Program-made: the position numbers and the translations under genes
Assembly: GCA_025464915.1 (NCBI GenBank)
Contig: JAODNF010000341.1
Coordinates: 1-49,961 of the forward strand
DNA length: 49,961 bases
Direction: 5' to 3'
Origin: Frankiales bacterium
Lineage (GTDB): Bacteria; Actinomycetota; Actinomycetes; Mycobacteriales; SCTD01
Part shown: piece after piece, positions 1-49,961 of the stretch
Position numbering within the stretch: position 1 is the first letter of the stretch
How the letters are laid out: each line of letters starts with the position of its first letter
Notes under the pieces: generated by a model
The model's database searches: none
Told to the model about the DNA's origin: nothing
The model's input: the letters and a program-made list of their open reading frames with translations, nothing else

Positions 1-1090
1 CGTCGTCGAGCACCTCGACCAGCACGTCGGACGCCGTCGACGACACCGTCATCCGCACCGACTCGGAGTATCGGTAGGCGTTGTCGACGAGCGGTGACAG
101 CAGCCGCTCGACCACGCCGTCCTCCGCGCCGGCGAACTGCGACCCGGGCGACGCCGTCACCTCGTCGACCAGGCGCTGGGCGACGGCGACCGCGTCGCAG
201 CGCCCGCGCACCGCGCCGGCCTCGGCGCGCGCCGCGGTGAGCAGGGTGTCGAGGATCCGCTCCATCCGCAGGGCGCCCTCGCCGATGACCGCGATCGCGG
301 CCTCGGCCTCGGCGGGGGTACGGGGACGGGAGCTGAACAGGTCCGCCTCGGCGATGATGCCGGCCAGCGGGGTGCGCAGCTCGTGGCTGATCTCGGCCGA
401 CAGCTGCTGCTCCCGGCGGAGCACGGCGGACAGCCGCCCGAGCACGCCGTCGAGGGTGTTCGCCAGCTCGGCGAGCTCGCCCGGGCGGGATTCGCCGCCG
501 AAGCGGCCCGAGGTGTCGGTCGCCGACCACTCGCCGGCCTGAGCGGTCATCTCGGCGACCGGTCTCAGCGCCCGCGAGGCGACGTTGCGGGCGACGAGAT
601 AGACGACGCCGACCAGCAGGATGCCGAGGGCGAGCGCGCCCTCGATGGTGGTGCGGGCGCTGCGTCGGTAGGGCTCGAGGCTCACCGCGGCGACGAGCGT
701 CCCGACCTGCCTGCCGCCGCTGTCGACGGCGAGGGACAGGAACTCGCTGCCCTGGGTCGTCACCAGCCGGTCGTGCGTGCGGGCCAGCTTGTCGGCCTCC
801 GCCTGCAGCGACGAGGCGCCGCGCGGCCGCTCGACGACGGTCGTCCCGTCGTACACCCAGATGCCGGTGTCGAGCGCGGCGTCGCTCTCGGTCGCCGTGA
901 CGTGCCCGCCGTGCACCGTCACCGAGCCGAGCGCGGTGTCGGCCCGGCTGCGCAGCACGTTCTCGGCCTCGACGGCGAGGCGGCGGTCGAGCAGCCAGCC
1001 GAACAGCGCGGTCAGGACGACGACAGCGGTGCCGGCCGTGAGGGTCGCCGAGAGCGCCAGCCGGCCGCGCAGGGTCCGGGGTCCTCTCAC
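1..1090 (-). CDS. Sensor histidine kinase, partial (C-terminal end lies beyond the left window edge)
   Basis: Absent from the ORF track because it runs off the edge. Reverse-strand translation starts at GTG 1090-1088, the first start after an in-frame TAG. It gives two hydrophobic segments (LSATLTAGTAVVVLTALFGW and ALALGILLVGVVYLVA), a HAMP-like linker, the H-box SAEISHELRTPLAGI and the N-box ERLLSPLVDNAYRY. It lies 31 nt downstream of the OmpR-type regulator gene on the same strand. Confidence 0.85.
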   Translation of the reverse strand, partial: MRGPRTLRGRLALSATLTAGTAVVVLTALFGWLLDRRLAVEAENVLRSRADTALGSVTVHGGHVTATESDAALDTGIWVYDGTTVVERPRGASSLQAEADKLARTHDRLVTTQGSEFLSLAVDSGGRQVGTLVAAVSLEPYRRSARTTIEGALALGILLVGVVYLVARNVASRALRPVAEMTAQAGEWSATDTSGRFGGESRPGELAELANTLDGVLGRLSAVLRREQQLSAEISHELRTPLAGIIAEADLFSSRPRTPAEAEAAIAVIGEGALRMERILDTLLTAARAEAGAVRGRCDAVAVAQRLVDEVTASPGSQFAGAEDGVVERLLSPLVDNAYRYSESVRMTVSSTASDVLVEVLDD

Positions 1091-1121
1091 AGGGCGCAGG
1101 CTACGTCGGCACGGGCGGCCG

Positions 1122-1787
1122 TCAGGAGCTGACGACGCGGTACCCGACGCCGCGGACGGTCTCGATGCGGTCGGGGGCGCCGACCTGCGTCAGCTTGCGA
1201 CGGACCCGGGCGACGTACTGGTCCAGGGTGTTCTCGTGGACGATCGCGCCGTCCGGCCAGCCGGAGCGCAGCAGCTCCCGACGGCGCACGACCTCGCCGG
1301 GGTGCCCGAGCAGGGCCGCGAGCAGCCGGAACTCGGTCGGGGACAGCGGCGCGCTCTGGCCGTCGTGGGTCAGGGCGTGCTGGGCCGGGTCGAGGACCAG
1401 GCCGGTGCCGGTCGACGGCGGCGAGGTCTCGTTGCGCCGCAGCAGCACCCGCAGCCGCGCCAGCAGCTCGGGGATGTGGAACGGCTTGGTGAGGTAGTCG
1501 TCGCCGCCGGCGGCGAAGCCCGCCATCCGCTCGTGCACCGCGTCGCGAGCCGTGAGGAACAGCACGGGCGCGTGCACCCCGCGAGTGCGCAGGGCCAGGC
1601 AGACGTCCCGGCCGTCGGCGTCGGGCAGGCCGATGTCGAGCACGATCGCGTTGGTGTCGGCGGTGGCCGTCGACAGGGCGGTGTTCCCGTCGGCGGCCGT
1701 GACGACCTGCAGGCCCTCCTCGCGAAGGACGCGGGCGACGACGTCACGGAGCTGGTGGTCGTCTTCGACGACAAGCACGGTGGGCAT
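1122..1787 (-). CDS. OmpR/PhoB-family response regulator
   Basis: ORF 1122..1808 trimmed to ATG 1787 (MPTVLVVEDD). The receiver has the acidic pair, an acceptor Asp in IVLDIGLPDADG, LTARD, and Lys in YLTKPF. The C-terminal winged helix (LSPTEFRLLAALL ... VRGVGYRV) is typical of the OmpR family. Confidence 0.9.
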   Translation of the reverse strand: MPTVLVVEDDHQLRDVVARVLREEGLQVVTAADGNTALSTATADTNAIVLDIGLPDADGRDVCLALRTRGVHAPVLFLTARDAVHERMAGFAAGGDDYLTKPFHIPELLARLRVLLRRNETSPPSTGTGLVLDPAQHALTHDGQSAPLSPTEFRLLAALLGHPGEVVRRRELLRSGWPDGAIVHENTLDQYVARVRRKLTQVGAPDRIETVRGVGYRVVSS

Positions 1788-1926
1788 GCGTCCAGCGTGC
1801 CACACCACCTGTACGGCACTGGACGTGTGGACTCAGAAGGTCAGTCGACTGTCAGGTGAGCCAGATGTCACCCATCGTTTACGTTTGCGCCCGTGACCTC
1901 CGTCACCACCCAGCCGTTGGAGGACC

Positions 1927-3249
1927 GTGCGGACCCGGCTCATCCCCCTGCTTGTCCTTGCTGCCCTCCTCCCCGTCCTGGCGCCGCACGGCGCCCAGGC
2001 GGCCTCCGGGCGCGTCCAGGGCATCGACACCGCGAAGTACCAGCACGACGGCGGGCGCGCGATCGACTGGAACGCCGTGAGGGGGTCCGGTCAGCGGTTC
2101 GCCTTCATCAAGGCGACCGGCCACGCGGACAAGACTGACCCGTGGTTCGCCCGCGACTGGGCCGCCGCAGGCCGCGCCGGGATGATCCGCGGCGCCTACC
2201 ACTACGCCGACCCGTCGAGCAGCGCCGTCGCGCAGGCCGACGCGATCGTCAACGTCGTCGGCAGCACCCGCGAGGCAGGCGACCTCGGCATCGTGCTGGA
2301 CCTCGAGAGCACCGGCGGCAGGTCGCCCTCGGCGCTCGCCGCCTGGGCGCACGCCTTCCTGAACCGGGTGGAGAGCCGCACCGGTCGGCTGCCGATCCTC
2401 TACACCTACGTCAGCTTCTGGTCCGGCCCGATGGCGAACAACCGCAGCTTCGGGGCGTACCCGCTGTGGCTCGCCCGCTACGGCGCCGAACCGCGGCCGC
2501 TGGCCGGCTGGAACCGCTGGACGTTCTGGCAGCACACCTCGTCGGCGCGCGTGTCCGGCATCGTCGGTGCCGTCGACCACGACGTCCTGTGCTGCAGCGC
2601 CGGCACGCTGGCCGCGCTCGCGGACGGGCGCACGCCGGCCATCACGCGGCTCTGGCACAGGCTCGGCGGCGCGTCCGGCGCCCTCGGCCTGCCGACCGGA
2701 CCTGAGGCCGCGGTCCCCGGTGGCTGGGGGCAGGCGTTCGAGCACGGCTACGTCGCGTCCACCTCGGTCCACGGCACCTGGGCGGTGCTGTCACCGATCT
2801 GGGAGCGGTACTCCTCGGTCAGAGGCGCCGCCGGCCCGCTGGGTGTGCCGGTCGCTGCCGCGGCCGAGCCGGTCCCCGGGGTCGTCTCGCAGCAGTTCAC
2901 CGGCGGCCTCATCCTGTGGTCGCGGCTGACCGGGGCCCAGCCCCTTCTGGGCGCGATGCTCCACCGCTGGCGCAAGGACGGCGGCGTGCGGTCGCAGGAG
3001 GGACTGCCGACCGGTCCCCGCGTCGGTGTGGCGCAGCAGTTCCGCGGGGGCGGCCTCTACGCCACCTCGACCGGCGTCCACCTGGTGCCCGGCGCGATCC
3101 GTGACCGCTACGAGTCGCTCGGCGGGCCCTCGTCCGTCCTCGGCCTCCCTGCGTCCGAGGCCACCGCCTTCCACGGCGGGCGCCTGGTGTCCTTCGACCT
3201 CGGGACGCTCATCGAGCTGACGGTCGGCGGCCACACCGTCGTCGTCTGA
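1927..3249 (+). CDS. Secreted GH25 muramidase (lysozyme) with C-terminal LGFP repeats
   Basis: Signal peptide MRTRLIPLLVLAALLPVLAPHGAQA. GH25-type motifs GIDTAKYQ, FAFIKATG, RGAYHYA, IVLDLE and FWQHTS. The C-terminal half holds four LGFP-like repeats beginning LGLPTGPE, LGVPVAAA, EGLPTGPR and LGLPASEA. Confidence 0.85.
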   Translation: MRTRLIPLLVLAALLPVLAPHGAQAASGRVQGIDTAKYQHDGGRAIDWNAVRGSGQRFAFIKATGHADKTDPWFARDWAAAGRAGMIRGAYHYADPSSSAVAQADAIVNVVGSTREAGDLGIVLDLESTGGRSPSALAAWAHAFLNRVESRTGRLPILYTYVSFWSGPMANNRSFGAYPLWLARYGAEPRPLAGWNRWTFWQHTSSARVSGIVGAVDHDVLCCSAGTLAALADGRTPAITRLWHRLGGASGALGLPTGPEAAVPGGWGQAFEHGYVASTSVHGTWAVLSPIWERYSSVRGAAGPLGVPVAAAAEPVPGVVSQQFTGGLILWSRLTGAQPLLGAMLHRWRKDGGVRSQEGLPTGPRVGVAQQFRGGGLYATSTGVHLVPGAIRDRYESLGGPSSVLGLPASEATAFHGGRLVSFDLGTLIELTVGGHTVVV

Positions 3250-3318
3250 TCGAGGTCCCAGCGCTTGACGGATCGGCCTGGGTGCGAACCCCAGGGCGGT
3301 TCGCTGCGTCTCAAGGCC

Positions 3319-4551
3319 ATGGACCTCTCCCGGCGGGCGTTCGCGCTCGGATCCCTCGGCGCGCTCGCCGCGTGCGGCGGTCAGTCGCACAACACGCGGT
3401 CGCTGACGCGCCCGTCCCTGCTGGTGCAGGTGCGGTCGGGTACGGCGCGCAGGGTCGCTCTCGGGAGCCTGTCCGCCTCCGACCTGGCCGACGCGCAGCG
3501 CTCGTCCGGGGTCGACCTCCTCGGTGAGGTGTGCGTCAGGGGCAAGAACACGACCATCAGCCCGGCGTCCGCGGCGCTCGCCCTCGGGCTGCTGACGGCC
3601 GGCGCCCGTGGCGACACCGAGAAGCGGCTCAGCGCGCTGCTGCACCTCCCGCGCTGGGGCGACGATGTGGTGGCGGCCTACGCCGCGCAGCACGCCCTGC
3701 TCGCCGGCTTCCGTGATCAGCTGCAGATCGCGAACCGTCCCTACACGGCGACGGGCAACGGCCCCGCCGTCCAGACGCTCGACGACTGGGCGACCGGCTT
3801 CGACGCCGCGCTCACGCAGCTCGACATCTCGGGGCACCCGCAGGCGGCGACGGACCGGGTCAACGCGGACGTCTCGAAGGACACGGCCGGCCTCATCCCG
3901 AAGCTGCTCGAGCAACCGCTCGACGCGGCGACGTCGTTCGTCCTCGTCAACGCTGTGCACCTCAAGGCCGACTGGCTGGCGCCCTTCCAGAAGGCGTCGA
4001 CGCAGGCGGCCCCGTTCACCACCGAGTCGGGCCGCAAGGTCGACGTCCAGATGATGTACGGCGGCGGCTTCGGGACCGGACGCAAGGCCGACGGCTGGCA
4101 GTCCGTTGCGCTGCCCTACCAGGGCAACCACCTCGAGCTGGTGGTGATCCTGCCGCCGCCGGGCGTCGGCTGCGCGGGGCTCACCCACGCGCTGCTCACG
4201 CGGCTGTCGCGCGGAGCGTCGGCGGGCAACGGAGAGGTCAGCATGCCGAAGCTGGACGTGTCGCAGACGCACGACCTGCTCGACGTCCTCCAGAGCCTCG
4301 GGCTCCCGGTGCACGGCGACTACAGCCGGATCGGTGCGGACACCATCACGGGCGTCGTGCAGAAGGACGTCCTCAGGATCGACGAGAAGGGCACCGAGGC
4401 AGCGGCGGCCACCGCCATCACCGGCATGGCGACCGGTCTGGTCGTGAACCCCGTGAGCTTCACGGCGGACCGGCCCTACTTCCTGCTGCTGCAGGACATC
4501 CAGACCGAGACGCCGCTGTTCCTCAGCCACGTCGTCGACCCGACGGCCTGA
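3319..4551 (+). CDS. Serpin-family serine protease inhibitor, predicted lipoprotein
   Basis: ORF 3265..4551 trimmed to ATG 3319, which gives the lipoprotein signal MDLSRRAFALGSLGALAACGG (lipobox LAAC). Serpin core motifs NTTISPASAALALGLL and FVLVNAVHLKADW. Inhibitory-type hinge and reactive-centre loop EKGTEAAAATAITGMATGLVVNPVSF, followed by FTADRPYFLLL. Confidence 0.85.
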   Translation: MDLSRRAFALGSLGALAACGGQSHNTRSLTRPSLLVQVRSGTARRVALGSLSASDLADAQRSSGVDLLGEVCVRGKNTTISPASAALALGLLTAGARGDTEKRLSALLHLPRWGDDVVAAYAAQHALLAGFRDQLQIANRPYTATGNGPAVQTLDDWATGFDAALTQLDISGHPQAATDRVNADVSKDTAGLIPKLLEQPLDAATSFVLVNAVHLKADWLAPFQKASTQAAPFTTESGRKVDVQMMYGGGFGTGRKADGWQSVALPYQGNHLELVVILPPPGVGCAGLTHALLTRLSRGASAGNGEVSMPKLDVSQTHDLLDVLQSLGLPVHGDYSRIGADTITGVVQKDVLRIDEKGTEAAAATAITGMATGLVVNPVSFTADRPYFLLLQDIQTETPLFLSHVVDPTA

Positions 4552-4642
4552 CCAGCTGTTGTAGGAATGCCACAACGAAGGTGGCCATCTTCGGTGGTCC
4601 CCGTCGTGGGCAGTGCTCCCGTCGTACCGGCACGCTTGTGGG

Positions 4643-5536
4643 ATGACGACGGCACTGGTCCGACCCGAGCTCCTCGCTGAGCAGCTCACCGCGCGGCTCG
4701 AGACGGCACTGGCGACCCACCTCGAGCGCGCCCAGGCGTGGTACCCGCACGAGTACGTCCCGTGGGGCCAGGCCAGCGACTTCGCGGAGCTGCCGTTCGA
4801 GGAGGCCCAGAGCCGGCTGTCGCGCGAGGTCCGGGCGAGCGTCCAGCTCAACCTGCTGACCGAGGACAACCTGCCCGGCTACCACGGGGCGATCAGCCGC
4901 GTCATGGGCTACACCGACGTGTGGCGGACCTGGCTCGACCGGTGGACGGCCGAGGAGGGCCGGCACGGCATCGCGCTGCGCGACTACCTCACGGTGACGC
5001 GGGCGGTCGACCCGGTGGTCCTGGAGGACGAGCGGATGCTCACCATGAGTGCCGGCTACGACTCCGGCGACCGTGACGGTCTGAGGGTCATCGCCTACGT
5101 GTCGATGCAGGAGCTCGCGACCCGGGTAGCCCACCGCAACACCGGCAGGTTCTCGAGCGAGCCCGGCCTCGACAGGCTGCTCGCCCGCATCTCCACCGAC
5201 GAGAACCTCCACATGGTCCTCTACCGCGACCTGTTCGGCGCGGCCCTCGAGACCGACCCCGTGCAGGCTCTGCAGGCGCTGCTCGCCGAGGTCGTCGGGT
5301 TCCAGATGCCGGGCACCGGCATCCCCGGGTTCGTGCGACGGGCGGCCGTGGTGGCGCGTGCCGGCATCTACGACCTGACGGTCCACCGCGAGCAGGTGCT
5401 CACGCCGCTGCTCGGGTACTGGCAGGTCTTCGAGCGCCCGTTGCCGCCGGAGGCCGAGGCGGTGCGCGACCAGCTCGCGCTCGTGCTCGAGGAGATCGAC
5501 CGTCGCGCGTCGAAGCAGCGAGCTGGTTCGGCATAG
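4643..5536 (+). CDS. Soluble di-iron acyl-ACP desaturase (DesA-like)
   Basis: ORF 4613..5536; the start may be 4613 or ATG 4643. Motifs [41 protein letters not shown] and TDENLHM are the paired carboxylate/His iron-ligand motifs of this family. Confidence 0.85.
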
Positions 5537-5544
5537 TTGGGGCG

Positions 5545-8133
5545 GTGACCGGATCCGACATCGCTGAGGACCTGCGCGCCGACATCCGGCTCGTCACCAC
5601 GATGCTCGGCGAGACGCTGGTCCGCAACGAAGGGCAGGACCTGTTCGACCTCGTCGAGCAGGTGCGCGCGTCCTCAGTGGACGACGTCGACCTGGTCGAC
5701 CTCGCGACCACGATCCGGGTGGCCCGCGCCTTCACGTCGTACTTCCACCTCGCCAACGTCACCGAGCAGGTCCACCGCGGCCGCGCGCTGCTGGCCGACC
5801 GGGCCGCGAACGGGGGCTGGGTCGAGCGGGCCCTCTCGCGGATGTCCGAGGTGCCGGCGGACGACGTCGCACGGCTGGCCGTCCGTCCGGTCCTCACCGC
5901 GCACCCGACCGAGGCAGCGCGCCGGTCGATCCTCGACAAGCTCCGGATGGTCGCGGCCCTGCTCGACCAGCAGCCGTCCCCCGCGCGCGACCGCCGGCTG
6001 GCCGAGGCCGTCGACCTGGTGTGGCAGACCGACGAGCTGCGGGTCGACCGGCCCGACCCGCTCGACGAGGCGCGCAACGGGATCTACTACCTCGAGGGGC
6101 TCGGCGCGACCGCCGTCGGCGACGTGCTCGAGGAGCTGCGCGACCAGCTCGCCCGTCGAGGCGTGACGTTCGAGGGCAGCCCGCTGACCTTCGGGACGTG
6201 GATCGGTGGTGATCGCGACGGCAACCCCAACGTCACGCCACTCGTCACCCTCGAGGTGCTGAAGCTGCAGGCCGAGCACGGCACCCGGCTGCTGCTGTCG
6301 CTGCTCGACGACCTGCGCCGCGAGCTGTCGGTGTCGCAGCGGATCAGTGGCGCCTCCGACGACCTGCTGGCGCGGCTGGCCTCGCTGCTGGAGGACGTGG
6401 CCGTCGAGGAGCGCTACCAGCGGCTCAACGCCGAGGAGCCGTACCGGCTGTTCCTCACCTGCTTGCGCGAGCGGCTGCGCGCCGGCACCTTCCGCGGCCT
6501 GCTCGACGACCTGCGGCTGCTCCAGGAGTCGGTGCGTGAGCACCAGGGCCCGCTCGTCGCCGGAGGCGGCGTCGACCGGCTGGTGCGCACGGTGTCGGCC
6601 ATGGGTCTGGTGCTCGCGACCATGGACGTGCGCGAGCACGCGGAGAAGCACCATCACGCGGTCGGCCAGCTGCTCGACCGGACCTGGGAGCTGTCGTTCC
6701 CCTACGCCGACCTCGCGCGCCAGCACCGGCTCGCCGCGCTCTCCAAGGAGCTGCGCTCGCGCCGTCCGCTGGCCTCCAAGCCGCTCCCGCTCGACGAGGA
6801 CGGCGCCCGCACGGCTTCGGTCTTCGACGCGATCGCGTGGGCGCTCGACACCTACGGCGACCGGGCGGTCGAGAGCTACATCATCTCGATGACGCAGGGC
6901 GCGGACGACGTGCTCGCGGCCGTCGTGCTCGCCCGCGAGGCAGGGCTCGTCGACCTCACGGAGGGCGTCGCGCGGATCGGGTTCGTCCCGCTGCTGGAGA
7001 CCGTCGTCGAGCTCGAGGGTGCCGCGGACATCCTGACGGCACTGTTCAGCGACCCGTCCTACCGGCAGCTGCTGTCGCTGCGCGGTGACCTGCAGGAGGT
7101 CATGCTCGGCTACTCCGACTCCAACAAGGCCGGCGGCATCGCCACCTCGCAGTGGCAGATCCACCGGGCGCAGCGGGTGATCCGCGACGTGGCGGCGGCC
7201 TTCGACGTGCGGGTCCGGTTCTTCCACGGACGCGGTGGTTCGGTCGGGCGTGGTGGCGGACCGACCTATGACGCGATCATGGCTCTGCCGAACGGCGCCG
7301 TCGACGGTGCGATCAAGCTGACCGAGCAGGGCGAGGTCATCAGCGACAAGTACGCCCTGCCGGTCCTCGCCCGCGAGAACCTCGAGCTGCTTCTCGCGGC
7401 TGCCCTCGAGGCGACGGTGCTGCACAGGTCCGCCCGCCGCACCTCCGAGCAGGGGGAGCGCTGGGACAGCGCCATGGACGCGGTCTCGTCGGCGGCGCAC
7501 ACGTCGTACCGGTCCCTGGTCGAGGACCCGGACCTACCGGCGTACTTCCTCGCGTCCACCCCGGTGGACCTCCTCGGTGAGCTGCACATCGGGTCGCGTC
7601 CGTCGCGCCGGCCGTCGTCGGCCGGCGGCATCGAGGGGCTGCGGGCCATCCCGTGGGTCTTCGGCTGGACCCAGTCTCGGCAGATCGTGCCGGGCTGGTT
7701 CGGTGTGGGTACGGGGCTCGCGGCCGTTCCCGACCGGGAGCTGCTTCGCGAGATGCACCGGGAATGGAACTTCTTCCGCGCGTTCCTCGGCAACGTGTCG
7801 ATGACCCTGGTGAAGGCCGACCTCGCACTGGCTGCTGTCTACGTCGACCGTCTCGTCGACCCGTCCCTGCGGCGGCTGTTCGACGTCATCCGCACCGAGT
7901 TCGACCTGACCGTCGCGCAGGTCCTCGACGTGACGGGGGAGTCCGAGCTGCTCGGGTCCGACCCGGTCCTGCTGCAGACGCTCCGGACCCGGGAGGCCTA
8001 CCTCGAGCCGCTGCACCGGTTGCAGGTCGACCTGCTCGCGCGCCGCCGGGCCGGCGAGGACGACCCACTGCTCTCCCGAGCCCTGCTGCTCACGGTTAAC
8101 GGCGTCGCGGCCGGCATGCGCAACACCGGCTGA
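5545..8133 (+). CDS. ppc: Phosphoenolpyruvate carboxylase
   Basis: 862 aa starting at GTG. Signatures [31 protein letters not shown] and [14 protein letters not shown], with the characteristic C-terminus [11 protein letters not shown]. Confidence 0.95.
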
Positions 8134-8155
8134 CCCTCCGGGAGGTGTGGGTCAG
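8130..8155. terminator. Weak hairpin between convergent ppc and the GAF-ANTAR gene
   Basis: CTGACCC (8130-8136) pairs with GGGTCAG (8149-8155). It spans both stop codons. There is no U-tract, which is common in high-GC actinobacteria. Confidence 0.3.
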
Positions 8156-8886
8156 AGGCGGATGTCAGCGACGCCAGGGTCCCGGTCCACGACCGCGCGG
8201 GCCACGTCGGCGAGCCGCAGGTTGCGGTTGCGGGCGTAGTCGCGCATCGCGACGAAGGCATCGTCGATGGGACAGCGGAGCGTCACGGCCAAGATCCCTT
8301 TGGCCTGCTCGAGGACGACCCGGCTGGACAGGGCGCTCTGCAGCTGCTCGGCGACAAGGCGGGACTCTCGCAGGGCGCGCTCGTGCAGGAGGCTGATGGT
8401 CGCGATGTCTGCCAGTGCCTGGGCGTTGCGCAGGTCCGGCTCGTGCAGCAGCACGTCCTTGTGCCCGAACAGGTTGAGCGCCCCGATCGTCTGCGAGCGC
8501 AGCCGCAGCGGGACGGCGCTGAAGGCCTGGAACCCGAGGGAACGGGCGTGCGGGGTGAACGTCGGCCACCGGGCCAGGGAGTCCGAGGACCGGGCGGACA
8601 CGGCCAGGCTGGTCGCGACGGCGTCGAGGCAGGGGCCTTCCTCGCTCTGCAGCTCCATCAGCTCGAGGGTGCGGCCCTGCTCGTCGGAGGAGGCCACGAC
8701 CTGCAGCTTGTGCGCGGCGTCGTGAAGCATCACCCCTGCCGAGGCGACGTCGAACAGGCCGACGCAGCGGCTGCTCAGCAGCTGCAGGAACGAGACGACG
8801 TCGAAGCCGGTGACGAGGATGTCGGCGAGCTCGACGAACGTGCGTGCCAGCAGGTCCTCAGGCGGTTCGTGGGACGGATGTGTCAT
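8152..8886 (-). CDS. GAF-ANTAR RNA-binding regulator
   Basis: 244 aa. GAF-like N-domain and ANTAR C-domain RVVLEQAKGILAVTLRCPIDDAFVAMRDYARNRNLRLADVARAVV. SD GAGGAGGA lies just upstream of ATG 8886. Confidence 0.85.
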   Translation of the reverse strand: MTHPSHEPPEDLLARTFVELADILVTGFDVVSFLQLLSSRCVGLFDVASAGVMLHDAAHKLQVVASSDEQGRTLELMELQSEEGPCLDAVATSLAVSARSSDSLARWPTFTPHARSLGFQAFSAVPLRLRSQTIGALNLFGHKDVLLHEPDLRNAQALADIATISLLHERALRESRLVAEQLQSALSSRVVLEQAKGILAVTLRCPIDDAFVAMRDYARNRNLRLADVARAVVDRDPGVADIRL

Positions 8887-8932
8887 CAGATCCTCCTCAG
8901 GGTGAGGCTGGTCGCGAGCTCCGGCGCGGGTG

Positions 8933-9622
8933 TCATGGTGGCCCGAACCGGGTGCGCCGGCCCACCACGTCGGACGCCACGTCCTCGAGCGGGAGCCCGG
9001 TGGAGTAGGCCCGTGCCCGCAACCAGGCCAGCGCGTCGCCGACGTTCAGGCCCGCTTGTGCGGAGACCATCCCGGTGGCCTGGTGGACGACGACCCGCTC
9101 CGAGCTGAGCGATCCCAGCTCGGTGTCGTTCCCGGCGTTGTCGGCCTGCTGCAGCAGGAGCACCGCCTCGGAGGCCAGCTCGGCCAGGCAGATCGCGTCC
9201 TCGAGCTGGTGGACGCTGAGGGGGCCGGCCCGCCCGCGGGCGGCGTCCAGCACGCCGAACCTGGACGCGCCGGCCTGCAAGGGGAAGGCGAAGACCGCAG
9301 CCACCCCCAGGTCGAGAGCGGCGTCCGCAAACAACGGCCACCTTGTCCGGCCCACGCCGGACACGTCGGGCTCCATGGCGGGGCGCCCGCTGCCGTGGGC
9401 GTCCAGGCACGGCCCCTCGCCCAGGCTGAACTGGATCGCCTCCAACGAGCCCACGAAGTCGCCGCAGGTGGCGAGCAGGCTGTGCGCCTGGGCGTCAGCC
9501 GTCAGAGCGATGCCGACCCCGTCGACGCCGAGGGCCTGGCACCCGACCTCGCACAGCCGCATGGGCAGCCGCTGGAGGGTCGTCTCCCCGACCAGGGCGT
9601 GGAGATCCTCTCGCTTGCCCAT
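8933..9622 (-). CDS. GAF-ANTAR RNA-binding regulator (paralog)
   Basis: 229 aa. GAF-like N-domain and ANTAR C-domain RVVVHQATGMVSAQAGLNVGDALAWLRARAYSTGLPLEDVASDVV. It starts 15 nt after the stop of the sugar-transferase gene on the same strand. Confidence 0.85.
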   Translation of the reverse strand: MGKREDLHALVGETTLQRLPMRLCEVGCQALGVDGVGIALTADAQAHSLLATCGDFVGSLEAIQFSLGEGPCLDAHGSGRPAMEPDVSGVGRTRWPLFADAALDLGVAAVFAFPLQAGASRFGVLDAARGRAGPLSVHQLEDAICLAELASEAVLLLQQADNAGNDTELGSLSSERVVVHQATGMVSAQAGLNVGDALAWLRARAYSTGLPLEDVASDVVGRRTRFGPP

Positions 9623-9637
9623 GTGCTGCTCAGCCTG

Positions 9638-10288
9638 TCAGTCGGGGCTCGTCCAGCGGGCTCGCGGTCGGACGCCTGGCCCGAGTGTCGCAGGTCCGAC
9701 GGACTTCCGTGGGGCCGCGAGGCAGCGTGCTGTGCGGAGGAGCACCAGCAGGTCCGTCCAGGCGGTTCGGGCCTGGGCGTAGTCGGCGGAGACCCGTGCC
9801 TTCTCGGGAAGCAGCACCTCGCGGTAGTAGGCCTCCGGGTCGGGCTGGCGCGCCAGGACCTCCGCCTCGTCGAGGTACCGCAGGCTGGCGGGGTCGGTCA
9901 GCCCCGGCCGCCGTCCGAGGAGCTGCCCAGCCATCCTGGGGGAGAGGAAGCCAGGCAGCTCCGGTCGCGGACCGACGAGTGCCATCTCGCCGCGCACGAC
10001 GTTCACGAGCTGTGGGAGCTCGTCCAGGCGGTGCTGGCGGAGCGGGCGCCCGACCCGGGTGATCCGGAGGTCCGCACCGATCGTGAGGCAGCTGCCCTGC
10101 TCCGCCGAGACGACCATGGTGCGGAACTTCAGCAGTGCGAACGGCACACCGTCCTTGCCGAGACGGACCTGACGGAACAGGACGGGGCCGGTCGTGGTGG
10201 TGCCCACGACGACCGCGACGAGCAGCAGGACGGGGGACAGCACGACGAGAAGGACTGCGGCGAGCAGGGCATCGCACCAACGGGGCAC
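9638..10288 (-). CDS. Small monotopic phosphoglycosyl transferase (PglC / WbaP-C-terminal type, bacterial sugar transferase family)
   Basis: 216 aa. One N-terminal hydrophobic helix (ALLAAVLLVVLSPVLLLVAVVV), then GPVLFRQVRLGKDGVPFALLKFRTM and DELPQLVNVVRGEMALVGPRPE. Confidence 0.9.
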   Translation of the reverse strand: MPRWCDALLAAVLLVVLSPVLLLVAVVVGTTTTGPVLFRQVRLGKDGVPFALLKFRTMVVSAEQGSCLTIGADLRITRVGRPLRQHRLDELPQLVNVVRGEMALVGPRPELPGFLSPRMAGQLLGRRPGLTDPASLRYLDEAEVLARQPDPEAYYREVLLPEKARVSADYAQARTAWTDLLVLLRTARCLAAPRKSVGPATLGPGVRPRARWTSPD

Positions 10289-10291
10289 GGC

Positions 10292-11503
10292 TCACCGCCC
10301 AGCAGCGAGGAGGGCGGCGGGTACGGCGGACAGGACCTGGTCGACCTGCCCGGCCGTCATCCCGGGGAACAGCGGGAGGCTCACCTCCTGGTCGAACAGC
10401 CGGGTGGCGCCGGGCAGGTCCCCGGGGAGCAGGCCGTAGGAGTCCCGGTAGTACGGCTGCAGGTGCAGCGGGATGAAGTGCACGCTCGTCATCACGCCGC
10501 GCGCGGCGAGCTCTTCGATGAAGCGGTCGCGGACGCGCCGGCCGGCGAGGACCCGCAACGGATAGAGGTGGTGGGCGTGCTCGTCGCCCCACGGCACGGC
10601 CTCCGGCACCCGAAGTCCCTCGAGGTGGCCGAGCTCCTCGTCGTACCTCGCTGCCACCGCGGCGCGCCGGCGCTGCAGCTCGGGCAGCCGCTCGAGCTGC
10701 GTGATGCCCATCGCCGCGGCGACGTCGGTGAGGTTGTACTTGAAGCCTGCCGCCACCACGGAGTAGCGCCAACCGTCGGCCTTCCGGTAGCGCGCGAAGG
10801 AGTCGCGATCGATGCCGTGCAGGCGCATGACGCGGGCCCGGTGCGCGACCGCGTCGTCGGCCGTCACCAGCATGCCGCCCTCGCCGGTGCACAGCGTCTT
10901 CGTCGCGTAGAAGCTGAAGGCGGTCGCCGTCCCCCACGTGCCGATCGGCTTGCCGTGCCGCGCGGCGGGCAGCGCGTGGGCGGCGTCGTCGACCACGCTC
11001 CACCCGCGCCTGGACGCCAGCTCGACGAGGGTCTCCATCTCGCACGGCAGCCCCGCGAAGTGCACGGGTACGACGGCGCGCACCCTGCGCCGGACGGCAG
11101 GGGTCAGGCGGTGCCAGGCCTCCTGCACGGTGTCGGCGGTGATGTTCCCGGTGGCCGGGTCGATGTCTGCGAAGACCGGATGGGCACCGAGGTAGCGCAG
11201 CACCTCGGCCGTCGCCGTGAACGTGTAGGGCGAGGTGATGACGCGGTCCCCGCGCTTGATGCCCAGCGCCTCCAGCGCGAGGTGGAGAGCGGACGTGCAG
11301 GAGTTGACAGCCAGTGCCTGAACGCCTCCGCCCAGGTGCTCCGCGAAGCGCTTCTCGAACTCCCGGCAGCGCTCACCCGTCGTGAGCCAGCCGTCGCGCA
11401 GGACGGCGACGACCGCGGCGATGTCCTGCTCGTCGATGTCGGCGCGGTGGAACGGCACCGAGGCAGGCCCGGGCTCGGGGTCTGGGGAGAGCGCGACGGT
11501 CAC
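10292..11503 (-). CDS. DegT/DnrJ/EryC1/StrS-family PLP sugar aminotransferase (PglE-like)
   Basis: ORF 10292..11626 trimmed to GTG 11503, which overlaps the upstream stop as GTGA. Motifs VPFHRADIDEQDI, NSCTSALHLALEALGI, FYATKTLCTGEGGM (Schiff-base Lys) and HHLYPLRV. Confidence 0.9.
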   Translation of the reverse strand: MTVALSPDPEPGPASVPFHRADIDEQDIAAVVAVLRDGWLTTGERCREFEKRFAEHLGGGVQALAVNSCTSALHLALEALGIKRGDRVITSPYTFTATAEVLRYLGAHPVFADIDPATGNITADTVQEAWHRLTPAVRRRVRAVVPVHFAGLPCEMETLVELASRRGWSVVDDAAHALPAARHGKPIGTWGTATAFSFYATKTLCTGEGGMLVTADDAVAHRARVMRLHGIDRDSFARYRKADGWRYSVVAAGFKYNLTDVAAAMGITQLERLPELQRRRAAVAARYDEELGHLEGLRVPEAVPWGDEHAHHLYPLRVLAGRRVRDRFIEELAARGVMTSVHFIPLHLQPYYRDSYGLLPGDLPGATRLFDQEVSLPLFPGMTAGQVDQVLSAVPAALLAAGR

Positions 11504-13473
11504 GGCAGCGCTGCCATCACGGGGCGAGGCTCCGGCAGGGCGATGACGTCCGGTGGACGCAGGCCCGCCACCTCGAAGAGCAGCGCGCGGGTGGCTTCGT
11601 CCCGTCCCGCCCAGGCATGAGCGCACAGCTCACCCACCGCCGTGCGCAGCGTCACCGCGTCGATCGTTCCGGTGCCGACGCGGAAGACCTTCGCGTGCGC
11701 TGTCGCGTGCACCGACTCGTCAGGGCTGGAGAGCTCCTCCACCAGCTTCTCGCCTGCCCGGAGGCCGGTGAACCGAACGTCGATGTCAACGCCCAGGACC
11801 AGCCCGGCGAGGTCGATCATCCGCTCCGCCAGGTCGACGATGCGGACCGGCTCACCCATGTCGAGGACGAAGACCTCTCCGCCCTCAGAGGTCGCCGCTG
11901 CCTGCAGGACGAGGGACACCGCTTCTCCGGTCGTCATGAAGTAGCGGGTCATGTCAGGGTGCGTCACCGTCAGCGGTCCGCCGGCCCGCAACTGGTCGAG
12001 GAACGTCGGCACGACGCTTCCACGGCTGCCGAGGACGTTGCCGAACCGCACGGCGCAGAAGTGCCGGCCAGGACCGTCCCCGTGAACCACGATCTGCTCG
12101 GCAATGCGCTTCGTGGCACCCATGACGCACTGGGGGCGCACCGCCTTGTCGGTCGAGATCGCGACGAACCTCTCGGTGCCCCACCGCACGGCGGCCCGGA
12201 CGAGGACATCGGTCCCGTGGACGTTGGTGCGCACGGCCTCGGCCGGGAACCGCTCCAGGATGGGGACGTGCTTGTGGGCCGCGGCGTGGAACACGACGTG
12301 TGGTCGCAGCTCACCCATCAGGGTGTCGAGGAACTCTGCGTCCCGGATGTCGCCGAGGACGCTGCGCCCGGTCCCCGTGAGCCGTGCCATCGCGTCGTGC
12401 AGGTGCGTCTCGTCGTGGTCCAGCAGGACGACCTCCGCCGGGTCGAGTCGAGCGACCTGCACGGCGATCTCGCTGCCGATGGACCCGCCTGCCCCGGTGA
12501 CCAGGACCCGCTTGCCGGTGATGATCGACCTCATCGCCGTGAGGTCGACGGCGACCGGCGGTCGTCCCAGCAGGGCCTCGAGAGCAGTCTCGTGGATCTC
12601 CCGGTAGGAGCGGCGCGTCGCATCGTGCAGGCTCGGGAGCGTCCGGACGCCCAGGCCCGCGGCACGGGCGAGCGTCAGGGCGCGCTCGTCAGACGCCTTG
12701 TCCCTCCCCGGGAGCAGCAGCACCTGCTGTCCGCCGTAGGCCCAGGCAAACCCGGGAAGGTCGTCGACCGGCCCGACGACGGGCACTCCTGCGAGCCGCC
12801 TGTGCCAGGCGCTCGCCTCGTCGGTGACGATGACGACGGGACGCAGCCGGGCGTGCGGCTCGCCGCGCATCTGCTCGACGGCCGCGCGGGCAGCACGAGG
12901 AGCGCCGATGACGAGCACCGCGTCCCCGTCCTCGGGAGCCATCGCACGCCCCTGGTCTCGCACGCGCACCTGGAAGCGGGCGACGGCGAGCAGCAGCACG
13001 AGGAGGAGCCCTGCGTTCAGCGGAACCGAGACCGGGAGGGCTCGGCCGCCGGCGGGGACAAGGTCCGCCAGCACGAGCAGCGCCGCCGCTCCGGTAGCCG
13101 TGACGCCTATCCACCAGGCCTCCACGACCCCGGCTTGCCCCCAGACCCGGGCGTAGAGGCCGACGCGGGCGAGCAGCAGCACGTAGGTCGCCCCTGCTGC
13201 GGCGGCGAAGGGCACCAGGTGGACCCAGTAGACCGTCGGGGCGTCGCCGTCGAACCGCAGGAGGAGGGCCGTCGCGTAGGCCAGCACCACCATCAGCACG
13301 TCGCAGAGGACGAGGCCCGGGTCGGTGCGCAGCTGTCCCGTGACGGACGACTTCCGGGAGCTGTCCCGGCCGCCCACCCCGTGCACCGAGGGTGCTGGGC
13401 ACCGATCGGGAGGAGAGGTTCGTCGTTCGCGCCGCGTACGGCGTTGCACCAGCATGCGCGCTCCGTGGGCCAC
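11500..13473 (-). CDS. Membrane-anchored NDP-sugar 4,6-dehydratase (CapD / PglF / WbpM family)
   Basis: 657-aa ORF; the true start is uncertain (13473, 13455 or an internal GTG). Several N-terminal TM helices, then RVLVTGAGGSIGSEIAVQV, HAAAHKHVP, AISTDKAVRP, GATKRIAEQ and RFGNVLGSRGSV. Confidence 0.85.
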   Translation of the reverse strand: MAHGARMLVQRRTRRERRTSPPDRCPAPSVHGVGGRDSSRKSSVTGQLRTDPGLVLCDVLMVVLAYATALLLRFDGDAPTVYWVHLVPFAAAAGATYVLLLARVGLYARVWGQAGVVEAWWIGVTATGAAALLVLADLVPAGGRALPVSVPLNAGLLLVLLLAVARFQVRVRDQGRAMAPEDGDAVLVIGAPRAARAAVEQMRGEPHARLRPVVIVTDEASAWHRRLAGVPVVGPVDDLPGFAWAYGGQQVLLLPGRDKASDERALTLARAAGLGVRTLPSLHDATRRSYREIHETALEALLGRPPVAVDLTAMRSIITGKRVLVTGAGGSIGSEIAVQVARLDPAEVVLLDHDETHLHDAMARLTGTGRSVLGDIRDAEFLDTLMGELRPHVVFHAAAHKHVPILERFPAEAVRTNVHGTDVLVRAAVRWGTERFVAISTDKAVRPQCVMGATKRIAEQIVVHGDGPGRHFCAVRFGNVLGSRGSVVPTFLDQLRAGGPLTVTHPDMTRYFMTTGEAVSLVLQAAATSEGGEVFVLDMGEPVRIVDLAERMIDLAGLVLGVDIDVRFTGLRAGEKLVEELSSPDESVHATAHAKVFRVGTGTIDAVTLRTAVGELCAHAWAGRDEATRALLFEVAGLRPPDVIALPEPRPVMAALP

Positions 13474-13950
13474 GTCCCGCGGAAGGGTGCGGAGACGAGC
13501 GATCGCGAAAGACCGAACGTCCCCGCGAGTGGTCTCAGTGACTGAGTGGACCGCGCGAAGCGGAGATACGCCCGCGTCATGCTGGCGCGCAAAGGCGAAG
13601 CCGTCGTATCACCGGAGCCGCAGCCGGCTCATCACGGACGCGGTCCCGAGACGTCCGCCCGAGCGCAACGGAGCGATGACGTGACCGAGTCAGAGCGCGA
13701 GGAGCGCAGGGTCGCCGGCGGGGGTGAGCGTCGCACCTACAACCGGCGTCAGCCGCCCACGGTCACCCCGCCTTACTACGAGGCCTTCGAGCGGATAGCG
13801 GTGGCCATCGAGGGGATCGGGTCGCTGCTTCAGCAGAGGCAGGTCAGGCTTCCGGACACAGCCGGGGCGGTACCGCCGCGCGCTTCGCCGGAGCAGAGCC
13901 GCGGCCGGTGACGATCGACCCGCAGGGCCGTCCACTCTGCTGAGCCCGGG

Positions 13951-14382
13951 TCACAGCGTGATCCACGACGTCTGCCAGTCCCGCCCTCTCACCGCACCTG
14001 CTGCCACTCGCGAGAGAACCATCGACAGGGGGCCGTGCGAGGGTGCCGAGACGAGGACACGGCTGCCCGGTCCGGACCGGAGCGACACGTCGGTGCGAGG
14101 GCTGAGGACCTCGACGAGGAGCTCGATCTCCGGGGTCGTCCGCACCTCCAGCCGCGCGACGCCTTCTGGCCGCTGACCGTTCTCGACGTCGAGCACGCTG
14201 ACCCGTGCCAGCAGTCCGGGCCCGGCGAACACCAGGACCCGAGTGACGCCGGCTGGTAGCGCGGGATGGAGCTCCCAGCTGCCGGTGCAGGTGTCGTCGA
14301 TGAGCTCGAGGAGGACCGCCCCCTCGCGCCTGCGGTCGAAGGCCGCCAGCGCCGCAAGGCGCACGTGGTCCGGTACCGCCAC
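13951..14382 (-). CDS. Hypothetical protein downstream of the ECF sigma factor
   Basis: 143 aa in a GC3-rich frame. SD GAGGAGG lies 5 nt upstream of GTG 14382, and the gene is 48 nt downstream of the sigma gene. I see no TM helix, no zinc-finger anti-sigma motif and no recognisable domain. Confidence 0.6.
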   Translation of the reverse strand: MAVPDHVRLAALAAFDRRREGAVLLELIDDTCTGSWELHPALPAGVTRVLVFAGPGLLARVSVLDVENGQRPEGVARLEVRTTPEIELLVEVLSPRTDVSLRSGPGSRVLVSAPSHGPLSMVLSRVAAGAVRGRDWQTSWITL

Positions 14383-14430
14383 GTGGCCTCCTCGGTGTGC
14401 GGGACGGTGATCCCGCAGCCACCGGGACTG

Positions 14431-15039
14431 TCAGTGGCTGTCACCATCCAAGACACTTCTTGCTGGCTCAGCAATACCCCGCATCGCGAGCAATCCTTGC
14501 AGCCGGTCAAGACATCGACCCCGTGTCGGCCCGATGCTGCCGATGGGCATCCCCATGGCGGCGGAGATCTCGTCGTACGAGGCGGGCGGGTCGAGCATGA
14601 GCAGGTGAAGGAGCTGACGGCAGCGGGGTGACAGGCCGAGCAGTGCCCGCTGCACCTCGGCGTCGCGCTCGTCGCCGAGCAGTGCCGCATCGATCTCGGG
14701 GTCGTGGTGCGGCCGGCCGTCGGCCAGTGGCCCCGCGTCGGCGACCGGGAAGGTCTTGGACCCCCGGCCGATGACCCTGAGGCACTCTCGCCGCGCGGTC
14801 GTCGCCAACCAGGCCCCGACCCGGGCCGGGTCGTCGATCGAGCCGATGTGCTCGACCAGGCGCAACCAGGTGGTCTGCGACACGTCGCCCGCATCCGCCT
14901 GGCCGAGCCTGTGGTTGCGCGCGATGGTCCAGATCAGACCGGCGTAGGAGTCGACGAGCAGCTCCCAGCTGTGCCGGTCGCCGCCCGCGGCGTCCCGCAC
15001 CAGCGTCGCTGACTCGCCAGGCGTGAGTCGGGTGCTCAT
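14431..15039 (-). CDS. ECF-type sigma-70 family RNA polymerase sigma factor
   Basis: 202 aa. Region 2 (LLVDSYAGLIWTIARNH, DVSQTTWLRLVEH) and region 4 HTH (ASYDEISAAMGMPIGSIGPTRGRCLDRL). Confidence 0.9.
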   Translation of the reverse strand: MSTRLTPGESATLVRDAAGGDRHSWELLVDSYAGLIWTIARNHRLGQADAGDVSQTTWLRLVEHIGSIDDPARVGAWLATTARRECLRVIGRGSKTFPVADAGPLADGRPHHDPEIDAALLGDERDAEVQRALLGLSPRCRQLLHLLMLDPPASYDEISAAMGMPIGSIGPTRGRCLDRLQGLLAMRGIAEPARSVLDGDSH

Positions 15040-15176
15040 GCCCTCACCGCCTGGCCGTTGACGAGCACGGATGCTGCTACTGACCCTAGGAAGTCAGCGA
15101 TAGGGCTGCTATCGGTCGCTTGCATGACCCGCTCCTACGCTCGAGCGCGTACGCCGGGTCCCGGGGCGGGTGCGCG

Positions 15177-15833
15177 TCATGGGTGGTCGGATCGGAGAGT
15201 GGGCCCGGGCGGGGAGCTGCGATCTGCGCGGGTGCCTCGCAACCACGAGGCGGCCTGCACCGCGGAGTGCACGTCGATCTTGCGGAACAGGCGCTGCCGG
15301 TGCGTCCGCACCGTGTTCGGCGACAGGTGCAGCTGTGCGGCGATCTCGCGGTTGGTCCGACCTGCCGCGACCAGGTCCAGGACGGTGCGCTCGCGCGGCG
15401 AGAGGTCCTGGTCGTCGACGGCGGTCCGAGGGGCGGCGATGAGCCGCTGCAGCACGCTGCCGACGAGCTCAGCGGGCACCCACATGTCACCTTCGACGAC
15501 GGCCCTGACGACGTGCAGGACGAGGCCGGGCAGGGCGTCCGCGGGCAACCAGGCCGACGCGCCAGCCCGAAGCGCGGCGAGGGTCTCGTTGACCGGATCG
15601 ATGCCCTCGGCGCTCCCGAGGGCGACGCAGAGGGCGCTGTCCGGTGCCCCGCGGCTGCCCCACGACACCCCCTGCGGCAACATGGTCTCGTCGGCGATCA
15701 GGACGTCCAGCCGGTCCAGGCCCTGCAGCGCGTCGTAGGCGCTGGTGCCCACCTCGACGACGAGGTCCGGCGCGAGGGAGGCGACAGCCGAGGCGGACGC
15801 CTCGGCGACGAGGCGCTGCCGGTGCAGCACCAT
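15177..15833 (-). CDS. LuxR/GerE-family regulator with atypical receiver domain
   Basis: The 422-aa ORF 15177..16445 reads through the upstream gene in another frame. It is trimmed to ATG 15833 (GTG 15836 is an alternative). HTH LSPRERTVLDLVAAGRTNREIAAQLHLSPNTVRTHRQRLFRKI. The receiver-like N-domain lacks the acidic pair (MVLHRQ) and the conserved Lys (WLPAD) but keeps an Asp in DVLIADE. Confidence 0.8.
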   Translation of the reverse strand: MVLHRQRLVAEASASAVASLAPDLVVEVGTSAYDALQGLDRLDVLIADETMLPQGVSWGSRGAPDSALCVALGSAEGIDPVNETLAALRAGASAWLPADALPGLVLHVVRAVVEGDMWVPAELVGSVLQRLIAAPRTAVDDQDLSPRERTVLDLVAAGRTNREIAAQLHLSPNTVRTHRQRLFRKIDVHSAVQAASWLRGTRADRSSPPGPTLRSDHP

Positions 15834-15865
15834 CACGTGGACGTGTCCTGAGCCGGGCACAGCGC

Positions 15866-16459
15866 TCACCCCTCCGCCGCGTCGGCCCACGTGCTGGCGG
15901 TGAGTGCCTCGACCTGGTTGCGGGCGTCGAGCTTCCTGCGTGCGGACTCCAGGTGCGAGCGCACGGTGTGCGGCGAGATGCCGAGCTCGGCCCCGATCTC
16001 CCGACTGGACAGGCCGTTGCCGACGAGCTCCAGGAGCTCTCGCTCGCGGTGGGTGAGGGCGGTCGGGCGGGCGTCGCGCCGGGCGGCTGCGGGCCGGGGT
16101 GTCGTGACGACCTCGGAGACGAGCTGGTCGAGAGCGGCGAGGGACAGGCTCTTGTCGGCGACGGCCCGGGCACCGGCGACCAGTGCCAGCTGCGCCACCG
16201 CCTCGGTGACCGCGCCGCTGAGCACGACGATCGTCGTGCGAGGTGCGACGACGCGGATCGCCGAGATCGCGGTCACCCCAGCCAGTAGGTCGTCCCCGAA
16301 GCGCGCGTCGAGGAGGCAGAGGTCGAACGGTGACGCCCGGAGCGCGGAGAGCGCCTCGCTGGGGTGCGACGAGACCCGGGCGGTGTGACCGCGCTCCTGG
16401 AAGTGATGAGCCAGGCAGGCGGCCAGCATGGCGTGGTCGTCGCACACCAGCACGCGCAC
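15866..16459 (-). CDS. NarL/LuxR-family response regulator (canonical receiver)
   Basis: 197 aa. VLVCDDH, DLCLLDARF, VVLSG and ADKS receiver landmarks, plus HTH LTHRERELLELVGNGLSSREIGAELGISPHTVRSHL. Confidence 0.9.
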   Translation of the reverse strand: MRVLVCDDHAMLAACLAHHFQERGHTARVSSHPSEALSALRASPFDLCLLDARFGDDLLAGVTAISAIRVVAPRTTIVVLSGAVTEAVAQLALVAGARAVADKSLSLAALDQLVSEVVTTPRPAAARRDARPTALTHRERELLELVGNGLSSREIGAELGISPHTVRSHLESARRKLDARNQVEALTASTWADAAEG

Positions 16460-16461
16460 GG

Positions 16462-17136
16462 TCAGCCGGCCGTTCGCGGCAGGTGGAGCCCGACGGCGAG
16501 ACCGCCGAGGGGTCCGACCCGGCGCGTCACGGTGCCGTTGTGCCGGCGGGCCACGTCCGCCACGACAGCCATGCCGAGCCCTGACCCGTTGAACGCGCGT
16601 GCCGTGCCGGAGCCGTCGTCCTCGACCTCGAGCAGCACCTCGTCATGGTCGTCCGCGACCGTGACGCGGATGGATCCCTGTGGAGCGGCGAGCCTCGCGT
16701 TGTCGAGAAGGTTGACGATCGCCCGTCGGACGTCGCTCGCCACCCCCCGCACCAGGCCCTCGTCGGGCACGTGGAGGTCGATGACCCCGGGGTGCACGAG
16801 CCGCGCGGTCCTGACGACGTCGACGACGAGCGGCCGGAGTGCCAGGTCACGCGGCGGTGACGGCAGCCGGGCCTCACGGAGCGTCGCTCGCAGGACCTCG
16901 ACCTGGTTCCGGAGCGCCTGCTCCAGGGGCTGTGGGTCCCGCGCGCCGATGAGGCGCGACACCAGGTGCTCCATCACGGTGACCTCCTGCTGGAGGTCGT
17001 GGCAGAGCTCGTTCAGCCCGAGGGCGGACGCGGCGGCTGCCGAGTCGTGATCACCCGGTGCGAGCCGGAGCACCAGCTCAGCGGACACCTCCTTGCGCTC
17101 GACGGGCGCAAGAGGGCTGTTGGCAGCTGCGGTCAT
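16462..17136 (-). CDS. Cytoplasmic HisKA_3-type histidine kinase without a sensor domain
   Basis: 224 aa with no TM helix. H-box LNELCHDLQQEV, N-box VNLLDNARLAA, G1 VEDDGSG and G2 GSGLGMAVV. Its stop is 2 nt from the start of the regulator gene at 16459. Confidence 0.8.
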   Translation of the reverse strand: MTAAANSPLAPVERKEVSAELVLRLAPGDHDSAAAASALGLNELCHDLQQEVTVMEHLVSRLIGARDPQPLEQALRNQVEVLRATLREARLPSPPRDLALRPLVVDVVRTARLVHPGVIDLHVPDEGLVRGVASDVRRAIVNLLDNARLAAPQGSIRVTVADDHDEVLLEVEDDGSGTARAFNGSGLGMAVVADVARRHNGTVTRRVGPLGGLAVGLHLPRTAG

Positions 17137-17314
17137 CGGACACTCCGGAACTCGGGGCGGGCGACGCCGAGATCTAGAGCGAAGGGGTGAGCGGGGCCAG
17201 GTTGCTGCGGCCCGTCCCGGAGACTACTGCGTTGGTTGTCCCATGTCTGCGTTCGGGAGCACATCCCGGGCCCGTGAGACGTATCCGTCGTGACGGGCAG
17301 CTGCTCTCCCGGAC

Positions 17315-17734
17315 ATGGACATCGGGGCGTGCGGTGCCGGGGTGTGCCCCGACGGCCGCCGCGTCGAGCTCACCATCCATGACGCGAGCTGGCGCGGCCT
17401 GCTTGCGCTGCGCGACGCCGTGGCGCACGGGACGCGTGACCCGCACACGACGGTCTGCGTCGACCTGCACGAGATCGCCTGGGAGACCGCCTCGACGTTC
17501 TGGCTCGCGGCGATCGTCTCCGCGGCGCGAGTGGCACGAGCGCGTGGCTGCGGGCTCGAGGTGCGATCGGCACCTGCCCACCTGTGTGACGCGCTTGCTC
17601 GACTGGGGCTCGGAGCACGTCAGTTCGAACCAGGTGTGCTCACCGGCGGCCTCGGGACGGCTTGGTGCCCGTTGGGAACCGCCCGCTGCTGCGCGCTCGG
17701 CAGCCAGGCAGCACTCGACGGCGCCGGCCAGTAG
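17315..17734 (+). CDS. STAS-domain (anti-sigma-factor-antagonist-like) protein
   Basis: 139 aa. VCVDLHEIAWETASTFWLAAIVSAARVARARGCGLEVRSAPAHLCDALARLGL resembles the SpoIIAA/STAS core. The SD is weak. The last 115 nt overlap the 3' end of the convergent GGDEF-EAL gene. Confidence 0.55.
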   Translation: MDIGACGAGVCPDGRRVELTIHDASWRGLLALRDAVAHGTRDPHTTVCVDLHEIAWETASTFWLAAIVSAARVARARGCGLEVRSAPAHLCDALARLGLGARQFEPGVLTGGLGTAWCPLGTARCCALGSQAALDGAGQ

Positions 17735-19314
17735 AAGCCCTGACCCTGGTCGCAGCCGCACTCACGAGCGAGCCGCAGCTGCTCCGCGCTCTCGATGCCG
17801 TTCGCCACCACGAGCAGGTCGAGCGAGTGGGCGAGCTCGCAGAGGGCACGGACGAGGGCCCGTGCACTGCGCACCGTGGGCAGCTGCCAGGTGATCGCCG
17901 GGTGCAGCTTGAGGTAGTCCAGCGGGTAGGACCAGAGGGTCGTCAGTGCCGACAGGTCGGACCCGAAGCCGTCGAGCCCCACCTGCACGCCGCCGCGACG
18001 CAGGTCCTCGAGCCGCTGCAGCGCTGCGGAGGAGGTCCTGCGCAGCACCTCCTCGCGCAGCTCGACGCGCAGCGCACCGGAGCCGGCGTGCTGATCGCTC
18101 AGGGTCTCCATCGCCCGGTCCCGCCAGGCGTCGTTCTCGAGGTCGATGCCTGCGAGGTTGAGGTCGACGGGCAGCGGGGTGGACGACCCGTCCTGGTGGG
18201 ACATCGCCTGCGCGAGAACCTCGAGGTCGAGTGCGCCGATCAGCCGCTCGGACGTCGCGATCTCCAGGAAGTCGGGTGGCCGCAGGAACTCGCCGGCCGG
18301 GCCCGGCACGCGCAACAGGGCCTCGGTCCCGATGCGCTGCCCGCTGGCCAGGTGCACGACCGGTCGATAGTCGAGAGCCACCGTGTGGGTCCGGAGGGCC
18401 TCGTGGATGACGGCTGTGACCCGCTTGCGCGTGCTCAGCCGGGCTTCGTCCCCGGCTCCCCACGCGCTCCAGCGGCCGCCACCCGCTGCCTTGGCCTGGT
18501 ACATCGCCACATCGGCTCGTCGGAGCAGCGTCTCGGTGGTCTGGGTCGCGTCGGACGTGATGGCCAGGCCGACGCTGACGGAGCAGTCGAGCTCGTGCCC
18601 CTCGACGTCGACGGCGATCAGGCCGACCGACACGATCCTCCTCGCGAGCAGCTCGGCATCCGCTGGGTCGTGCAGGTCGCCGATCAGGACGGCGAACTCG
18701 TCGCCCCCCATGCGCGCGAAGGTGTCGCCTGGACGCAGGAGCGACTGCACGCGACGGCCCAGCTCGCGCAGGACCGCGTCGCCCGCCTGGTGCCCCAGTC
18801 TGTCGTTGACCGGCTTGAGCCGGTCCAGGTCGAGGAAGAGCAGCGCCACCCAGAGCCGCTCGCGTCCCAGTCGACGCAGGGCATGCCGGGCGTGGTCGAC
18901 CAGCACAGGCCGGATCGCGGCGCCCGTGAGCTGGTCGGTGTGGGCAGCGGTCACGACGGAGACAGGGGTCGCACCGCGATCCGTCACGTCGCGCAGGTGG
19001 ACGGTCAGCTCGCCCGGATCACCGGAACGGGTGGTGACCTCGAGCTCGAACCAGTGGGGCTCGCCCGCGGGGTCGAGCAGCTCGACGCGCACCAGTTCCG
19101 CACGCCGGGACGCCGCTACGGTGTCGAGCGCCACGCGCAGCCGGAGACGGGCTGCGGGAGGGACGAGCTCGAGCAGGGAGCGCCCGGCGAGAGTGCCGTG
19201 CTCGTGGCCCATGGCTGCCCTGTAGGCGCGTGATGCGTGGACCACGACCCAGTCGGATCCGACGGCCGCCACGGCGCAGACCGCGAGGCGGTGCTCGCCG
19301 CTGCGTTCGGTCAT
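17620..19314 (-). CDS. PAS-GGDEF-EAL c-di-GMP turnover protein
   Basis: 564 aa. SD GAGGAGGAG lies before ATG 19314. PAS-like N-domain. I-site RPGD sits five residues before an intact GGDEF (RPGDTFARMGGDEFAVL). EAL domain motifs YRPVVHL, GTEALLRV, DYLKL, VANGIES and DQGQGFYW. Confidence 0.9.
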   Translation of the reverse strand: MTERSGEHRLAVCAVAAVGSDWVVVHASRAYRAAMGHEHGTLAGRSLLELVPPAARLRLRVALDTVAASRRAELVRVELLDPAGEPHWFELEVTTRSGDPGELTVHLRDVTDRGATPVSVVTAAHTDQLTGAAIRPVLVDHARHALRRLGRERLWVALLFLDLDRLKPVNDRLGHQAGDAVLRELGRRVQSLLRPGDTFARMGGDEFAVLIGDLHDPADAELLARRIVSVGLIAVDVEGHELDCSVSVGLAITSDATQTTETLLRRADVAMYQAKAAGGGRWSAWGAGDEARLSTRKRVTAVIHEALRTHTVALDYRPVVHLASGQRIGTEALLRVPGPAGEFLRPPDFLEIATSERLIGALDLEVLAQAMSHQDGSSTPLPVDLNLAGIDLENDAWRDRAMETLSDQHAGSGALRVELREEVLRRTSSAALQRLEDLRRGGVQVGLDGFGSDLSALTTLWSYPLDYLKLHPAITWQLPTVRSARALVRALCELAHSLDLLVVANGIESAEQLRLARECGCDQGQGFYWPAPSSAAWLPSAQQRAVPNGHQAVPRPPVSTPGSN

Positions 19315-19449
19315 GGCTCCTCCTCTTCTTCAGGAGGGGCGTCACGTTCGTCTGAATACCCGACGACCTGGTGCATCACGGGCGTACCTGACGTCTCTGA
19401 GGTTCTGGGGCCCGCGCATCGGTCCGGGCCTGGTGAAGGGGAGAGCCAC

Positions 19450-19713
19450 GTGCTGGAGCTCACGGACCATGCCCGGAAGATGATCGGCGAGCTCTGCGCT
19501 CGAAGGAGAAGCCCCGGCGCGGGCCTGCGCATCGCCCAGCGCCCCGCAGGGCCAGGGCTCTGCATGTCCGTGCAGGACGAGCCCGCGCCCGGTGACGTGG
19601 TCGTGAGGATCGACCAGGCGGTGCTCTACCTCGACGCCACGGCGCGCGACAGGCTCGCGGGTCAGACGTTGGATGCCCGCTCGAACGAGCTCGGCGCGGC
19701 GTTCTTCCTCTGA
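19450..19713 (+). CDS. HesB/IscA-like small protein lacking the C-terminal Cys motif
   Basis: ORF 19237..19713 trimmed to GTG 19450, preceded by GGTGAAGGGGAGAG. The 87-aa product VLELTDHARKMIGEL...GLRIAQRP...LYLDATARDRLAGQTLDA has the IscA-fold pattern but ends ELGAAFFL with no CGC motif. Confidence 0.55.
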   Translation: MLELTDHARKMIGELCARRRSPGAGLRIAQRPAGPGLCMSVQDEPAPGDVVVRIDQAVLYLDATARDRLAGQTLDARSNELGAAFFL

Positions 19714-19723
19714 GCCCCCGCCG

Positions 19724-20395
19724 TCAGAGATCTGTCGAGCCGCCCCGTCGGGCCTGCGTGAGGACGACAGCCTCCAGGCAGCTGTGCACGCCGAGCTTCT
19801 CGAACAGGTGCTGGATGTGCGTTCGCACGGTGTTGATCGACATCTCGTGACGCCGGGCGATGGCAGCCCGCGAGCTGCCCTCGACGAGACCCGCGAGGAC
19901 CTGGCGCTCTCGCGGTGTGAGGCTGGCGAACCTGGCGGTCAGGCCGTCGTCCGCTGCCCTGCGGAGCTCCTGCAGCGCCTCGCCGACCGCCCACCGCGGG
20001 AGCCACCAACCGCCGGCCGAGACCTCGCGCAGCACGCGGTCGACGTGGTCCAAGCTGTCGCTCGTGCAGGCCCAGCCCCTGGCCCCGGCGAGCACCAGGG
20101 CGGGCAGCGCGGTCTCGTCGCGGCTGACCAGCAGGACCACGACCGCTGCTTCCGGGTGCTGCGTCGTGAGCTGGGCGAGCAGCTGCCGGCCGCGGCCCTT
20201 GCTGCTCATGAGCACGGTGTGGGGCGCCGGCGGTGCTTCGCCCGAGGGGTGCAGGACCTCGACGGGTGTCGCCGCGCGGACCTGCCAGGCGCCGAAGCTC
20301 CTGGAGGTCAGTGCCATGGCGAGGCTCTCCGCGAAGGTCTTCTCCTCGTCGATGACGAGGACGTCGAGCGCACCGTGCACGAGCGGGGTGCTCAC
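19724..20395 (-). CDS. LuxR-family regulator with pseudo-receiver domain (VpsT/CsgD-like architecture)
   Basis: ORF 19724..20992 trimmed to GTG 20395, which overlaps the upstream stop as GTGA. The receiver-like domain has Ser at the acceptor position (HTVLMSSKG). The linker contains GGWWLPRWAV. HTH LTPRERQVLAGLVEGSSRAAIARRHEMSINTVRTHIQHLFEKL. Confidence 0.8.
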   Translation of the reverse strand: MSTPLVHGALDVLVIDEEKTFAESLAMALTSRSFGAWQVRAATPVEVLHPSGEAPPAPHTVLMSSKGRGRQLLAQLTTQHPEAAVVVLLVSRDETALPALVLAGARGWACTSDSLDHVDRVLREVSAGGWWLPRWAVGEALQELRRAADDGLTARFASLTPRERQVLAGLVEGSSRAAIARRHEMSINTVRTHIQHLFEKLGVHSCLEAVVLTQARRGGSTDL

Positions 20396-21012
20396 CCGCA
20401 GCGCTCGCCCTCGAGATCCGGCCACCAGTGCCGGTGAGAGTGCGCGACCGCCTCGAGGCGCGAGTGCGCGCCCAGCTTCTCGATGACGGTCTGCACGTAG
20501 CAGCGAGCGGTCGAGTGCGAGATCCCCAGGCCCGTGGCGATCTCGCGGGTCGTACGGACGTCGCGCATGAGGTCGAGCGTGCGCTGCTCCTGACGGGTGA
20601 GGAACCTCAGCCGGGTGGGGTCGGCCTGCTCGCGGGGGCTGGGCAGGGCGCCCGAGACGCATCCCGAGACAGCGAGCAGCACGTCCTTTAGGGCGTGCCC
20701 CCGGTGCAGCACGACCTGCGCGCCGGCTCTCAGCAGCGCCCGGTGCAGCGAGTGGCGCTCGAGCCCCGTGAGGCACACGATCCGAGTGGTAGGCGCAGCT
20801 CGACGGCACGCGGTCACGATCCGCTCGTCGTCGAAGGGGGTGCGGCCCCGGAGGCTGAGCACCAGCACGCTCGTCGGATCGTCGCTGACGACGCTGAGCG
20901 CGTCGAGATGCCCTTCCACGGCGTGGACCTGGCACGTGAGGGAGGCCAGCGCCAGGGCCAGCGCCTCTGCCGCGAGCAGCTGCTCGTCGCACACCACCAC
21001 CAGCTGGTGCAT
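20392..21012 (-). CDS. LuxR-family regulator with pseudo-receiver domain
   Basis: ORF 20392..21141 trimmed to ATG 21012, with a strong SD AAGGAGG upstream. VVVCDEQ, but there is no acceptor Asp (VLVLSLRG). HTH LTRQEQRTLDLMRDVRTTREIATGLGISHSTARCYVQTVIEKL. Confidence 0.8.
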   Translation of the reverse strand: MHQLVVVCDEQLLAAEALALALASLTCQVHAVEGHLDALSVVSDDPTSVLVLSLRGRTPFDDERIVTACRRAAPTTRIVCLTGLERHSLHRALLRAGAQVVLHRGHALKDVLLAVSGCVSGALPSPREQADPTRLRFLTRQEQRTLDLMRDVRTTREIATGLGISHSTARCYVQTVIEKLGAHSRLEAVAHSHRHWWPDLEGERCG

Positions 21013-21170
21013 GCGGCCACCTCCTTGCGGTCCCGGCTCGTTTGGGCAGAGCGTGCCGTCGCCCGGCCTGATACGCCGACCAGGTCGCTGACGTAGTGCG
21101 GTCGCAGGGTCCCGACCGTCACCCGACGTGGCACGGTGCACCCACAGGTCCCGTCCAGAGCCGAGGTGCC

Positions 21171-22166
21171 ATGCGGTCCGGAGTGAGCGTCATCATGCCG
21201 GTCCGGCAGGAGGGCGCGGGCCTGCGCGCGGTGCTGCGGGCAGTGCAGGACCAGGAGTGCCTCGAGGTCCTGGTGGCAGTCGGTCCGAGCACGGACGGGA
21301 CCGAGGAGCTCGTCGCCGCAGTGGCGCGCGAGGACCCGCGGGTCCGCCTGCTGCCCAATCCCGAGGGCATCGTCAGCACGGGGCTCAACCGGGCCATCCG
21401 CGAGGCCAGGGGCGGCCGGGTGGTGCGGATCGACGGTCACTGCCTCGTCCCGAAGGGCTACGTGGCAAGCCTGCTCGCGACGGCCGAGCGGACGGGCGCG
21501 AGCTGCGTCGGACCCCAGCTGCGGACCGTCGGTCGCGGCCCTGTGCAGCAGGGCATCGCCTCGGCGATGAGCTCGCCGTTCGGTGTCGGCGCGGCGCGCT
21601 TTCGCACGGGGGGTGCCTCCGGTTACGTCGACACCGTCGCTTTCGGGCTCTACGAGACCGCGCGCCTGCGCCTGCTCGGCGGGTTCCGGGAGGACCTCGT
21701 CCGCAACCAGGACGACGAGCTGAACGCACGCCTGCGACGGTCGGGCGGCACCATCTACCTCGACGCGGGCGTCACCGTCGACTACTTCCCCCGGGCGTCG
21801 TTGGTGGGCCTGTTCCGCCAGTACTACGAGTACGGCTACTGGCGCACCGTGACGGCGCGCCTGCACGGGGACGCCCTCAGACCCCGGCAGCTCGTGCCGG
21901 GTGCGTTTGTCGCCGCGGTCGCGGTCACCGTGGCGGTCGGTGCCACGGGCCGGACCGCGCCGCTCGGGGCGCTGGGTGGGTGCTACGGAGCGGTGCTCCT
22001 GCTCCTTGTGGGTCAGACGCAACGCCGGACCCGCAGTCCTGCCGTCGCGCTGCTGAGTGCCCCGGCCGCGGTCGTCCTGCACCTGTCGTACGGGCTGGGC
22101 CTGTGGCGCTCGCTGCTGAGGTGGAGCATCCTCGCGCCAGCCCGCAGGAGCGAGTCGCCGGCGTGA
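21171..22166 (+). CDS. Family 2 glycosyltransferase (ExoA-like) with C-terminal membrane helices
   Basis: ORF 21096..22166 trimmed to ATG 21171 (SD GAGGTG). GT-A motifs VSVIMPVRQE, STDGTEELV and VRIDGHC. The C-terminus has hydrophobic helices (LVPGAFVAAVAVTVAV, AVLLLLVG, LSAPAAVVLHLSYGLGLW). Confidence 0.85.
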   Translation: MRSGVSVIMPVRQEGAGLRAVLRAVQDQECLEVLVAVGPSTDGTEELVAAVAREDPRVRLLPNPEGIVSTGLNRAIREARGGRVVRIDGHCLVPKGYVASLLATAERTGASCVGPQLRTVGRGPVQQGIASAMSSPFGVGAARFRTGGASGYVDTVAFGLYETARLRLLGGFREDLVRNQDDELNARLRRSGGTIYLDAGVTVDYFPRASLVGLFRQYYEYGYWRTVTARLHGDALRPRQLVPGAFVAAVAVTVAVGATGRTAPLGALGGCYGAVLLLLVGQTQRRTRSPAVALLSAPAAVVLHLSYGLGLWRSLLRWSILAPARRSESPA

Positions 22167-23488
22167 CGACCGTCCTCGCTGGCCCGGACCGGTTGCGTGG
22201 TAGGCGAGTCCAGTGGTCGCTGGTCCCGCTGCTCACCGCCGGCGTCCTGCTCCTGGTGCCCGACCTCGACCTCGTGCACGCCTTGGTCGTGCTGTTCCTG
22301 GCCATGGCGGTGGCCTCGCTGCTGATCGCTCCCCGTGGGCTGGTCGTCGCACGCACGTTCGTCGTCGGTTACCTCGTGCTGCAGTTCCCGGTGCGGGCCC
22401 TCTTCCTGCTCACGGCGCCCAAGGAACGGCCGCCGCTCTATGCAGAGCTGGCGCCGGGAACGGGGCTGGAACCGGCCCTGGCCCAGGCTCTCGCCCAGTC
22501 CTGCGCGGGCCTGGCCGTGATGCTGCTCGCCTACTGCCTCGTGCCCAGGAAGCGCACCGAGGTCAAGACCGTCGTGGGGGCATCACTCCGCCGGGTTCCG
22601 CTGCTGTGGCTGCTCGGCGTGGCTGTCCTGCTGCTGCCGGTCGAGGTCAAGGGCGCCGCTGCCGGTGCGGTCGGCGGCAGCTTCCTGCTCAGCCTCCCCG
22701 GCCTCGCGGCGTGCGGGGCCGCGGCCGCCGTCAGCTATGCCTTCGTGCAGGAGCCCGGCCGCCACCTCGTCCCGTTCGCCCTCTGCCTCGGGTACGTCGC
22801 GGCGCGGGTCTCGCTGCTGCACAGCAAGCTGGGCCTGCTGGGGTGCCTGCTGGCACTCATCATCGGTTTCGCCGCACGAGAGCGCGAGCAAGGCCGCCGA
22901 CGGCCTGTCCCGTGGCGGGGGGCAGTCGTGCTCGTCCTGGCCGTGCTCGGCGCGCTCGTCGTCTTCGCCGTGTCCAGCGGGCGCAACCGGGGCCAGGACC
23001 TGTCAGGCGTGATCAGCCAAGGCAGCGAGGCAGCCGTGTCGCGCAGCTATGGCGTGGACGCGCTCGTCGCGTCGAACGAGCACCTGAAAGCGGGGGCCGC
23101 ACCGCTGCACGGCTCGAGCTTCCTGGACCTCGCGACGTCGTGGATCCCGCGAGGCCTCTGGCCGGACAAGCCCCGGTCCTTCTCCATCCGCTTCGGCGAG
23201 GAGGTGTTCTCCTTCTCGCACAGCGCAGGCAACGAGTTCTTCGCCCCGAGCTACTCCGGGGAGTGGCTGCTCAACTTCGGACTGGTCGGGTTGCTGGTGG
23301 GGTGGGCGGTCTTCGGGGTCGTCCTCGCGAGGGTCGACGCGATCGGCTCACTCGGCCACCGCATGCTGTGGCTGGTGCCTGCGGTCCACATGGTGGAGGG
23401 CTCGGTCGTCGCGCAGCTCTGGCTCGCGCTGCCGTTCGTGCTGGGGGGCTACGCCGTGCTCAGAGCGACTCGACCCGATCACCCTTGA
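22163..23488 (+). CDS. Wzy-type oligosaccharide repeat-unit polymerase (O-antigen polymerase/ligase-like membrane protein)
   Basis: The tail of ORF 21128..23488, starting at GTG 22163 and overlapping the GT2 stop as GTGA. About 10 or more TM helices, with a large extracytoplasmic loop containing SWIPRGLWPDKPRSF. Confidence 0.7.
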   Translation: MTTVLAGPDRLRGRRVQWSLVPLLTAGVLLLVPDLDLVHALVVLFLAMAVASLLIAPRGLVVARTFVVGYLVLQFPVRALFLLTAPKERPPLYAELAPGTGLEPALAQALAQSCAGLAVMLLAYCLVPRKRTEVKTVVGASLRRVPLLWLLGVAVLLLPVEVKGAAAGAVGGSFLLSLPGLAACGAAAAVSYAFVQEPGRHLVPFALCLGYVAARVSLLHSKLGLLGCLLALIIGFAAREREQGRRRPVPWRGAVVLVLAVLGALVVFAVSSGRNRGQDLSGVISQGSEAAVSRSYGVDALVASNEHLKAGAAPLHGSSFLDLATSWIPRGLWPDKPRSFSIRFGEEVFSFSHSAGNEFFAPSYSGEWLLNFGLVGLLVGWAVFGVVLARVDAIGSLGHRMLWLVPAVHMVEGSVVAQLWLALPFVLGGYAVLRATRPDHP

Positions 23489-24725
23489 GGCGGTTGCGGG
23501 TGTCGAAGACGTAGCGGGCGTGAGTCGTGACCATGGCGTAGTCGAAGCAGTCGTGGTCGGTGACCAGGACGACGGCGTCGGCCGCGCGCACCTCCTCCTC
23601 CGTGAGCTGCACCCGGACGACCGAGGCGGGGAGGTGCTGCTCGGTGACGAGGGGGTCGCACGCCCGCACCTCGGCGCCGAGGTTCACCAGCCGCTGCACG
23701 ATCACGGCCCCCGGGGCCTGCCGGGCGTCCCCGGTGTTGCGCTTGTACGCGAGACCGAGGACCAGGACGCGGGCGTTCGAGACCGCAGTGCGCCGGTGGT
23801 TGAGCCCGAGGAGCACGCGCTGCACCACGTGGTCGGGCATGTGGTCGTTGATGTCGTTGGCGAGCTCCACGAAGCGGAAGCTCTCCCCGAGGTTGCGGCG
23901 GACGCTCCACGAGAGGTAGCTCGGGTCGATCGGGAGGCAGTGCCCACCGACTCCGGGACCCGGTGTGAACGGCATGAACCCGAACGGCTTCGTGGCCGCC
24001 GCATCGATCGCTGACCAGATGTCGATGCCGAGGTCGGCGGCGAACACGGCGAGCTCGTTGACGAGGGCGATGTTGACGTGCCGGAAGGTGTTCTCCAGCA
24101 GCTTGGCGAGCTCGGCCTCGCGCGGCGACGGGACGGCGACCGTCCGCGTGACGATCCGGTCGTAGAACTGCCTGACCTGCTCCAGCGAGTCGTGGTCGAT
24201 GCCCGAGATGATCTTCGGGGTGTTCTCCAGGCGCCAGGTCGGGTTGCCCGGGTCGATCCGCTCAGGGCTGTAGCCGAGGAAGAAGTCGACGCCGGCCCGC
24301 AGACCGCTGCCCGTCTCCAGGAGCGGCCCGACGACCTCCTGGGTCGTCCCGGGATAGCTCGTCGACTCGAGGACCACGAGCGCACCTGGCTTGAGGTGCG
24401 CGGCCAGCGTCCTGGACGCGGCCTCGATGAAGGACAGATCGGGGCTGCCCTCGGACAGTGGGGTCGGCACGGTGATGACGGCGACGTCGAAGCCGTCGCA
24501 GTCCGCAGCGGCGGTGGTGGGAAGGAACCGCCCCGTGCGCAGGCAGGCCTGCACCGTGTCGTCGCTCACGTCCTCGACGAACGAGCGCCCCGCCGCCAGC
24601 TCGTCGATCCGCGACGTGGCGACGTCCAGGCCCACGACGGCGTACCCCGCCTCGACCGCGCGGACAGCCAGGGGCAGGCCCACGTAGCCCAGCCCGACGA
24701 CGACGACCTTCTCCTGCTCGCTCAT
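23460..24725 (-). CDS. NDP-sugar 6-dehydrogenase (UDP-glucose/GDP-mannose dehydrogenase family; UDP-N-acetylhexosamine type likely)
   Basis: 421 aa. Rossmann motif VVVVGLGYVGLPLA and catalytic Cys in GPGVGGHCLPIDP. The substrate cannot be assigned from sequence alone. Confidence 0.9.
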   Translation of the reverse strand: MSEQEKVVVVGLGYVGLPLAVRAVEAGYAVVGLDVATSRIDELAAGRSFVEDVSDDTVQACLRTGRFLPTTAAADCDGFDVAVITVPTPLSEGSPDLSFIEAASRTLAAHLKPGALVVLESTSYPGTTQEVVGPLLETGSGLRAGVDFFLGYSPERIDPGNPTWRLENTPKIISGIDHDSLEQVRQFYDRIVTRTVAVPSPREAELAKLLENTFRHVNIALVNELAVFAADLGIDIWSAIDAAATKPFGFMPFTPGPGVGGHCLPIDPSYLSWSVRRNLGESFRFVELANDINDHMPDHVVQRVLLGLNHRRTAVSNARVLVLGLAYKRNTGDARQAPGAVIVQRLVNLGAEVRACDPLVTEQHLPASVVRVQLTEEEVRAADAVVLVTDHDCFDYAMVTTHARYVFDTRNRLKGDRVESL

Positions 24726-25762
24726 GTGCTTTCCCTCGTGAGGTCACGGCTGGTGTCCGGCCACGTCCAGGCAGGCAGGTGCCCGGCGGCGATGGCCCGT
24801 ACCCGCGCCTGCCAGTCCGGCAGTGCGAAGCGGGATGCGTAGCGCCGCGCGGCCGCCGCGGCACCCGGGTAGCCGGCCAGCTCCACGACGGCGGCTGCGA
24901 TCGCCTCCGAACCTGCGGTCGCGGCGAGCAGGATGCCTGTCTCGCCCTGGGCGATCCCGAAGCGGCTTCCGCCGCAGTCGAGCACGACGGCCGGGCAGCC
25001 GAACGCAGCCGCCTCCAGGACGACCAGCCCGAGTCCCTCGTACTCGCCCTCTTCGTGGCGCGGCAGGAACAGCAGCGCCTCGGCGCTCGCGTAGAGCCGG
25101 TCCCGCTCGTGCTCGGCAACGGCCCCGTGGACGGCGATCCGGAGCTTCCGGTGCTCCTTCGTGGCGGCCAGCTGACGCAGCCGAGGCAGATCCGGGCCCG
25201 GGCCGACCACGTCGAGCCGGACGTCGCGCTGCGTGGCGAGGAGTGACGCGACCTCGATGGCTGTGTCATGGCCCTTCCTCGGGATCGCGCGCCCGACCGA
25301 CACCAGCCGGAGCTCCCCGCTGTCGCGTTCCTGGCCCTGACCGAGTGGGAGGGCGCCGGCCCGGATGGGCGGCCCCACCAGCTGCACGCGGCGCCGGACG
25401 TCAGGCGGAAGGAGCTGCGCGGCCATGGGACTGACGGCCAGCAGGACATCGCTGGTGTGGAGCGCCCGCGACCGGAGCAGCTGGTGCGCCCGGCTGCGAT
25501 CCCTCGTCAGCTCAGCACCGTGGAGCCACAGCACGCTCGGGCCCGGCAGCCGCGGATGGGTCGCGGTGACGAGGGCGTGGGTCTTCCACGTCAGGGACAT
25601 CCAGGTGGAGGGAGGACGGCGGGAGGCGACGATCCGACGCGGTCCGAGGTGGAGCTGCGCCCCGCAGGGTGACGCCGAGAGCGCCTGGTAGGCCGCGCTG
25701 GCCACCTGCTCGACACCACCGACCCCGTCGGCGGGCGCGTAGACCGCCACAGGCCCGCTCAC
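24722..25762 (-). CDS. GT4 (GT-B, family 1 group) glycosyltransferase
   Basis: The tail of ORF 24722..26740, starting at GTG 25762 (GTGA overlap with the upstream stop). Its own stop overlaps the dehydrogenase start as ATGA. E-x7-E region HEEGEYEGLGLVVLEAAAFGCPAV. Confidence 0.85.
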   Translation of the reverse strand: MSGPVAVYAPADGVGGVEQVASAAYQALSASPCGAQLHLGPRRIVASRRPPSTWMSLTWKTHALVTATHPRLPGPSVLWLHGAELTRDRSRAHQLLRSRALHTSDVLLAVSPMAAQLLPPDVRRRVQLVGPPIRAGALPLGQGQERDSGELRLVSVGRAIPRKGHDTAIEVASLLATQRDVRLDVVGPGPDLPRLRQLAATKEHRKLRIAVHGAVAEHERDRLYASAEALLFLPRHEEGEYEGLGLVVLEAAAFGCPAVVLDCGGSRFGIAQGETGILLAATAGSEAIAAAVVELAGYPGAAAAARRYASRFALPDWQARVRAIAAGHLPAWTWPDTSRDLTREST

Positions 25763-26529
25763 TCGTGCACCCGCTGCTTGACGGCAGTCAGCGGCCAGGC
25801 GGGGTTCAGGCCGCACCTCCGGACCTGGTAGCGCGACTGCCCCGCCAGGTTGCGCCCGGGAAGCGCTGTCACGCTGGACAGGTATCCCGCGTCGGCGATG
25901 AGGCCCAGCTCCCGCTCGCCGAAGTCGCTTCCCGGAAGGCCGTAGGGGATGGAGAAGTCCTCGACGCAGATGCCCAGCCGCTGCTCGAGCTCGTCCTTCG
26001 AGGCGACCACCTCGCTGCGCGCCTCGGCATCGCTCAGCTCGATGAGCCGCCGGTGGGTCACGCTGTGCGAGCCGATGCGCATCCCTGCTGCGACCAGCGC
26101 GGCGCAGTCGGCCCAGGTCAGCTGCGTCTGGCTGTCGCCGGTGACCACCTTGTCCGTGGTGACGAAGAAGGTGGCGGGGAGGTTGCGCTCCTGCAGCAGC
26201 TGCAGCACGCTCTGCGCCCACTCCTTGTGACCATCGTCGAACGTCACGCTGAAGGTAGGGACCTCGAGCGGCGCGGGCCCGGCCAGGGCGATGAGCGCCT
26301 CCGGCCAGGACAGGAAGCGGCCACGGTCGAGCAGCGCGTCCAGGTGAGCCAGCAGGTTGCGCTCGTACCGTCCGGCGACGTCGTGGTACAGCACGACGTG
26401 CAGCCCGCCGCGGCGGTGCGGGAGCCGATGGCGCGCCCCCGCCGGTGCGACGAGGGACCCCTGCAGCTGCGGCCGGGCCCGCAACCACGCCCGCGGCCCG
26501 GGAAGGGCGGTCGCGAAGTGCGGGGACAT
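25759..26529 (-). CDS. Polysaccharide deacetylase (NodB homology / CE4)
   Basis: ORF 25759..26661 trimmed to ATG 26529. NodB motif 1 FSVTFDDGHKE and motif 2 IGSHSVTH. Confidence 0.8.
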   Translation of the reverse strand: MSPHFATALPGPRAWLRARPQLQGSLVAPAGARHRLPHRRGGLHVVLYHDVAGRYERNLLAHLDALLDRGRFLSWPEALIALAGPAPLEVPTFSVTFDDGHKEWAQSVLQLLQERNLPATFFVTTDKVVTGDSQTQLTWADCAALVAAGMRIGSHSVTHRRLIELSDAEARSEVVASKDELEQRLGICVEDFSIPYGLPGSDFGERELGLIADAGYLSSVTALPGRNLAGQSRYQVRRCGLNPAWPLTAVKQRVHE

Positions 26530-26794
26530 CAGCCGCTGCTCGCCTCTCGGCCTCGGGCGGACTGGCACGCCACGGTCTCCTCGCGTCGCGCTCGTTCCCG
26601 GCGGGTGGTCGGGTCCGGCAGCGAGATGCTGTCCGAGGCCGGCAACGCGCACAGCCCACAACTGCCCTAGTCCTGTGCCGACGCGCCCGGGGATGTATCT
26701 GGGTCACGGTTGTCGGCTCTTGCAAGGGCAGGGGACGCACCCGTCAGCCCCGGCCCGCGGCAGGCTGTCGCCTCCATGACCTCCGAGGGGAGCG

Positions 26795-27496
26795 ATGGCG
26801 TCCCATCCCGAGATCCTCGCGATCCGCCGCTATGCCCCGGCCGTGCTGGCCTGCGTCCTGCTGGGTACGGGCGCCGGCGGGGCGCTGGTGGTGCTGACCC
26901 CGAAGCAGTACGAGTCCCGGGTCGTCGTCTTCGTCGCCGCGGCCAGGACGCCCGACGGCGGGAGCGTCTACGACCGGGCGCTGTTCGCCCAGGACCGCGT
27001 CCGCTCCTACGTCCCGCTCGTCGCCAGCCCGCTGGTGATGGACCGGGTGGCGCGCTCCCTGCAGCTCACCGAGTCGCCCCTCGAGCTCGGCACGAAGCTG
27101 ACGGTGACGGCGGCGCCGGACACGGTGCTCCTGAGCATCACCGTCCGCGAGAGCACCCCCCGGCTGGCACAGCTCGTCGCCAGCGAGACCGCACGCCAGT
27201 TCACGGCTTTCGTCACGACTCTGGAGGGGGAGTCCGGCGGGGCGCCGACGGTCTCGCTGACCGTGACCCGGCCCGCTCAGTTCGAGGCAGCGGCCGTGCT
27301 GCCCCGAAGGGGGCTCGACCTGTGGCTCGGTGCGTTCCTGGGGGGCGCACTAGGCATGGTCGTCACGGCACTGAGACGGAGGTGGGCGGTCGCGACCGAG
27401 CCCGCGGACAGGTCGCCCTCCGTGGAGGAGGTCACGGCGACGGCGCTCGTGTCACACCCGGTCCGGCTCCCCGAGGTCCGTGTGGTGGAGCCGTGA
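26795..27496 (+). CDS. Wzz-like polysaccharide chain-length determinant (no kinase domain)
   Basis: 233 aa. N-terminal TM (VLACVLLGTGAGGALVVL), then TPKQYESRVVVFV, a periplasmic-type domain and a C-terminal TM (LWLGAFLGGALGMVVTAL). SD GAGGGGAG. Confidence 0.65.
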   Translation: MASHPEILAIRRYAPAVLACVLLGTGAGGALVVLTPKQYESRVVVFVAAARTPDGGSVYDRALFAQDRVRSYVPLVASPLVMDRVARSLQLTESPLELGTKLTVTAAPDTVLLSITVRESTPRLAQLVASETARQFTAFVTTLEGESGGAPTVSLTVTRPAQFEAAAVLPRRGLDLWLGAFLGGALGMVVTALRRRWAVATEPADRSPSVEEVTATALVSHPVRLPEVRVVEP

Positions 27497-28476
27497 GCCG
27501 CCCCGGCCGGGTGCTCGTCGTGGGTCCGTCGTGCGTGGGGGAGATGGCCTGGTTCCTCGCGCTCGGCTACCGCCGGCTCGGCTGGCAGGTCGCCCGCGTG
27601 TCGGACCGGGCGTTCATCGGACGTGGTCTGCCGGGTCTGGTCGGGAAGGCCGTGCAGCTCACCGAGCGCGATCACCGTCTGACCAGCAGGTCCCGCAAGC
27701 TCGGCGAGCTCGTCCGCGAGCGGGCTCGGGGCTGTGACCACGTGGTGACCGTGAAGGGGGAGTACTTCCTCCCGGAGGACGTGGCGGCGATCAACGCCGT
27801 CGCCCCGATCGTCAACTGGCACCCCGACCACCCGGTGATCGCTCAGAACTTCGCCTGCATCCCCTACTACACGGCGTTCTGCCCCAAGGACTCCTGGAGC
27901 ACGGCTCGGCTGCGCGCCATGGGTCACCTCAACGTCAGCACCCTGCCGCACGCCTCCGATCCCCTCGTCCTCGGGTCCGACCGCTCGGCCTTCGCCACTA
28001 CCGGCTTCTCCGTGGTGGGCACCGGATATGCCTACCGCCAGCACTGGATCGACGAGGCCCGTGGGGTGGGCTTGGACGTGCGGCTCTGGGGGACTTCCAG
28101 AACCCCCCGCGAGCTCCGGGACCGCACTCAGAAGGCCAAGGCGGTGGGTCCCGACCAGGGCAAGGCGCTGCGCAGCGGCTTCTTCACGCTGAACACGCAT
28201 CACCCCTACGACATCGCAGGGGGGAACCAGCGGGTGTTCGACGCGGCTGCTGCGGGGGCCCCGCAGCTCACCGAGTGCCTTCCGGAGACTGTCCGGCACT
28301 TCCTCCCGGGCGAGGAGATCGCCACCTTCGCCGACCGCGACGAGTTCGTCGCCCAGGTCAAGGAGCTCTCCGCCGACGCCGCGCTGCGCGGCCGGCTCTC
28401 GGCGAACAGCCTGGAGCGGGTCCGGGCGGAGCACACCTACGAGCACAGGGTGCAGAGCATCCTGTCGATGCTGTGA
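27493..28476 (+). CDS. CgeB-like glycosyltransferase (Glyco_trans_1_2 / DUF3880 type)
   Basis: The tail of ORF 26710..28476, starting at GTG 27493 (GTGA overlap). C-terminal signature GGNQRVFDAAAAGAPQLTE ... FLPGEEIATFADRDEFVAQV ... RVRAEHTYEHRVQSIL. Confidence 0.7.
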   Translation: MSRPGRVLVVGPSCVGEMAWFLALGYRRLGWQVARVSDRAFIGRGLPGLVGKAVQLTERDHRLTSRSRKLGELVRERARGCDHVVTVKGEYFLPEDVAAINAVAPIVNWHPDHPVIAQNFACIPYYTAFCPKDSWSTARLRAMGHLNVSTLPHASDPLVLGSDRSAFATTGFSVVGTGYAYRQHWIDEARGVGLDVRLWGTSRTPRELRDRTQKAKAVGPDQGKALRSGFFTLNTHHPYDIAGGNQRVFDAAAAGAPQLTECLPETVRHFLPGEEIATFADRDEFVAQVKELSADAALRGRLSANSLERVRAEHTYEHRVQSILSML

Positions 28477-29492
28477 GCGTCCTCACCCTCCGACGCGTGA
28501 ACCTGACCGAGGTCGACTGGGAAGCGCTGGACGGGTTCCCGGACAGGGTGCTGTTCCAGCGCCGGCCGTGGCTGGAGTTCCTGGAGCGGAGCCACGGGGC
28601 CGAGCCCGTGGTGGCTGAGCTGCGCTCGGGCGGGCAAGCCTGCGGGTGGTTCACCGGACTCGTGACCAGGCACCTGGGTCTGCGCGTCCTGGGCGCTCCG
28701 CGACCGGGCTGGACGACGCCCTACCTCGGGTTCAACCTGGCCCCGGACGTCTCGCGCAGGGAGGCGCTCATGGCGCTGCCCTCCTTCGCGTTCCACGGCC
28801 TCGGGTGCGTGCACCTCGAGGTGTGCGACCGGTGGTGCCTGCCGGCTGACCTTGCCGGCCTGGGGGGCCGGAGGTCGGACACGAAGACGTTCGTCGCCGA
28901 CCTCCGGCCTGATCTCGACCAGCTCGCTGCCCGGATGACCAGCGGCACGAGGCAGAACCTGCGCAAGGGAGTGCGGGCCGGGCTGCTCGTGGAGGACGCC
29001 GCGCCGGAGGGCTTCGCTGCGGAGTACTACCAGCAGCTCCGGGACGTCTTCGCGAAGCAGGGCCTGTCGCCCTCCTACCCGGAGAGCCGCGTGGAGGCAC
29101 TGATCGAGGGTTTGTACCCCACCGGAGCTCTCCAGCTGGTCCGGGTGCGGACGCCGGAGGGGATGTCCATCGCGACCGGGATCATCCTGGGTGCCGGCCG
29201 GTCTGCGTACTTCTGGGGCGGCGCGAGCTGGAGGGAGCACCAGCACCACCGGCCCAACGAAGCGCTCTTCTGGTATGCCTTCCGGACCTGGAAGGGCCGC
29301 GGTGCCGAGGAGTTCGACTTCGGCGGCGGTGGCACCTACAAGCTGAAGTACGGGGCGGTCGAGCTGACGGTCCCGAACCTTCGGTGGTCGCGGTGGCCGG
29401 GCATCGAGACCGCGCGTGGCGTGGCGAAGGCGACGACGCGCGCGCGTCAGCGCACGCCGGTCATGACCGGGGCAAGACGCCAGACGGGGTGA
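28473..29492 (+). CDS. FemAB-family / GNAT-fold (Acetyltransf_6-like) transferase
   Basis: The tail of ORF 28275..29492, starting at GTG 28473 (GTGA overlap). Features: FQRRPWLEFLE, the pair of acyltransferase-like halves, and NEALFWYAFRTWKGRGAEEFDFGGGG near the C-terminus. Confidence 0.7.
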   Translation: MSVLTLRRVNLTEVDWEALDGFPDRVLFQRRPWLEFLERSHGAEPVVAELRSGGQACGWFTGLVTRHLGLRVLGAPRPGWTTPYLGFNLAPDVSRREALMALPSFAFHGLGCVHLEVCDRWCLPADLAGLGGRRSDTKTFVADLRPDLDQLAARMTSGTRQNLRKGVRAGLLVEDAAPEGFAAEYYQQLRDVFAKQGLSPSYPESRVEALIEGLYPTGALQLVRVRTPEGMSIATGIILGAGRSAYFWGGASWREHQHHRPNEALFWYAFRTWKGRGAEEFDFGGGGTYKLKYGAVELTVPNLRWSRWPGIETARGVAKATTRARQRTPVMTGARRQTG

Positions 29493-29527
29493 CGACGCGG
29501 GCTGGGCCGCGTGGTCACCCCGTCTGG
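29480..29527. terminator. Strong bidirectional hairpin between convergent genes
   Basis: CCAGACGGGGTGAC (29480-29493) pairs perfectly with GTCACCCCGTCTGG (29514-29527). After one G-G mismatch, ACGCGG pairs with CCGCGT around the 6-nt loop GCTGGG, giving 20 bp in total. It sits in the 50-nt gap between stops at 29492 and 29543. Confidence 0.6.
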
Positions 29528-29542
29528 TCCGGGCGGGAGGCT

Positions 29543-31306
29543 CTAGTGGCCGCCCTCGTAGGCGCCGATGTCCATCGCGGAGCCCTGCGGGCGGGGTGCT
29601 CCGTCGAGGTCGTACGCCGGGGCCTGCTGGGTGGTGCCCTTGTCGATGGCCGGGCTCGTGGTGCGGACGTGGTAGTCGCCCGTGCCGGTCGGGTTGTAGC
29701 TGACGAACTGCGGGTCGGCCGACACGGTCCCGGTGGGCACGCCACCGCCGTTGACGTCGTAGCTGCCCGAGGCGTTGCCGTAGACCAGGTTGTTCGCGTA
29801 GGTGTTCACGCCCACGCGGCCCATCTCCCGGATGCCCCAGTAGCCGTTGTTCACGACGATGTTGTTGTTGACCACGGTGCCGCTGTCCGTGCCGGGCGCG
29901 ATGTCGTTGCCCTCGAGGGAGCCGCCGATCACCATGCCGCCCTGGGAGTTCTGGAACACCGTGTTGTTGGCGATCATGACGTGGTTGGCGTTGTGCCAGA
30001 GGTGGATGCCCCAGCCGCTCGTCCGGTAGACGATGTTGTCGAGGATGCGTCCACCGTTGGGGCCCTGGTAGTAGATGCCGTGGATGAGGCCGCAGTCGCT
30101 GGTCGGCGCCATGATGTCGTGGATGACGTTGCCGATGGAGTCGACGTTGGTCTCGGAGTAGTTCTGCAGCTCGATGCCCGCACCGCCGCGCGAGCAGTCC
30201 GGCGGCACCATGTTGTGGATGTGGTTGCCGAGGAACCGGTCGTTCGACGCGGTCGACATGATGCCGCTGTACTTCGAGCCGCTGAGGTCGAAGTTCTGGA
30301 TCACGACCCAGTCACCGGTGTTCGTCCAGGCGTTGGTGCTGCCGGGCGCGCTGATCTTCGCGCCCCACTTGGTGTCGGAGACGAAGGTGATGGGTGCGCT
30401 GGACGTCCCGCTCGTGGTCGACTCGACGTAGCCGTAGCTGCCGGGCGCGACGTGGACGACCGTCCCTGCGGTCGCCACGGAGGCGGCCCTGCTGACCTGG
30501 CGGAACGGCGCGGCGCTCGTGCCGGGGTTGCTGTCGCTACCGGTGGGCGAGACGTACAGCGCCTTCGTGCCGGTGACCGGCCAGGGGCTGGTGGTGGCCA
30601 CGGCCGTCGCGGTGGGGGATGCCGTCGGTGCGGCCGTGGGGGCGGTAGTGGGTGCCGTGGTCGGTGCGGTGGTCGGTGCGGTGGTCGGGGCGGTGGTGGG
30701 GGAAGCGCTGGGCGTCGCGGCCGGCGCACTGGTCGGGGACGTGGTGGACCCGGACGGGGTCGTCGCGACGACCTCGATCCCGTTGATCTTGGCGTTGTCC
30801 GCGGTGGCGCTGAAACCGAGGTCGAGTGTGCTGTCGGTGCTGCGCACCGGGAGGGTGACGTCGTATGCGGTGTTCGCACCGATGGTCTTGACGAGGTCGA
30901 GGTCGGGCACGACGGTCTGGCCCTCGGCCGTGACCGAGAAGACCCGGGTGCCGGCGGTGGTCGCCCACGACTCGCTCATCCGCAGCGTCAGCTTGTAGAT
31001 CCCGGCGCTGGGCAGCGGGATCTTGTAGGCGCTCATCCCGTACCGCTCGGTCTGGTAGATCTTCGGATCGGCGGTACCGGAGGTCGTCGAGGTGAAGGAC
31101 GCGGCGGTCCCCCCGACGTAGTACTGGTCGGCCTGCCAGGCATGGCCGGCGCTGTCGGTGTAGGCCGGTCCGCCGGCGTTGATCCGCAGCGCCCACAGGG
31201 ACGCAGCGGCGGGGGTGGCTCCGGCGGCCAGCGCGGAGGGGAGTGCGCCGGCCGCAGGCAGGATCACGAGCGGGAGGGCGCACAGCGCGGTGGTCTTGAG
31301 GCGCAT
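29543..31306 (-). CDS. Secreted malectin-domain / Pro-Thr linker / right-handed parallel beta-helix protein (candidate polysaccharide lyase, hydrolase or epimerase)
   Basis: 587 aa. Signal peptide MRLKTTALCALPLVILPAAGALPSALA. Malectin-like block (RINAGGPAYTDSAGHAWQADQYY ... YKLTLRMSE ... FSVTAEGQ ... INGIEVV). Linker (APTT)n. Beta-helix block with repeated N/G-rich rungs (GIHLWHNANHVMIANNTV, VVNNNIVVNNG) and an ending DIGAYEGGH. Confidence 0.8.
   Translation of the reverse strand: MRLKTTALCALPLVILPAAGALPSALAAGATPAAASLWALRINAGGPAYTDSAGHAWQADQYYVGGTAASFTSTTSGTADPKIYQTERYGMSAYKIPLPSAGIYKLTLRMSESWATTAGTRVFSVTAEGQTVVPDLDLVKTIGANTAYDVTLPVRSTDSTLDLGFSATADNAKINGIEVVATTPSGSTTSPTSAPAATPSASPTTAPTTAPTTAPTTAPTTAPTAAPTASPTATAVATTSPWPVTGTKALYVSPTGSDSNPGTSAAPFRQVSRAASVATAGTVVHVAPGSYGYVESTTSGTSSAPITFVSDTKWGAKISAPGSTNAWTNTGDWVVIQNFDLSGSKYSGIMSTASNDRFLGNHIHNMVPPDCSRGGAGIELQNYSETNVDSIGNVIHDIMAPTSDCGLIHGIYYQGPNGGRILDNIVYRTSGWGIHLWHNANHVMIANNTVFQNSQGGMVIGGSLEGNDIAPGTDSGTVVNNNIVVNNGYWGIREMGRVGVNTYANNLVYGNASGSYDVNGGGVPTGTVSADPQFVSYNPTGTGDYHVRTTSPAIDKGTTQQAPAYDLDGAPRPQGSAMDIGAYEGGH
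30625..30708 (-). repeat. In-frame 12-nt tandem repeat encoding the (A-P-T-T)n linker
   Basis: Seven consecutive 12-mers of the form TCGGTGCGGTGG and variants on the plus strand. The reverse complement CCACCGCACCGA encodes PTTAPTTAPTTAPTTAPT inside CDS 29543..31306. Confidence 0.8.
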
Positions 31307-31422
31307 CGGGGGATCTCCAGGGGGTATCGGGGGGCTACCTCCCTGGGTTTCGACGGCACGCCAAAATTGCTGAACCGAGATGCACGAAGAAGTTTCGACG
31401 CACTGCTCGTGGGGCGACGCGC

Positions 31423-32547
31423 CTACCGCGCTCCCTCGTAGGCGCCGATGTCGAAGCCCCCGCCCGCCGGACGCGCCGCGCCGTCGAGGTCGTCCGCGGG
31501 CGCGCCGAGGCGGCTACCGCTGTCCAGCGCGGGGCTGCCGTCGCGCAGGTGGTAGTCGCCGTTCTGCGGATCGACGAACGCCGGGTCGCCGGACACCCGC
31601 ACCTCGGGCACGAAACCGCCCTTGAGGCGGTAGTCGCCCTGGGCGTTGCCGTGACTCAGGTTGTCGACGTAGGTGTTGGTGCCGACGCGACCCACCTCGC
31701 TGATTCCGGCCTGGCCGTTGCCGGCGACGAGGTTGTTGGTGACCAGCACGTCCGAGGCGATGCCCGGCGCGACGTCGTTCCCCTCGAACGACCCGCCCAC
31801 GGCGATGCCGCCTCGAGCGTTTCCCACGACGGTGTTGTTGGTGATGGCGATCCTGCTCGCGTTGTGCCAGAGGTGGATCCCCCAGCCGCTGCAGCCGACC
31901 ACCAGGTTGTTGACGATCCGACCGCCGTCGGCGCTCTGGTAGTAGATGCCGTGCACCCGTGCGCAGTTGCCCGGGGCCCGCACGCGCTCGACGACGTTGC
32001 CGGCCGTCGTGTTGTCCGTCGCGACGTAGCTCTCCACGACGATCCCGGCGCCGCCGCGGGAGCAGTCGGGGGCGACGATGTCGTGCACGTGGTTGCCGGT
32101 GAAGCGGCCGTGCGAACCGGTTGACAGCAGGCCGTTGTAGGTCGAACCGCTCAGGTCGAACCCCTCCACCTGCACCCAGTCCCCTGTGTTGGTCCAGGCC
32201 GTGGTCGCCCCCTCAGCGAGGACGCGTGCGTCCCAGCGCTGGTCCGAGCGGAACACGATCGGTGCGTCCGGGGTCCCGCTCCGTGACGTGACCACCGGGA
32301 GGTAGTTCCCGGGTGAGACGTGCACGAGGGTGCCCGCTCTCGCGAGGACGGCGGCCCGGCGCACCTCCCGCACCGGCCTCGCGGAGGTCCCCGGGTCGCT
32401 GTCCAGGCCCGCCGGCGAGACCCAGAGCTGCGCCCGCACGACCTGATGCGGCGAGGTGCTCGTCGACGGGCTGGGCCGGGTGCTCGCCCGGCAGCCCACC
32501 AGCGCGAGTGCCAGCAGGGCCGCCGTGCCGACTCCGTGGTGCGTCAC
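31423..32547 (-). CDS. Lipoprotein with right-handed parallel beta-helix domain (paralog of the C-terminal half of 29543..31306)
   Basis: 374 aa. Lipoprotein signal TAALLALALVGC. Shares blocks with its neighbour: PDCSRGGAGI, VHGIYYQ, SGWGIHLWHNA, GGSFEGNDVAPG and FDIGAYEGAR. GTG 32547 overlaps the Wzx stop as GTGA. Confidence 0.8.
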   Translation of the reverse strand: MTHHGVGTAALLALALVGCRASTRPSPSTSTSPHQVVRAQLWVSPAGLDSDPGTSARPVREVRRAAVLARAGTLVHVSPGNYLPVVTSRSGTPDAPIVFRSDQRWDARVLAEGATTAWTNTGDWVQVEGFDLSGSTYNGLLSTGSHGRFTGNHVHDIVAPDCSRGGAGIVVESYVATDNTTAGNVVERVRAPGNCARVHGIYYQSADGGRIVNNLVVGCSGWGIHLWHNASRIAITNNTVVGNARGGIAVGGSFEGNDVAPGIASDVLVTNNLVAGNGQAGISEVGRVGTNTYVDNLSHGNAQGDYRLKGGFVPEVRVSGDPAFVDPQNGDYHLRDGSPALDSGSRLGAPADDLDGAARPAGGGFDIGAYEGAR

Positions 32548-33788
32548 AGGCTGGTCTTTACGGCGGGCTGGGAGCTCCGCTCGCCTGCCGAGGTGGACCG
32601 GTTGACGAGCACGAGCCCGAGGGCGGTCGCCAGCACCTCACCCGTCAGCAGCGCAGCCGGCATGGCCCACGGTCGTTGGTCGGTGAGCCTTCCGACCAGC
32701 GCGGCGAGCACGAGCGCCGGAGCGACCAGGTTCATCAGGATGCGCCGGACGTCGCCGAAGGACGCGATGAGCTCGATCTCCACGAGGTACTTGGGACCCC
32801 ACACGACGAGCAGGGCTGCGCCGAGCAGGACGTAGCCCCCGTGGCCGGAGAAGGTGGCGCCGACGAGCGCGGTGCTGACGTGCGGCCACAGGGCCGCACC
32901 GACCAGCAGCCCCGACAGCGGCGGCAGCCCAGCGGCCAGGACGTAGCGTCCCTGGACGCGCCGGCCCTCGTCCTCGCGGCGCCGCGCGACCAGGCGTGGC
33001 AGCGCGTTGTGCAGCAGCAGCCACAAGGCGTTGGCGGCTGCGCCTGAGGCCCGCAGCCCGAGGGCGAAGGCCCCCGCGGCAGCGGGGTTCGCCGCGGTCA
33101 TCGTCGCGAGCGCCAGCGGGGTCGCGAGCTGGCCGCCGGCGCCCGAGGCGCTGAACAGCAGCGAGGTCCGCAGGTGGTAGCGCCACGCCGACCAGCTGCC
33201 CTCCCAGGCCGGGAGGCAGCCGGCCCGCTGGAGCGCCACCAGGGCCACGACCGCCCCGAGCAGCGGCGACAGCCCGAACGCCAGCGCGTCCAGGTCGCTG
33301 CGCCCCGCGGGGACCGCGAGCACCGCGACCAGGAAGCCAGCGGCGACTGCCCAGTTCGCCACCCCGAGGGCCCACAGCTGCCCGCGCGCGCGCAGCCACC
33401 AGTCGGGGAACAGCGCGTAGCAGAGCAGGTAGGGCGACATCGCGAGCACGAGCCGGCCCGATCCGCTGCTGAGGTCCGTCGCCGTCAGGAGCACGCCGGC
33501 GACCGTCGCGGTCACGAGCAGCGACAGCGCGAGGTAGAGGCTGAAGATCTCGCTGCCGAGCCGGCGCTGCTGGTCGCCGGTGGTGGCCGCCAGAGTGCGG
33601 ATCGAGTAGCCCGCCTGGCCGAGGTCCACGCCCCACCAGGCGTAGCCGATCCAGCTCAGGGCCACGGCGTACTCGGCGAACTCGGGCGCGCCGAGACGTC
33701 GTGCCAGGAGGACGACGGTCGCGAACGAGACGAGCTTCGGCAGCCAGTCGGCCAGCAGCGTCATGACGGCCGTGCGACGCATCTGCAT
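32544..33788 (-). CDS. Wzx-type flippase (MOP / polysaccharide biosynthesis protein family)
   Basis: ORF 32544..34031 trimmed to ATG 33788 (MQMRRTAVMTLLADWLPKLVSFATVVLLARRLGAPEFAEYAV). About 12 or more TM helices throughout. Confidence 0.8.
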   Translation of the reverse strand: MQMRRTAVMTLLADWLPKLVSFATVVLLARRLGAPEFAEYAVALSWIGYAWWGVDLGQAGYSIRTLAATTGDQQRRLGSEIFSLYLALSLLVTATVAGVLLTATDLSSGSGRLVLAMSPYLLCYALFPDWWLRARGQLWALGVANWAVAAGFLVAVLAVPAGRSDLDALAFGLSPLLGAVVALVALQRAGCLPAWEGSWSAWRYHLRTSLLFSASGAGGQLATPLALATMTAANPAAAGAFALGLRASGAAANALWLLLHNALPRLVARRREDEGRRVQGRYVLAAGLPPLSGLLVGAALWPHVSTALVGATFSGHGGYVLLGAALLVVWGPKYLVEIELIASFGDVRRILMNLVAPALVLAALVGRLTDQRPWAMPAALLTGEVLATALGLVLVNRSTSAGERSSQPAVKTSL

Positions 33789-33837
33789 CCTCCGCGTGCG
33801 CTTGGCGTCCTCCTCGTGAGAGCCATCGGGCAGCGGC

Positions 33838-33862
33838 CTGATACGAGGTCGCGCTGTATCAG
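33838..33862. promoter_or_regulatory. Inverted repeat CTGATAC-N11-GTATCAG in the divergent Wzx / GNAT promoter region
   Basis: Perfect 7-bp arms at 33838-33844 and 33856-33862, in a relatively AT-containing stretch of the 145-nt divergent intergenic region. Confidence 0.3.
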
Positions 33863-33933
33863 CGAACACCGGGGGGGCTCGTAACAGGGGGCAAGGGCGA
33901 TGGCCGGGGTGCCGCGACCGTTCGGGAGGGTCC

Positions 33934-34665
33934 GTGCACGTCGATCGCAGGTCCAGGAGCACCAGCAGCCTCACCCGGGCTGCGCGCCGGGTGGCATGCG
34001 TCCACCGCTTCGACATCCTCGGCCGGTCCACCGCGGAGACGGTCCCCGACGCCCGGTCGGAGGACTACGGGGTCCAGCGGCTGACCAGCCTGGAGGACCT
34101 GCTCCGGGACGCCGACGGCGAGCACGACTCCCGGGCCCTGGACGCGCTCAAGCGCATCGCACCGATCCGACGAGCCCTGCAGGCCCGGCGGGCGCGACGC
34201 CAGGCGGCCCGCTTCGCGCAGGGCGACGTGGCCTACGTGGCGACGCAGGACGGAGCAGTCGCGGCCTGGGCGTGGGCCAGTCAGGCTGCCACGTTCCACT
34301 GCCGCTGGAGCGGCCTGCGCTTCCGGCTCGCGACCGATGAGGCCTACCTCTACGACCTCTGGTGCTTTCCCGCGCACCGCCGGACAGGCGCGGGAGTCGT
34401 CGTGATGCGGGCGTTGATGGCAGATCTGCACAGCAGGGGGGCCGCACGGGTCTACGGCTACGTGCTGCAGGACAACCGGGCGAGCCAGGTCCTGCACCGG
34501 CTCGTCCTCGGATTCGAGCAGGTGCAGGTGGTGAGCAGCCTGCGGGTCCTCAGCCACTGGGCCTGGCAGCTGCCGCGGGTGGGCCCTCAGCAGAGTGGGC
34601 CGTGCACGAGCAGGCGCGGCGGCGGGGCTGCCCGGTCCCTGGCTGACGGCCGGCGTGCCGCGTGA
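33934..34665 (+). CDS. GNAT-family N-acyltransferase
   Basis: 243-aa ORF; the true start may be internal. GNAT motif A region YLYDLWCFPAHRRTGAGVVVMRALMADLHSRGAARVYGYVLQDNRASQVLHRLVLGFEQV. Confidence 0.6.
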   Translation: MHVDRRSRSTSSLTRAARRVACVHRFDILGRSTAETVPDARSEDYGVQRLTSLEDLLRDADGEHDSRALDALKRIAPIRRALQARRARRQAARFAQGDVAYVATQDGAVAAWAWASQAATFHCRWSGLRFRLATDEAYLYDLWCFPAHRRTGAGVVVMRALMADLHSRGAARVYGYVLQDNRASQVLHRLVLGFEQVQVVSSLRVLSHWAWQLPRVGPQQSGPCTSRRGGGAARSLADGRRAA

Positions 34666-35642
34666 CTGCGATCGCCGAGAAGCGCGGACCCCTCGACTTC
34701 GACGCCGAGGTGGTGACCGAGAGGCTGGTCGCAGGCATCCGGCGGGCCGTCCGCGACCTGGGTCGCAGGGGAGCGGTCGTGGCGGTGTCCGGGGGGGTCG
34801 ACTCCGGTGTGGTCGCGGCGCTCTGCGCACGCGCCCTCGAACCGCATCGCGTGCTGCTGCTGAGACTGCCCGAGGCAACGTCCGGCAACCGGTCGTCGCT
34901 GCTCGGGCTCGAGCTGGCTGCCCGCCTCGGGACCCCCACACGCGAGGAGCCCATCGGTCCCGCGCTCGCGGCGCTCGGCTGCTACGCGCAGCAGGACGAG
35001 GCGGTGCGAGCGGTGTTCCACGACTACCAGCCCGGCTGGCCGTTCAAGCTCGTGAGGTCGCGACCCAACGGGTCGCCGACGGTGTTCTCCCTGGTCGTCG
35101 AACGGCCCGGCGGTCGACGTGAGGCGCGACGGATGCCGGCCGCGGCCTACCGGCTGCTGCTCAGCGCGACGAACACCAAGCAGCGGATCCGGACCGTGGT
35201 CAGCTACACCTGGGCTGACCGGCTGCACGCCGCCGTGGCGGGGACACCGAACCTCGTCGAGTACGACCAGGGCTTCTTCGTCAAGGGCGGCGACGGCCTG
35301 TCGGACGTGAAGCCCATCGCCGGCATGTACAAGCAGCAGGTCTATGCCCTGGCCAGGCACCTGCGGCTGCCTGAGGCCATCGCGGGACGTGCGCCCACGA
35401 CGGAGACCTTCTCGCTGCACCAGTCGCAGGAGGAGTTCTACTTCGGCTTCCCCATGGCGCAGATGGACCTCATCCTCTGGGGAGAGCGGCACGGGATCGC
35501 GGTGAACGAGCTCGCTGCCCGGGGCCGCATGTCACGGGAGGACGTGGCCCTGGGCTATGCCGAGGTCGTGCGCAGGCGGACCGCCACCGCCTACCTGCAC
35601 GCGGCACCGGTCCTCCTCGACGACGTCGCACCGCCGACCTGA
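34662..35642 (+). CDS. NAD synthetase (NadE)-like PP-loop ATP pyrophosphatase / amidotransferase, no glutaminase domain
   Basis: 326 aa. GTG 34662 overlaps the GNAT stop as GTGA. PP-loop VAVSGGVDSGVVAAL. NadE-type block TPNLVEYDQGFFVKGGDGLSDVKPIAGMYKQQVYALARHLRLPEAI ... PTTETF. Confidence 0.8.
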   Translation: MTAIAEKRGPLDFDAEVVTERLVAGIRRAVRDLGRRGAVVAVSGGVDSGVVAALCARALEPHRVLLLRLPEATSGNRSSLLGLELAARLGTPTREEPIGPALAALGCYAQQDEAVRAVFHDYQPGWPFKLVRSRPNGSPTVFSLVVERPGGRREARRMPAAAYRLLLSATNTKQRIRTVVSYTWADRLHAAVAGTPNLVEYDQGFFVKGGDGLSDVKPIAGMYKQQVYALARHLRLPEAIAGRAPTTETFSLHQSQEEFYFGFPMAQMDLILWGERHGIAVNELAARGRMSREDVALGYAEVVRRRTATAYLHAAPVLLDDVAPPT

Positions 35643-37606
35643 TGTGCGGCATCGCGGGGATCGTCCGCGCCGGGCCCGGTCGTCCGGTCGAGGAGCCGGC
35701 GCTGCTGCGGATGGCAGCGTCCCTGCGGCACCGGGGGCCGGACGGGTTCGGCCTCGCGCGGGGTCAGGCGGTGGGTCTGGTCTCGACCCGGCTGGCCATT
35801 CTCGACCTGTCCCACGGCTGGCAGCCGATGCGGTCGCAGGCCGGGTCGGTCCTGGTCTACAACGGCGAGGTCTACAACCACGCGGAGCTGCGGGCGGAGC
35901 TGTCTCGCGAGGGCGCGAGCTTCCGCACCCGGACCGACACCGAGGTCGTGCACGCGATGCTGGACCGGCGCGGGCTCGACGCGCTGGCTGCCTTCAACGG
36001 CCAGTTCGCGCTCGGGCTCTGGGAGCCGGACGACCAGCGGCTGACCCTGGTCCGCGACAGGTTCGGCGTCCGCCCGCTGCACTACGCGCTCACGGCACGC
36101 GGCGACCTGGTCTTCGGCTCCGAGGTGACCGCGGTGCTCGCGTCTGGGGAGGTCTCGGCTGCGCCGGACCTGGAGGGCATCGACGACGTCTTCACGACCT
36201 GGGGCCCTCGACCGCCTCGCAGCGCCTTCCGGGGCATCGGGCAGCTGCGACCGGGCGGCGTGCTGGTCTGGGAGCGCGGCCGGATCGTCCGCGAGGGGCT
36301 GTGGTGGCGGCCGGACGTGGCCTGCCGGGACGCCGAGCCGACCACCGACCTCGGTGACCTGCTTCGCAGCAGCGTCGGGCTCCGGTTGCAGGCGGACGTG
36401 CGGGTAGGGACGTACCTCTCGGGCGGGCTGGACTCGAGCCTGCTCACCGCGCTCGCACGCGAGGTCATCGGGCCCGACCTGCGGACGTTCTCCCTGGCCT
36501 TCGAGTCCGCGCAGTACGACGAGAGCGCGGCGCAGCAACGGGTGGCCGGTTTCCTGGGCACGCAGCACCATGTGCTCCACATCAGCGCGCGGGACATCGC
36601 GGCGGGCTTCCGCGACGCGGTGCTCCACGCAGCCACGCCCCTGGTGCGGACAGGCCCGGTGTGCATGGCGCAGCTCGCCAGGTTCGCCCGAGAGCACGGG
36701 GTCACGGTGGTCGCGACCGGAGAGGGCGCAGACGAGCTCTTCTGGGGCTACGACGTGTTCAAGGAGGTCTTGGCGCGCCGGGCCTACCTCCGCGACCCGG
36801 AGCTGACCAGCGCCTTCGACGACCTCTACCCGCACCTCGGGCACCGAGCGCGGGGCCCGGGTTGGCAGCACGCGTTCGCGGCTGCGGGCCCCGCGGACGA
36901 CCCGCTGTTCTCGCACCAGGTGCGGATGCGCGCGACCGGGTCGGTCGCGGCGCTCTACGCCCCCGACGTGGTCGCAGAGCTCGACGGCCAGAGCTCGCGG
37001 GAGCGCCTCCGGCGGTCGCTGCCACCGGAGTTCACGGGCTGGACCGATCTGCAGCGGACGACCTGGCTCGAGCTGCACACGCTGCTCGAGCCCTACCTGC
37101 TCGCCGCGCAGGGTGACCGGGCCGCGATGACGCACGGCGTCGAGGGCCGCTACCCGTTCCTCGACCACCGGGTGTTCGACCACGCCATGAGCCTGCGGCC
37201 GGACCGCAAGCTGCGTGGGAGCCAGGACAAGGCTGTGCTCCGCGAGCTCGCCGCATCGGTGCTGCCGGCCGAGATCACGAACCGGCGCAAGCAGCCCTAC
37301 CGCGCCCCCGAGGTGGCACCGTTCGTCGGACCGGACGCGCCGGAGTGGGTGCAGGACTCTCTGACCCCGACGGCCGTCCGCGCAGCCGGCCTGTTCGACC
37401 CGACCCGGGTCGAGGCCCTGATGGTCCGGTGCGGTGGGGGACGGGCGCTCGGTCAGCGGGAAGCGATGGCGTTCGTCGGGGTGCTGTCGACGCAGGTGTG
37501 GTCGGAGCAGCACTTCGGGGCGGGCGTCGTGGCGCCCGAGCAGGAGGCGAGACGGCCGAGGGTGTTCCTCGAGCTGGATGACGAGAGAGCAGAGGCCACA
37601 GCATGA
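35642..37606 (+). CDS. Asparagine synthase-like glutamine-dependent amidotransferase (AsnB family)
   Basis: 654 aa. N-terminal nucleophile MCGIAGIV, YNGEVYNHAELR, and PP-loop YLSGGLDSS. The start overlaps the upstream stop (TGATG). Confidence 0.9.
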   Translation: MCGIAGIVRAGPGRPVEEPALLRMAASLRHRGPDGFGLARGQAVGLVSTRLAILDLSHGWQPMRSQAGSVLVYNGEVYNHAELRAELSREGASFRTRTDTEVVHAMLDRRGLDALAAFNGQFALGLWEPDDQRLTLVRDRFGVRPLHYALTARGDLVFGSEVTAVLASGEVSAAPDLEGIDDVFTTWGPRPPRSAFRGIGQLRPGGVLVWERGRIVREGLWWRPDVACRDAEPTTDLGDLLRSSVGLRLQADVRVGTYLSGGLDSSLLTALAREVIGPDLRTFSLAFESAQYDESAAQQRVAGFLGTQHHVLHISARDIAAGFRDAVLHAATPLVRTGPVCMAQLARFAREHGVTVVATGEGADELFWGYDVFKEVLARRAYLRDPELTSAFDDLYPHLGHRARGPGWQHAFAAAGPADDPLFSHQVRMRATGSVAALYAPDVVAELDGQSSRERLRRSLPPEFTGWTDLQRTTWLELHTLLEPYLLAAQGDRAAMTHGVEGRYPFLDHRVFDHAMSLRPDRKLRGSQDKAVLRELAASVLPAEITNRRKQPYRAPEVAPFVGPDAPEWVQDSLTPTAVRAAGLFDPTRVEALMVRCGGGRALGQREAMAFVGVLSTQVWSEQHFGAGVVAPEQEARRPRVFLELDDERAEATA

Positions 37607-37872
37607 CGACCGTCGTTCCAGGTGTGCAGGTGCGCGAAGAGCTGCGCGCCTTCGTCGTCGAGAGCTTCCTCTACCTTCATCCCGACCTCGAGCTGAAGGA
37701 CGGCGACGACCTCCTCGCCCTCGGCGTCATCGACTCGCTCGGCTTCGTCGAGCTCGTCGAGCAGGTGGAGTCCCGCCTGGGTCTCCGCGTCAAGGACGTC
37801 GACATCACGGGGGAGAACTTCGGCTCCATCGACGCCATGGTCGCCTTCGTGGGGTCCCACCGGAGCCCCTGA
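37603..37872 (+). CDS. Acyl/peptidyl carrier protein
   Basis: 89 aa. The phosphopantetheine attachment Ser is in LGVIDSLGFVELVEQV. ATGA overlap with the AsnB-like stop. Confidence 0.85.
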   Translation: MTTVVPGVQVREELRAFVVESFLYLHPDLELKDGDDLLALGVIDSLGFVELVEQVESRLGLRVKDVDITGENFGSIDAMVAFVGSHRSP

Positions 37873-39371
37873 TGACCTCGGTCAAGGACGACCTCATCGC
37901 CAGCGCAACTGCCCGTCCCTCGCACCTCGCCGTGGCCGACCGGGGGCAGCGACTCACCTATGGAGCGCTGCTGCGGAGGGCGTCGTGCCTGGCCCGCCGC
38001 CTGGGCGAGTGCGGCGTGAAGCGTGGGGACCGGGTCGCGATCGTCATGCACAGCGGGGTCGAGTGCGCTGTCACGATCTACGCGACCACCATCGCGGGAG
38101 CGTGCTTCGTCGTCCTCGACGCGACGACGCCCCAGGACCAGCTCGTCGCCCTGCTGACCACGACCCGTGCCAAGGCGGTGGTCTGCGACGCCGCTGCCGG
38201 CCCGCGGGTGCGGGCCGCCGCTCAGGGCGTCACGCCCGTGCCCGTGGTCGTGACGGGCCTCCCGCCGGGGAGTGCAGCACCGGGCGACCAGCAGGTGTGG
38301 CAGCGGTACGGTCCGGCGCTCATCTCCACCGATCTGGCAGCGATCGTGTTCACCTCGGGATCCACCGGAGTTCCTCGTGGTGCGACGTTCCTGCACCGCA
38401 ACCTGACGTTCGTGACGTCCTCGGTGCTGGGCTATCTCCCGCTGACCGCCGAGGACCGGATCCTCTCGGTGCTGCCCCTGTCCCACACGTACGGCCTCTA
38501 CCAGCTCCTGCTGTCGGTGCGACTGGGAGCGACGCTGCACCTGCGACCCGGGGCCGGACCCGTCGGCGGCATCCTGCGAGACCTCGAGGACGAGGCCATC
38601 ACGGTCCTGCCCGGCGTTCCCGCGCTGTGGCAGCTGTTCCGTTCGACAGAGGTCGCATTCCCCGCGGTCCGGTTGCTCAGCAACGCCGGTGCTGCCCTGC
38701 CTGCGGACCGCATCCCCGACCTGCAGCGCATCTTCCCGCACGCGAGCCTCTATGCGATGTACGGCCAGACGGAGTGCGCCAGGGTCGCGTTCCTGCCGCC
38801 CGAGCTGCTGGCCTCTCATCCCGACTCGGTCGGCGTCGCCGTTCCCGGGACCCAGGCATGGCTGGAGGACGAGCACGGCCGTGAGCCGGCGTTCGGCGGC
38901 ACGGGGGAGCTGGTCGTGCGGGGGGAGCACGTCATGCAGGGCTACTGGGACGACGAGGAGGCGACCAGGCGCAAGCTGGTGCCTGGTCGCTGGCCGGGTG
39001 ACAGGGTGCTGCGCACCGGCGACATCTTCCGGCGTGACGCGGACGGCTACCTCTGCTTCGTGGCCCGGCACGACGACGTGATCAACATCGGCGGCCAGAA
39101 GGTCGCCCCGCTCGAGGTCGAGCGAGTGCTGTGCGCGGCACCCGGCGTCGTCGAGGCCGTGGTGGTCGGGACGGCTGACGGCTCGCGCGGGCAGGTGATC
39201 GTCGCCCACGTCGTCGCTGCACCGGGTGCGGTCCTGGACGCGCGGGCGCTCAAGCGGCACTGCGCGGAGCGCCTCGAGGCGAGCAAGGTGCCTCGCGAGG
39301 TCGTGCAGCACCAAGCCCTGCCCCGGCTGAGCAGCGGGAAGGTCGACCGCAAGCGGCTGGTCCTCTCCTAG
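37872..39371 (+). CDS. ANL-superfamily adenylating enzyme (AMP-dependent synthetase/ligase)
   Basis: The tail of ORF 37434..39371, starting at ATG 37872 (TGATG overlap). Core motifs IVFTSGSTGVPRG, MYGQTE, LRTGDIF, DDVINIGGQKVAPLEVE and SSGKVDRK. Confidence 0.9.
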   Translation: MTSVKDDLIASATARPSHLAVADRGQRLTYGALLRRASCLARRLGECGVKRGDRVAIVMHSGVECAVTIYATTIAGACFVVLDATTPQDQLVALLTTTRAKAVVCDAAAGPRVRAAAQGVTPVPVVVTGLPPGSAAPGDQQVWQRYGPALISTDLAAIVFTSGSTGVPRGATFLHRNLTFVTSSVLGYLPLTAEDRILSVLPLSHTYGLYQLLLSVRLGATLHLRPGAGPVGGILRDLEDEAITVLPGVPALWQLFRSTEVAFPAVRLLSNAGAALPADRIPDLQRIFPHASLYAMYGQTECARVAFLPPELLASHPDSVGVAVPGTQAWLEDEHGREPAFGGTGELVVRGEHVMQGYWDDEEATRRKLVPGRWPGDRVLRTGDIFRRDADGYLCFVARHDDVINIGGQKVAPLEVERVLCAAPGVVEAVVVGTADGSRGQVIVAHVVAAPGAVLDARALKRHCAERLEASKVPREVVQHQALPRLSSGKVDRKRLVLS

Positions 39372-39381
39372 ATTGCCTCGC

Positions 39382-40440
39382 ATGACCTACCGCGTCGTCC
39401 AGTGGACCACCGGCAACGTCGGGCAGCGCTCCGTCATCGCCGTTCTCGACAACCCGCTGCTCGACCTGGTCGGCTGCTACGCCTGGTCGCCAGACAAGGT
39501 CGGGCAGGACGTCGGGACGCTGTGCGGCGTCGAACCGGTCGGCATCCTCGCCACCGACGACGTCGAAGCGCTGCTGGCGCTGAAGCCGGACTGCGTCGTC
39601 TACAACCCGAAGTGGCCGGACGTCGACGTCATGTGCCGCATCCTGTCCGCCGGCATCAACATCGTCGCGACTGCCGGCTTCATCACGGGGCATGCCCTGG
39701 GCGACGGTCGGGCGCGCATCCAACAGGCCTGCCGCGCCGGTGGAGCGAGCGTCTTCGGATCGGGCATGAACCCCGGCTTCCTCAACCTGCTCGGCCTCGT
39801 GTCGGCCGGCATCTGCGACCGCGTCGATCGGATCACCATGCTCGAGTCCGTCGACTCGACCGGCTACGACTCGCCGGAGACCGAGCAGTCGGTGGGGTTC
39901 GGCCAGCCTCTCGGTGCGCCCGGCTTGCAGGAGCGCGTCGCCGAGGCGACAGCGGTCTTCGGAGACGCGGTCTGGCTCACCGGCGAGGCACTGGGCATCG
40001 ACCTCGACGAGGTCCGCTGCGTCGCCGAGTTCGCCACGACGACAGCGCCGGTCGATCTGGTCAGCTGGACCATCGAGCCGGGGCAGGTCGCGGGCGTCGC
40101 CGCGTCGTGGCAGGGCTGGTACGACGGTCGGCTGGTGGTCGACCTCCGCGTGATGTGGCGCAAGGGCCGGACCCTCGAACCGGACTGGAAGGTCGAGCAC
40201 GGCTACGTCGTGAGCATCGAGGGCCGCCCCAACGTGCGCACCAAGCTGACCATCGCGCCGCCCGCCGACTTCGTCGCGACGTCGGTGCAGGACTACATGG
40301 TGCTCGGGATGATCATCACGGGGCTGCCGGCGGTCAACGCCATCGCTGCCGTCTGCGACGCGCGGCCCGGGATCGTCACCTACAACGACCTGCCACTGAT
40401 CGCGAGCCGCGGGTTCGTCAGCCGGAGCGCAGCCGGGTGA
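39382..40440 (+). CDS. Dihydrodipicolinate-reductase-like NAD(P)H-dependent amine dehydrogenase family protein
   Basis: ORF 39373..40440; ATG 39382 gives MTYRVVQWTTGNVGQRSVIAVL (N-terminal Rossmann). Further blocks LKPDCVVYNP and GINIVATAGF. It lies 10 nt downstream of the ligase stop. Confidence 0.7.
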   Translation: MTYRVVQWTTGNVGQRSVIAVLDNPLLDLVGCYAWSPDKVGQDVGTLCGVEPVGILATDDVEALLALKPDCVVYNPKWPDVDVMCRILSAGINIVATAGFITGHALGDGRARIQQACRAGGASVFGSGMNPGFLNLLGLVSAGICDRVDRITMLESVDSTGYDSPETEQSVGFGQPLGAPGLQERVAEATAVFGDAVWLTGEALGIDLDEVRCVAEFATTTAPVDLVSWTIEPGQVAGVAASWQGWYDGRLVVDLRVMWRKGRTLEPDWKVEHGYVVSIEGRPNVRTKLTIAPPADFVATSVQDYMVLGMIITGLPAVNAIAAVCDARPGIVTYNDLPLIASRGFVSRSAAG

Positions 40441-40924
40441 TCTCGAGGACTCGCGGTCGGATGCCCGCCGCGAGGCCGGCCCAGAACCCGTCGGGACTGG
40501 ACTCGAGCAAGGTGCGGCTGCCGGAGCCGTCGACCATCAGGACCTGCATCGACGGTTCCCTGTCGACCAGCTGAAGCGTGACGGCGCGGATCCCCTGCTG
40601 CTCCATCAGGTGGTCGACCATCGAGTCGTGGCGCCCGCCCACGGTCTCGTGCACGGGACGGCCGGACGCGGTGCGGTCGACGAGCTCACGGATGCCGGGC
40701 GTGATGTCGATCGCCACCGACGTACCCGGCTCGAAGACGCTCTCGCTGATCGACCAGCTCGCCTCGACGACAGCGGTGTCCCCGCGCAGCGTCACGAGGC
40801 CGAGCAGCCACAGGTCGAAGCGCGGCCGGAGCTCGCCGGCGACGGACGCGACCAGCTCGTCCAGGTCGCGCGCGTCCTGCGCGTCGTTGACGGCTTGGAG
40901 CAGCAGCGCGGTGTCGAGTCCCAT
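40418..40924 (-). CDS. Hypothetical protein, possibly GAF-like fold
   Basis: 168 aa in a GC3-rich frame with no TM helix. The alternating pattern is compatible with a small ligand-binding GAF/PAS-like domain, but no diagnostic motif is present. The 3' end overlaps the convergent gene by 23 nt. Confidence 0.45.
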   Translation of the reverse strand: MGLDTALLLQAVNDAQDARDLDELVASVAGELRPRFDLWLLGLVTLRGDTAVVEASWSISESVFEPGTSVAIDITPGIRELVDRTASGRPVHETVGGRHDSMVDHLMEQQGIRAVTLQLVDREPSMQVLMVDGSGSRTLLESSPDGFWAGLAAGIRPRVLEITRLRSG

Positions 40925-40966
40925 GAGCTCACCTCACGCCGGACGGTAGCCCTCCGTGACCGGGCG

Positions 40967-41465
40967 TCAATCGCCTGTCGTGGCTACTCGCGGCAGGGGG
41001 AAGCGCTTGCGCCACAACGGCTTGCCGGTCTTCTGGTCGAGCACCTGGGCCTCGCCGTGGCCGGCGTAGGACTGAGCGCTCGCGATCACGACCGCGTAGT
41101 CCCCTGAGACGGCGAAGAAGTCTCCGCGCGGCAGTGCCGTGCGCCACCTCTTGATGAACGTCTTGGCGTCCACCTTCTCCAGCACCGGCCCTTCGCGGTA
41201 CGAGCGCTGCGTAACCACCACGAGGTCGTTGTCCTTCGTGCCGACGAGAGCCATCCCGTAGTCCAGCAACGATCTCTGGATCCACTTCAGGTGACAGTCT
41301 TGTGCGTCGACGGCGTACATCCCGCGCGAGGCTCTCCTGGACCACGATGACCCCGTTCATCTCGGTCAGCGGCCGGACCTCGGGGACGGTCCAGCTCGGC
41401 TTGCCGGCAGGGCGGAACGTGCTCGGGGTGCTCGGGTCACGAGGGCGGGTCGCGACCTGCGGCAC
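40967..41465 (-). pseudogene. Frameshifted remnant of a PQQ/BamB-like beta-propeller repeat protein
   Basis: Two minus-strand ORFs in different frames join sensibly at about 41320. The first ends ...GKPSWTVPEVRPLTEMNGVIVVQESLAR and the second starts MYAVDAQDCHLKW...DAKTFIKRW...DQKTGKPLW. Together they give four repeats of the x-G-x-x-x-W blade motif. There is no signal peptide, the total is only about 165 aa, and GC is visibly lower than in neighbouring genes. Confidence 0.35.
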
Positions 41466-41527
41466 CGTGCACAGCGCGGCGCATGTCCTCTAGACCGCGG
41501 TGTGCGGCCGGCAGTGCTGGCCCTCTC

Positions 41528-42016
41528 CTAGAAGTCGCCCGCTCCGCGACGGAGGTCCTCCAGCACGTTGACGAGGGTGGTGACGCGGCGGGCGGAGAGC
41601 CCCGGCTTGCCGAAGACCTCGGTGTTGAGGGCCTCGGTGGCTTTCAGGGCAGTACGCCGACCGGTGGTCGTGACAGCGATCAGCGTCGCGCGCCCGTCAG
41701 TGGGGTGAGGTGACCTCGACACGAGGCCGGCCGCCTCGAGGCGGTCCACAGCGTTGGTGATGGAGGTGGGGTGCACCTGCAGGCGCTCGGACGCCTTCTT
41801 GAGCGGCATCGAGCCGCGGCTGCTGAAGTGCAGCAGCATCAGCAGCTCGTACCTCGCGAAGGTGAGGTCGAACGGCTTGAGCACCTCATCGACGCGGGCC
41901 TGGAAGATCTGCTGCGCGCGCATCACCGAGGTGACGGCGACCATCCCCTCGGCCGCGTCGAACCAGCCCTCGCGCTCCCAGTTCTCGCGCGCGAGGGAGA
42001 TCGGATCCCTAGACAT
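41528..42016 (-). CDS. MarR-family transcriptional regulator
   Basis: ORF 41528..42397 trimmed to ATG 42016, which overlaps the IcmF stop by 8 nt (ATGTCTAG). Winged-helix block LTFARYELLMLLHFSSRGSMPLKKASERLQVHPTSITNAVDRLEAAGLVSR. Confidence 0.85.
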   Translation of the reverse strand: MSRDPISLARENWEREGWFDAAEGMVAVTSVMRAQQIFQARVDEVLKPFDLTFARYELLMLLHFSSRGSMPLKKASERLQVHPTSITNAVDRLEAAGLVSRSPHPTDGRATLIAVTTTGRRTALKATEALNTEVFGKPGLSARRVTTLVNVLEDLRRGAGDF

Positions 42017-45000
42017 TGCGCCGGTACTGGCCGCCGACCTCGAAGAAGGCGTCGCTGATCTGGCCGAGCGAGCAGTGCCGGACGGCCTCCATGAGCGCCT
42101 CGAAGACGTTGCCGCCCTCGGTGGCTGCCTTCTGCAGGGCAGCGAGCGCGGCGGGGGCCTCGGCGCGATGCCGTGCCTGGAAGTCGTGCAGCCGGTCGAG
42201 CTGCGACTTCTTCTCGTCCTCGGTGGCGCGCGCGAGCTCGACGGTCTGAGGCTCCTCGCCCGTCGCCGGCGGCAGGAAGGTGTTGACGCCGATGAGGGGC
42301 AGCGAGCCGTCGTGCTTCTTGTGCTCGTAGAGCATCGACTCGTCCTGGATGCGGCCGCGCTGGTAGCCGGTCTCCATAGCGCCGAGGACGCCACCACGCT
42401 GGGCGATGCGGTCGAACTCCTGCAGCACCATCTCCTCGACGAGGTCGGTGAGCTCGTCGACGACGAACGAGCCCTGGAGCGGGTTCTCGTTCATCGACAG
42501 GCCCCACTCCTTGTCGATGATCATCTGGATGGCGAGGGCCCGACGCACCGACTCCTCGCTGGGCGTCGTGACTGCCTCGTCGTAGGCGTTGGTGTGCAGG
42601 CTGTTCGCGTTGTCGTAGAGCGCGCACAGGGCCTGCAGCGTCGTGCGGATGTCGTTGAAGTGCATCTCCTGCGCGTGCAGGGAACGGCCGCTGGTCTGGA
42701 CGTGGTACTTCAGCTTCTGCGAGCGGTCGTTGGCGCCGTACCTCTCCTTCAGCGCGATCGCCCAGATCCGGCGGGCGTCGCGACCGAGGACGGTGTACTC
42801 GGCGTCCATGCCGTTGCTGAAGAAGAACGAGAGGTTCGGTGCGAAGTCGTCGATGCTCATGCCGCGGGCGAGGTAGGCCTCGACGTAGGTGAACCCGTTC
42901 GAGAGCGTGAACGCGAGCTGGCTGATCGGGTTCGCCCCGGCCTCGGCGATGTGGTAGCCGGAGATGCTGACCGAGTAGAAGTTCTGGACCTTGTGGTCGA
43001 CGAAGTACTGCTGGATGTCGGCCATCGCGCGGAGCGCGAACTCGGTGCTGAAGATGCAGGTGTTCTGGCCCTGGTCCTCCTTGAGGATGTCGGCCTGCAC
43101 GGTGCCGCGGACGTTCTGCAGCACCCACTGTCGGACCTCGGCCGGGTCGGCGTCAGGGCGCTTCTCGAGCTCCTGGTCGATCGCGGTGTTGAGGAACATC
43201 GCGAGGATCGTCGGGGCGGGGCCGTTGATGGTCATCGACACGGAGGTGGTGGGTGAGCAGAGGTCGAAGCCGCCGTACAGCACCTTCATGTCGTCGAGCG
43301 TCGCAATGCTCACGCCCGAGGTGCCGACCTTGCCGTAGATGTCGGGACGCGGGTCGGGGTCGCGCCCGTACAAGGTCACGGAGTCGAAGGCGGTCGACAG
43401 CCGGGTGGCCGGCTGGCCCTCCGACAGCACCTTGAAACGGCGGTTGGTGCGGAACGCGTCGCCCTCGCCCGCGAACATGCGGGCCGGCGCCTCGCCGACG
43501 CGCTTGAAGGGGAAGACGCCTGCTGTGTAGGGGAAGTAGCCCGGGAGGTTCTCACCCCGGAGGAAGCCGACCAGCTCGCCGTGGTCCTGAGTCCTCGGGA
43601 TCGCCACCCGCCGGACCTTGTTGCCCGACAGCGTCTCGCGGGTCAGCGGGGTGTGGATCTCCTTGCCGCGGACGGTGTAGACGAGCTCGTCGCCGGAGTA
43701 CTCCTCGACTCGCGCCGGCCACTCGTCGAGCAGCGCCTGCACGTCGGGCGAGACCGTCGTCCGGTCGAGCGCGGCCTGCAGCTCGCCGGTGTCCTGCACG
43801 AGGGCCAGTGCGGTCGTGACGTGCTGTCGCGTCCGAGCGAGAGCGGCCTGACGGGCGGTCTCGGCGTGGTAGTCGCGGACCGCCGCGCTGATCTCGGACA
43901 GGTAGCGCTCGCGAGCTGCCGGCAGCACGGAGGTGAGGTCGGTGCTGACCTTGGTGTCGACGTGCGGCAGCAGCCCGACCGGAAGGCCGAGCAGTGTGCG
44001 TAGCTCTTGGTAGAGGGCGGTGACGCCGTCGTCGTTGAAGCGGGCGGCCGAGGTGCCGAAGACCGGCATCTCGTCCGGGTGGGCACTGCTTCCCGTGCGG
44101 TTGCGGGCGACGGTGCGGGCCACGTCACGGCGTGCGTCCTCGGCTCCGCGGCGCTCGAACTTGTTGATGGCGACGACGTCGGCGTGGTCGAGCATGTCGA
44201 TCTTCTCGAGCTGGCTCGAGGCGCCGTACTCCGGCGTCATGACGTAGAGCGAGACGTCGCAGTGGTCGGTGATGGACGCGTCGCCCTGGCCCACGCCGGG
44301 CGTCTCGACGACGACCAGGTCGAACCCGGCGGCCTTGCAGGCGCTGATGATGTCGTCGAGGTGCTCGGGGACGGCGGCGTTGCCGCGGGTGGCGAGCGAG
44401 CGGAAGTAGACGTTGCTGCCGGACAGGCTGTTCATCCGGATGCGGTCGCCGAGCAGTGCGCCGCCGTGCCTGCGCCTGGTCGGGTCGACAGCGATGCAGG
44501 CGATCCGGAGCTTGTCCTCCTGGTCGACGCGCATCCGGCGCACGAGCTCGTCGGTGAGGCTGGACTTGCCCGACCCGCCCGTACCGGTGATGCCGAGGAC
44601 CTTGACGTCCTTGGCGGCCTCGCGCAGTGCCTGGGCGAGCTCGGGGGAGCGGCCGTCCTCGAGCACCGTGATGGCACGGGCGAGAGCAGCGACGTCGCCG
44701 GACAGGACGTCCTCGACTGCCGGCGGCCGTGCGGCCAGGTCGACGTCGCAGGCCGCCACGAGCGTGTTGATCATCCCGGCGAGGCCGAGCTTCTGGCCCT
44801 CCTCGGGGGAGAAGATCGTGACACCACGGCTCCTCAGCAACGCGATCTCCTCGGGGACGATGACCCCGCCCCCACCGCCGAACACCTGCACGTGGCCGGC
44901 GCCGACCTCGGCCAGGCGCTCCTTGAGGTAGGTGAAGTACTCGACGTGGCCGCCCTGGTAGGAGCTGACCGCGACGCCCTGCGCGTCCTCCTGTACAGCG

Positions 45001-45158
45001 GCCTGCACGACCGACTCGACCGAGCGGTCGTGCCCGAGGTGCACCACCTCGGCGCCCTGGCTCTGCAGGACGCGGCGCATGATGTTGATCGCGGCGTCGT
45101 GGCCGTCGAAGAGCGAGGCCGAGGTCACGAAGCGGACGGGGTTCACCGGCGTGTGCAT
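42009..45158 (-). CDS. icmF: Fused isobutyryl-CoA mutase (B12-binding domain - MeaB-like GTPase - mutase catalytic domain)
   Basis: 1049 aa. N-terminal B12 domain VRFVTSASLFDGHDAAINIMRRVLQ. P-loop GITGTGGSGKSSLTDELV. The C-terminal 550 aa have the methylmalonyl-CoA-mutase-type TIM barrel (RMFAGEGD, TNRRFK, SMTINGPAP, NTCIFSTEFALR). Confidence 0.92.
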   Translation of the reverse strand: MHTPVNPVRFVTSASLFDGHDAAINIMRRVLQSQGAEVVHLGHDRSVESVVQAAVQEDAQGVAVSSYQGGHVEYFTYLKERLAEVGAGHVQVFGGGGGVIVPEEIALLRSRGVTIFSPEEGQKLGLAGMINTLVAACDVDLAARPPAVEDVLSGDVAALARAITVLEDGRSPELAQALREAAKDVKVLGITGTGGSGKSSLTDELVRRMRVDQEDKLRIACIAVDPTRRRHGGALLGDRIRMNSLSGSNVYFRSLATRGNAAVPEHLDDIISACKAAGFDLVVVETPGVGQGDASITDHCDVSLYVMTPEYGASSQLEKIDMLDHADVVAINKFERRGAEDARRDVARTVARNRTGSSAHPDEMPVFGTSAARFNDDGVTALYQELRTLLGLPVGLLPHVDTKVSTDLTSVLPAARERYLSEISAAVRDYHAETARQAALARTRQHVTTALALVQDTGELQAALDRTTVSPDVQALLDEWPARVEEYSGDELVYTVRGKEIHTPLTRETLSGNKVRRVAIPRTQDHGELVGFLRGENLPGYFPYTAGVFPFKRVGEAPARMFAGEGDAFRTNRRFKVLSEGQPATRLSTAFDSVTLYGRDPDPRPDIYGKVGTSGVSIATLDDMKVLYGGFDLCSPTTSVSMTINGPAPTILAMFLNTAIDQELEKRPDADPAEVRQWVLQNVRGTVQADILKEDQGQNTCIFSTEFALRAMADIQQYFVDHKVQNFYSVSISGYHIAEAGANPISQLAFTLSNGFTYVEAYLARGMSIDDFAPNLSFFFSNGMDAEYTVLGRDARRIWAIALKERYGANDRSQKLKYHVQTSGRSLHAQEMHFNDIRTTLQALCALYDNANSLHTNAYDEAVTTPSEESVRRALAIQMIIDKEWGLSMNENPLQGSFVVDELTDLVEEMVLQEFDRIAQRGGVLGAMETGYQRGRIQDESMLYEHKKHDGSLPLIGVNTFLPPATGEEPQTVELARATEDEKKSQLDRLHDFQARHRAEAPAALAALQKAATEGGNVFEALMEAVRHCSLGQISDAFFEVGGQYRRNV

Positions 45159-45168
45159 CTCCCGAGGA

Positions 45169-45181
45169 TACGTGGACGTCC
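45169..45181. promoter_or_regulatory. Operator-like motif TACGTGGACGTCC, copy 1 (contains the 8-bp palindrome GGACGTCC)
   Basis: One of two exact 13-nt copies inside the 84-nt divergent icmF / acyl-CoA dehydrogenase intergenic region. It lies 11 nt upstream of the icmF start. Confidence 0.6.
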
Positions 45182-45214
45182 TCGCAGTTGGCTAGTCCCC
45201 ATGTTACTTCCAAG

Positions 45215-45227
45215 TACGTGGACGTCC
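45215..45227. promoter_or_regulatory. Operator-like motif TACGTGGACGTCC, copy 2
   Basis: Exact repeat of 45169-45181, 46 nt centre to centre. It ends 3 nt before the candidate -10 hexamer of the acyl-CoA dehydrogenase gene. Confidence 0.6.
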
Positions 45228-45230
45228 ATG

Positions 45231-45236
45231 TAGTTT
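45231..45236 (+). promoter_or_regulatory. Candidate -10 hexamer TAGTTT for a leaderless acyl-CoA dehydrogenase transcript
   Basis: TANNNT-type hexamer ending 6 nt before ATG 45243, with no SD in between. This geometry fits a leaderless mRNA, which is common in actinobacteria. Confidence 0.35.
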
Positions 45237-45242
45237 GAGCGC

Positions 45243-46385
45243 ATGCTGACTTCGGAGCACACCGCTCTCCGCGCCGCGGTGCGCGACCTCGTGACCGACA
45301 AGATCTCCCCGTGGGCCGCGACGGTCGACGAGCAGGCGCGGTTCCCGCAGGAGGCCTACGACGCGCTGCGCGCCGCCGACCTGCACGCGATCCACGTGCC
45401 CCTCGAGTACGGCGGCAACGGCGCTGACGCTCTCTCCGCCTGCCTCGTCATCGAGGAGGTGGCCCGCGGGTGCACGAGCTCCTCGCTCATCCCCGCGGTC
45501 AACAAGCTCGGCTCGCTGCCGATCATGCTCAACGGCACCGAGGCGCAGAAGCAGCAGTGGCTGGCTCCGCTGGCGAAGGGCGATGCGCTGTTCTGCTACG
45601 CGCTGTCGGAGCGCGAGGCCGGCTCCGACGTGGCCTCTATGCGGACCCGCGCCGAGTGGACCGGCGACGACTGGCTGCTCAACGGCGTGAAGTGCTGGAT
45701 CACCAACGCCGGCGAGGGCGACAGCTACACGGTCTTCGCCGTCTCGGACCCGGACGCCAAGCGCGGGCAGCACATCAGCGCCTTCCTGGTGAGCAAGACC
45801 GACGAGGGCGTCTCGTTCAGCACCCCCGAGCACAAGATGGGCATCAAGGGCTCACCCACCCGCGAGGTGCACTTCGACAACGTGCGGCTCCCGGCGGACC
45901 GGCTGCTGGGCGAGCGCGGCCAGGGCATGCGCATAGCCATGCAGACGCTCGACCACACCCGCGTGACGATCGCGGCCCAGGCGCTCGGCGTCGCGCAGGC
46001 CGCGCTCGACCTGGCGGCGTCCTACGTGAAGGAGCGCCAGCAGTTCGGCAAGGCGATCGCGGAGTTCCAGGGCGTGCAGTTCATGCTCGCCGACATGGTC
46101 ATCAAGCTCGAGAGCGCCAGGGCGCTGACGTACCTCGCTGCCCTGAAGTCCGAGGAGCACGCCGCCGACCTGACCTACTTCTCGGCCGCCGCCAAGACAG
46201 CCGCCTCCGACGCCGCGATGTCGATCACGACGGACGCCGTGCAGCTGCTCGGCGGCTACGGCTACACCCGCGACTTGCCGGCGGAGCGCCTGATGCGCGA
46301 CGCCAAGATCACCCAGATCTACGAGGGGACCAACCAGGTCCAGCGCATCGTGCTGGCCCGCGAGCTCCTGAAGACGGTGCGTTGA
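45243..46385 (+). CDS. Acyl-CoA dehydrogenase (short/branched-chain type)
   Basis: 380 aa. Motifs ALSEREAGSDVASM, CWITNAG, GSPTREVHFDNV and QLLGGYGYTRDLPAERLMRDAKITQIYEGTNQVQRIV. Confidence 0.92.
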   Translation: MLTSEHTALRAAVRDLVTDKISPWAATVDEQARFPQEAYDALRAADLHAIHVPLEYGGNGADALSACLVIEEVARGCTSSSLIPAVNKLGSLPIMLNGTEAQKQQWLAPLAKGDALFCYALSEREAGSDVASMRTRAEWTGDDWLLNGVKCWITNAGEGDSYTVFAVSDPDAKRGQHISAFLVSKTDEGVSFSTPEHKMGIKGSPTREVHFDNVRLPADRLLGERGQGMRIAMQTLDHTRVTIAAQALGVAQAALDLAASYVKERQQFGKAIAEFQGVQFMLADMVIKLESARALTYLAALKSEEHAADLTYFSAAAKTAASDAAMSITTDAVQLLGGYGYTRDLPAERLMRDAKITQIYEGTNQVQRIVLARELLKTVR

Positions 46386-47233
46386 TGCAGAACATCGGAG
46401 TGGTCGGCGGCGGCACCATGGGTGCCGGTATCGCTGAGGTCTGTGCGAAGGCCGGCAAGGACGTCGTCGTCCGCGAGATCAGCGATGCCGCCATCGACGC
46501 GGGCCGGGCTCGCATCGCGACGTCCCTCGAGCGCGCCCTGCGCGGGGGCCGGCTCGAGCAGGAGGCCTACGACGCCGTCCTCGGGCGGGTCCGCTGGACC
46601 ACGTCCTTCGAGGACCTCTCCGATCGCGACCTCGTGATCGAGGCGGCGCCGGAGAACGAGCAGCTGAAGCTCGACACGTTCCGCACCCTCGACCAGGTCG
46701 TGCAGTCGGACGCGATCCTCGCCTCCAACACCTCCTCCATCCCGCTGGTCAAGATGGCTGCCGTCACCAAGCGCCCGGACCGGGTCGTGGGCGTGCACTT
46801 CTTCAACCCGGTGCCGGTTCTCCCGCTGGTCGAGATCGTCGAGTCGCTGCTCACCGCACCGGACACCCTGCTGGCCGTCACCGACTTCGCCGAGAAGGAC
46901 CTGCACAAGCAGACGATCCGCTCCAAGGCCCGGGCCGGCTTCGTCGTCAACGCGCTGCTGGTGCCCTACATCCTGAGCGCCATCCGGATGCTCGAGTCCG
47001 GCTTCGCCTCGGCGGAGGACATCGACCTGGGCATGGTCAAGGGCTGCGCCCACCCGATGGGCCCGCTCCACCTCGCCGACCTGATCGGTCTCGACACCTG
47101 CGCCGCCATCGCCGACTCGATGTACACCGAGTTCAAGGAGCAGCTCTTCACGCCCCCGCCGCTGCTGCTGCGCATGTGCGAGGCCGGCCTGCTCGGCCGC
47201 AAGACCGGCCAGGGCTTCTTCGCGTACGGCTGA
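46385..47233 (+). CDS. 3-hydroxybutyryl-CoA / 3-hydroxyacyl-CoA dehydrogenase
   Basis: The tail of ORF 45470..47233, starting at ATG 46385 (TGATG overlap). Motifs IGVVGGGTMGAGIA, ASNTSSIP, GVHFFNPVPVLPLVEIV and GRKTGQGFF. Confidence 0.9.
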   Translation: MQNIGVVGGGTMGAGIAEVCAKAGKDVVVREISDAAIDAGRARIATSLERALRGGRLEQEAYDAVLGRVRWTTSFEDLSDRDLVIEAAPENEQLKLDTFRTLDQVVQSDAILASNTSSIPLVKMAAVTKRPDRVVGVHFFNPVPVLPLVEIVESLLTAPDTLLAVTDFAEKDLHKQTIRSKARAGFVVNALLVPYILSAIRMLESGFASAEDIDLGMVKGCAHPMGPLHLADLIGLDTCAAIADSMYTEFKEQLFTPPPLLLRMCEAGLLGRKTGQGFFAYG

Positions 47234-47327
47234 GCCTCAGCGGATGGCGGAAAGCACCACCGGGTTCACCGAGGTATGTGCGAAGTCGACGTCGTGACGG
47301 GTGTTGCGCGCCCGTAACGTGGATGGC

Positions 47328-48182
47328 ATGACTGCAGCTGCCCCCGCCCGTCAGGTCGTCACCCACGAGGTCGACGGGCTGACCGTGACCGAGTGGCCAG
47401 GCGAGGGCGCGGTGGTGTTCTGCCTGTCCGGGCTCGGCAGCCACGCGCCGACCTGGGCTCCCTTCGCGGCGTCCGTGCCGGGAGCGCGCGTCTTCGGGAT
47501 CGACCTGCGCGGCCGAGGCGCCGGCATGGGCCTGGCCGGCCCCACGGGTCTGCGCCAGCACGCGAAGGACGTCGCCGCTGTCCTGGAGCAGCTCGACCTC
47601 CGCGACGTCGTCCTCGTGGGGCACTCGATGGGTGCTTACCTCGCGCCGCTCGTCGCCCAGGAGTCCCATGGCCGGCTCAAGAAGCTGGTGCTCGTCGACG
47701 GCGGCATCCGCCCGCGCTTCCCCTTCTTCATGCGGCCTGCCCTGGTGCGCCTGATGTTCAACAAGCAGCTGTCCGCGGCGGACGTGACCTTCCCGACCGT
47801 CGAGGCGCTTGCCGAGAAGGCGCGCGTCGGCAAGATGCTGGCCGACCGCCCCGATCTCACACCGACGCTCCTCGAGATCCTGGCCGAGGAGTCCCGCCGC
47901 CTCGACGGCTTCCGCCCCAAGCTGGACGTCGACCGGTGCGTCGCCGATGCCGTCGACTGCTTCTTCGGACCTGACAACGCGCCCGCCCTCGCGGCCCTCG
48001 ACCTCCCCACCGAGGTCTTCCTCGCCGAGCACGCCAAGGGCACGAGCGACAAGCCGTTCATCTCCGACAAGGCCGTCGAGGCCGAGGTCGGGAAGCAGCC
48101 GCTGCTGAGCGTGACGCGCCTGCCGGGCAACCACGTCACTGTCCTGTTCGCGCCCGAGGTCGCTGCGGCGGTCCTGACGTGA
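47328..48182 (+). CDS. Alpha/beta-fold hydrolase
   Basis: ORF 47301..48182 trimmed to ATG 47328. Nucleophile elbow VLVGHSMGAY, oxyanion region VVFCLSGLGSH, and late His in LPGNHVTVLF. Confidence 0.8.
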   Translation: MTAAAPARQVVTHEVDGLTVTEWPGEGAVVFCLSGLGSHAPTWAPFAASVPGARVFGIDLRGRGAGMGLAGPTGLRQHAKDVAAVLEQLDLRDVVLVGHSMGAYLAPLVAQESHGRLKKLVLVDGGIRPRFPFFMRPALVRLMFNKQLSAADVTFPTVEALAEKARVGKMLADRPDLTPTLLEILAEESRRLDGFRPKLDVDRCVADAVDCFFGPDNAPALAALDLPTEVFLAEHAKGTSDKPFISDKAVEAEVGKQPLLSVTRLPGNHVTVLFAPEVAAAVLT

Positions 48183-49738
48183 GGCGCGCACTCGCTGCAA
48201 TCGCGCTGGTGGCGCTGACGGGTGCCTGCGGGTCGACCGTGCAGGTCAAGGACGAGGCGACGGTCGGCGTCGACCAGAGCGGCCTGGGGAGTGCGACGGG
48301 TGGCGGCGCGGCCGGTACGACGACGGCAGGCCTCGACGGCGGTGCGACCGGCCTCGGCAGCACCGGGGGCGACAGCACCAGCGGCGCTACGGGCGGCGGC
48401 TCTAGCTCGACCGGCGCGTCGTCGACGGGGAGCTCGGACGGCTCCTCCACCACGGGCACCGGCGCGATCCCGGTCGCCGGCGACGGCACGATCCCGACGT
48501 CCGGCCCGGGTTGGGACGCGAAGCACGTCTACATCGGCGTGACGACGCAGAAGGACGTCAACACGGCCGCGCAGGCCGCGGGCGCCAACGGGCTCGACGC
48601 GGGTGACCAGGAGGCCGAGGTCCGGGCGGTCGCGGCCTACATCAACGCCCAGGGCGGCCTGTTCCACCGTCAGGTCGTGCCGGTCTTCAAGGACGAGGCG
48701 ACCGTCGCGACGCAGCAGAACCCTGACAACGCAGGTGCCCAGACGTGCAGCTACTTCACCAGTGACAAGAAGGTCATCGCGCTCTTCAACCCGGTGACGC
48801 TGATGGACGTGGACAGCTTCCGGGCCTGCATGGCCCAGCACAAGGTGCCGCTGTTCAGCGCGAGCGTCGCCGCTGTGAGCCAGCAGATCGCGCACAAGTA
48901 CGCGCCGTACTTCTACCAGTCCGTCGCCCCGACATGGGACGCCCTCGCGCCGGCGCTCATCAAGGGACTCGCCGCCCAGGGCTACTTCTCGTCCGCCTGG
49001 AACACGAGCAGCGCCACGTCGGTCCCGGGCAAGGCCACCATCGGCATCATCACGGACAACACCCCCGGAGGGGTGCAGACCGGCGCCATCCTCAAGCGTG
49101 CTCTCGAGTCCGCCGGGCACCCGGTGAAGTCAGTGTTCGAGTACGACGCCCACAACAACGGCACGCTCAGCTCTGCCGTCCTGCAGTTCCGCGGCAACGG
49201 CATCGACCACGTGCTGTCGACCGACTCCGCGCTGGTCGCCTTCCAGCTGCAGGCGGCGAGCCAGAGCTACCGGCCGCGGTACGGCATCAGCTCGATCAAC
49301 GCGCCGATCACGTTCCTGCAGACCAACGGCGGGGCGTCGCAGAACGCCGGCGACGTCGGCGTCGGCTGGGCGCCGAGCCTCGACGTGGACGACGCGGACG
49401 ACCCGGGTGTGACGGGCAGCGGTCAGCGGACCTGCAACGACATCATGGCGAAGGCGCACCAGAACCTGACGGGCAAGCGACTCGGCCGCGCCGTCGCGTA
49501 CGCCTTCTGCGACGGGCTGCTCCTGATCGCCAAGGGCGCCGCCGCGGGCGGTGGCCTGACGGGCGCCCAGATCTACAACGGCATGCTCAAGGTCGCTCCG
49601 ACCTTCTCGTCGGCCTTCAGCTTCGCGCCAGGCCTCGCGGCGAACCGGCTGTTCATCCCCGGCGGCGTCCGGCCACTGACGTTCAACAGCGGCTGCTCCT
49701 GCTTCCGCTACGTGTCGCGCACGACGTCGCGCATGTGA
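48179..49738 (+). CDS. Solute-binding lipoprotein (type I periplasmic binding fold, LivK-like), no adjacent permease genes
   Basis: 519 aa. GTG 48179 overlaps the hydrolase stop as GTGA. Lipoprotein signal ALAAIALVALTGACGS, a Gly/Ser/Thr-rich tether of about 70 aa, then an alternating alpha/beta domain. Confidence 0.7.
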   Translation: MRRALAAIALVALTGACGSTVQVKDEATVGVDQSGLGSATGGGAAGTTTAGLDGGATGLGSTGGDSTSGATGGGSSSTGASSTGSSDGSSTTGTGAIPVAGDGTIPTSGPGWDAKHVYIGVTTQKDVNTAAQAAGANGLDAGDQEAEVRAVAAYINAQGGLFHRQVVPVFKDEATVATQQNPDNAGAQTCSYFTSDKKVIALFNPVTLMDVDSFRACMAQHKVPLFSASVAAVSQQIAHKYAPYFYQSVAPTWDALAPALIKGLAAQGYFSSAWNTSSATSVPGKATIGIITDNTPGGVQTGAILKRALESAGHPVKSVFEYDAHNNGTLSSAVLQFRGNGIDHVLSTDSALVAFQLQAASQSYRPRYGISSINAPITFLQTNGGASQNAGDVGVGWAPSLDVDDADDPGVTGSGQRTCNDIMAKAHQNLTGKRLGRAVAYAFCDGLLLIAKGAAAGGGLTGAQIYNGMLKVAPTFSSAFSFAPGLAANRLFIPGGVRPLTFNSGCSCFRYVSRTTSRM

Positions 49739-49766
49739 CCGAGGCGGGCATGGAAGTCTTGCCCGC

Positions 49767-49961
49767 GTGAGCGCGCGCGTGCTGGTGGTGGGTGAGGCCC
49801 TCGTCGACCGGGTGACCCGCACCGACGGCAGCGTCGTCGAGCGGGTGGGTGGCAGTCCTCTCAACGTCGCGGTCGCCCTCGGTCGGCTCGGCGTCGACGT
49901 CCAGCTGCTCACGGCGCTGGGCGACGACGCGCACGGCGCCGCGGTGCGCGAGCACGCCGCC
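49767..49961 (+). CDS. PfkB-family carbohydrate kinase, N-terminal fragment (continues beyond the window)
   Basis: From GTG 49767: VSARVLVVGEALVDRVTRTDGSVVERVGGSPLNVAVALGRLGVDVQLLTALGDDAHG. This matches the PfkB N-terminal signature (GGxxxNvA). Confidence 0.6.
   Translation, partial: MSARVLVVGEALVDRVTRTDGSVVERVGGSPLNVAVALGRLGVDVQLLTALGDDAHGAAVREHAA

Follow-up and report, generated by a model that had tools for sequence, protein, structure and literature searches.

Several described systems resemble parts of the locus analyzed here. In Clostridioides difficile, the CmrRST operon brings together genes for a histidine kinase, a response regulator and a regulator that carries a pseudo-receiver (PMC12548384), for which homodimers, possible heterodimers and c-di-GMP input have been reported (PMC12548384, PMC12632262). 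In Streptomyces, the atypical regulator WhiI needs BldM as its heterodimer partner in order to act (PMC4125116). VpsT from Vibrio (PDB 3KLN/3KLO) is a LuxR/CsgD-type regulator of polysaccharide genes with a non-phosphorylated receiver, and the WLPR variants QstR and BrpT are reported to be c-di-GMP independent, with QstR becoming c-di-GMP dependent once Thr is restored (PMC6237807). Finally, aspartate-less receivers (ALRs) and pseudo-receivers have been defined in surveys covering single proteins (PMC4395418, PMC12632262).

The locus compared with these systems comes from an uncultured actinobacterium, lies within a window of 49,961 nt, i.e., the whole stretch of DNA analyzed, and comprises the following features:

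13951..14382, minus strand: 143-aa protein of unknown family, always located after the sigma gene
14431..15039, minus strand: ECF-type sigma factor (TIGR02937, 61.1 bits vs. a cut-off of 42.9; Sigma70_r2, 7.3e-12)
15083..15155, minus strand: promoter-like block in the RegD–sigma intergenic region (six orthologous regions aligned)
15177..15860, minus strand: RegD (P0001), NarL-family pseudo-receiver with GerE helix-turn-helix (HTH) domain (GerE 9e-21, no REC match)
15866..16459, minus strand: RegC (P0002), canonical NarL-family response regulator (Response_reg 1e-13, GerE 2.6e-15; ortholog alignment)
16462..17136, minus strand: small soluble kinase of 224 aa without sensor domain (HATPase_c 4.1e-13; DHp-like region)
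17315..17734, plus strand: STAS_2 protein (Pfam STAS_2 6e-7, 30.0 bits vs. a cut-off of 29.2)
17620..19314, minus strand: PAS-GGDEF-EAL protein of c-di-GMP turnover (PAS_4 7.9e-13, GGDEF 8.4e-37, EAL 7.4e-48)
19450..19713, plus strand: 87-aa ORF without assigned function, flanked by the GGDEF-EAL gene and RegB (GC3 0.89)
19724..20395, minus strand: RegB (P0003), NarL-family Asp-less pseudo-receiver with long alpha6 and GerE HTH (GerE 3.1e-15, no REC match)
19994..20005, minus strand: W131-L-P-R134 motif of RegB, a proline variant at the position of VpsT W131-L-T-R134
20392..21012, minus strand: RegA (P0004), NarL-family Asp-less pseudo-receiver with GerE HTH (GerE 1e-8; Response_reg 0.002, below cut-off)

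The existence of the regulator block, described in the initial annotation as two same-strand pairs of LuxR-type regulators, was confirmed: its seven genes were present at the coordinates listed, with normal coding composition (GC3 0.82–0.91), independent gene calling on the public contig gave identical products, and Pfam detected GerE in all four regulators. Within 6 kb, the minus strand carries four of the 17 GerE/LuxR-type genes that Pfam detects across the 3.8-Mb genome, with about 0.03 further GerE matches expected by chance in a span of this size. Pfam also agreed with the claim that the block is situated in a glycan (sugar-polymer) locus, next to a GGDEF-EAL gene, specifically one of PAS-GGDEF-EAL type.

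With regard to the receiver domains, only RegC exceeded the Pfam cut-off for Response_reg, and residue alignments of all four proteins bore out that RegC alone keeps the complete phospho-acceptor set (D7 D8, D51, S81, K103). In RegA, aligned at residue level to Spr1814/4zmr, D9/E10 and T82 are kept, the acceptor Asp is replaced by S53 and the Lys by R104; both the "S-L/V-R" acceptor motif and the Lys-to-Arg change were conserved in six orthologs. RegB keeps D16 E17, with S64 instead of the acceptor Asp, which was missing from all of the about 10 orthologs examined, and T111 instead of Lys. RegD (227-aa numbering) retains D57, the acidic pair being replaced by H13 R14, the Thr by G82 and the Lys by A107; "VLH[RH][QE]" and the Lys loss were conserved among eight orthologs. 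By definition, RegA and RegB qualify as ALRs and RegD as a pseudo-receiver, its altered alpha2-alpha3 region being the one singled out as variable in PMC4395418 and PMC12632262; in contrast to the single proteins surveyed there, decay here occurred within a conserved two-gene unit and is traceable by lineage. AF2 models showed a full (beta-alpha)5 fold for RegB (pLDDT 82.8; alpha6 at 134–157) and a receiver fold without alpha3 for RegD (pLDDT 81.6). Foldseek matched RegB to full-length NarL-family regulators (probability 1.0), and RegD to ChrA, LiaR, VraR, VpsT and NarL (probability 1.0, about 220 columns). Judged by these residues, RegA, RegB and RegD are predicted to be no longer switchable by phosphorylation.

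The genes of both pairs are closely packed. RegA is preceded by AAGGAGG 8 nt upstream of its ATG, and the annotated GTGA overlap of the RegA stop with the RegB start is real. RegC begins 2 nt past the kinase stop. For RegD, a start at GTG 15860, giving 227 aa, is more likely because of the public 227-aa call, the beta1 residues needed in orthologs and an upstream GGAGG; therefore, the RegC–RegD gap is more likely 5 nt and not 32 nt, as annotated. Both pair types were tightly coupled in all relatives examined, by GTGA, ATGA or TGATG overlaps or by gaps of 2–5 nt.

Phylogenetic trees recovered RegA, RegB, RegC and RegD each as monophyletic (99–100% support), with RegA and RegC on one side and RegB and RegD on the other, in line with the shared pair architecture claimed initially. 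When 19 pairs found elsewhere in Actinomycetota were included in a wider tree, the downstream members, 20 in total, all formed one clade (100/99 support), the position label needed 2 changes vs. 13.4 with shuffled labels, and sister relations were mirrored between the RR1 (upstream) and RR2 (downstream) parts. Because the upstream genes of the pairs stem from one NarL subfamily and the downstream genes from another, the pairs are ancient units in which phosphorylation sites decayed repeatedly, the residues having been lost by different routes in different lineages. Canonical single regulators interleave with both subfamilies, so the tree does not prove that the pair was duplicated only once and as a whole. 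The Trp-containing linkers proved real and conserved; however, they do not mark the pseudo-receiver partner, W-[ILV]-P being a general trait of the RR2-type subfamily, canonical members included.

The layout, first taken to be undescribed, recurred in part or whole among same-genus MAGs and metagenome contigs. A cassette formed by an EAL or PAS-GGDEF-EAL gene, the kinase, RegC, RegD, the ECF sigma factor and the 143-aa protein was kept in G017, L016 and L017–L019, and the RegA-RegB pair was conserved in G011, G001 and L020, the latter mirroring the window from a GT2 gene through the kinase. In L017–L019 the cassette adjoins haem genes instead of glycan genes; its link to polysaccharide synthesis is frequent, not obligatory. 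The suggested search in other Actinomycetota revealed, among 45 related loci, 11 with kinase-RR1-RR2 triads and 16 with a Polysacc_synt_2 gene nearby, counts that overstate independence since close kin are included (nine Catenulispora loci, several near-duplicate MAGs). Triads of a small soluble kinase, RR1 and RR2 are common in Actinomycetota, often near a Polysacc_synt_2 gene, and the paired layout is an old, widespread arrangement rather than a one-off.

Within the cassette, conservation is highest for the sigma gene (83%, 76% and 64% identity in G017, L016 and L017, respectively), which directly follows RegD every time. The promoter-like block in between, composed of a -10-like TAGGGT (15083–15088), a -35-like box (15107–15114) and CGTACG-like boxes (15134–15155), is a candidate regulator target, judged by its conservation. 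Neither an operator-like palindrome in the intergenic regions nor a c-di-GMP riboswitch at the locus was found. The 143-aa gene, syntenic in the same three relatives and without Pfam or NCBIfam match, may encode an anti-sigma factor or partner.

Although no described system was initially recognized, CmrRST and BldM/WhiI are precedents. As in CmrRST, genes for a kinase and a canonical regulator lie together with that of a same-family regulator carrying a pseudo-receiver; by contrast, CmrR and CmrT are OmpR-family proteins encoded in the order R-S-T, c-di-GMP exerts its effect via a riboswitch, and there is no second, kinase-less pair, ECF sigma or STAS gene. BldM and WhiI share with the present proteins the NarL family and independence from phosphorylation, and their heterodimer is the mechanism proposed in the initial annotation; heterodimerization within the present pairs is plausible. 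However, bldM and whiI are unlinked orphans, whereas the present partners are adjacent and translationally coupled, one pair with a kinase.

We favor, with a probability of roughly 60%, a reading in which the block holds an ancient actinobacterial RR1-RR2 unit in two strongly diverged copies, and which builds on the gene content, residue status, receiver folds, synteny and coupling, and two-subfamily phylogeny described above. The ancestral unit would have been a tandem, translationally coupled NarL/LuxR-family pair, with an RR1-type gene first and an RR2-type gene second. Copy 1 (RegC-RegD) would still be wired to the small, sensor-less cytoplasmic histidine kinase, which probably phosphorylates RegC at D51. 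In G017, the kinase His is replaced by Gln and the RegC acceptor Asp by Gly, and on the basis of this co-loss kinase and RegC are taken as a phosphotransfer pair; since RegD (70%) and sigma (83%) are nevertheless conserved there, RegD appears independent of that pair. RegD, which should not be phosphorylatable because it has neither the metal-binding acidic pair nor the pocket Lys, would be a phosphorylation-independent DNA-binding partner or output, with coupled translation linking its amount to that of RegC. Copy 2 (RegA-RegB) would have lost its kinase and both acceptor aspartates, becoming an orphan atypical pair regulated through the level of its own expression and/or through protein partners. 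With their GerE domains intact, all four would be transcription factors, which may cooperate within pairs; their likeliest targets are the neighboring ECF sigma gene, which has a conserved promoter block, and the polysaccharide operons on either side, and the PAS-GGDEF-EAL and STAS genes may feed input into the same cassette. Most likely, then, atypical phosphorylation-independent NarL regulators act on ECF sigma and glycan genes, either together with a two-component system or downstream of it.

Possible, albeit on the unlikely side, is that the regulators are co-expressed yet independent, each forming homodimers with its own regulon, so that adjacency would serve co-transcription only and no heteromer would form; for example, the two-component system might merely increase the amount of RegD, which would be constitutively active. 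The same alternative was offered for CmrRST in a pseudo-receiver review (PMC12632262), CmrR and CmrT are each homodimeric (PMC12548384), and the conservation of RegD in G017 despite the losses in RegC and the kinase is in keeping with it. Likewise, RegA is deleted in G017, where a 10-codon remnant is fused to RegB, and absent from L016; therefore, RegB can exist without RegA. Nevertheless, overlapping or nearly abutting genes were kept in both pair types across large evolutionary distances and the RR1 and RR2 phylogenies are mirrored, so stoichiometric co-production fits better than mere co-transcription.

It is doubtful that RegB, possibly along with other RR2-type proteins, functions as a c-di-GMP receptor of the VpsT kind, in which nucleotide bound at the W-L-P-R at the base of alpha6 would drive dimerization and glycan-gene activation, with local c-di-GMP set by the PAS-GGDEF-EAL enzyme, whose translation shows RxxD-x5-GGDEF and EAL motifs. 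The motif matches VpsT WLTR residue for residue ("gwwlpr" pairs with "EMWLTR" in a phmmer alignment to 3kln), WW[LM]PR is conserved among RegB orthologs, both proteins possess a long alpha6 and a polysaccharide setting, and a GGDEF-EAL gene adjoins RegB in the window, G017, L016 and L020. However, Pro at the third position is exactly the QstR/BrpT variant (PMC6237807), and as this variant is reported to be ligand independent, the earlier idea of ligand control is weakened. Furthermore, VpsT keeps the acceptor Asp lost in RegB, shares about 20% identity with it and ranks no higher in Foldseek than ordinary NarL-family regulators; one RegB ortholog carries WMPH, the RegD linker is W-V-P-A without Arg, W-[ILV]-P extends to canonical RR2-type proteins, and RegA-RegB of G011 and G001 have no GGDEF-EAL gene within 9 kb.

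Improbable, too, is that kinase and STAS protein constitute an RsbW/RsbV-like partner-switching module over the ECF sigma factor, the LuxR regulators being a separate layer. A STAS gene is indeed present among the flanking genes, as claimed, but on the opposite strand: it is transcribed away from the kinase gene and towards the GGDEF-EAL gene, whose 3' end it overlaps by 115 nt; public contigs give the same call, and residues 13–103 are conserved. The sigma gene belongs to the cassette, the kinase matches HATPase_c_2 weakly (5e-4), and L017–L019 harbor an additional HATPase_c_2 gene (151 aa) immediately downstream. These same loci, however, have the kinase and no STAS gene, and HATPase_c scores far above HATPase_c_2. 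Despite its annotation as HisKA_3, the kinase had no Pfam match to HisKA or HisKA_3 even at E≤1; it has the N, G1 and G2 boxes, and about 100 extra N-terminal residues include, in a DHp-like helix, the "LCHDL" His conserved in L016, L017 and L020. In addition, the kinase is always followed, 2–4 nt on, by a canonical RR1, its His was lost together with the RegC Asp in G017, and its canonical relatives are plain kinase and regulator two-gene systems.

That RegA, RegB and RegD are decaying, non-functional paralogs of duplicated response regulators, as lineage-specific residue losses, the RegA deletion in G017 and the fast evolution of RegC (49% identity vs. 70–83% for its neighbors) might suggest, is highly improbable given intact reading frames (GC3 0.91), strong GerE scores, confident AF2 folds for RegB and RegD, and orthologs that are 55–70% identical and conserve, at the former active site, the family-specific motifs SLR, VLHRQ and WWLPR.

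The 87-aa ORF beside RegB was also called as a gene on the public contig and showed 63% identity in G017 and L016, its sole profile match being sub-threshold and HesB/IscA-like.

The four regulator genes of the window, designated RegA to RegD, lie on the minus strand as two pairs, RegC-RegD behind a 224-aa kinase gene and RegA-RegB with no kinase; in each pair, the upstream member (RegA, RegC) is termed RR1 and the downstream member (RegB, RegD) RR2. Within this 6 kb, they account for four of the 17 GerE genes of the whole host genome, a MAG of 3.8 Mb and 72% GC that includes the window as contig C90 and whose close relatives have been deposited as "Frankiales bacterium", "Pseudonocardiales bacterium" or "Jatrophihabitans sp." MAGs. 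Coding composition was normal throughout the block (GC3 of 0.82–0.91), gene calls on public contigs gave the same products, and the features are as follows:

15177-15860, minus strand: RegD, GerE above cut-off (227-aa public gene call)
15866-16459, minus strand: RegC, GerE and Response_reg above cut-off (Pfam)
16462-17136, minus strand: kinase of 224 aa, HATPase_c (Pfam)
17315-17734, plus strand: STAS_2 gene (Pfam)
17620-19314, minus strand: PAS-GGDEF-EAL gene (Pfam PAS, GGDEF and EAL)
19450-19713, plus strand: conserved 87-aa ORF between the GGDEF-EAL gene and RegB
19724-20395, minus strand: RegB, GerE above cut-off (Pfam)
20392-21012, minus strand: RegA, GerE above cut-off (Pfam)

The block is flanked on one side by Polysacc_synt_2 and DegT-type genes and on the other by GT2, UDP-glucose dehydrogenase, GT1 and Wzz genes. 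Directly downstream of RegD lies an ECF sigma factor gene (TIGR02937, 61 bits) and, beside it, a gene for a 143-aa protein which matched no known family. The STAS_2 and PAS/GGDEF/EAL domains assigned in the initial annotation were also recovered by Pfam; the two genes are convergent and overlap by 115 nt (17620-17734), with overlaps of 34–46 nt in relatives, and the C-terminal tail of the STAS protein within the overlap is not conserved. The 87-aa ORF is 63% identical in two relatives and gave a sub-threshold HesB/IscA-like match (28 bits, cut-off 58.8).

All four regulators showed the C-terminal GerE/LuxR-type helix-turn-helix of the NarL/FixJ family (PF00196) above cut-off, and public sources label them as ordinary "NarL/FixJ response regulators". 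Response_reg exceeded its cut-off only in RegC (1e-13), with a weak match in RegA (0.002), and the phosphorylation quintet (DD, D, T/S, K) was complete only in RegC (D7 D8, D51, S81 and K103). Full-length alignment of RegA to Spr1814 (4zmr) placed D9/E10, Ser53 at the acceptor site, T82 and Arg104 in place of Lys (D to S, K to R); six RegA orthologs carry S-[LV]-R at the acceptor site and always Arg for Lys. In RegB, D16/E17 are accompanied by Ser64 at the acceptor site, at the end of strand β3, and by Thr111 at the Lys position (D to S, K to T); across its approximately ten orthologs, the acceptor site is occupied by Ser, Cys or Gly, but the Lys is mostly kept. RegD, like all eight of its orthologs, has His-Arg for the acidic pair, Gly for Thr and Ala for Lys, with Asp or Glu retained at the acceptor position (D57 in RegD). 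Confident AlphaFold models of RegB and RegD (mean pLDDT of 82.8 and 81.6) both adopted a receiver fold, a complete (βα)5 followed by a 24-residue α6 in RegB and a fold without α3 in RegD, and Foldseek matched each of them to PDB entries of full-length NarL-family regulators at a probability of 1.0.

The alignments, ortholog comparison and models thus confirmed the original count of three degenerate receivers out of four, RegA, RegB and RegD each missing quintet residues. These three proteins fall within the definition of a pseudo-receiver/atypical response regulator, i.e., a recognisable receiver missing at least one of five conserved active-site residues (PMC12632262); RegA and RegB belong to the aspartate-less receiver (ALR) subset, and RegD, with D57 retained, lies outside it. 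Judged by these residues, RegA, RegB and RegD are predicted to be incapable of being phosphorylated despite their ordinary response-regulator annotation, which is corrected here for three of the four proteins. RegA orthologs also share cysteines, in 'VCD' (β1), 'IVCLT' (β4) and the C-terminal 'RC[GS]', and their recognition helix reads 'TARCYVQ' in the closer orthologs, with Cys replaced by Ser in two more distant ones (the stretches concerned are 20392-20420 for the C-terminus and 20470-20500 for the recognition helix); this conservation hints at possible redox control.

The HisKA_3 identity initially given to the kinase, which would be usual for a partner of NarL regulators, was rejected, with no Pfam match to HisKA_3 (PF07730) or HisKA at E<=1 and HATPase_c alone being matched; orthologs on public contigs likewise lacked HisKA_3 and HisKA. 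The protein has a His within an 'LCHDL' motif, conserved in four of five orthologs, in a helical region ahead of a complete GHKL ATPase that carries N, G1 and G2 boxes. In the same-genus MAG G017, this His is replaced by Gln (locus L012 on contig C114, ~7400-7560) and the acceptor Asp of RegC by Gly (L012, ~6850-6900), a joint loss which points to the 'LCHDL' His and D51 of RegC as the phosphotransfer pair. RegD and the sigma factor of G017 are still 70% and 83% identical to those of the window, and this conservation despite the co-loss shows that both genes are maintained without phosphotransfer.

The kinase gene is followed on the same strand by RegC after a gap of 2 nt and then by RegD after one of 5 nt, an arrangement kept in G017 and in the related contigs L016 and L017. 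The second gap had been put at 32 nt and is more likely 5 nt, since GTG 15860 is most likely the RegD start codon, as argued by the 227-aa public call, the need of the orthologs for these residues to form strand β1, and an upstream GGAGG. The GTGA overlap described between RegA and RegB is real, and in all relatives examined the gene junctions were either overlaps (GTGA, ATGA, TGATG) or gaps of 2–5 nt.

The layout is not unique and was found in the same or partial order in relatives. In particular, G017 and L016 (a JGI contig) contain RegB, the 87-aa ORF, PAS-GGDEF-EAL, STAS, kinase, RegC, RegD, sigma, the 143-aa gene and Polysacc_synt_2, and contig L020 reproduces the layout of the window, with GT2 divergent from RegA, followed by RegB (4-nt overlap), the ORF, PAS-GGDEF-EAL, STAS and kinase. 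In the genomes G011 and G001, RegA-RegB stands beside a GT2/UDP-glucose dehydrogenase/GT1/Wzz arm as in the window, and the cassette running from the EAL-type gene through kinase, RegC, RegD and sigma to the 143-aa gene is absent. The more distant contigs L017-L019 (JGI and Logan), with RegD 44% identical, have the order EAL, kinase, RegC, RegD, sigma and a 136-aa gene; they encode an EAL-only protein, lack a STAS gene, carry an extra 151-aa HATPase_c_2 gene, and are adjoined not by glycan genes but by haem genes (HemQ-like, protoporphyrinogen oxidase and URO-D). In G017, RegB is fused in frame to a preceding stretch that reads 'VRQVLVCDAH' (L012 11100-11200, minus strand); since this is the N-terminal sequence of RegA, RegA has been deleted there, and the same remnant is present in protein P0013. 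Further RR1-RR2 pairs with other decay patterns were seen in two other genomes of the genus, G005 (L015, L028) and G001 (L026): on contig C258 of G005, RR1 has D to A and RR2 has DD to HQ and D to G, and on contigs C424 of G005 and C22 of G001, which lack the kinase, a degenerate RR1 accompanies sigma and a RegD-like gene.

One genome per prokaryote species was scanned with a RegD profile and the recovered loci were searched by tblastn with the proteins of the window. The paired layout recurs in other Actinomycetota: a small kinase, RR1 and RR2 on one strand were present in 11 of the 45 recovered loci, including Actinomycetota MAGs and a Nocardioides, and Polysacc_synt_2 lay within the locus in 16 of the 45, several Catenulispora species among them, neither count being independent since the 45 loci include close kin. 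Locus L045, from an uncultured Actinomycetota MAG, harbors two complete kinase-RR1-RR2 triads in tandem (5159-9146, plus strand), all canonical, with a Polysacc_synt_2 gene ~1.3 kb downstream. RR1 was canonical in nearly all recovered loci; RR2 was canonical in L032, L045, L061, L067 and Catenulispora and variously degenerate in the others, and pairs canonical in both members occur in Catenulispora and Nocardioides.

In the maximum-likelihood tree, RegA, RegB, RegC and RegD were each monophyletic, with RegA and RegC on one side and RegB and RegD on the other. In the tree enlarged by the additional pairs, 20 of 20 downstream members grouped in one clade (support 100/99), the upstream/downstream label required only 2 changes, whereas shuffled labels required 13.4, and the RR1 part of the tree mirrored the sister relations of the RR2 part. 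These results make the RR1-RR2 pair an old unit of two distinct NarL subfamilies. The trees are also compatible with a one-time duplication of the pair as a unit, which stays short of proof because canonical single regulators are interleaved with the paired members. Nor is the pair universal in either subfamily, since the canonical proteins closest to RegA/RegC (P0023) occur in simple systems of one kinase and one regulator gene, and the ones closest to RegB/RegD (P0019, P0135) are orphans.

Overall, the initial observation is confirmed and its interpretation supported in part. Regulators of the atypical NarL kind were already known, as was a two-component operon that includes an additional regulator with a pseudo-receiver; the main addition is that the RR1-RR2 pair is an ancient unit, widespread in Actinomycetota, whose phosphorylation sites have decayed stepwise. 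This conserved two-gene NarL-family unit allows the loss of phosphorylation to be followed from canonical pairs (Catenulispora, Nocardioides), through a degenerate RR2 (this genus) and the co-loss of kinase His and RR1 Asp (G017), to Asp-less, kinase-less RegA/RegB.

For the window, our preferred reading, to which we assign a probability of roughly 0.6, is that the sensor-less kinase would phosphorylate RegC, while RegD would act as a phosphorylation-independent RR2 partner or output in a fixed ratio to RegC. RegA-RegB would be a derivative of the same RR1-RR2 unit without kinase and acceptor Asp, and all four regulators would bind DNA via their intact GerE domains. The ECF sigma gene and the glycan operons are probable targets, and input probably enters via the PAS-GGDEF-EAL enzyme, the STAS protein or both, as suggested by synteny alone. 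The kinase-RegC-RegD operon resembles CmrRST in combining a kinase, a canonical regulator and a same-family pseudo-receiver regulator, although the CmrRST regulators belong to the OmpR family and those of the window to the NarL family; both side-by-side action and heterodimers have been discussed for CmrRST (PMC12632262, PMC12548384).

BldM and WhiI form heterodimers (PMC4125116), and there DNA binding by the atypical member requires its partner regulator. The pairs described here show conserved coupling and co-phylogeny, and heterodimers within them are plausible. It is a tentative extension, which we hold with less confidence than the preferred reading, that RR1-RR2 is an obligate heteromeric, genetically linked NarL-family factor common in Actinomycetota, in which RR2, and both subunits in kinase-less copies, repeatedly became pseudo-receivers. 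If so, it would constitute a hard-wired, BldM/WhiI-like coincidence detector over envelope polysaccharide loci and the ECF sigma factor, and the BldM/WhiI principle would also apply to a system that is encoded in operons, widespread and linked to genes for envelope polysaccharides. The intermediates, from canonical pairs to those with both subunits Asp-less, would then form a natural series for working out pseudo-receiver control, the on/off switching of which has been called a mystery (PMC12632262).

An alternative input, direct sensing of c-di-GMP by RegB in the manner of VpsT, draws on the linker Trp: with a 101-aa RegB fragment as query against the PDB, W131-L-P-R134 aligned residue for residue with W-L-T-R of VpsT, and WW[LM]PR is conserved among RegB orthologs. 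However, RegB departs from the W[F/L/M][T/S]R motif of VpsT/CsgD (start of α6), having Pro for Thr/Ser, and this WLPR variant occurs in QstR and BrpT, both c-di-GMP independent, with restoration of Thr in QstR conferring c-di-GMP dependence (PMC6237807). Moreover, RegD has W-V-P-A at this position, without the Arg, RegA and RegC lack even the Trp, and VpsT was no closer a structural match to RegB than ordinary NarL regulators (Foldseek). G-E-T-W-[IVL]-P is general to RR2-type proteins, including canonical ones, and missing from RR1-type proteins whatever their receiver status, which also disposes of the earlier view of the Trp linker as a mark of pseudo-receivers. Given the proline variant, the general RR2 motif, the missing Arg and the fold comparison, we consider VpsT-like sensing improbable.

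With regard to regulatory DNA, no match to the sigma-70 promoter consensus or intrinsic terminators was found in 13400-21400, and the search for operator-like palindromes (perfect 7-nt inverted repeats in seven intergenic regions) revealed none, its sole result being a hairpin in the spacer that separates the sigma gene from the 143-aa gene. Alignment of six orthologous loci revealed that the region upstream of the ECF sigma gene contains a conserved block resembling a promoter (15083-15155, minus strand), with a -10-like TAGGGT, a -35-like CGATAGCA/CGGATACC box and CGTACG-like boxes; this block is a candidate target for binding by RegC/RegD. Rfam detected neither a c-di-GMP riboswitch, as in cmrRST, nor any other known RNA element in the window apart from a match to ASdes, an sRNA that is antisense to a desaturase gene in mycobacteria, at 4955-5022 on the minus strand (77 bits, gathering score 40), inside a 324-aa ORF on the plus strand (4565-5536).

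What the first reader, a model, noticed from the sequence alone, without database searches (positions are those of the whole stretch)
19994..20005. VpsT-like c-di-GMP-binding motif candidate (W-L-P-R) in the linker of a pseudo-receiver LuxR regulator
In Vibrio cholerae VpsT, a LuxR/CsgD-family regulator with a non-canonical receiver, c-di-GMP binds a W[F/L/M][T/S]R motif located just after the receiver fold. Binding drives dimerisation and activates polysaccharide genes. The regulator at 19724-20395 has the same architecture, with a receiver lacking the acceptor Asp. In the equivalent linker position it reads G-G-W-W-L-P-R-W (codons 130-135; TGG CTC CCG CGG on the minus strand at 20005-19994). 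The Trp and Arg are kept, but Pro replaces Thr/Ser. Its paralog at 15177-15833 reads D-M-W-V-P-A and lacks the Arg. With a GGDEF-EAL gene 410 nt away and glycan operons on both sides, this protein is my best guess for the c-di-GMP receptor of the locus. It is a near-match only, and the call is an inference.
Basis: partly seen in the sequence, partly recalled or inferred. Interest (0 to 1): 0.6.

Follow-up and report, generated by a model that had tools for sequence, protein, structure and literature searches.

The report
Proline-variant VpsT-like motif in actinobacterial regulator
The W-L-P-R stretch is real and lines up with the cyclic-di-GMP site of the Vibrio regulator VpsT, but it is the proline form that works without the signal in Vibrio and is largely the normal sequence of this regulator subfamily, so the gene is most likely an ordinary signal-independent partner regulator of a sugar-polymer operon.

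Summary
The 223-aa regulator at 19724-20395 (-) reads W130-W131-L132-P133-R134-W135. HMMER aligns WLPR without gaps onto WLTR of VpsT. In a confident AlphaFold model the motif sits at the start of a long helix α6.

The functional reading is not well supported, for four reasons.
1. WLPR is the published "proline variant" found in V. vulnificus BrpT and V. cholerae QstR. Both work independently of c-di-GMP, and BrpT binds it with a Kd of about 135 µM against 3.2 µM for VpsT.
2. Among the 147 nearest family representatives, Trp (51%) and Pro (84%) at these positions are the subfamily consensus (W-Φ-P-P). None carries the canonical W[FLM][TS]R. Only Arg134 and Trp130 are specific to this clade.
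3. Motif integrity and a neighbouring GGDEF-EAL gene do not co-vary. Two divergent orthologues keep WWLPR without that neighbour, and one lineage has WMPH with it.
4. By sequence profile the protein is closer to NarL, VraR and DevR than to VpsT, and by fold VpsT ranks no better than other NarL-family regulators.

The most likely reading is an atypical regulator that cannot be phosphorylated. It is usually coupled to an upstream LuxR partner, and single-chain fusions of two such modules exist. It probably controls the divergent GT2/Wzy operon. I put direct c-di-GMP sensing at about 10%.

The parts
19724..20395 (-). LuxR-B: a 223-aa atypical NarL/FixJ-type regulator made of a pseudo-receiver and a GerE helix-turn-helix. 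It uses a GTG start.
   Evidence: ORF and translation. Pfam finds GerE at residues 158-212 and no Response_reg hit. AlphaFold2 model with pLDDT 92.4. NarL, VraR and DevR are the full-length PDB matches to the clade profile.
19994..20005 (-). Codons for W131-L132-P133-R134, the 'proline variant' of the VpsT W[F/L/M][T/S]R motif.
   Evidence: W130, W131 and P133 are invariant and R134 is present in 11 of 12 orthologues at 38-100% identity.
20018..20368 (-). Pseudo-receiver with a (βα)5 fold, residues 10-126. Ser64 sits at the acceptor position at the end of β3, and D16 is retained.
   Evidence: Secondary structure of the model and alignments.
19925..19996 (-). Long helix α6, residues 134-157. 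It begins at R134. L141 aligns with VpsT I141 and QstR L137, the residue of the dimer interface.
19760..19924 (-). GerE/LuxR-type helix-turn-helix DNA-binding domain, residues 158-212.
   Evidence: Pfam PF00196, E = 3e-15.
20392..21012 (-). LuxR-A: the upstream LuxR-type partner with a degenerate receiver. Its TGA stop overlaps the GTG start of LuxR-B (GTGA).
   Evidence: The same 4-nt overlap is called in L001, L002, L003, L005 and L006, and the A/B pair is also adjacent in L011 and L012 by tblastn. LuxR-A is absent upstream in L004.
21096..23488 (+). Divergently transcribed GT2 glycosyltransferase and Wzy-like repeat-unit polymerase. These are the likely target operon.
   Evidence: Pfam GT2. 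NCBIfam glyco_rpt_poly, below its cut-off. Synteny with the LuxR-A/B pair is kept in all loci that extend that far.
17620..19314 (-). PAS-GGDEF-EAL protein. GGDEF is intact with an RxxD I-site. The EAL domain has lost three catalytic residues, and these losses are conserved in orthologues.
15177..15833 (-). LuxR-D: a paralogous pseudo-receiver regulator reading G-D-M-W-V-P-A. It is the downstream member of a second LuxR pair.

Best explanation
LuxR-B is an atypical NarL/FixJ-family transcription factor that cannot be phosphorylated. It belongs to a mainly actinobacterial subfamily in which the α5/α6 junction reads G-E-x-W-Φ-P-P.

In this reading the Trp and Pro are structural. They cap and anchor the long helix α6 that links the pseudo-receiver to the helix-turn-helix, and α6 probably forms the dimer interface. 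The narrow WW[L/M/V/F]PR clade has changed the fourth residue to Arg and added a second Trp.

The protein most likely acts as a dimer that does not depend on c-di-GMP. Usually this would be a heterodimer with LuxR-A, the product of the translationally coupled upstream gene. The pair would bind the short divergent promoter region and control the GT2/Wzy glycan operon and its own operon.

This follows BrpT and QstR, which carry the identical WLPR and work without c-di-GMP. If c-di-GMP influences the pair, it more likely acts indirectly, through expression or through another receptor.

Shown here: the sequence, the positional equivalence to VpsT, the fold, the conservation, the synteny and the existence of fusions. 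Inferred: dimerisation through α6, heterodimerisation with LuxR-A, the target operon and the lack of physiological c-di-GMP binding.
For: - WLPR aligns on VpsT WLTR and sits at the start of α6.
- QstR and BrpT carry the same WLPR and function independently of c-di-GMP. QstR R130A has only a modest effect, and P129T creates c-di-GMP dependence. BrpT Kd is 135.4 µM against 3.2 µM for VpsT.
- Among the 147 nearest representatives out of 1.84 billion proteins, W131 is present in 51%, P133 in 84%, P134 in 60% and R134 in 12%. Canonical W[FLM][TS]R is present in 0 of 147.
- 91 of those 147 lack an Asp at the acceptor position.
- The gene overlaps LuxR-A by 4 nt in the window and in L001, L002, L003, L005 and L006, and the pair is also adjacent in L011 and L012.
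- 24 of the 150 best hits are single polypeptides of more than 400 aa with two matches to the profile. In the six sequences I read, each half is a receiver-like region followed by a helix-turn-helix. In most of them the C-terminal module matches LuxR-B or LuxR-D best.
- The LuxR-A/B pair, the divergent GT2 and Wzy genes and UDP-glucose dehydrogenase are conserved even where the GGDEF-EAL module is missing.
- L141 is conserved at the position of the VpsT I141 / QstR L137 interface residue.
- Heterodimers of atypical NarL-type regulators have an actinobacterial precedent in BldM-WhiI (PMC4125116).
Against: - W130, W131, P133 and R134 are kept across 38-100% identity. Arg134 and Trp130 are clade-specific gains, which calls for a specific function that a purely structural role does not fully explain.
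- In the closer orthologues a PAS-GGDEF-EAL gene is a conserved neighbour.
- The genome has 44 GGDEF matches and no PilZ match, so unrecognised receptors must exist.
- The precedents for ligand independence are all from Vibrio proteins that are only distantly related.
- No dimer model or binding data could be produced here.
- LuxR-A is absent upstream of the L004 orthologue, so a heterodimer is not obligatory.
Confidence: 0.6

Rival explanations
1. One reading: LuxR-B is a VpsT-like direct c-di-GMP sensor. An intercalated c-di-GMP dimer would bind W131 and R134 of two protomers at the base of α6, drive dimerisation and switch on the glycan genes.
For: - The position is exactly equivalent to VpsT W131-R134. 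VpsT K120 aligns with R120, and I141 with L141.
- W130, W131, P133 and R134 are strongly conserved in the clade.
- Arg134 is a clade-specific gain on a W-Φ-P-P background.
- A GGDEF-EAL gene with an intact GGDEF motif is a conserved neighbour in the closer orthologues.
- The genome is rich in GGDEF domains and has no PilZ match.
Against: - The identical WLPR variant binds c-di-GMP about 40-fold more weakly (BrpT) and is functionally signal-independent (BrpT, QstR).
- The lineage of G247 and P0010 has WMPH, having lost the Arg that is essential in VpsT, yet it keeps the GGDEF-EAL neighbour.
- The orthologues in G086 and G132 keep WWLPR without any GGDEF-EAL neighbour.
- Position 120 varies among orthologues (R, Q or L).
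- There is no particular similarity to VpsT. The clade profile matches NarL, VraR and DevR at full length (E = 1e-19 to 1e-17) but matches VpsT only over its C-terminal part (E = 3e-12). Foldseek ranks VpsT 19th to 27th with the same TM-score as other family members.
Confidence: 0.1
2. LuxR-B does sense a small ligand, but not through a VpsT-type site. One option is c-di-GMP bound by the C-terminal domain, as reported for M. smegmatis DevR. Another is a different metabolite bound by the pseudo-receiver.
For: - DevR is the best single-sequence PDB hit. M. smegmatis DevR is reported to bind c-di-GMP through its C-terminal domain with a Kd of 1.96 µM (review PMC12564702).
- The pseudo-receiver is well folded and conserved, which suggests it has some input.
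Against: There is no sequence evidence for such a site, and the DevR residues involved were not available to compare. The idea is speculative.
Confidence: 0.1
3. The c-di-GMP-sensing element of this locus lies elsewhere. The PAS-GGDEF-EAL protein itself could sense c-di-GMP through its RxxD I-site and its conserved but catalytically degenerate EAL domain, as LapD and FimX do. LuxR-B would then sit downstream or be unconnected.
For: - The EAL domain keeps EALxR, N, ExxE, K and QG. Against active EAL domains it has DDFGTG changed to DGFGSD, KID changed to KLH and EGVE changed to NGIE. The same losses are present in five orthologues.
- RxxD lies five residues before GGDEF.
Against: A degenerate EAL domain does not necessarily bind c-di-GMP. 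No output partner has been identified. This reading does not explain the conservation of WWLPR.
Confidence: 0.2

Closest known systems
BrpT (Vibrio vulnificus), QstR (V. cholerae), ScrP/RbrO (V. parahaemolyticus / V. alginolyticus): 'proline variant' VpsT homologues
   Same: They carry the identical tetrapeptide W-L-P-R at the same place before helix α6. The domain order is a receiver-like domain followed by a LuxR helix-turn-helix. A hydrophobic residue sits at the α6 dimer position (QstR L137, L141 here). BrpT also regulates polysaccharide genes.
   Different: Only the C-terminal half is detectably similar to the VpsT family. The phylum is different. Here Pro is the ancestral state of the subfamily rather than a derived variant. 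This protein has an extra invariant Trp130, lacks an acceptor Asp, and is usually paired with a second LuxR gene.
VpsT (V. cholerae; PDB 3KLN/3KLO)
   Same: The W and R positions, the basic residue at position 120, the hydrophobic residue at 141, an α6 helix after the receiver, and a link to polysaccharide genes.
   Different: Pro replaces the Thr/Ser of the motif. The VpsT receiver domain is not matched by the clade profile. VpsT is not among the best structural matches (rank 19-27, TM-score 0.47-0.48, the same as other NarL-type regulators).
NarL / VraR / LiaR / DevR response regulators (NarL/FixJ family)
   Same: These are the best full-length sequence and fold matches. They share the (βα)5 receiver, a linker helix and a four-helix GerE domain.
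   Different: This protein has no phospho-acceptor Asp, and the conserved Lys is replaced in this copy (T111). There is no cognate kinase for this pair. The WWLPR junction replaces their G-E-x-V/L-L/F-x-x.
BldM-WhiI atypical response-regulator heterodimer (Streptomyces)
   Same: Actinobacterial NarL-type regulators whose action does not depend on phosphorylation and which work as a heterodimer (PMC4125116).
   Different: bldM and whiI are not adjacent or fused. No close sequence relationship was shown here. Heterodimerisation of LuxR-A and LuxR-B is inferred from gene overlap and from fusion proteins only.

Membership tests
VpsT-type c-di-GMP-sensing LuxR/CsgD regulators | W[F/L/M][T/S]R motif at the base of α6 | tested here: not met
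   The motif reads W-L-P-R, so the third position (Thr/Ser) is not met. This is the published proline variant.
VpsT-type c-di-GMP-sensing LuxR/CsgD regulators | The motif lies at the homologous position, after the receiver fold at the start of an extra helix α6 | tested here: met
   An ungapped phmmer alignment places it on VpsT WLTR. In the AlphaFold model α5 ends at residue 126 and α6 spans 134-157.
VpsT-type c-di-GMP-sensing LuxR/CsgD regulators | Overall sequence or fold kinship with VpsT/CsgD above other NarL-family members | tested here: not met
   With the clade profile, NarL, VraR and DevR score E = 1e-19 to 1e-17 at full length, while VpsT scores 3e-12 over its C-terminal half only. 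Foldseek ranks VpsT 19-27. NCBIfam CsgD scores 39 bits against a cut-off of 250.
VpsT-type c-di-GMP-sensing LuxR/CsgD regulators | Micromolar c-di-GMP binding and c-di-GMP-dependent dimerisation | not testable with these tools
   This needs ITC, MST or DRaCALA and SEC-MALS. The only proxy is BrpT (WLPR), with a Kd of 135.4 µM.
Proline-variant (WLPR) signal-independent VpsT-like regulators (BrpT/QstR type) | W-L-P-R at the VpsT motif position plus a hydrophobic α6 interface residue | tested here: met
Proline-variant (WLPR) signal-independent VpsT-like regulators (BrpT/QstR type) | Common descent with the Vibrio VpsT clade | tested here: not met
   The nearest relatives are actinobacterial W-Φ-P-P proteins. 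The resemblance is best read as a parallel state within the NarL/FixJ superfamily.
NarL/FixJ-family response regulators, atypical (pseudo-receiver) subclass | (βα)5 receiver-like fold plus a C-terminal GerE helix-turn-helix | tested here: met
NarL/FixJ-family response regulators, atypical (pseudo-receiver) subclass | Loss of the phospho-acceptor Asp | tested here: met
   S64 sits at the end of β3, and orthologues have S, C, V or A there.

The most novel reading that the evidence does not exclude
The WW[L/M/V/F]PR clade of actinobacterial pseudo-receiver LuxR regulators gained Arg134 and Trp130 on a W-Φ-P-P scaffold. It could be an independently evolved VpsT-like c-di-GMP sensor that couples a local PAS-GGDEF-EAL enzyme to glycan-operon transcription, in a lineage with 44 GGDEF matches and no PilZ match. 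This would be a c-di-GMP-binding proline-form site that behaves unlike the Vibrio WLPR proteins.
Probability: 0.1. Interest if true: 0.6.

Novelty: new member of a known kind. Interest (0 to 1): 0.27.

Why it matters
It would also supply a receptor for an actinobacterial lineage that is rich in GGDEF domains but has no PilZ match.

The evidence points the other way. The motif is the form already shown to be signal-independent, and it is mostly a subfamily hallmark. The useful results are these:
- A caution that W-x-P-R at the α5/α6 junction of NarL-type regulators is not a predictor of c-di-GMP binding.
- A description of a large subfamily of atypical regulators with a W-Φ-P-P junction. Its members often occur as adjacent gene pairs or as single-chain two-module proteins.
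- A conserved regulatory island (two LuxR pairs, a kinase, a STAS protein, a GGDEF-EAL enzyme with a degenerate EAL domain, and an ECF sigma factor) inside a glycan locus.

Tried and rejected
- I tried to read Krasteva 2010 (PMC2828054), Chodur 2017 (PMC5585709) and Kimbrough 2020 (PMC7043675). None is held, so their findings are cited second-hand from papers that describe them.
- A scan for sigma-70 promoters, terminators and inverted repeats between 19200 and 21250 gave nothing usable.
- Pfam and NCBIfam give no curated family for LuxR-B above their cut-offs.
- No dimer or ligand-bound structure could be predicted with the available tool, and the model's coordinates could not be read. Burial or exposure of W130 and W131 was therefore not assessed.
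- I rejected 'chance tetrapeptide without function', because W130, W131 and P133 are invariant across 38-100% identity.
- I rejected 'next to a GGDEF gene means receptor', because the genome has 44 GGDEF matches and the linkage breaks in divergent orthologues.

Full report
**Observation.**
The ORF at 19724-20395 on the minus strand encodes a 223-aa protein. Its GTG start overlaps the TGA stop of the upstream LuxR-type gene as GTGA. Codons TGG CTC CCG CGG at 20005-19994 encode W131 L132 P133 R134, in the context G-G-W-W-L-P-R-W (residues 128-135). Pfam finds only a GerE/LuxR helix-turn-helix at residues 158-212 and no receiver domain. The paralogue at 15177-15833 reads G-D-M-W-V-P-A. The PAS-GGDEF-EAL gene (17620-19314) lies 410 nt downstream.

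**Positional equivalence to VpsT.**
- phmmer against PDB sequences finds VpsT (3kln_A) at E = 4e-8. Query residues 111-213 align without gaps to chain residues 112-214. 'ggwwlprwavgeal' lies on 'demwltrklaqeyi', so WLPR falls exactly on WLTR.
- A review lists K120, W131, L132, T133 and R134 as the VpsT contacts to c-di-GMP (PMC7288161). In the query the aligned residues are R120, W131, L132, P133 and R134.
- VpsT I141 (QstR L137) is the residue of the c-di-GMP-dependent dimer interface. It aligns with L141.
- An AlphaFold2 model built on 50 homologues is confident (pLDDT 92.4, pTM 0.76). It shows a (βα)5 receiver-like fold at residues 10-126, a loop at 127-133, a 24-residue helix α6 at 134-157 and a four-helix helix-turn-helix at 161-219. 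W-L-P therefore precedes α6 and R134 is its first residue.
- The acceptor position at the end of β3 is S64, and orthologues have S, C, V or A there. This confirms a pseudo-receiver.

**What is already known about exactly this variant.**
- WLPR is the published 'proline variant' of the motif. V. cholerae QstR carries WLPR. Restoring Thr (P129T) makes QstR strictly dependent on c-di-GMP, whereas wild-type QstR works at low c-di-GMP. R130A has only a 10-fold effect. A proteome-wide screen did not pick QstR up as a c-di-GMP binder (PMC6237807).
- The same paper and PMC6113621 report, citing Chodur et al. 2017, that V. vulnificus BrpT has WLPR and binds its promoters without first binding c-di-GMP.
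- A review table gives the BrpT Kd as 135.4 µM against 3.2 µM for VpsT (PMC10519070).
- V. alginolyticus RbrO (VA2703) also has WLPR and, unlike its WLSR and WFSR paralogues, was not predicted to be a receptor (PMC13726011).
- The 'near match' is therefore an exact match to the form known to remove dependence on the signal.

**Family context.**
- A profile of the orthologue clade matches NarL, VraR and DevR over their full length (E = 1e-19 to 1e-17). It matches VpsT only over the C-terminal half (E = 3e-12).
- Foldseek ranks LiaR, VraR, StyR and others first. VpsT comes 19th to 27th, with the same TM-score of about 0.47.
- No NCBIfam model passes its cut-off.
- A profile search of 1.84 billion representative proteins returned the 150 nearest clusters. 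For 147 of them the aligned site could be read:

| Position | Residue | Count of 147 | Share |
|---|---|---|---|
| 131 | Trp | 75 | 51% |
| 133 | Pro | 124 | 84% |
| 134 | Pro | 88 | 60% |
| 134 | Arg | 17 | 12% |

- The subfamily consensus at this junction is G-E-[TAS]-W-[ILV]-P-P-x-L-L.
- None of the 147 carries canonical W[FLM][TS]R. Strict W[FLM]PR occurs in four of them.
- 91 of the 147 lack an Asp at the acceptor position.
- An earlier, less sensitive set of 110 homologues gave the same picture for Pro (60%).
- Trp131 and Pro133 are thus hallmarks of a largely atypical actinobacterial subfamily. Only Arg134 and Trp130 are specific to the narrow clade: WWLPR, WWMPR, WWVPR and WWFPR.
- Within that clade W130, W131 and P133 are invariant, and R134 is present in 11 of 12 sequences across 38-100% identity. 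The segment is functionally constrained, but this does not say for what.

**Genomic context.**
- The window comes from a 3.8-Mb metagenome-assembled genome of 501 contigs. NCBI names two of the homologues as coming from 'Frankiales bacterium'.
- Orthologues were found only in the same genus (3 of 10 other genomes) and in none of the roughly 290 other genomes sampled from the order.
- In the closer orthologous loci (55-63% identity: L001, L002, L004, L005, L006 and G247) the module is conserved inside a glycan cluster. Its order is LuxR-A, LuxR-B, PAS-GGDEF-EAL, STAS protein, sensor-less kinase, response regulator, LuxR-D, ECF sigma factor.
- The two more divergent orthologues (G086 at 46% identity, G132 at 40%) keep G-[EQ]-W-W-L-P-R, LuxR-A, and the divergent GT2, Wzy-like and UDP-glucose-dehydrogenase genes. 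They have no GGDEF-EAL, STAS, kinase or sigma module. In G132 a polysaccharide lyase lies downstream instead.
- Conversely, the G247 / P0010 lineage (a cluster of 10 sequences) reads W-M-P-H. It has lost the Arg that is essential in VpsT, yet it keeps the GGDEF-EAL neighbour.
- Motif integrity and a diguanylate-cyclase neighbour therefore do not co-vary.
- The genome has 44 GGDEF matches, about one per 86 kb, so adjacency is weak evidence in any case. No PilZ domain was found. Unknown receptors must therefore exist, but nothing singles out this protein.

**Most likely mechanism.**
- LuxR-B overlaps LuxR-A by 4 nt in the window and in L001, L002, L003, L005 and L006. The pair is also adjacent in L011 and L012 by tblastn. 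L004 lacks LuxR-A.
- The window holds a second pair of the same design: the phosphorylatable regulator LuxR-C followed by the pseudo-receiver LuxR-D, which carries W-V-P-A.
- 24 of the 150 nearest hits are single chains of more than 400 aa with two matches to the profile. In the six sequences I read, each half is a receiver-like region followed by a helix-turn-helix. In most of them the C-terminal module matches LuxR-B or LuxR-D best.
- Such fusions argue that the two kinds of module act together on DNA. There is an actinobacterial precedent in the BldM-WhiI heterodimer of atypical NarL-type regulators (PMC4125116).
- I therefore read LuxR-B as the atypical half of a two-protein regulator. It would dimerise through the α6 region without needing c-di-GMP, as QstR does through L137. 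It would control the divergent GT2/Wzy operon and its own operon.
- The steps from 'fusion and overlap' to 'heterodimer', from synteny to 'target operon', and from the Vibrio precedents to 'no physiological c-di-GMP binding' are inferences.

**Rivals.**
- Direct VpsT-like sensing remains possible, at about 10%. Arg134 and Trp130 are conserved, clade-specific gains in a region rich in residues that can stack on guanine.
- Ligand sensing at another site is conceivable. M. smegmatis DevR is reported to bind c-di-GMP through its C-terminal domain.
- The PAS-GGDEF-EAL protein itself has an RxxD I-site and an EAL domain with three catalytic residues replaced. DDFGTG has become DGFGSD, KID has become KLH and EGVE has become NGIE. 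The same changes are present in five orthologues. It is therefore at least as good a candidate for a c-di-GMP-binding element of the locus.

**Verdict.**
The functional inference is probably wrong. This is a new member of a known kind: an atypical NarL/FixJ regulator that carries the already described proline form of the motif. Interest is modest.

Noticed in passing
window 17620-19314 (-): The PAS-GGDEF-EAL protein has an intact GGDEF motif with an RxxD I-site. Its EAL domain has lost three catalytic or metal-binding residues relative to active EAL domains (DDFGTG to DGFGSD, KID to KLH, EGVE to NGIE). The same losses are conserved in five orthologues. It is probably a diguanylate cyclase with an inactive EAL domain that may still bind c-di-GMP.
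   Followed up: partly
whole genome G000: The 3.8-Mb genome (92% complete) has 44 GGDEF matches but no PilZ match. The lineage is rich in c-di-GMP enzymes, and its receptors are unrecognised.
   Followed up: partly
proteins P0124-P0250, related to window 19724-21012 and 15177-16459: Twenty-four of the 150 nearest family representatives are single polypeptides of more than 400 aa with two matches to the profile. In the six I read, each half is a receiver-like region plus a helix-turn-helix. They mirror the adjacent LuxR gene pairs of the window. This tandem architecture may deserve its own study.
   Followed up: partly
window ~21013-21140 (upstream of LuxR-A, minus strand); L001 8475-8707; L005; L012; L004 ~150-190: The regulators' upstream region carries conserved boxes: GGACC-N14/15-CGTC, which resembles an ECF-sigma promoter, and GTATCA[G/C]G. 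The latter is also present upstream of the solo LuxR-B gene of L004.
   Followed up: no
window 19237-19713 (+): An ORF converges on LuxR-B in the gap before the GGDEF-EAL gene. An opposite-strand ORF is called at the same place in L001, L002 and L004. NCBIfam gives a weak, below-cut-off match to the iron-sulfur cluster assembly accessory protein family (TIGR00049, 25.7 bits against a cut-off of 58.8). If it is a real gene, LuxR-B and the GGDEF-EAL gene are not one operon.
   Followed up: partly
P0037, P0058: Two actinobacterial NarL-type regulators with a canonical acceptor Asp read W-V-S-R at the same junction. This is closer to the canonical VpsT motif (Ser at position 3) than the protein studied here.
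   Followed up: no
L012 7066-8739 (-) (genome G132): Where the GGDEF-EAL module is missing, a secreted-type polysaccharide lyase with FN3 domains lies downstream of the LuxR-A/B pair. This fits a role of the pair in glycan metabolism.
   Followed up: no

Follow-up and report, generated by a model that had tools for sequence, protein, structure and literature searches.

Stand-alone adenylating enzymes that load small carrier proteins are familiar from the bacterial envelope, with DltA and DltC serving the D-alanylation of teichoic acids and AlmE, AlmF and AlmG placing glycine on Vibrio lipid A. Their likeness to the genes considered here is at the family level, in that a small, dedicated carrier protein is charged by a lone adenylating enzyme before a transferase passes the group to an envelope polymer. 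However Dlt and Alm load alpha-amino acids and do so without amidotransferases, whereas the present cassette has both of two amide-forming enzymes, and its ligase carries a Thr in place of the alpha-amino-binding Asp235. The window (here the whole stretch of 49,961 nucleotides that was analysed) encodes neither an MBOAT nor a DltD-type transferase. The best stand-alone solved structures for the ligase are of the VinN/VinL type (3wvn, 205 bits; 7dq5, 176 bits), enzymes which are stand-alone beta-aminoacyl- or acyl-ACP loaders of polyketide starter pathways, although their identity to the ligase is modest and, unlike in those pathways, no PKS genes are found at the window locus. OxyD-type AsnB homologues amidate a malonyl starter unit, and with the VinN/VinL enzymes they offer an earlier case of AsnB homologues at work on carboxylates held as thioesters. 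The XrtA (exosortase A)/PEP-CTERM accessory families of TIGRFAMs/NCBIfam, TIGR03098, TIGR03099, TIGR03108, TIGR03019, TIGR03006, TIGR03007 and TIGR03013 bring the same broad enzyme classes together in an EPS locus.

The type example of the cassette is a gene group on pSymB of S. meliloti (L099, 8151-12942), where asnB, smb20651 (ACP), smb20650 (ligase) and nadE1, members of the same four families as in the window, lie adjacent and co-oriented. The composition of this operon is taken from our own sequence check of pSymB and from secondary citations of Ramos-Vega et al. 2009 (Microbiology 155:257, PMID 19118366). The genes smb20650 and smb20651 (ACP) share a transcript, co-expression of the two yields acylated SMb20651, and SMb20650 is no substitute for FadD (PMC7232532); the function of SMb20651 has been called still open (PMC5686131). 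Between pSymB and the window the NadE-like proteins are 46% identical, the AsnB proteins 42%, the ligases 42% and the ACPs 35%, and the two ligases fall in one clade. The gene order differs, being AsnB-ACP-ligase-NadE in S. meliloti and NadE-AsnB-ACP-ligase in the window, as do the accessory genes, a GNAT-like protein of about 370 amino acids and a HemK-like methyltransferase in the former and a small GNAT in the latter. A related copy on an M. ciceri plasmid has, in contrast to the window, no flanking glycan genes.

Organisation of the locus

The window belongs to an uncultured actinobacterial (high-GC Gram-positive) MAG of 3.8 Mb in 501 contigs, 92% complete, and its gene classes were called with Pfam and NCBIfam models (Table 1). 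It holds an ordinary surface-glycan cluster plus a cassette and not a copy of an exosortase-linked gene set. We consider it likely, taking the route proposed below as part of the same judgement, that the interval 25759-39371 makes up the distal half of a surface-glycan locus of the Wzx/Wzy-dependent kind, to which a widespread four-gene cassette is joined. The eight gene classes that an earlier note on this DNA had picked out (FemAB, deacetylase, amidotransferase, carrier protein, ligase, GNAT, chain-length determinant and initiating transferase) are all there with the starts it gave, but its list was incomplete, lacking the NadE-like gene, the GT4 and Glyco_trans_1_2 genes and wzx.

Table 1. 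Genes of the glycan locus and cassette operon, with the matches or analyses behind each assignment
Position	Strand	Product	Basis
9638..10288	-	Small phosphoglycosyl transferase, Bac_transf catalytic domain only, 216 aa; glycan-locus initiating enzyme	
10292..11626	-	DegT/PglE-type sugar aminotransferase	PF01041, 391 bits
11500..13473	-	Polysacc_synt_2 (PglF/WbpM/CapD-type) membrane UDP-HexNAc 4,6-dehydratase	PF02719, 348 bits
21096..22166	+	GT2 glycosyltransferase	PF00535, 70 bits
22127..23488	+	Candidate Wzy polymerase, membrane protein, ~11 predicted TM segments	GC3-profile coding frame
23460..24725	-	UDP-sugar 6-dehydrogenase, UDPG_MGDP_dh family	PF03721, PF00984, PF03720
24722..25768	-	GT4 glycosyltransferase	GC3 frame analysis; PF00534 and PF13692, ~81 bits
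25759..26661	-	Polysaccharide deacetylase, generic Polysacc_deac_1	PF01522, 78 bits
26795..27496	+	Wzz/CpsC-like chain-length protein, two TM segments, without kinase domain	TIGR01006, 39.8 bits
~27481..28476	+	Glyco_trans_1_2 (CgeB-like) glycosyltransferase-like protein	PF13524, 83 bits
28473..29492	+	Acetyltransf_6/FemAB-like acyltransferase	PF13480, 52 bits
29543..31306	-	Secreted protein: malectin domain, Pro/Thr linker, right-handed beta-helix	PF11721, PF13229, DUF1565
31423..32547	-	Lipoprotein beta-helix paralogue	56% identity to helix part of 29543..31306 product
32544..33854	-	Wzx flippase, at least 8 TM segments, divergent from cassette operon	Polysacc_synt
33934..34665	+	Small GNAT acyltransferase, operon gene 1	PF00583, 37 bits
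34662..35642	+	NadE-like PP-loop ATP pyrophosphatase, SGGVDS motif, ~55-residue insert	PRK00876
35642..37606	+	AsnB-like glutamine amidotransferase, N-terminal MCGI nucleophile, SGGLDS PP-loop	TIGR01536, 419 bits
37603..37872	+	Dedicated carrier protein (ACP), 89 aa, DSL phosphopantetheine site, SMb20651 type	PF00550
37872..39371	+	AMP-forming ligase, SMb20650 type	PF00501, 247 bits
39373..40440	+	DapB_N/DAP_DH_C-like dehydrogenase, 2 nt 3' of ligase	

The operon runs GNAT-NadE-like-AsnB-like-ACP-ligase, divergently from wzx, and its genes are translationally coupled by overlaps of 1 or 4 nt. Homologues of the GNAT that are 43-57% identical hold the same position in four other loci (L010, L012, L014 and L141), and L014 also keeps the divergent Wzx-GNAT-cassette order. 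The NadE-like protein is the best-kept product of the cassette (61-71% identity across loci). The dehydrogenase that follows the ligase lies outside the conserved cassette, having no counterpart in the other cassette loci compared and three paralogues elsewhere in the genome.

Away from the operon the initiating enzyme, the aminotransferase and the membrane dehydratase resemble a PglF/PglE/PglC trio as judged from their sequences; the phosphoglycosyl transferase scores better with the generic TIGR03025 (164 bits) than with the XrtA-type TIGR03013 (129 bits), both under cut-off. The product placed as a candidate Wzy polymerase matched no Pfam family and has 11 hydrophobic segments by count, and the Wzz-like protein reaches 21.9 bits with PF02706, under that model's cut-off of 25.5 bits. 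A uronic acid in the polymer is implied by the UDP-sugar 6-dehydrogenase. The Acetyltransf_6 protein has a homologue (49% identical) that adjoins the cassette ligase in L013, but the window protein is missed by a profile of the cassette-adjoining Acetyltransf_6 proteins of other loci, which counts against the reading favoured here. Both beta-helix proteins carry N-terminal export signals, a signal peptide in the larger and the lipobox LVGC in the lipoprotein, and as the earlier note had it their C-termini (...AYEGGH and ...AYEGAR) are neither PEP-CTERM nor LPXTG tails.

Distribution of the cassette

The core of NadE-like protein, AsnB-like protein, carrier protein and AMP-ligase is mobile and spread over many phyla. 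At least 587 genome loci have the NadE-like family, whose spread is patchy: a sample of 400 other genomes from the Actinomycetota gave one with it (E<=1e-30). Of 86 loci compared, 84 have the NadE-like gene, 73 the ligase, 68 the ACP and 66 AsnB; gene order varies between phyla, and in at least 32 of these loci a GNAT-fold gene adjoins the cassette.

The chief alternative, which we hold to be unlikely, is that the cassette is independent of the glycan, a mobile module inserted beside wzx whose product stays free, as an amide-bearing small molecule or lipid such as an N-acyl amide. The patchy spread would fit with this, as would the copies standing alone without glycan genes within 10 kb (L010, L012 and the M. 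ciceri plasmid), the heterogeneity of immediate neighbours (115 neighbouring genes in 127 Pfam families) and a related ACP-ligase pair within a Duganella small-molecule cluster (L009). Also on this side, Ramos-Vega in 2009 reportedly found fatty acids attached to the S. meliloti ACP in E. coli. However genes for Wzx, Wzy_C, Bac_transf and GT2/GT4 recur round the cassette in several lineages, a deacetylase gene is near it in 14 loci and an Acetyltransf_6 gene in about 14. In L013 it is flanked by Wzx, beta-helix and GT2 genes on one side and by Acetyltransf_6 and Bac_transf genes on the other, and in L141 it is embedded in a single co-directional glycan operon where GNVR, GT2, GT4, Wzx, Acetyltransf_6, GNAT, cassette, Wzy_C and deacetylase all lie within 14 kb.

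Relation to the exosortase-associated families

The earlier note proposed that the window genes belong to the XrtA/PEP-CTERM accessory subfamilies, that is, are orthologues uncoupled from an exosortase. This is largely refuted by the cut-off tests and is in our estimation very improbable, every protein tested falling under the cut-off of its curated model. The ligase gives 331 bits with TIGR03098 (cut-off 592) and the AsnB-like protein 342 bits with TIGR03108 (cut-off 817), less than with the generic TIGR01536. The FemAB-like protein gives about 30.5 bits with TIGR03019 (cut-off 260) and the deacetylase 20.8 bits with TIGR03006 (cut-off 276), for which four other deacetylase models score higher; neither TIGR03103, taken for the GNAT, nor TIGR03007 for chain length finds a match among the window proteins. 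True members used as controls score two to three times higher (631-819 bits for TIGR03098, 819-1119 bits for TIGR03108), and the AsnB-like protein shares 30-33% identity with true TIGR03108 proteins as against 41-74% among cassette members. Ten true TIGR03098 loci have neither a NadE-like gene nor an AsnB or ACP of the cassette type within 10 kb. The TIGR03099 decarboxylase, which adjoins TIGR03098 in one control locus scanned (L115), is not found in the genome of the window.

What does speak for orthology is that TIGR03098 is the highest-scoring NCBIfam model for the ligase and TIGR03019 the only NCBIfam match of the FemAB-like protein, and that an exosortase-family gene directly adjoins the cassette in one locus (L056) and lies 7.6 kb off in another (L062). 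A phylogeny bears out part of the proposal, for TIGR03098 and the cassette ligases form one clade (SH-aLRT 100) apart from seven same-genome paralogues. Of the models and paralogues compared, the window ligase stands closest to TIGR03098, and by sequence the ligase alone of the window genes is close kin of an XrtA family.

The search of the whole genome agrees with the earlier note in that no exosortase or PEP-CTERM signal is found in this 92%-complete assembly, which shows no rhombosortase either: Exosortase_EpsH has no match, the best for TIGR04178 is 13.7 bits (cut-off 23), no PEP-CTERM model exceeds its cut-off, and for rhombosortase no match exceeds 42 bits where 84 are needed, a result shared by every control genome. 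Two ordinary sortases are encoded on other contigs. Among cassette-bearing genomes an exosortase is present in none of 15 of actinobacterial type and in 21 of 40 others, and so with 34 of the 55 searched having none the suggestion that the decoration is separable from exosortase sorting holds to that extent, but the gene set is a different one and already described. Nor does the locus recommend itself as a model for the chemistry, an uncultured MAG being poorer for this than S. meliloti, which carries the cassette too.

That the NadE-like and AsnB-like genes are a housekeeping NAD synthetase and asparagine synthetase flanking an ACP/ligase pair is scarcely credible, for although both exceed their cut-offs (PRK00876, 377 bits against 313; TIGR01536), PGAP labels such genes 'NAD(+) synthase' and the AsnB-like protein is the sole AsnB homologue in the MAG, which leaves it a small probability of such a role, the four-gene linkage is kept across many phyla despite order changes, translational coupling ties the genes together, and few genomes of the phylum have the NadE-like family (1 of the 400 sampled). 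The NadE-like protein is not the housekeeping enzyme; a canonical NadE (223 bits) is encoded on contig C433 of the same genome.

A possible route for the cassette product

If the cassette does serve the glycan, as we favour, it probably charges its carrier protein with an acyl group that bears an amide and is bound for the polymer. The ligase, presumed to be the carrier-protein loader, would adenylate a carboxylic acid and pass it as a thioester to the dedicated carrier protein, the experimental basis for such loading being the S. meliloti pair only, as acylated ACP on co-expression. The two ATP-dependent amide-forming enzymes might then turn the free carboxyl or carboxyls of the tethered unit into carboxamides, a step suggested by family chemistry, and either the operon GNAT or the Acetyltransf_6 protein could move the finished group onto an amine of the repeat unit. 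The most economical acceptor would be the 4-amino sugar, a 4-amino-dideoxy-HexNAc being the expected product of the PglF-like dehydratase and PglE-like aminotransferase; no gene encodes a PglD-type acetyltransferase for it.

AsnB homologues of O-antigen loci such as WbpS and WbtH presumably act on uronic acids, amidating them with no carrier protein involved. Alongside that precedent the UDP-sugar dehydrogenase of the window counts against a carrier-based reading.

Gene content of the glycan locus

The metagenome-assembled genome (MAG) to which the window belongs comprises 3.8 Mb in 501 contigs at 92% completeness, and at its GC content of 72% a plain ORF list (179 ORFs) is unusable, so genes were called from codon-position GC by GC3 frame analysis and named with Pfam and NCBIfam. 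Eight gene classes had been claimed in the earlier note and each was found at the start assigned to it, together with further genes that complete the picture in the table.

Genes of the glycan locus and cassette in the window
Feature	Position	Strand	Basis or remark
Small Bac_transf transferase	9638-10288	-	Pfam/NCBIfam
DegT aminotransferase	start 10292		upstream gene
PglF-type dehydratase	start 11500		upstream gene
GT2	start 21096		upstream gene
Candidate Wzy, 11-TM	22127-23488		no Pfam match; putative
UDP-sugar dehydrogenase	start 23460		upstream gene
GT4 gene	24722-25768		absent from earlier note
Deacetylase	25759-26661	-	Pfam/NCBIfam
Wzz-like protein	26795-27496	+	Pfam/NCBIfam
Glyco_trans_1_2 gene	about 27481-28476		absent from earlier note
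Acetyltransf_6/FemAB-like protein	28473-29492	+	Pfam/NCBIfam
GNAT	33934-34665	+	Pfam/NCBIfam
NadE-like PP-loop gene	34662-35642		coupled between GNAT and AsnB genes; absent from earlier note
AsnB-like protein	35642-37606	+	Pfam/NCBIfam
ACP	37603-37872	+	Pfam/NCBIfam
AMP-ligase	37872-39371	+	Pfam/NCBIfam

Bac_transf (the initiating phosphoglycosyl transferase) and Polysacc_synt (the Wzx flippase) both score above Pfam cut-offs, the Wzz-like protein scores below the cut-offs of its models (PF02706, 21.9 against 25.5 bits; TIGR01006, 39.8 against 296) but draws support from its two TM segments, and it is the membrane topology of a protein outside any Pfam family that points to a Wzy. Taken together with its upstream genes, the region has the look of a Wzx/Wzy-type glycan locus, broken at 13.5-21 kb by a block of regulatory genes. 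This block (13500-21150) encodes a sigma-70-family factor, three to four LuxR-type regulators, a histidine-kinase ATPase and a PAS-GGDEF-EAL protein. The beta-helix proteins indeed carry no C-terminal sorting tail; one has a signal peptide and the other a lipobox.

Relation to the XrtA/PEP-CTERM accessory set

That these genes are related by subfamily to the accessory set of exosortase-type EPS loci is not borne out by scoring with the TIGRFAMs models, since no window protein reaches an XrtA/PEP-CTERM cut-off. TIGR03098 is the top NCBIfam model for the ligase, at 331.2 bits against a cut-off of 592.35. The AsnB-like protein scores 342.5 bits with TIGR03108 (cut-off 816.9) and higher with the generic TIGR01536 (418.8), as does the sugar transferase with the generic TIGR03025 (164) over TIGR03013 (128.9 bits, cut-off 393). 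For the FemAB-like protein TIGR03019 is the sole NCBIfam match, at 30.5 bits with a cut-off of 260, and for the deacetylase TIGR03006 gives 20.8 bits (cut-off 276), four other deacetylase models scoring higher. TIGR03103 had zero matches to the window GNAT and TIGR03007 zero to the window chain-length protein; the TIGR03099 PLP decarboxylase was not found in the window, and its best score in the MAG, on another contig (C61), is 169 bits (cut-off 478).

As positive controls, 201 genomes of the class containing Nevskia were used, in which true TIGR03098 proteins score 631-819 bits (23 genomes) and true TIGR03108 proteins 819-1119 bits (27 genomes). At one control locus, L115, a TIGR03098 ligase of 781 bits adjoins a TIGR03099 decarboxylase (632 bits) and TIGR03097. 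The window AsnB-like protein shares only 30-33% identity with true TIGR03108 proteins; these form a separate clade, and in the tree the window protein lies on the cassette side of a split with support of 100. Within 10 kb of ten true TIGR03098 loci no NadE-like gene, cassette-type AsnB or ACP was found, and the view of a dedicated ACP as an XrtA feature found no confirmation, a cassette-ACP profile giving one weak match across ten TIGR03098 loci. A tblastn search with the Nevskia exosortase had zero matches near true TIGR03098 loci, but exosortases are too divergent for tblastn and so the Pfam model was used instead. The gene set is that of an ordinary glycan locus joined to an already known cassette, and not the XrtA accessory set.

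The claim that the genome is free of an exosortase does hold within its 92% completeness, a search of the MAG for exosortase, rhombosortase and PEP-CTERM giving nothing above cut-off. Exosortase_EpsH has zero matches across the MAG, making absence likely at this completeness, the exo/archaeosortase core reaches at most 13.7 bits there against a cut-off of 23, and no PEP-CTERM model scores above its cut-off. Rhombosortase was not found in the MAG, where the scores are at the generic rhomboid level, as they are in all 14 control genomes. Two ordinary sortases are encoded on contigs other than that of the window.

The four-gene cassette and its distribution

The cassette of NadE-like, AsnB-like, ACP and AMP-ligase genes occupies 34662-39371 as adjacent genes on one strand with start/stop overlaps of 1 or 4 nt. 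Translations and an alignment of the NadE-like proteins (A1) show that the expected motifs are intact, namely the DSL serine of the ACP, Cys2 and SGGLDS of the AsnB, SGGVDS of the NadE-like protein and TSGSTG...YGQTE...GKVDR of the ligase. Homologues of the ligase across phyla are about 50% identical, and in their contexts the same four genes repeatedly occur together. A search of a species-representative genome collection with A1 (61-71% identity) gave at least 587 loci for the NadE-like family, spanning Actinomycetota, Pseudomonadota, Acidobacteriota, Myxococcota, Planctomycetota, Bacteroidota, Chloroflexota and Elusimicrobiota. Of 86 loci compared, 84 have the NadE-like gene, 73 the ligase, 68 the ACP and 66 the AsnB. 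The order is NadE-AsnB-ACP-ligase in the Actinomycetota, and outside that phylum AsnB-ACP-ligase-NadE predominates; that the linkage outlasts such rearrangement argues for a shared pathway. The NadE-like family is rare and patchy, found in only one of 400 other genomes sampled from the phylum (E<=1e-30), and is often carried by rhizobial megaplasmids (116 plasmid records).

S. meliloti pSymB carries the four genes together, at L099 8151-12942. We take these to be the asnB-smb20651-smb20650-nadE1 operon of Ramos-Vega et al. 2009. There smb20650 shares a transcript with the ACP gene smb20651, acylated SMb20651 appears upon co-expression with SMb20650, and FadD is not replaceable by SMb20650 (PMC7232532); the function of SMb20651 is still open (PMC5686131). 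A literature search combining the four enzyme names found nothing relevant. The cassette is already known, and the window holds a further member.

A Thiomonas MAG has a cassette-type ligase ORF of 863 aa (L060:7111-9702), some 350 aa above the usual length, with no AsnB or ACP found nearby by tblastn, and so may hold a fusion or a reduced cassette variant. In Duganella sp. FT92W (L009:8294-16585) an ACP-ligase pair 40-47% identical to that of the window belongs to a cluster of another make-up, which also holds a glutamine-synthetase-like gene, FemAB_like (PF04339), DegT, a WelO5-like protein and an NRPS module but lacks NadE-like and AsnB genes.

The NadE-like and AsnB-like genes

With PRK00876 the NadE-like gene scores 377, above the cut-off of 313, and its NadE core motifs are retained; because the cassette's gene passes PRK00876 it receives the PGAP name 'NAD(+) synthase', as on three Mesorhizobium plasmids (compare L098:11953-12960). 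On an M. ciceri plasmid all four genes go by generic names: asnB, acyl carrier protein, class I adenylate-forming enzyme and nadE 'NAD(+) synthase'. However, a canonical NadE is encoded on another contig of the MAG (C433; 223 bits, 587-aa frame). The window protein is 61-84% identical to the cassette copies compared and has itself as its sole tblastn match in the MAG. The cassette gene is probably distinct from the cell's NAD synthetase, and given this separate canonical NadE and the fixed linkage to ACP, ligase and AsnB the PGAP name is probably a systematic mis-annotation. The cassette AsnB-like gene is the sole AsnB-family homologue in the 92%-complete MAG (tblastn, E<=1e-10).

Kinship of the ligase and overlap with exosortase loci

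The proposed relationship to the exosortase-associated ligases survives in part: below the TIGR03098 cut-off as it is, the window ligase nevertheless forms a clade with TIGR03098, apart from the seven other ANL paralogues of the MAG (SH-aLRT 100). In a tree of 79 ligases, from which a paralogue (the L010 row) was excluded, it falls into a 34-row clade with SMb20650 (SH-aLRT 95), and TIGR03098 (100) joins the cassette sub-clade of the window protein and SMb20650 (99). The tree places TIGR03098 inside the cassette ligases, but an AU test leaves cassette monophyly unrejected (p=0.10), and so close kinship is claimed and nesting is not.

Among 55 cassette-bearing genomes an exosortase is present in none of the 15 of actinobacterial type and in 21 of the 40 others. 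About 50% of the Gamma- and Betaproteobacteria carriers have one, set beside a baseline of 31% (62/201) in one proteobacterial class, a comparison in which the sample is small and the genomes are related, so no enrichment is claimed. In an uncultured deltaproteobacterial MAG an exosortase-family gene (L056:8454-9191; PF09721, 44 bits against a cut-off of 25.7) lies directly 5' of, and on one strand with, a NadE-like-AsnB-ligase-HemK-like methyltransferase-ACP series, and in an Elusimicrobia locus (L062) an exosortase of 216 bits is 7.6 kb from the cassette. These counts and adjacencies indicate that the cassette can be found within exosortase loci, and that mostly it lies outside them.

Association with glycan genes

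The divergent arrangement of Wzx and GNAT-cassette in the window recurs in a Frankiales MAG (L014). At L013 the cassette is flanked by Wzx, beta-helix and GT2 genes on one side and by Bac_transf and an Acetyltransf_6 protein, 49% identical to that of the window, on the other, and 14 kb of L141 hold a GNVR protein, GT2, GT4, Wzx, Acetyltransf_6, GNAT, the cassette, Wzy_C and a deacetylase. Deacetylase-like genes are found in 14 of the 86 cassette loci, and Acetyltransf_6-like genes likewise in about 14. The glycan link is not obligatory, as stand-alone copies exist and the immediate neighbours are highly diverse.

A GNAT-like family of about 350 aa, with no Pfam match, adjoins the cassette in 28 of the 86 loci, and a small GNAT of the window type in at least four more. 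In most of the 28, from several phyla, this family lies 0-500 bp from the cassette (for example L024:8829-9890 and L098:13009-14124), its GNAT signal being weak and seen in some members only; it is a candidate fifth component of the cassette. Homology of the small window GNAT to this family was not accepted, the hhalign probability being only 33%.

A proposed route and its significance

Among solved structures the ligase is matched best by NRPS adenylation domains and by stand-alone ACP-loading enzymes. Where alpha-amino-acid A domains carry Asp235 the window ligase has Thr, which makes a carboxylic acid other than a classical alpha-amino acid the more likely substrate as predicted from the sequence; an aspartate-type or beta-amino-acid substrate, suggested by similarity to VinN, was not adopted given this same Thr. 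The ligase would load the acid onto the carrier protein, a step on record for the S. meliloti pair only. Judging from the chemistry of their families, the AsnB-like and NadE-like enzymes would then amidate its free carboxyl group or groups, and the GNAT or the Acetyltransf_6 enzyme may move the resulting group to an amine. The 4-amino sugar from a PglF/PglE-like pair is a plausible acceptor, because the window encodes no PglD-type acetyltransferase; a 4-amino sugar made without a dedicated N-acetyltransferase, in the window locus and L141, gives a concrete acceptor hypothesis. Taken as a whole, that the cassette makes a carboxamide-bearing acyl group on the carrier protein, which here the GNAT would put on the 4-amino group of the PglF/PglE-made sugar, is a tentative proposal that we think may well prove wrong.

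If true, it would amount to a new way of decorating surface glycans with N-acyl groups by means of a carrier protein, with an exosortase present or absent, and the NAD(+) synthase naming would probably be in error. The exosortase angle adds little, as the genes are not of XrtA families and the cassette is already common in exosortase-free genomes. Nor does the MAG recommend itself as the model that the earlier note had in mind, S. meliloti being far better, since it is genetically tractable, exosortase-free and cassette-bearing, whereas the MAG is uncultured. The remaining value lies in the cassette, a widespread and mobile four-gene unit with chemistry open since 2009, and the window locus and L141 count as two of the clearer examples of its incorporation into what looks like a complete Wzx/Wzy glycan operon.

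Other genes in the window

A bacterial serpin (PF00079, 217 bits) at 3265-4551 adjoins a GH25 lysozyme with LGFP repeats (1927-3249). At 42009-45158 a B12-binding, MeaB GTPase and methylmalonyl-CoA-mutase fusion of 1049 aa has the IcmF-type architecture, and 3' of it lie acyl-CoA dehydrogenase and 3-hydroxyacyl-CoA dehydrogenase genes.

Follow-up and report, generated by a model that had tools for sequence, protein, structure and literature searches.

A conserved quartet of NadE-like, AsnB-like, carrier-protein and ligase genes in Actinomycetota that probably assembles an amide-bearing acyl group on its carrier protein

Six consecutive genes of a Frankiales bacterium bring together, on one strand, three enzymes expected to activate carboxylates, a carrier protein, an acyltransferase and a protein resembling amine dehydrogenases. 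Which of them work together, and what might they make? The window analysed here is the whole stretch of 49,961 nucleotides that contains them. Third-position GC of 0.87-0.93 delineates six plus-strand coding frames at 33934-40440 (Table 1), and their junctions can be read directly: GTGA at 34662-34665 between GNAT and NadE-like genes, TGATG at 35640-35644 between NadE-like and AsnB-like genes, ATGA at 37603-37606 between the AsnB-like and ACP genes, and TGATG at 37870-37874 between ACP and ligase genes. The ligase gene ends with TAG at 39369-39371, and a 10-nt gap separates it from the ATG of the AmDH-like gene at 39382. The start of the GNAT gene is uncertain (GTG at 33934, alternatively GTG at 34069), and scans for promoters and terminators of the operon were uninformative. 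All the genes, coordinates and overlaps listed in the earlier note are seen in the sequence, and its six family assignments are backed by HMM and PDB searches: NadE-like, AsnB-like and ANL proteins match families of ATP-dependent adenylating enzymes, the carrier protein is a stand-alone one, and the motifs MCGI, SGGLDSS, SGGVDSG and DSL are present, invariant or nearly so among 70-78 orthologues. It was also right that NRPS and PKS domains are lacking. A Pfam scan of the called genes of at least ~140 amino acids, covering 1.1-49.7 kb, found no condensation, ketosynthase, thioesterase or phosphopantetheinyl-transferase domain, with the exception of a weak Thioesterase match (E = 3e-4) in an alpha/beta hydrolase of the flanking backbone (47301-48182). 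An NRPS or PKS assembly line was rejected on these grounds, no condensation, ketosynthase or thioesterase domain adjoining the adenylation and carrier genes in the Pfam scan.

Table 1. Features of the window discussed in the text, with the matches on which they rest.
Feature	Position	Strand	Basis
Island of 31.2 kb (relative to locus L083): regulators, amino-sugar genes, Wzx/Wzy-type polysaccharide locus, cassette at right end	8152..39368	.	blastn of L083 against the window; junctions; gene content
Small phosphoglycosyl transferase, DegT-type aminotransferase, PglF/WbpM-like 4,6-dehydratase	9638..13455	-	Bac_transf, DegT_DnrJ_EryC1, Polysacc_synt_2
FemAB-like protein (Acetyltransf_6), alternative candidate ACP-acyl transferase	28473..29492	+	PF13480, E = 7.6e-14
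GNAT, single-domain acyltransferase	33934..34665	+	Acetyltransf_1 PF00583, E = 6e-9
NadE-like PP-loop ATP pyrophosphatase	34662..35642	+	NAD_synthase PF02540, E = 5.9e-37; NF002048
AsnB-like amidotransferase, glutamine-dependent	35642..37606	+	GATase_7 + Asn_synthase; TIGR01536
ACP, stand-alone	37603..37872	+	PP-binding PF00550, E = 1.3e-7
ANL adenylating ligase	37872..39371	+	AMP-binding + AMP-binding_C
AmDH-like gene	39382..40440	+	DAP_DH_C PF19328, E = 4.9e-12

What evolution has kept together is smaller than this set of six. Among 82 fetched loci, mostly from Thermoleophilia with a few from Frankiales and Mycobacteriales, the NadE-like gene is present in 82, the AsnB-like gene in 81, the ACP gene in 80 and the ligase gene in 77, in the same order, the shortfalls lying mostly where the fetched sequence stops; all four are collinear in 77. 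Overlaps or gaps of at most 9 nt between them are conserved: the AsnB-like gene begins -1 to +9 nt from the end of the NadE-like gene in 72 of 72 loci, and 4-nt overlaps join AsnB-like and ACP genes in 53 of 75 and ACP and ligase genes in 49 of 62. This arrangement is far above chance, and orthologue alignments find the catalytic motifs invariant in all four proteins. Judged by gene order, four genes (NadE-like, AsnB-like, ACP, ANL ligase) form the functional unit, a presumably co-transcribed operon. The quartet occurs in many Actinomycetota. Full-text searches of the literature found neither a paper on it nor, as had been surmised, a characterised pathway that matches; it is uncharacterised in the searchable literature.

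The earlier note had taken the six genes as one functional operon, a view that gives way at both ends. A blastn comparison shows locus L083 running straight from the equivalent of window position 8151 to that of 39369, so that, on this alignment, the 10-nt gap after the ligase gene is the right junction of the glycan island. Beyond it, the AmDH-like protein displays the domains of native amine dehydrogenases and 2,4-diaminopentanoate dehydrogenases, a DapB-like N-terminal Rossmann domain and DAP_DH_C (46.3 bits against a PF19328 cut-off of 23.3), and its PDB relatives are 7xdu and the AmDH4-type 6g1h and 6g1m (E = 2e-17; about 1e-17 overall). It shares these two domains with AmDH4, but its conserved neighbours mark it as an outsider to the cassette: among relatives 88% and 75% identical, the order is PEP carboxylase, AmDH-like, MarR, a fused mutase (IcmF-like) and acyl-CoA dehydrogenase, and a homologue is absent from 82 of 82 quartet loci. 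Because of this synteny we exclude it from the unit, as what gene order indicates to be a chromosomal backbone gene abutting the island. At the other end, four genomes have a window-type GNAT gene that extends over the start of the NadE-like gene; among the fetched loci, a homologue is found directly upstream with such an overlap only in three (L004, L005 and L039). Its distribution suggests that the GNAT, whose nearest PDB match is RimI, weakly, is a lineage-specific partner of the quartet, coupled to it in the lineage of the window only.

Each of the four proteins can be placed in a family. The AsnB-like enzyme joins a class II glutaminase domain, with the N-terminal Cys of MCGI, to a PP-loop synthetase domain, as AsnB does, and scores 418.8 against TIGR01536 (cut-off 267.1); across 70-74 orthologues its residues Cys2, R50, N74-G-E76, D99 and SGGLDS do not vary, and its nearest structures are a hydroxyamidotransferase (7ylz, E = 1.4e-54, the closest) and AsnB (1ct9). 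In the ACP the attachment serine is Ser45 of DSL, with Asp-Ser kept in 74 of 75 orthologues. The ANL ligase, presumed to load this ACP, counts NRPS adenylation domains, VinN and malonyl-CoA synthetase among its PDB neighbours, and its pocket residue Arg304, like Lys490, is invariant in 71 of 71 orthologues. In a motif-anchored alignment with a fragment of GrsA, we take this arginine to fall at GrsA Ile330, a stretch that BLASTP shifts by three residues; in the same alignment the position of the alpha-amino-binding Asp235 of GrsA presumably corresponds to one that varies between G, D, T and N in the ligase family and is Thr in the window.

The NadE-like enzyme could be taken for an ordinary NH3-dependent NAD synthetase that merely lies beside an AsnB/ACP/ligase trio. 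It scores 377 bits with the NCBIfam model NF002048 'NAD(+) synthase', above the curated cut-off of 313, automatic annotation gives it the corresponding name, and it shares with NadE and NMN synthetase the fold, the PP-loop (SGG[VI]DS, invariant across orthologues) and the ATP-site motifs; its AlphaFold2 model (pLDDT 88.7) finds NadE 2e18 as best Foldseek match, with 23% identity and a target TM-score of 0.83. However, it is only ~20% identical to these enzymes (20-23% for solved NadE structures), the model has an extra three-strand beta-sheet inserted at about residues 128-157, and the PSAGLW of P. horikoshii NadE aligns with APTTETFSL, invariant in the family. The glutaminase domain is absent. 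The independence from carrier-protein genes that is seen with housekeeping NadE is not found here: the gene is in strict synteny and translational coupling with the trio (the AsnB-like gene adjoins it in 81 of 82 loci), and no NAD-pathway genes lie nearby. Moreover, distant relatives are fused to carrier-protein machinery: one is a ligase::NadE-like fusion within an operon of AsnB-like, ACP and fusion genes (L091); another, in two assemblies (L089, L090), unites NadE-like, AMP-binding_C and PP-binding domains and has an adenylation-thiolation protein and a phosphopantetheinyl transferase encoded next to it; a third is a fusion with ACPS, downstream of a ligase gene (L088). Such domain architectures link the NadE-like enzyme to carrier chemistry. 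We regard it as a divergent paralogue of NH3-dependent NAD synthetase, and consider it very improbable that it is simply the housekeeping enzyme.

From this list of parts, which is directly observed, we infer a sequence of reactions on the basis of family membership and gene context. The ANL ligase would take an anionic carboxylic acid, which is probably a di- or tricarboxylate, adenylate it and thioesterify it onto holo-ACP. Once the acyl group is tethered, its one or more carboxylates that are still free would be turned into carboxamides by the two PP-loop enzymes in ATP-dependent reactions, with nitrogen taken from glutamine by the AsnB-like enzyme, and from ammonia, free or passed on by its AsnB-like neighbour, by the NadE-like enzyme. 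In this way the quartet probably builds an amide-bearing acyl group on the carrier protein. Subsequent transfer of the amidated acyl group off the ACP and onto an amine acceptor would fall to a GNAT-fold N-acyltransferase. In this genome that transferase would be the translationally coupled GNAT, or possibly the FemAB-like protein, and the likeliest acceptor is an amino sugar in the polysaccharide specified by the same 31-kb island; the AmDH-like gene would have no part in the pathway. We give this whole reading, in which the amine is probably that of an amino sugar, a probability of about 0.4, so that it must be held as tentative. Some of its components may differ: the GNAT could instead be a PseH-type N-acetyltransferase that acts on amino sugars with acetyl-CoA as donor, and the NadE-like enzyme might not amidate, as fusions with carrier domains are also compatible with thioester formation or with a second-stage reaction on an amide.

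Candidate acceptors and transferases are at hand. The phosphoglycosyl transferase, aminotransferase and dehydratase genes at the left of the island would, by family, make a 4-amino-4,6-dideoxy-hexose, the dehydratase being PglF-like and the aminotransferase DegT-like, and no PglD-like (left-handed-beta-helix) N-acetyltransferase was seen among the island genes scanned. A de-N-acetylated sugar is another candidate; the island also encodes a polysaccharide deacetylase. As for transferases, the commonest neighbour of the quartet is an orphan protein found in 49 of 79 loci, immediately upstream in 36; its predicted structure has the fold of the tandem GNAT N-myristoyltransferase. Some 15 of the 79 loci have a FemAB-like gene no more than 10 kb from the quartet, and in Conexibacter it comes directly after the ligase gene. 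About 25 of the 79 loci have no GNAT-fold gene within 10 kb, their neighbours being unrelated (FtsK, arginase or E1 dehydrogenase, for example), so that a dedicated transferase is either not obligatory or encoded elsewhere.

That the quartet lies in a glycan locus, as first proposed, holds for this window, as the gene content of the island attests. To be sure, its product might have nothing to do with the neighbouring polysaccharide, its place at the edge of the island being incidental; it could then modify peptidoglycan or another core envelope polymer, decorate a lipid head-group, or be a soluble amide-rich metabolite or a compatible solute. The earlier note had set recurrence mainly away from glycan loci, for example in siderophore or lipopeptide clusters, against its own proposal, and about half of this came true: glycan-type genes accompany the quartet in 23-36 of 79 loci, leaving 43-56 without a recognisable one within 10 kb (a cluster-based count, in which the glycan figure is a lower bound), and siderophore or lipopeptide clusters are found at none of the 79. 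In 35 loci the quartet sits among housekeeping genes (thrS-infC-rplT-pheST, argCJBD), and its vertical-looking conservation over Thermoleophilia suggests a core function. Locus L085 is free of glycan genes, L086 has the quartet adjoining glutamate synthase and glutamine synthetase, and the closest relative (L003/L087) keeps the quartet with the entire Wzx/Wzy/glycosyltransferase block missing. Yet that same relative (L087) retains dehydratase and aminotransferase genes some 7.5 kb upstream of the quartet, beyond a regulator block; genes for Wzx, Wzy_C, Bac_transf, FemAB-like and GT4 proteins adjoin the quartet in the window, L005 and Conexibacter; and about ten further loci have DegT-type or phosphoglycosyl-transferase genes in its vicinity. 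We hold an unrelated product to be unlikely, though a serious contender, and the range of 23-36 loci with glycan genes implies that a glycan acceptor may hold only for the lineage of the window.

The earlier note had instead proposed that each of the enzymes works on the glycan by itself, the AsnB-like one amidating a uronate as WbpS would, the NadE-like one forming an acetamidino group in the manner of PseA or WbpG, ligase and ACP delivering some other acyl or aminoacyl group, and the AmDH-like protein tailoring it. The island does encode a nucleotide-sugar dehydrogenase, which makes a uronic acid likely, along with amino-sugar genes; AsnB-like genes are common in O-antigen and exopolysaccharide loci, and among specific NCBIfam models the AsnB-like protein comes nearest to that of the XrtA-system amidotransferase, TIGR03108 (its second best overall). 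Comparison of the loci does not support this proposal. Both PP-loop enzymes are locked to ACP and ligase even where no sugar dehydrogenase or glycan gene lies within 10 kb, and the dehydrogenase of the window has no homologue in any of 82 quartet loci. The NadE-like enzyme is of the NadE family, not of the WbpG/PseA family, and its relatives are fused to ligase, carrier or phosphopantetheinyl-transferase domains, not to sugar-modifying ones; the AmDH-like gene belongs to the backbone. Separate action on the sugars appears distinctly improbable, and the preferred reading remains joint amidation of an ACP-bound acyl group.

How does this compare with known systems? The XrtA/PEP-CTERM exopolysaccharide set also has an ANL ligase, an ACP, a glutamine-dependent AsnB-like enzyme and a FemAB-like protein in a polysaccharide locus. 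Its models TIGR03098 (exosortase-A-associated ligase) and TIGR03019 are the best specific ones for the window ligase and FemAB-like protein. All three scores fall far under the curated cut-offs (331.2 against 592.35 for the ligase, 342.5 against 816.9 for the AsnB-like protein, and 30.5 against 260.35 for the FemAB-like one), and membership in the set was rejected. That set is not known to have a NadE-like member, and with it go a PLP decarboxylase and two hydrolases that the window lacks. The window also comes from a Gram-positive host, and an exosortase was not seen in it. The models TIGR03098, TIGR03108 and TIGR03019 are themselves uncharacterised 'hypothetical equivalogs'. In the DltA/DltC pair, too, side-by-side genes specify a stand-alone ANL ligase and the stand-alone carrier protein of ~80 amino acids that it loads, for decoration of an envelope polymer. 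However, the DltC model gives the window ACP 18.4 bits against a cut-off of 68, the ligase has Thr in place of the conserved alpha-amino-binding Asp (presumably at the position of Asp235 in the GrsA fragment), and the scan of the window genes revealed neither the MBOAT protein DltB nor DltD; Dlt-type D-alanylation was rejected accordingly. The window has, in addition, two predicted PP-loop amidotransferases, and its candidate transferases are cytoplasmic GNAT-fold proteins. Tailoring enzymes of the AsnB family, among which are WbpS and OxyD, the latter making a malonamate starter unit, resemble the window protein, as do AsnB and TsnB9 (7ylz), in their intact Cys2 glutaminase and PP-loop synthetase domains; what sets the window enzyme apart is its fixed association with an ACP, a ligase and another PP-loop enzyme. 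In cispentacin and coronafacic acid synthesis, AmcH/AmcB (Cfa5/Cfa1) offer a precedent for the loading step, a stand-alone adenylating enzyme placing a dicarboxylic acid, 2-oxoglutarate in the case of AmcH, on a stand-alone ACP (PMC10698177). AmcB, the cispentacin ACP, is also the best NCBIfam model for the window ACP, although at 45.8 bits against a cut-off of 80 and with no KS/CLF-like partners; and the chemistry proposed downstream in the window would be amidation, not the formation of C-C bonds.

Third-position GC, in a window of about 72% G+C, picks out the plus-strand coding frames and places six genes where the earlier note had put them. Direct reading of the sequence bears out the junctions described there (GTGA at 34662, TGATG at 35640-35644, ATGA at 37603 and TGATG at 37870-37874), as well as a 10-nt gap between the stop codon of the ligase gene (39369-39371) and the ATG of its successor at 39382. 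The GNAT start is ambiguous, lying at 33934 or 34069. All family assignments made from the sequence alone were upheld by searches of Pfam, NCBIfam and the PDB.

Genes of the cassette region, with the evidence for their family
Gene	Position	Strand	Family evidence
GNAT	33934-34665	+	PF00583
NadE-like	34662-35642	+	PF02540; NF002048 above its cut-off
AsnB-like	35642-37606	+	Intact Cys2 glutaminase domain; TIGR01536 above its cut-off
Carrier protein (ACP)	37603-37872	+	PF00550
ANL ligase	37872-39371	+	Pfam family search
2,4-Diaminopentanoate/amine-dehydrogenase-like (AmDH-like)	39382-40440	+	PF19328; PDB relatives 6g1h, 6g1m

The view that these six genes form a single unit has to be given up for the last of them, on three counts: backbone synteny, the continuity of a related contig and absence from other cassettes. 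Proteins 88% and 75% identical to the AmDH-like protein share one gene order (fatty-acid desaturase, PEP carboxylase, AmDH-like, MarR, IcmF-like fused mutase, acyl-CoA dehydrogenase, hydroxyacyl-CoA dehydrogenase). The related contig, L083, runs uninterrupted in blastn from the equivalent of window position 8151 to that of 39369. Because L083 is continuous across both ends, window 8152-39368 is a 31.2-kb island relative to it, bounded precisely by the stop of the PEP carboxylase gene and the start of the AmDH-like gene (junctions 8134-8160 and 39360-39385), and the 10-nt gap is the island's right junction. Finally, the AmDH-like gene is found in none of 82 cassette-bearing loci. Another contig, L084, holds three different genes at the same place, so that the site is variable. 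No tRNA was found at the island ends, nor any integrase among the genes scanned. An 11-mer, CCTCTCCTAGA, occurs twice (39362-39372 and 41522-41532; 0 expected by chance), in surroundings that, judged by eye, are identical at 16 of 17 nt (CTGGNCCTCTCCTAGA). Each copy lies at the right border of a stretch that L083 lacks, in one case the island and in the other 1.1 kb at 40420-41526, and after both comes a TAG that can be aligned to the backbone.

Within this 1.1-kb stretch lie two small ORFs (40418-41320, minus strand), one of 168 aa without family match, convergent with the AmDH-like 3' end and overlapping it by 23 nt, the other of 117 aa with a weak PQQ_2/BamB-like match. The AmDH-like neighbourhood itself (39382-47233) is kept in at least two other contigs, with MarR, an IcmF-like fused B12 mutase carrying a MeaB domain, acyl-CoA dehydrogenase and 3-hydroxyacyl-CoA dehydrogenase, an arrangement that may hint at the physiological role of the native-amine-dehydrogenase family. 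A search for the exact sequence of the AmDH-like protein returned no entry. Towards the other end of the window, the gene for a GH25 muramidase with LGFP repeats precedes one for a bacterial serpin (1927-4551, plus strand).

The island has the content of a polysaccharide locus. A small phosphoglycosyl transferase, a DegT aminotransferase and a PglF/WbpM-like dehydratase would together make up a predicted 4-amino-4,6-dideoxy-hexose pathway. They are accompanied by three glycosyltransferases (GT2, GT4 and a third one), a Wzy-like polymerase, Wzz and Wzx, a nucleotide-sugar dehydrogenase, a polysaccharide deacetylase, a FemAB-like protein and regulators of the ANTAR, LuxR, sigma-factor and GGDEF-EAL types; the GNAT and then the cassette occupy the right end. 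Among the island genes scanned there was no PglD-like acetyltransferase, and no phosphopantetheinyl transferase, condensation, ketosynthase or thioesterase domain. The locus also holds two paralogous, secreted right-handed beta-helix proteins (29543-31306 and 31423-32547, both on the minus strand), one with an N-terminal malectin domain. These may be polysaccharide lyases, depolymerases or epimerases, and similar proteins are found near the cassette in about seven other loci.

The conserved unit is a quartet, made of the NadE-like, AsnB-like, ACP and ligase genes, without the sixth. A pattern scan of species-representative genomes retrieved at least 585 stretches encoding a relative of the NadE-like protein. 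The best 80 of these belong for the most part to Thermoleophilia (Solirubrobacterales, Conexibacter, Gaiellales), a small number being from Frankiales and Mycobacteriales. By tblastn, the NadE-like gene is present in 82 of 82 retrieved loci, the AsnB-like gene in 81, the ACP in 80 and the ligase in 77, always in one gene order, the missing genes falling mostly at the ends of the retrieved DNA. Coupling is tight: NadE-like to AsnB-like spacing is -1 to +9 nt in 72/72 loci, and a 4-nt overlap joins AsnB-like to ACP (53/75) and ACP to ligase (49/62). The catalytic residues of all four proteins are invariant. A GNAT of the window type appears in L004, L005 and L039 only among the 82 loci, each time overlapping the NadE-like start.

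The commonest neighbour is c0, an orphan family whose members have about 351 aa (L086:8876-9931, minus strand, and 48 other loci). It is present in 49 of 79 loci, nearly always upstream of the quartet in divergent orientation, and in 36 of them immediately upstream. It has no Pfam match and only 221 database relatives. Its AlphaFold2 model (pLDDT 88.9) resembles N-myristoyltransferase, a tandem GNAT (Foldseek E = 4e-15, TM-score about 0.5), and by this predicted fold c0 is a putative tandem GNAT itself. Homology at the sequence level is not claimed, as profile-profile comparison gives 13.9% probability against the window GNAT and 1% against FemAB-like proteins. The latter occur in about 15 loci, Conexibacter having one directly after the ligase. 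About 25 loci have no GNAT-fold gene within 10 kb, their neighbours being unrelated (FtsK, arginase or E1 dehydrogenase, for instance).

Among the PDB neighbours of the ligase are NRPS adenylation domains, the beta-amino-acid enzyme VinN and malonyl-CoA synthetase. Its pocket was aligned by anchoring on the core motifs of GrsA-PheA, using a sequence that reproduces the known specificity code DAWTIAAICK; a BLASTP alignment to a GrsA fragment was set aside, the YGxTE motif being misaligned there by three residues. In this motif-anchored and still tentative alignment, the position of GrsA Asp235 is Thr in the window and G, D, T or N across the family, while that of Ile330 is an invariant Arg; because of these two positions, the substrate is tentatively predicted to be anionic and not an alpha-amino acid. 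There is biochemical precedent in AmcH/AmcB, where a stand-alone ACP is loaded with the dicarboxylate 2-oxoglutarate (PMC10698177).

From components that are conserved together, coupled and in places fused, we infer a substrate class, an order of steps and an acceptor, and give the mechanism as a whole (load, amidate, transfer) a probability of about 0.4. The ligase would charge the ACP with a di- or tricarboxylic acid, whose free carboxylates would be amidated, once tethered, by the AsnB-like enzyme with glutamine nitrogen and by the NadE-like enzyme with ammonia. A GNAT-fold transferase would then hand the product to an amine, in the window most likely that of a 4-amino sugar or of a de-N-acetylated sugar of the island polysaccharide.

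It might be objected that the NadE-like enzyme is simply a NAD synthetase, as automatic annotation, which names the family 'NAD(+) synthase', would have it. The ATP-site motifs are indeed retained, and its model (pLDDT 88.7) comes closest to NadE and NMN synthetase, with an identity of 20-23% and an extra three-strand sheet. Against this stands an invariant APTTETFSL in the family, aligned where P. horikoshii NadE has PSAGLW, and we regard a true NAD synthetase as highly improbable. Clustering at 50% identity gives the subfamily about 177 representatives (E <= 1e-30). Several distant members are domain fusions. In L091:5804-11627 the cassette is permuted, with the AsnB-like gene, an 85-aa ACP, a single 849-aa ligase::NadE-like fusion and a 350-aa protein that has no recorded database match and does not fit the c0 profile. 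Two assemblies (L089:8001-9533, L090:8001-9533) encode a 510-aa protein in which a NadE-like PP-loop domain stands where the large ANL domain would be expected, ahead of an AMP-binding C-subdomain whose A10 lysine is replaced and a PCP with a GGHSL motif; around it are an adenylation-thiolation protein, a GNAT, a GDSL lipase, two alpha/beta hydrolases and a phosphopantetheinyl transferase. In L088 the NadE-like domain is fused to ACPS, with a ligase upstream. One more apparent fusion, the NadE-like::GATase protein P0362, was discounted as a probable frameshift artefact, its contig being full of split genes. The fusions link the family to phosphopantetheine-carrier chemistry, and not to NAD or sugar metabolism. 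The latter point also bears on the earlier proposal that each enzyme tailors sugars independently, which is improbable.

Genomic context speaks less clearly to the nature of the product. Of 79 loci, 23-36 contain glycan-type clusters, and in 35 the quartet has housekeeping genes (thrS-infC-rplT-pheST, argCJBD) for neighbours. In the closest relative, L003/L087, it follows a block equivalent to window 10959-20139 (dehydratase, aminotransferase, regulators), the Wzx/Wzy/glycosyltransferase block and the GNAT being absent. That the product is no glycan at all, the position beside the island being incidental, is an unlikely reading, and one to keep in mind.

Amidation on the carrier followed by transfer would make the quartet a new route to amide-bearing acyl decorations of polysaccharides or cell walls. 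To our knowledge, N-acyl substituents of this kind on amino sugars have had few enzymes assigned to them. One may speculate, while holding it doubtful, that the quartet is a widespread and unrecognised actinobacterial pathway, in which a neofunctionalised paralogue of NAD synthetase and a paralogue of asparagine synthetase act on a carrier-tethered polycarboxylic acid. They would yield a di-amide or else an acyl building block with an amidine or nitrile group, for GNAT-fold transferases of interchangeable type (NMT-like, FemAB-like or simple GNAT) to place on envelope polymers. The PP-loop domain that precedes an adenylation C-subdomain and a PCP in distant relatives would further point to a novel type of domain for loading or editing the carrier, hinting that adenylation can be coupled to the phosphopantetheine arm by a non-ANL route. 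As the NadE-like gene is named NAD(+) synthase in many Actinomycetota genomes where its context speaks for carrier-protein chemistry, reconstructions of NAD synthesis there may be in error. Being compact, cytoplasmic and highly conserved, the quartet is also present in cultured Conexibacter, making direct in vitro testing with four proteins feasible.

No description of the quartet was found in the literature searched, and searches of a survey of the NAD-synthetase family (PMC3376133) yielded no passage on such a paralogue. The closest solved structure to the AsnB-like enzyme is the hydroxyamidotransferase TsnB9. Of named families, those that come nearest are XrtA-associated and uncharacterised, with models for a ligase, an amidotransferase and FemAB whose cut-offs lie far above the scores obtained. 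With Dlt the module shares the working mode of a ligase and a carrier protein, but judged by its components it falls outside that system. In the proposed mechanism, carrier-protein-dependent acyl tailoring would be the known part, and the addition of two PP-loop amidotransferases the new one.
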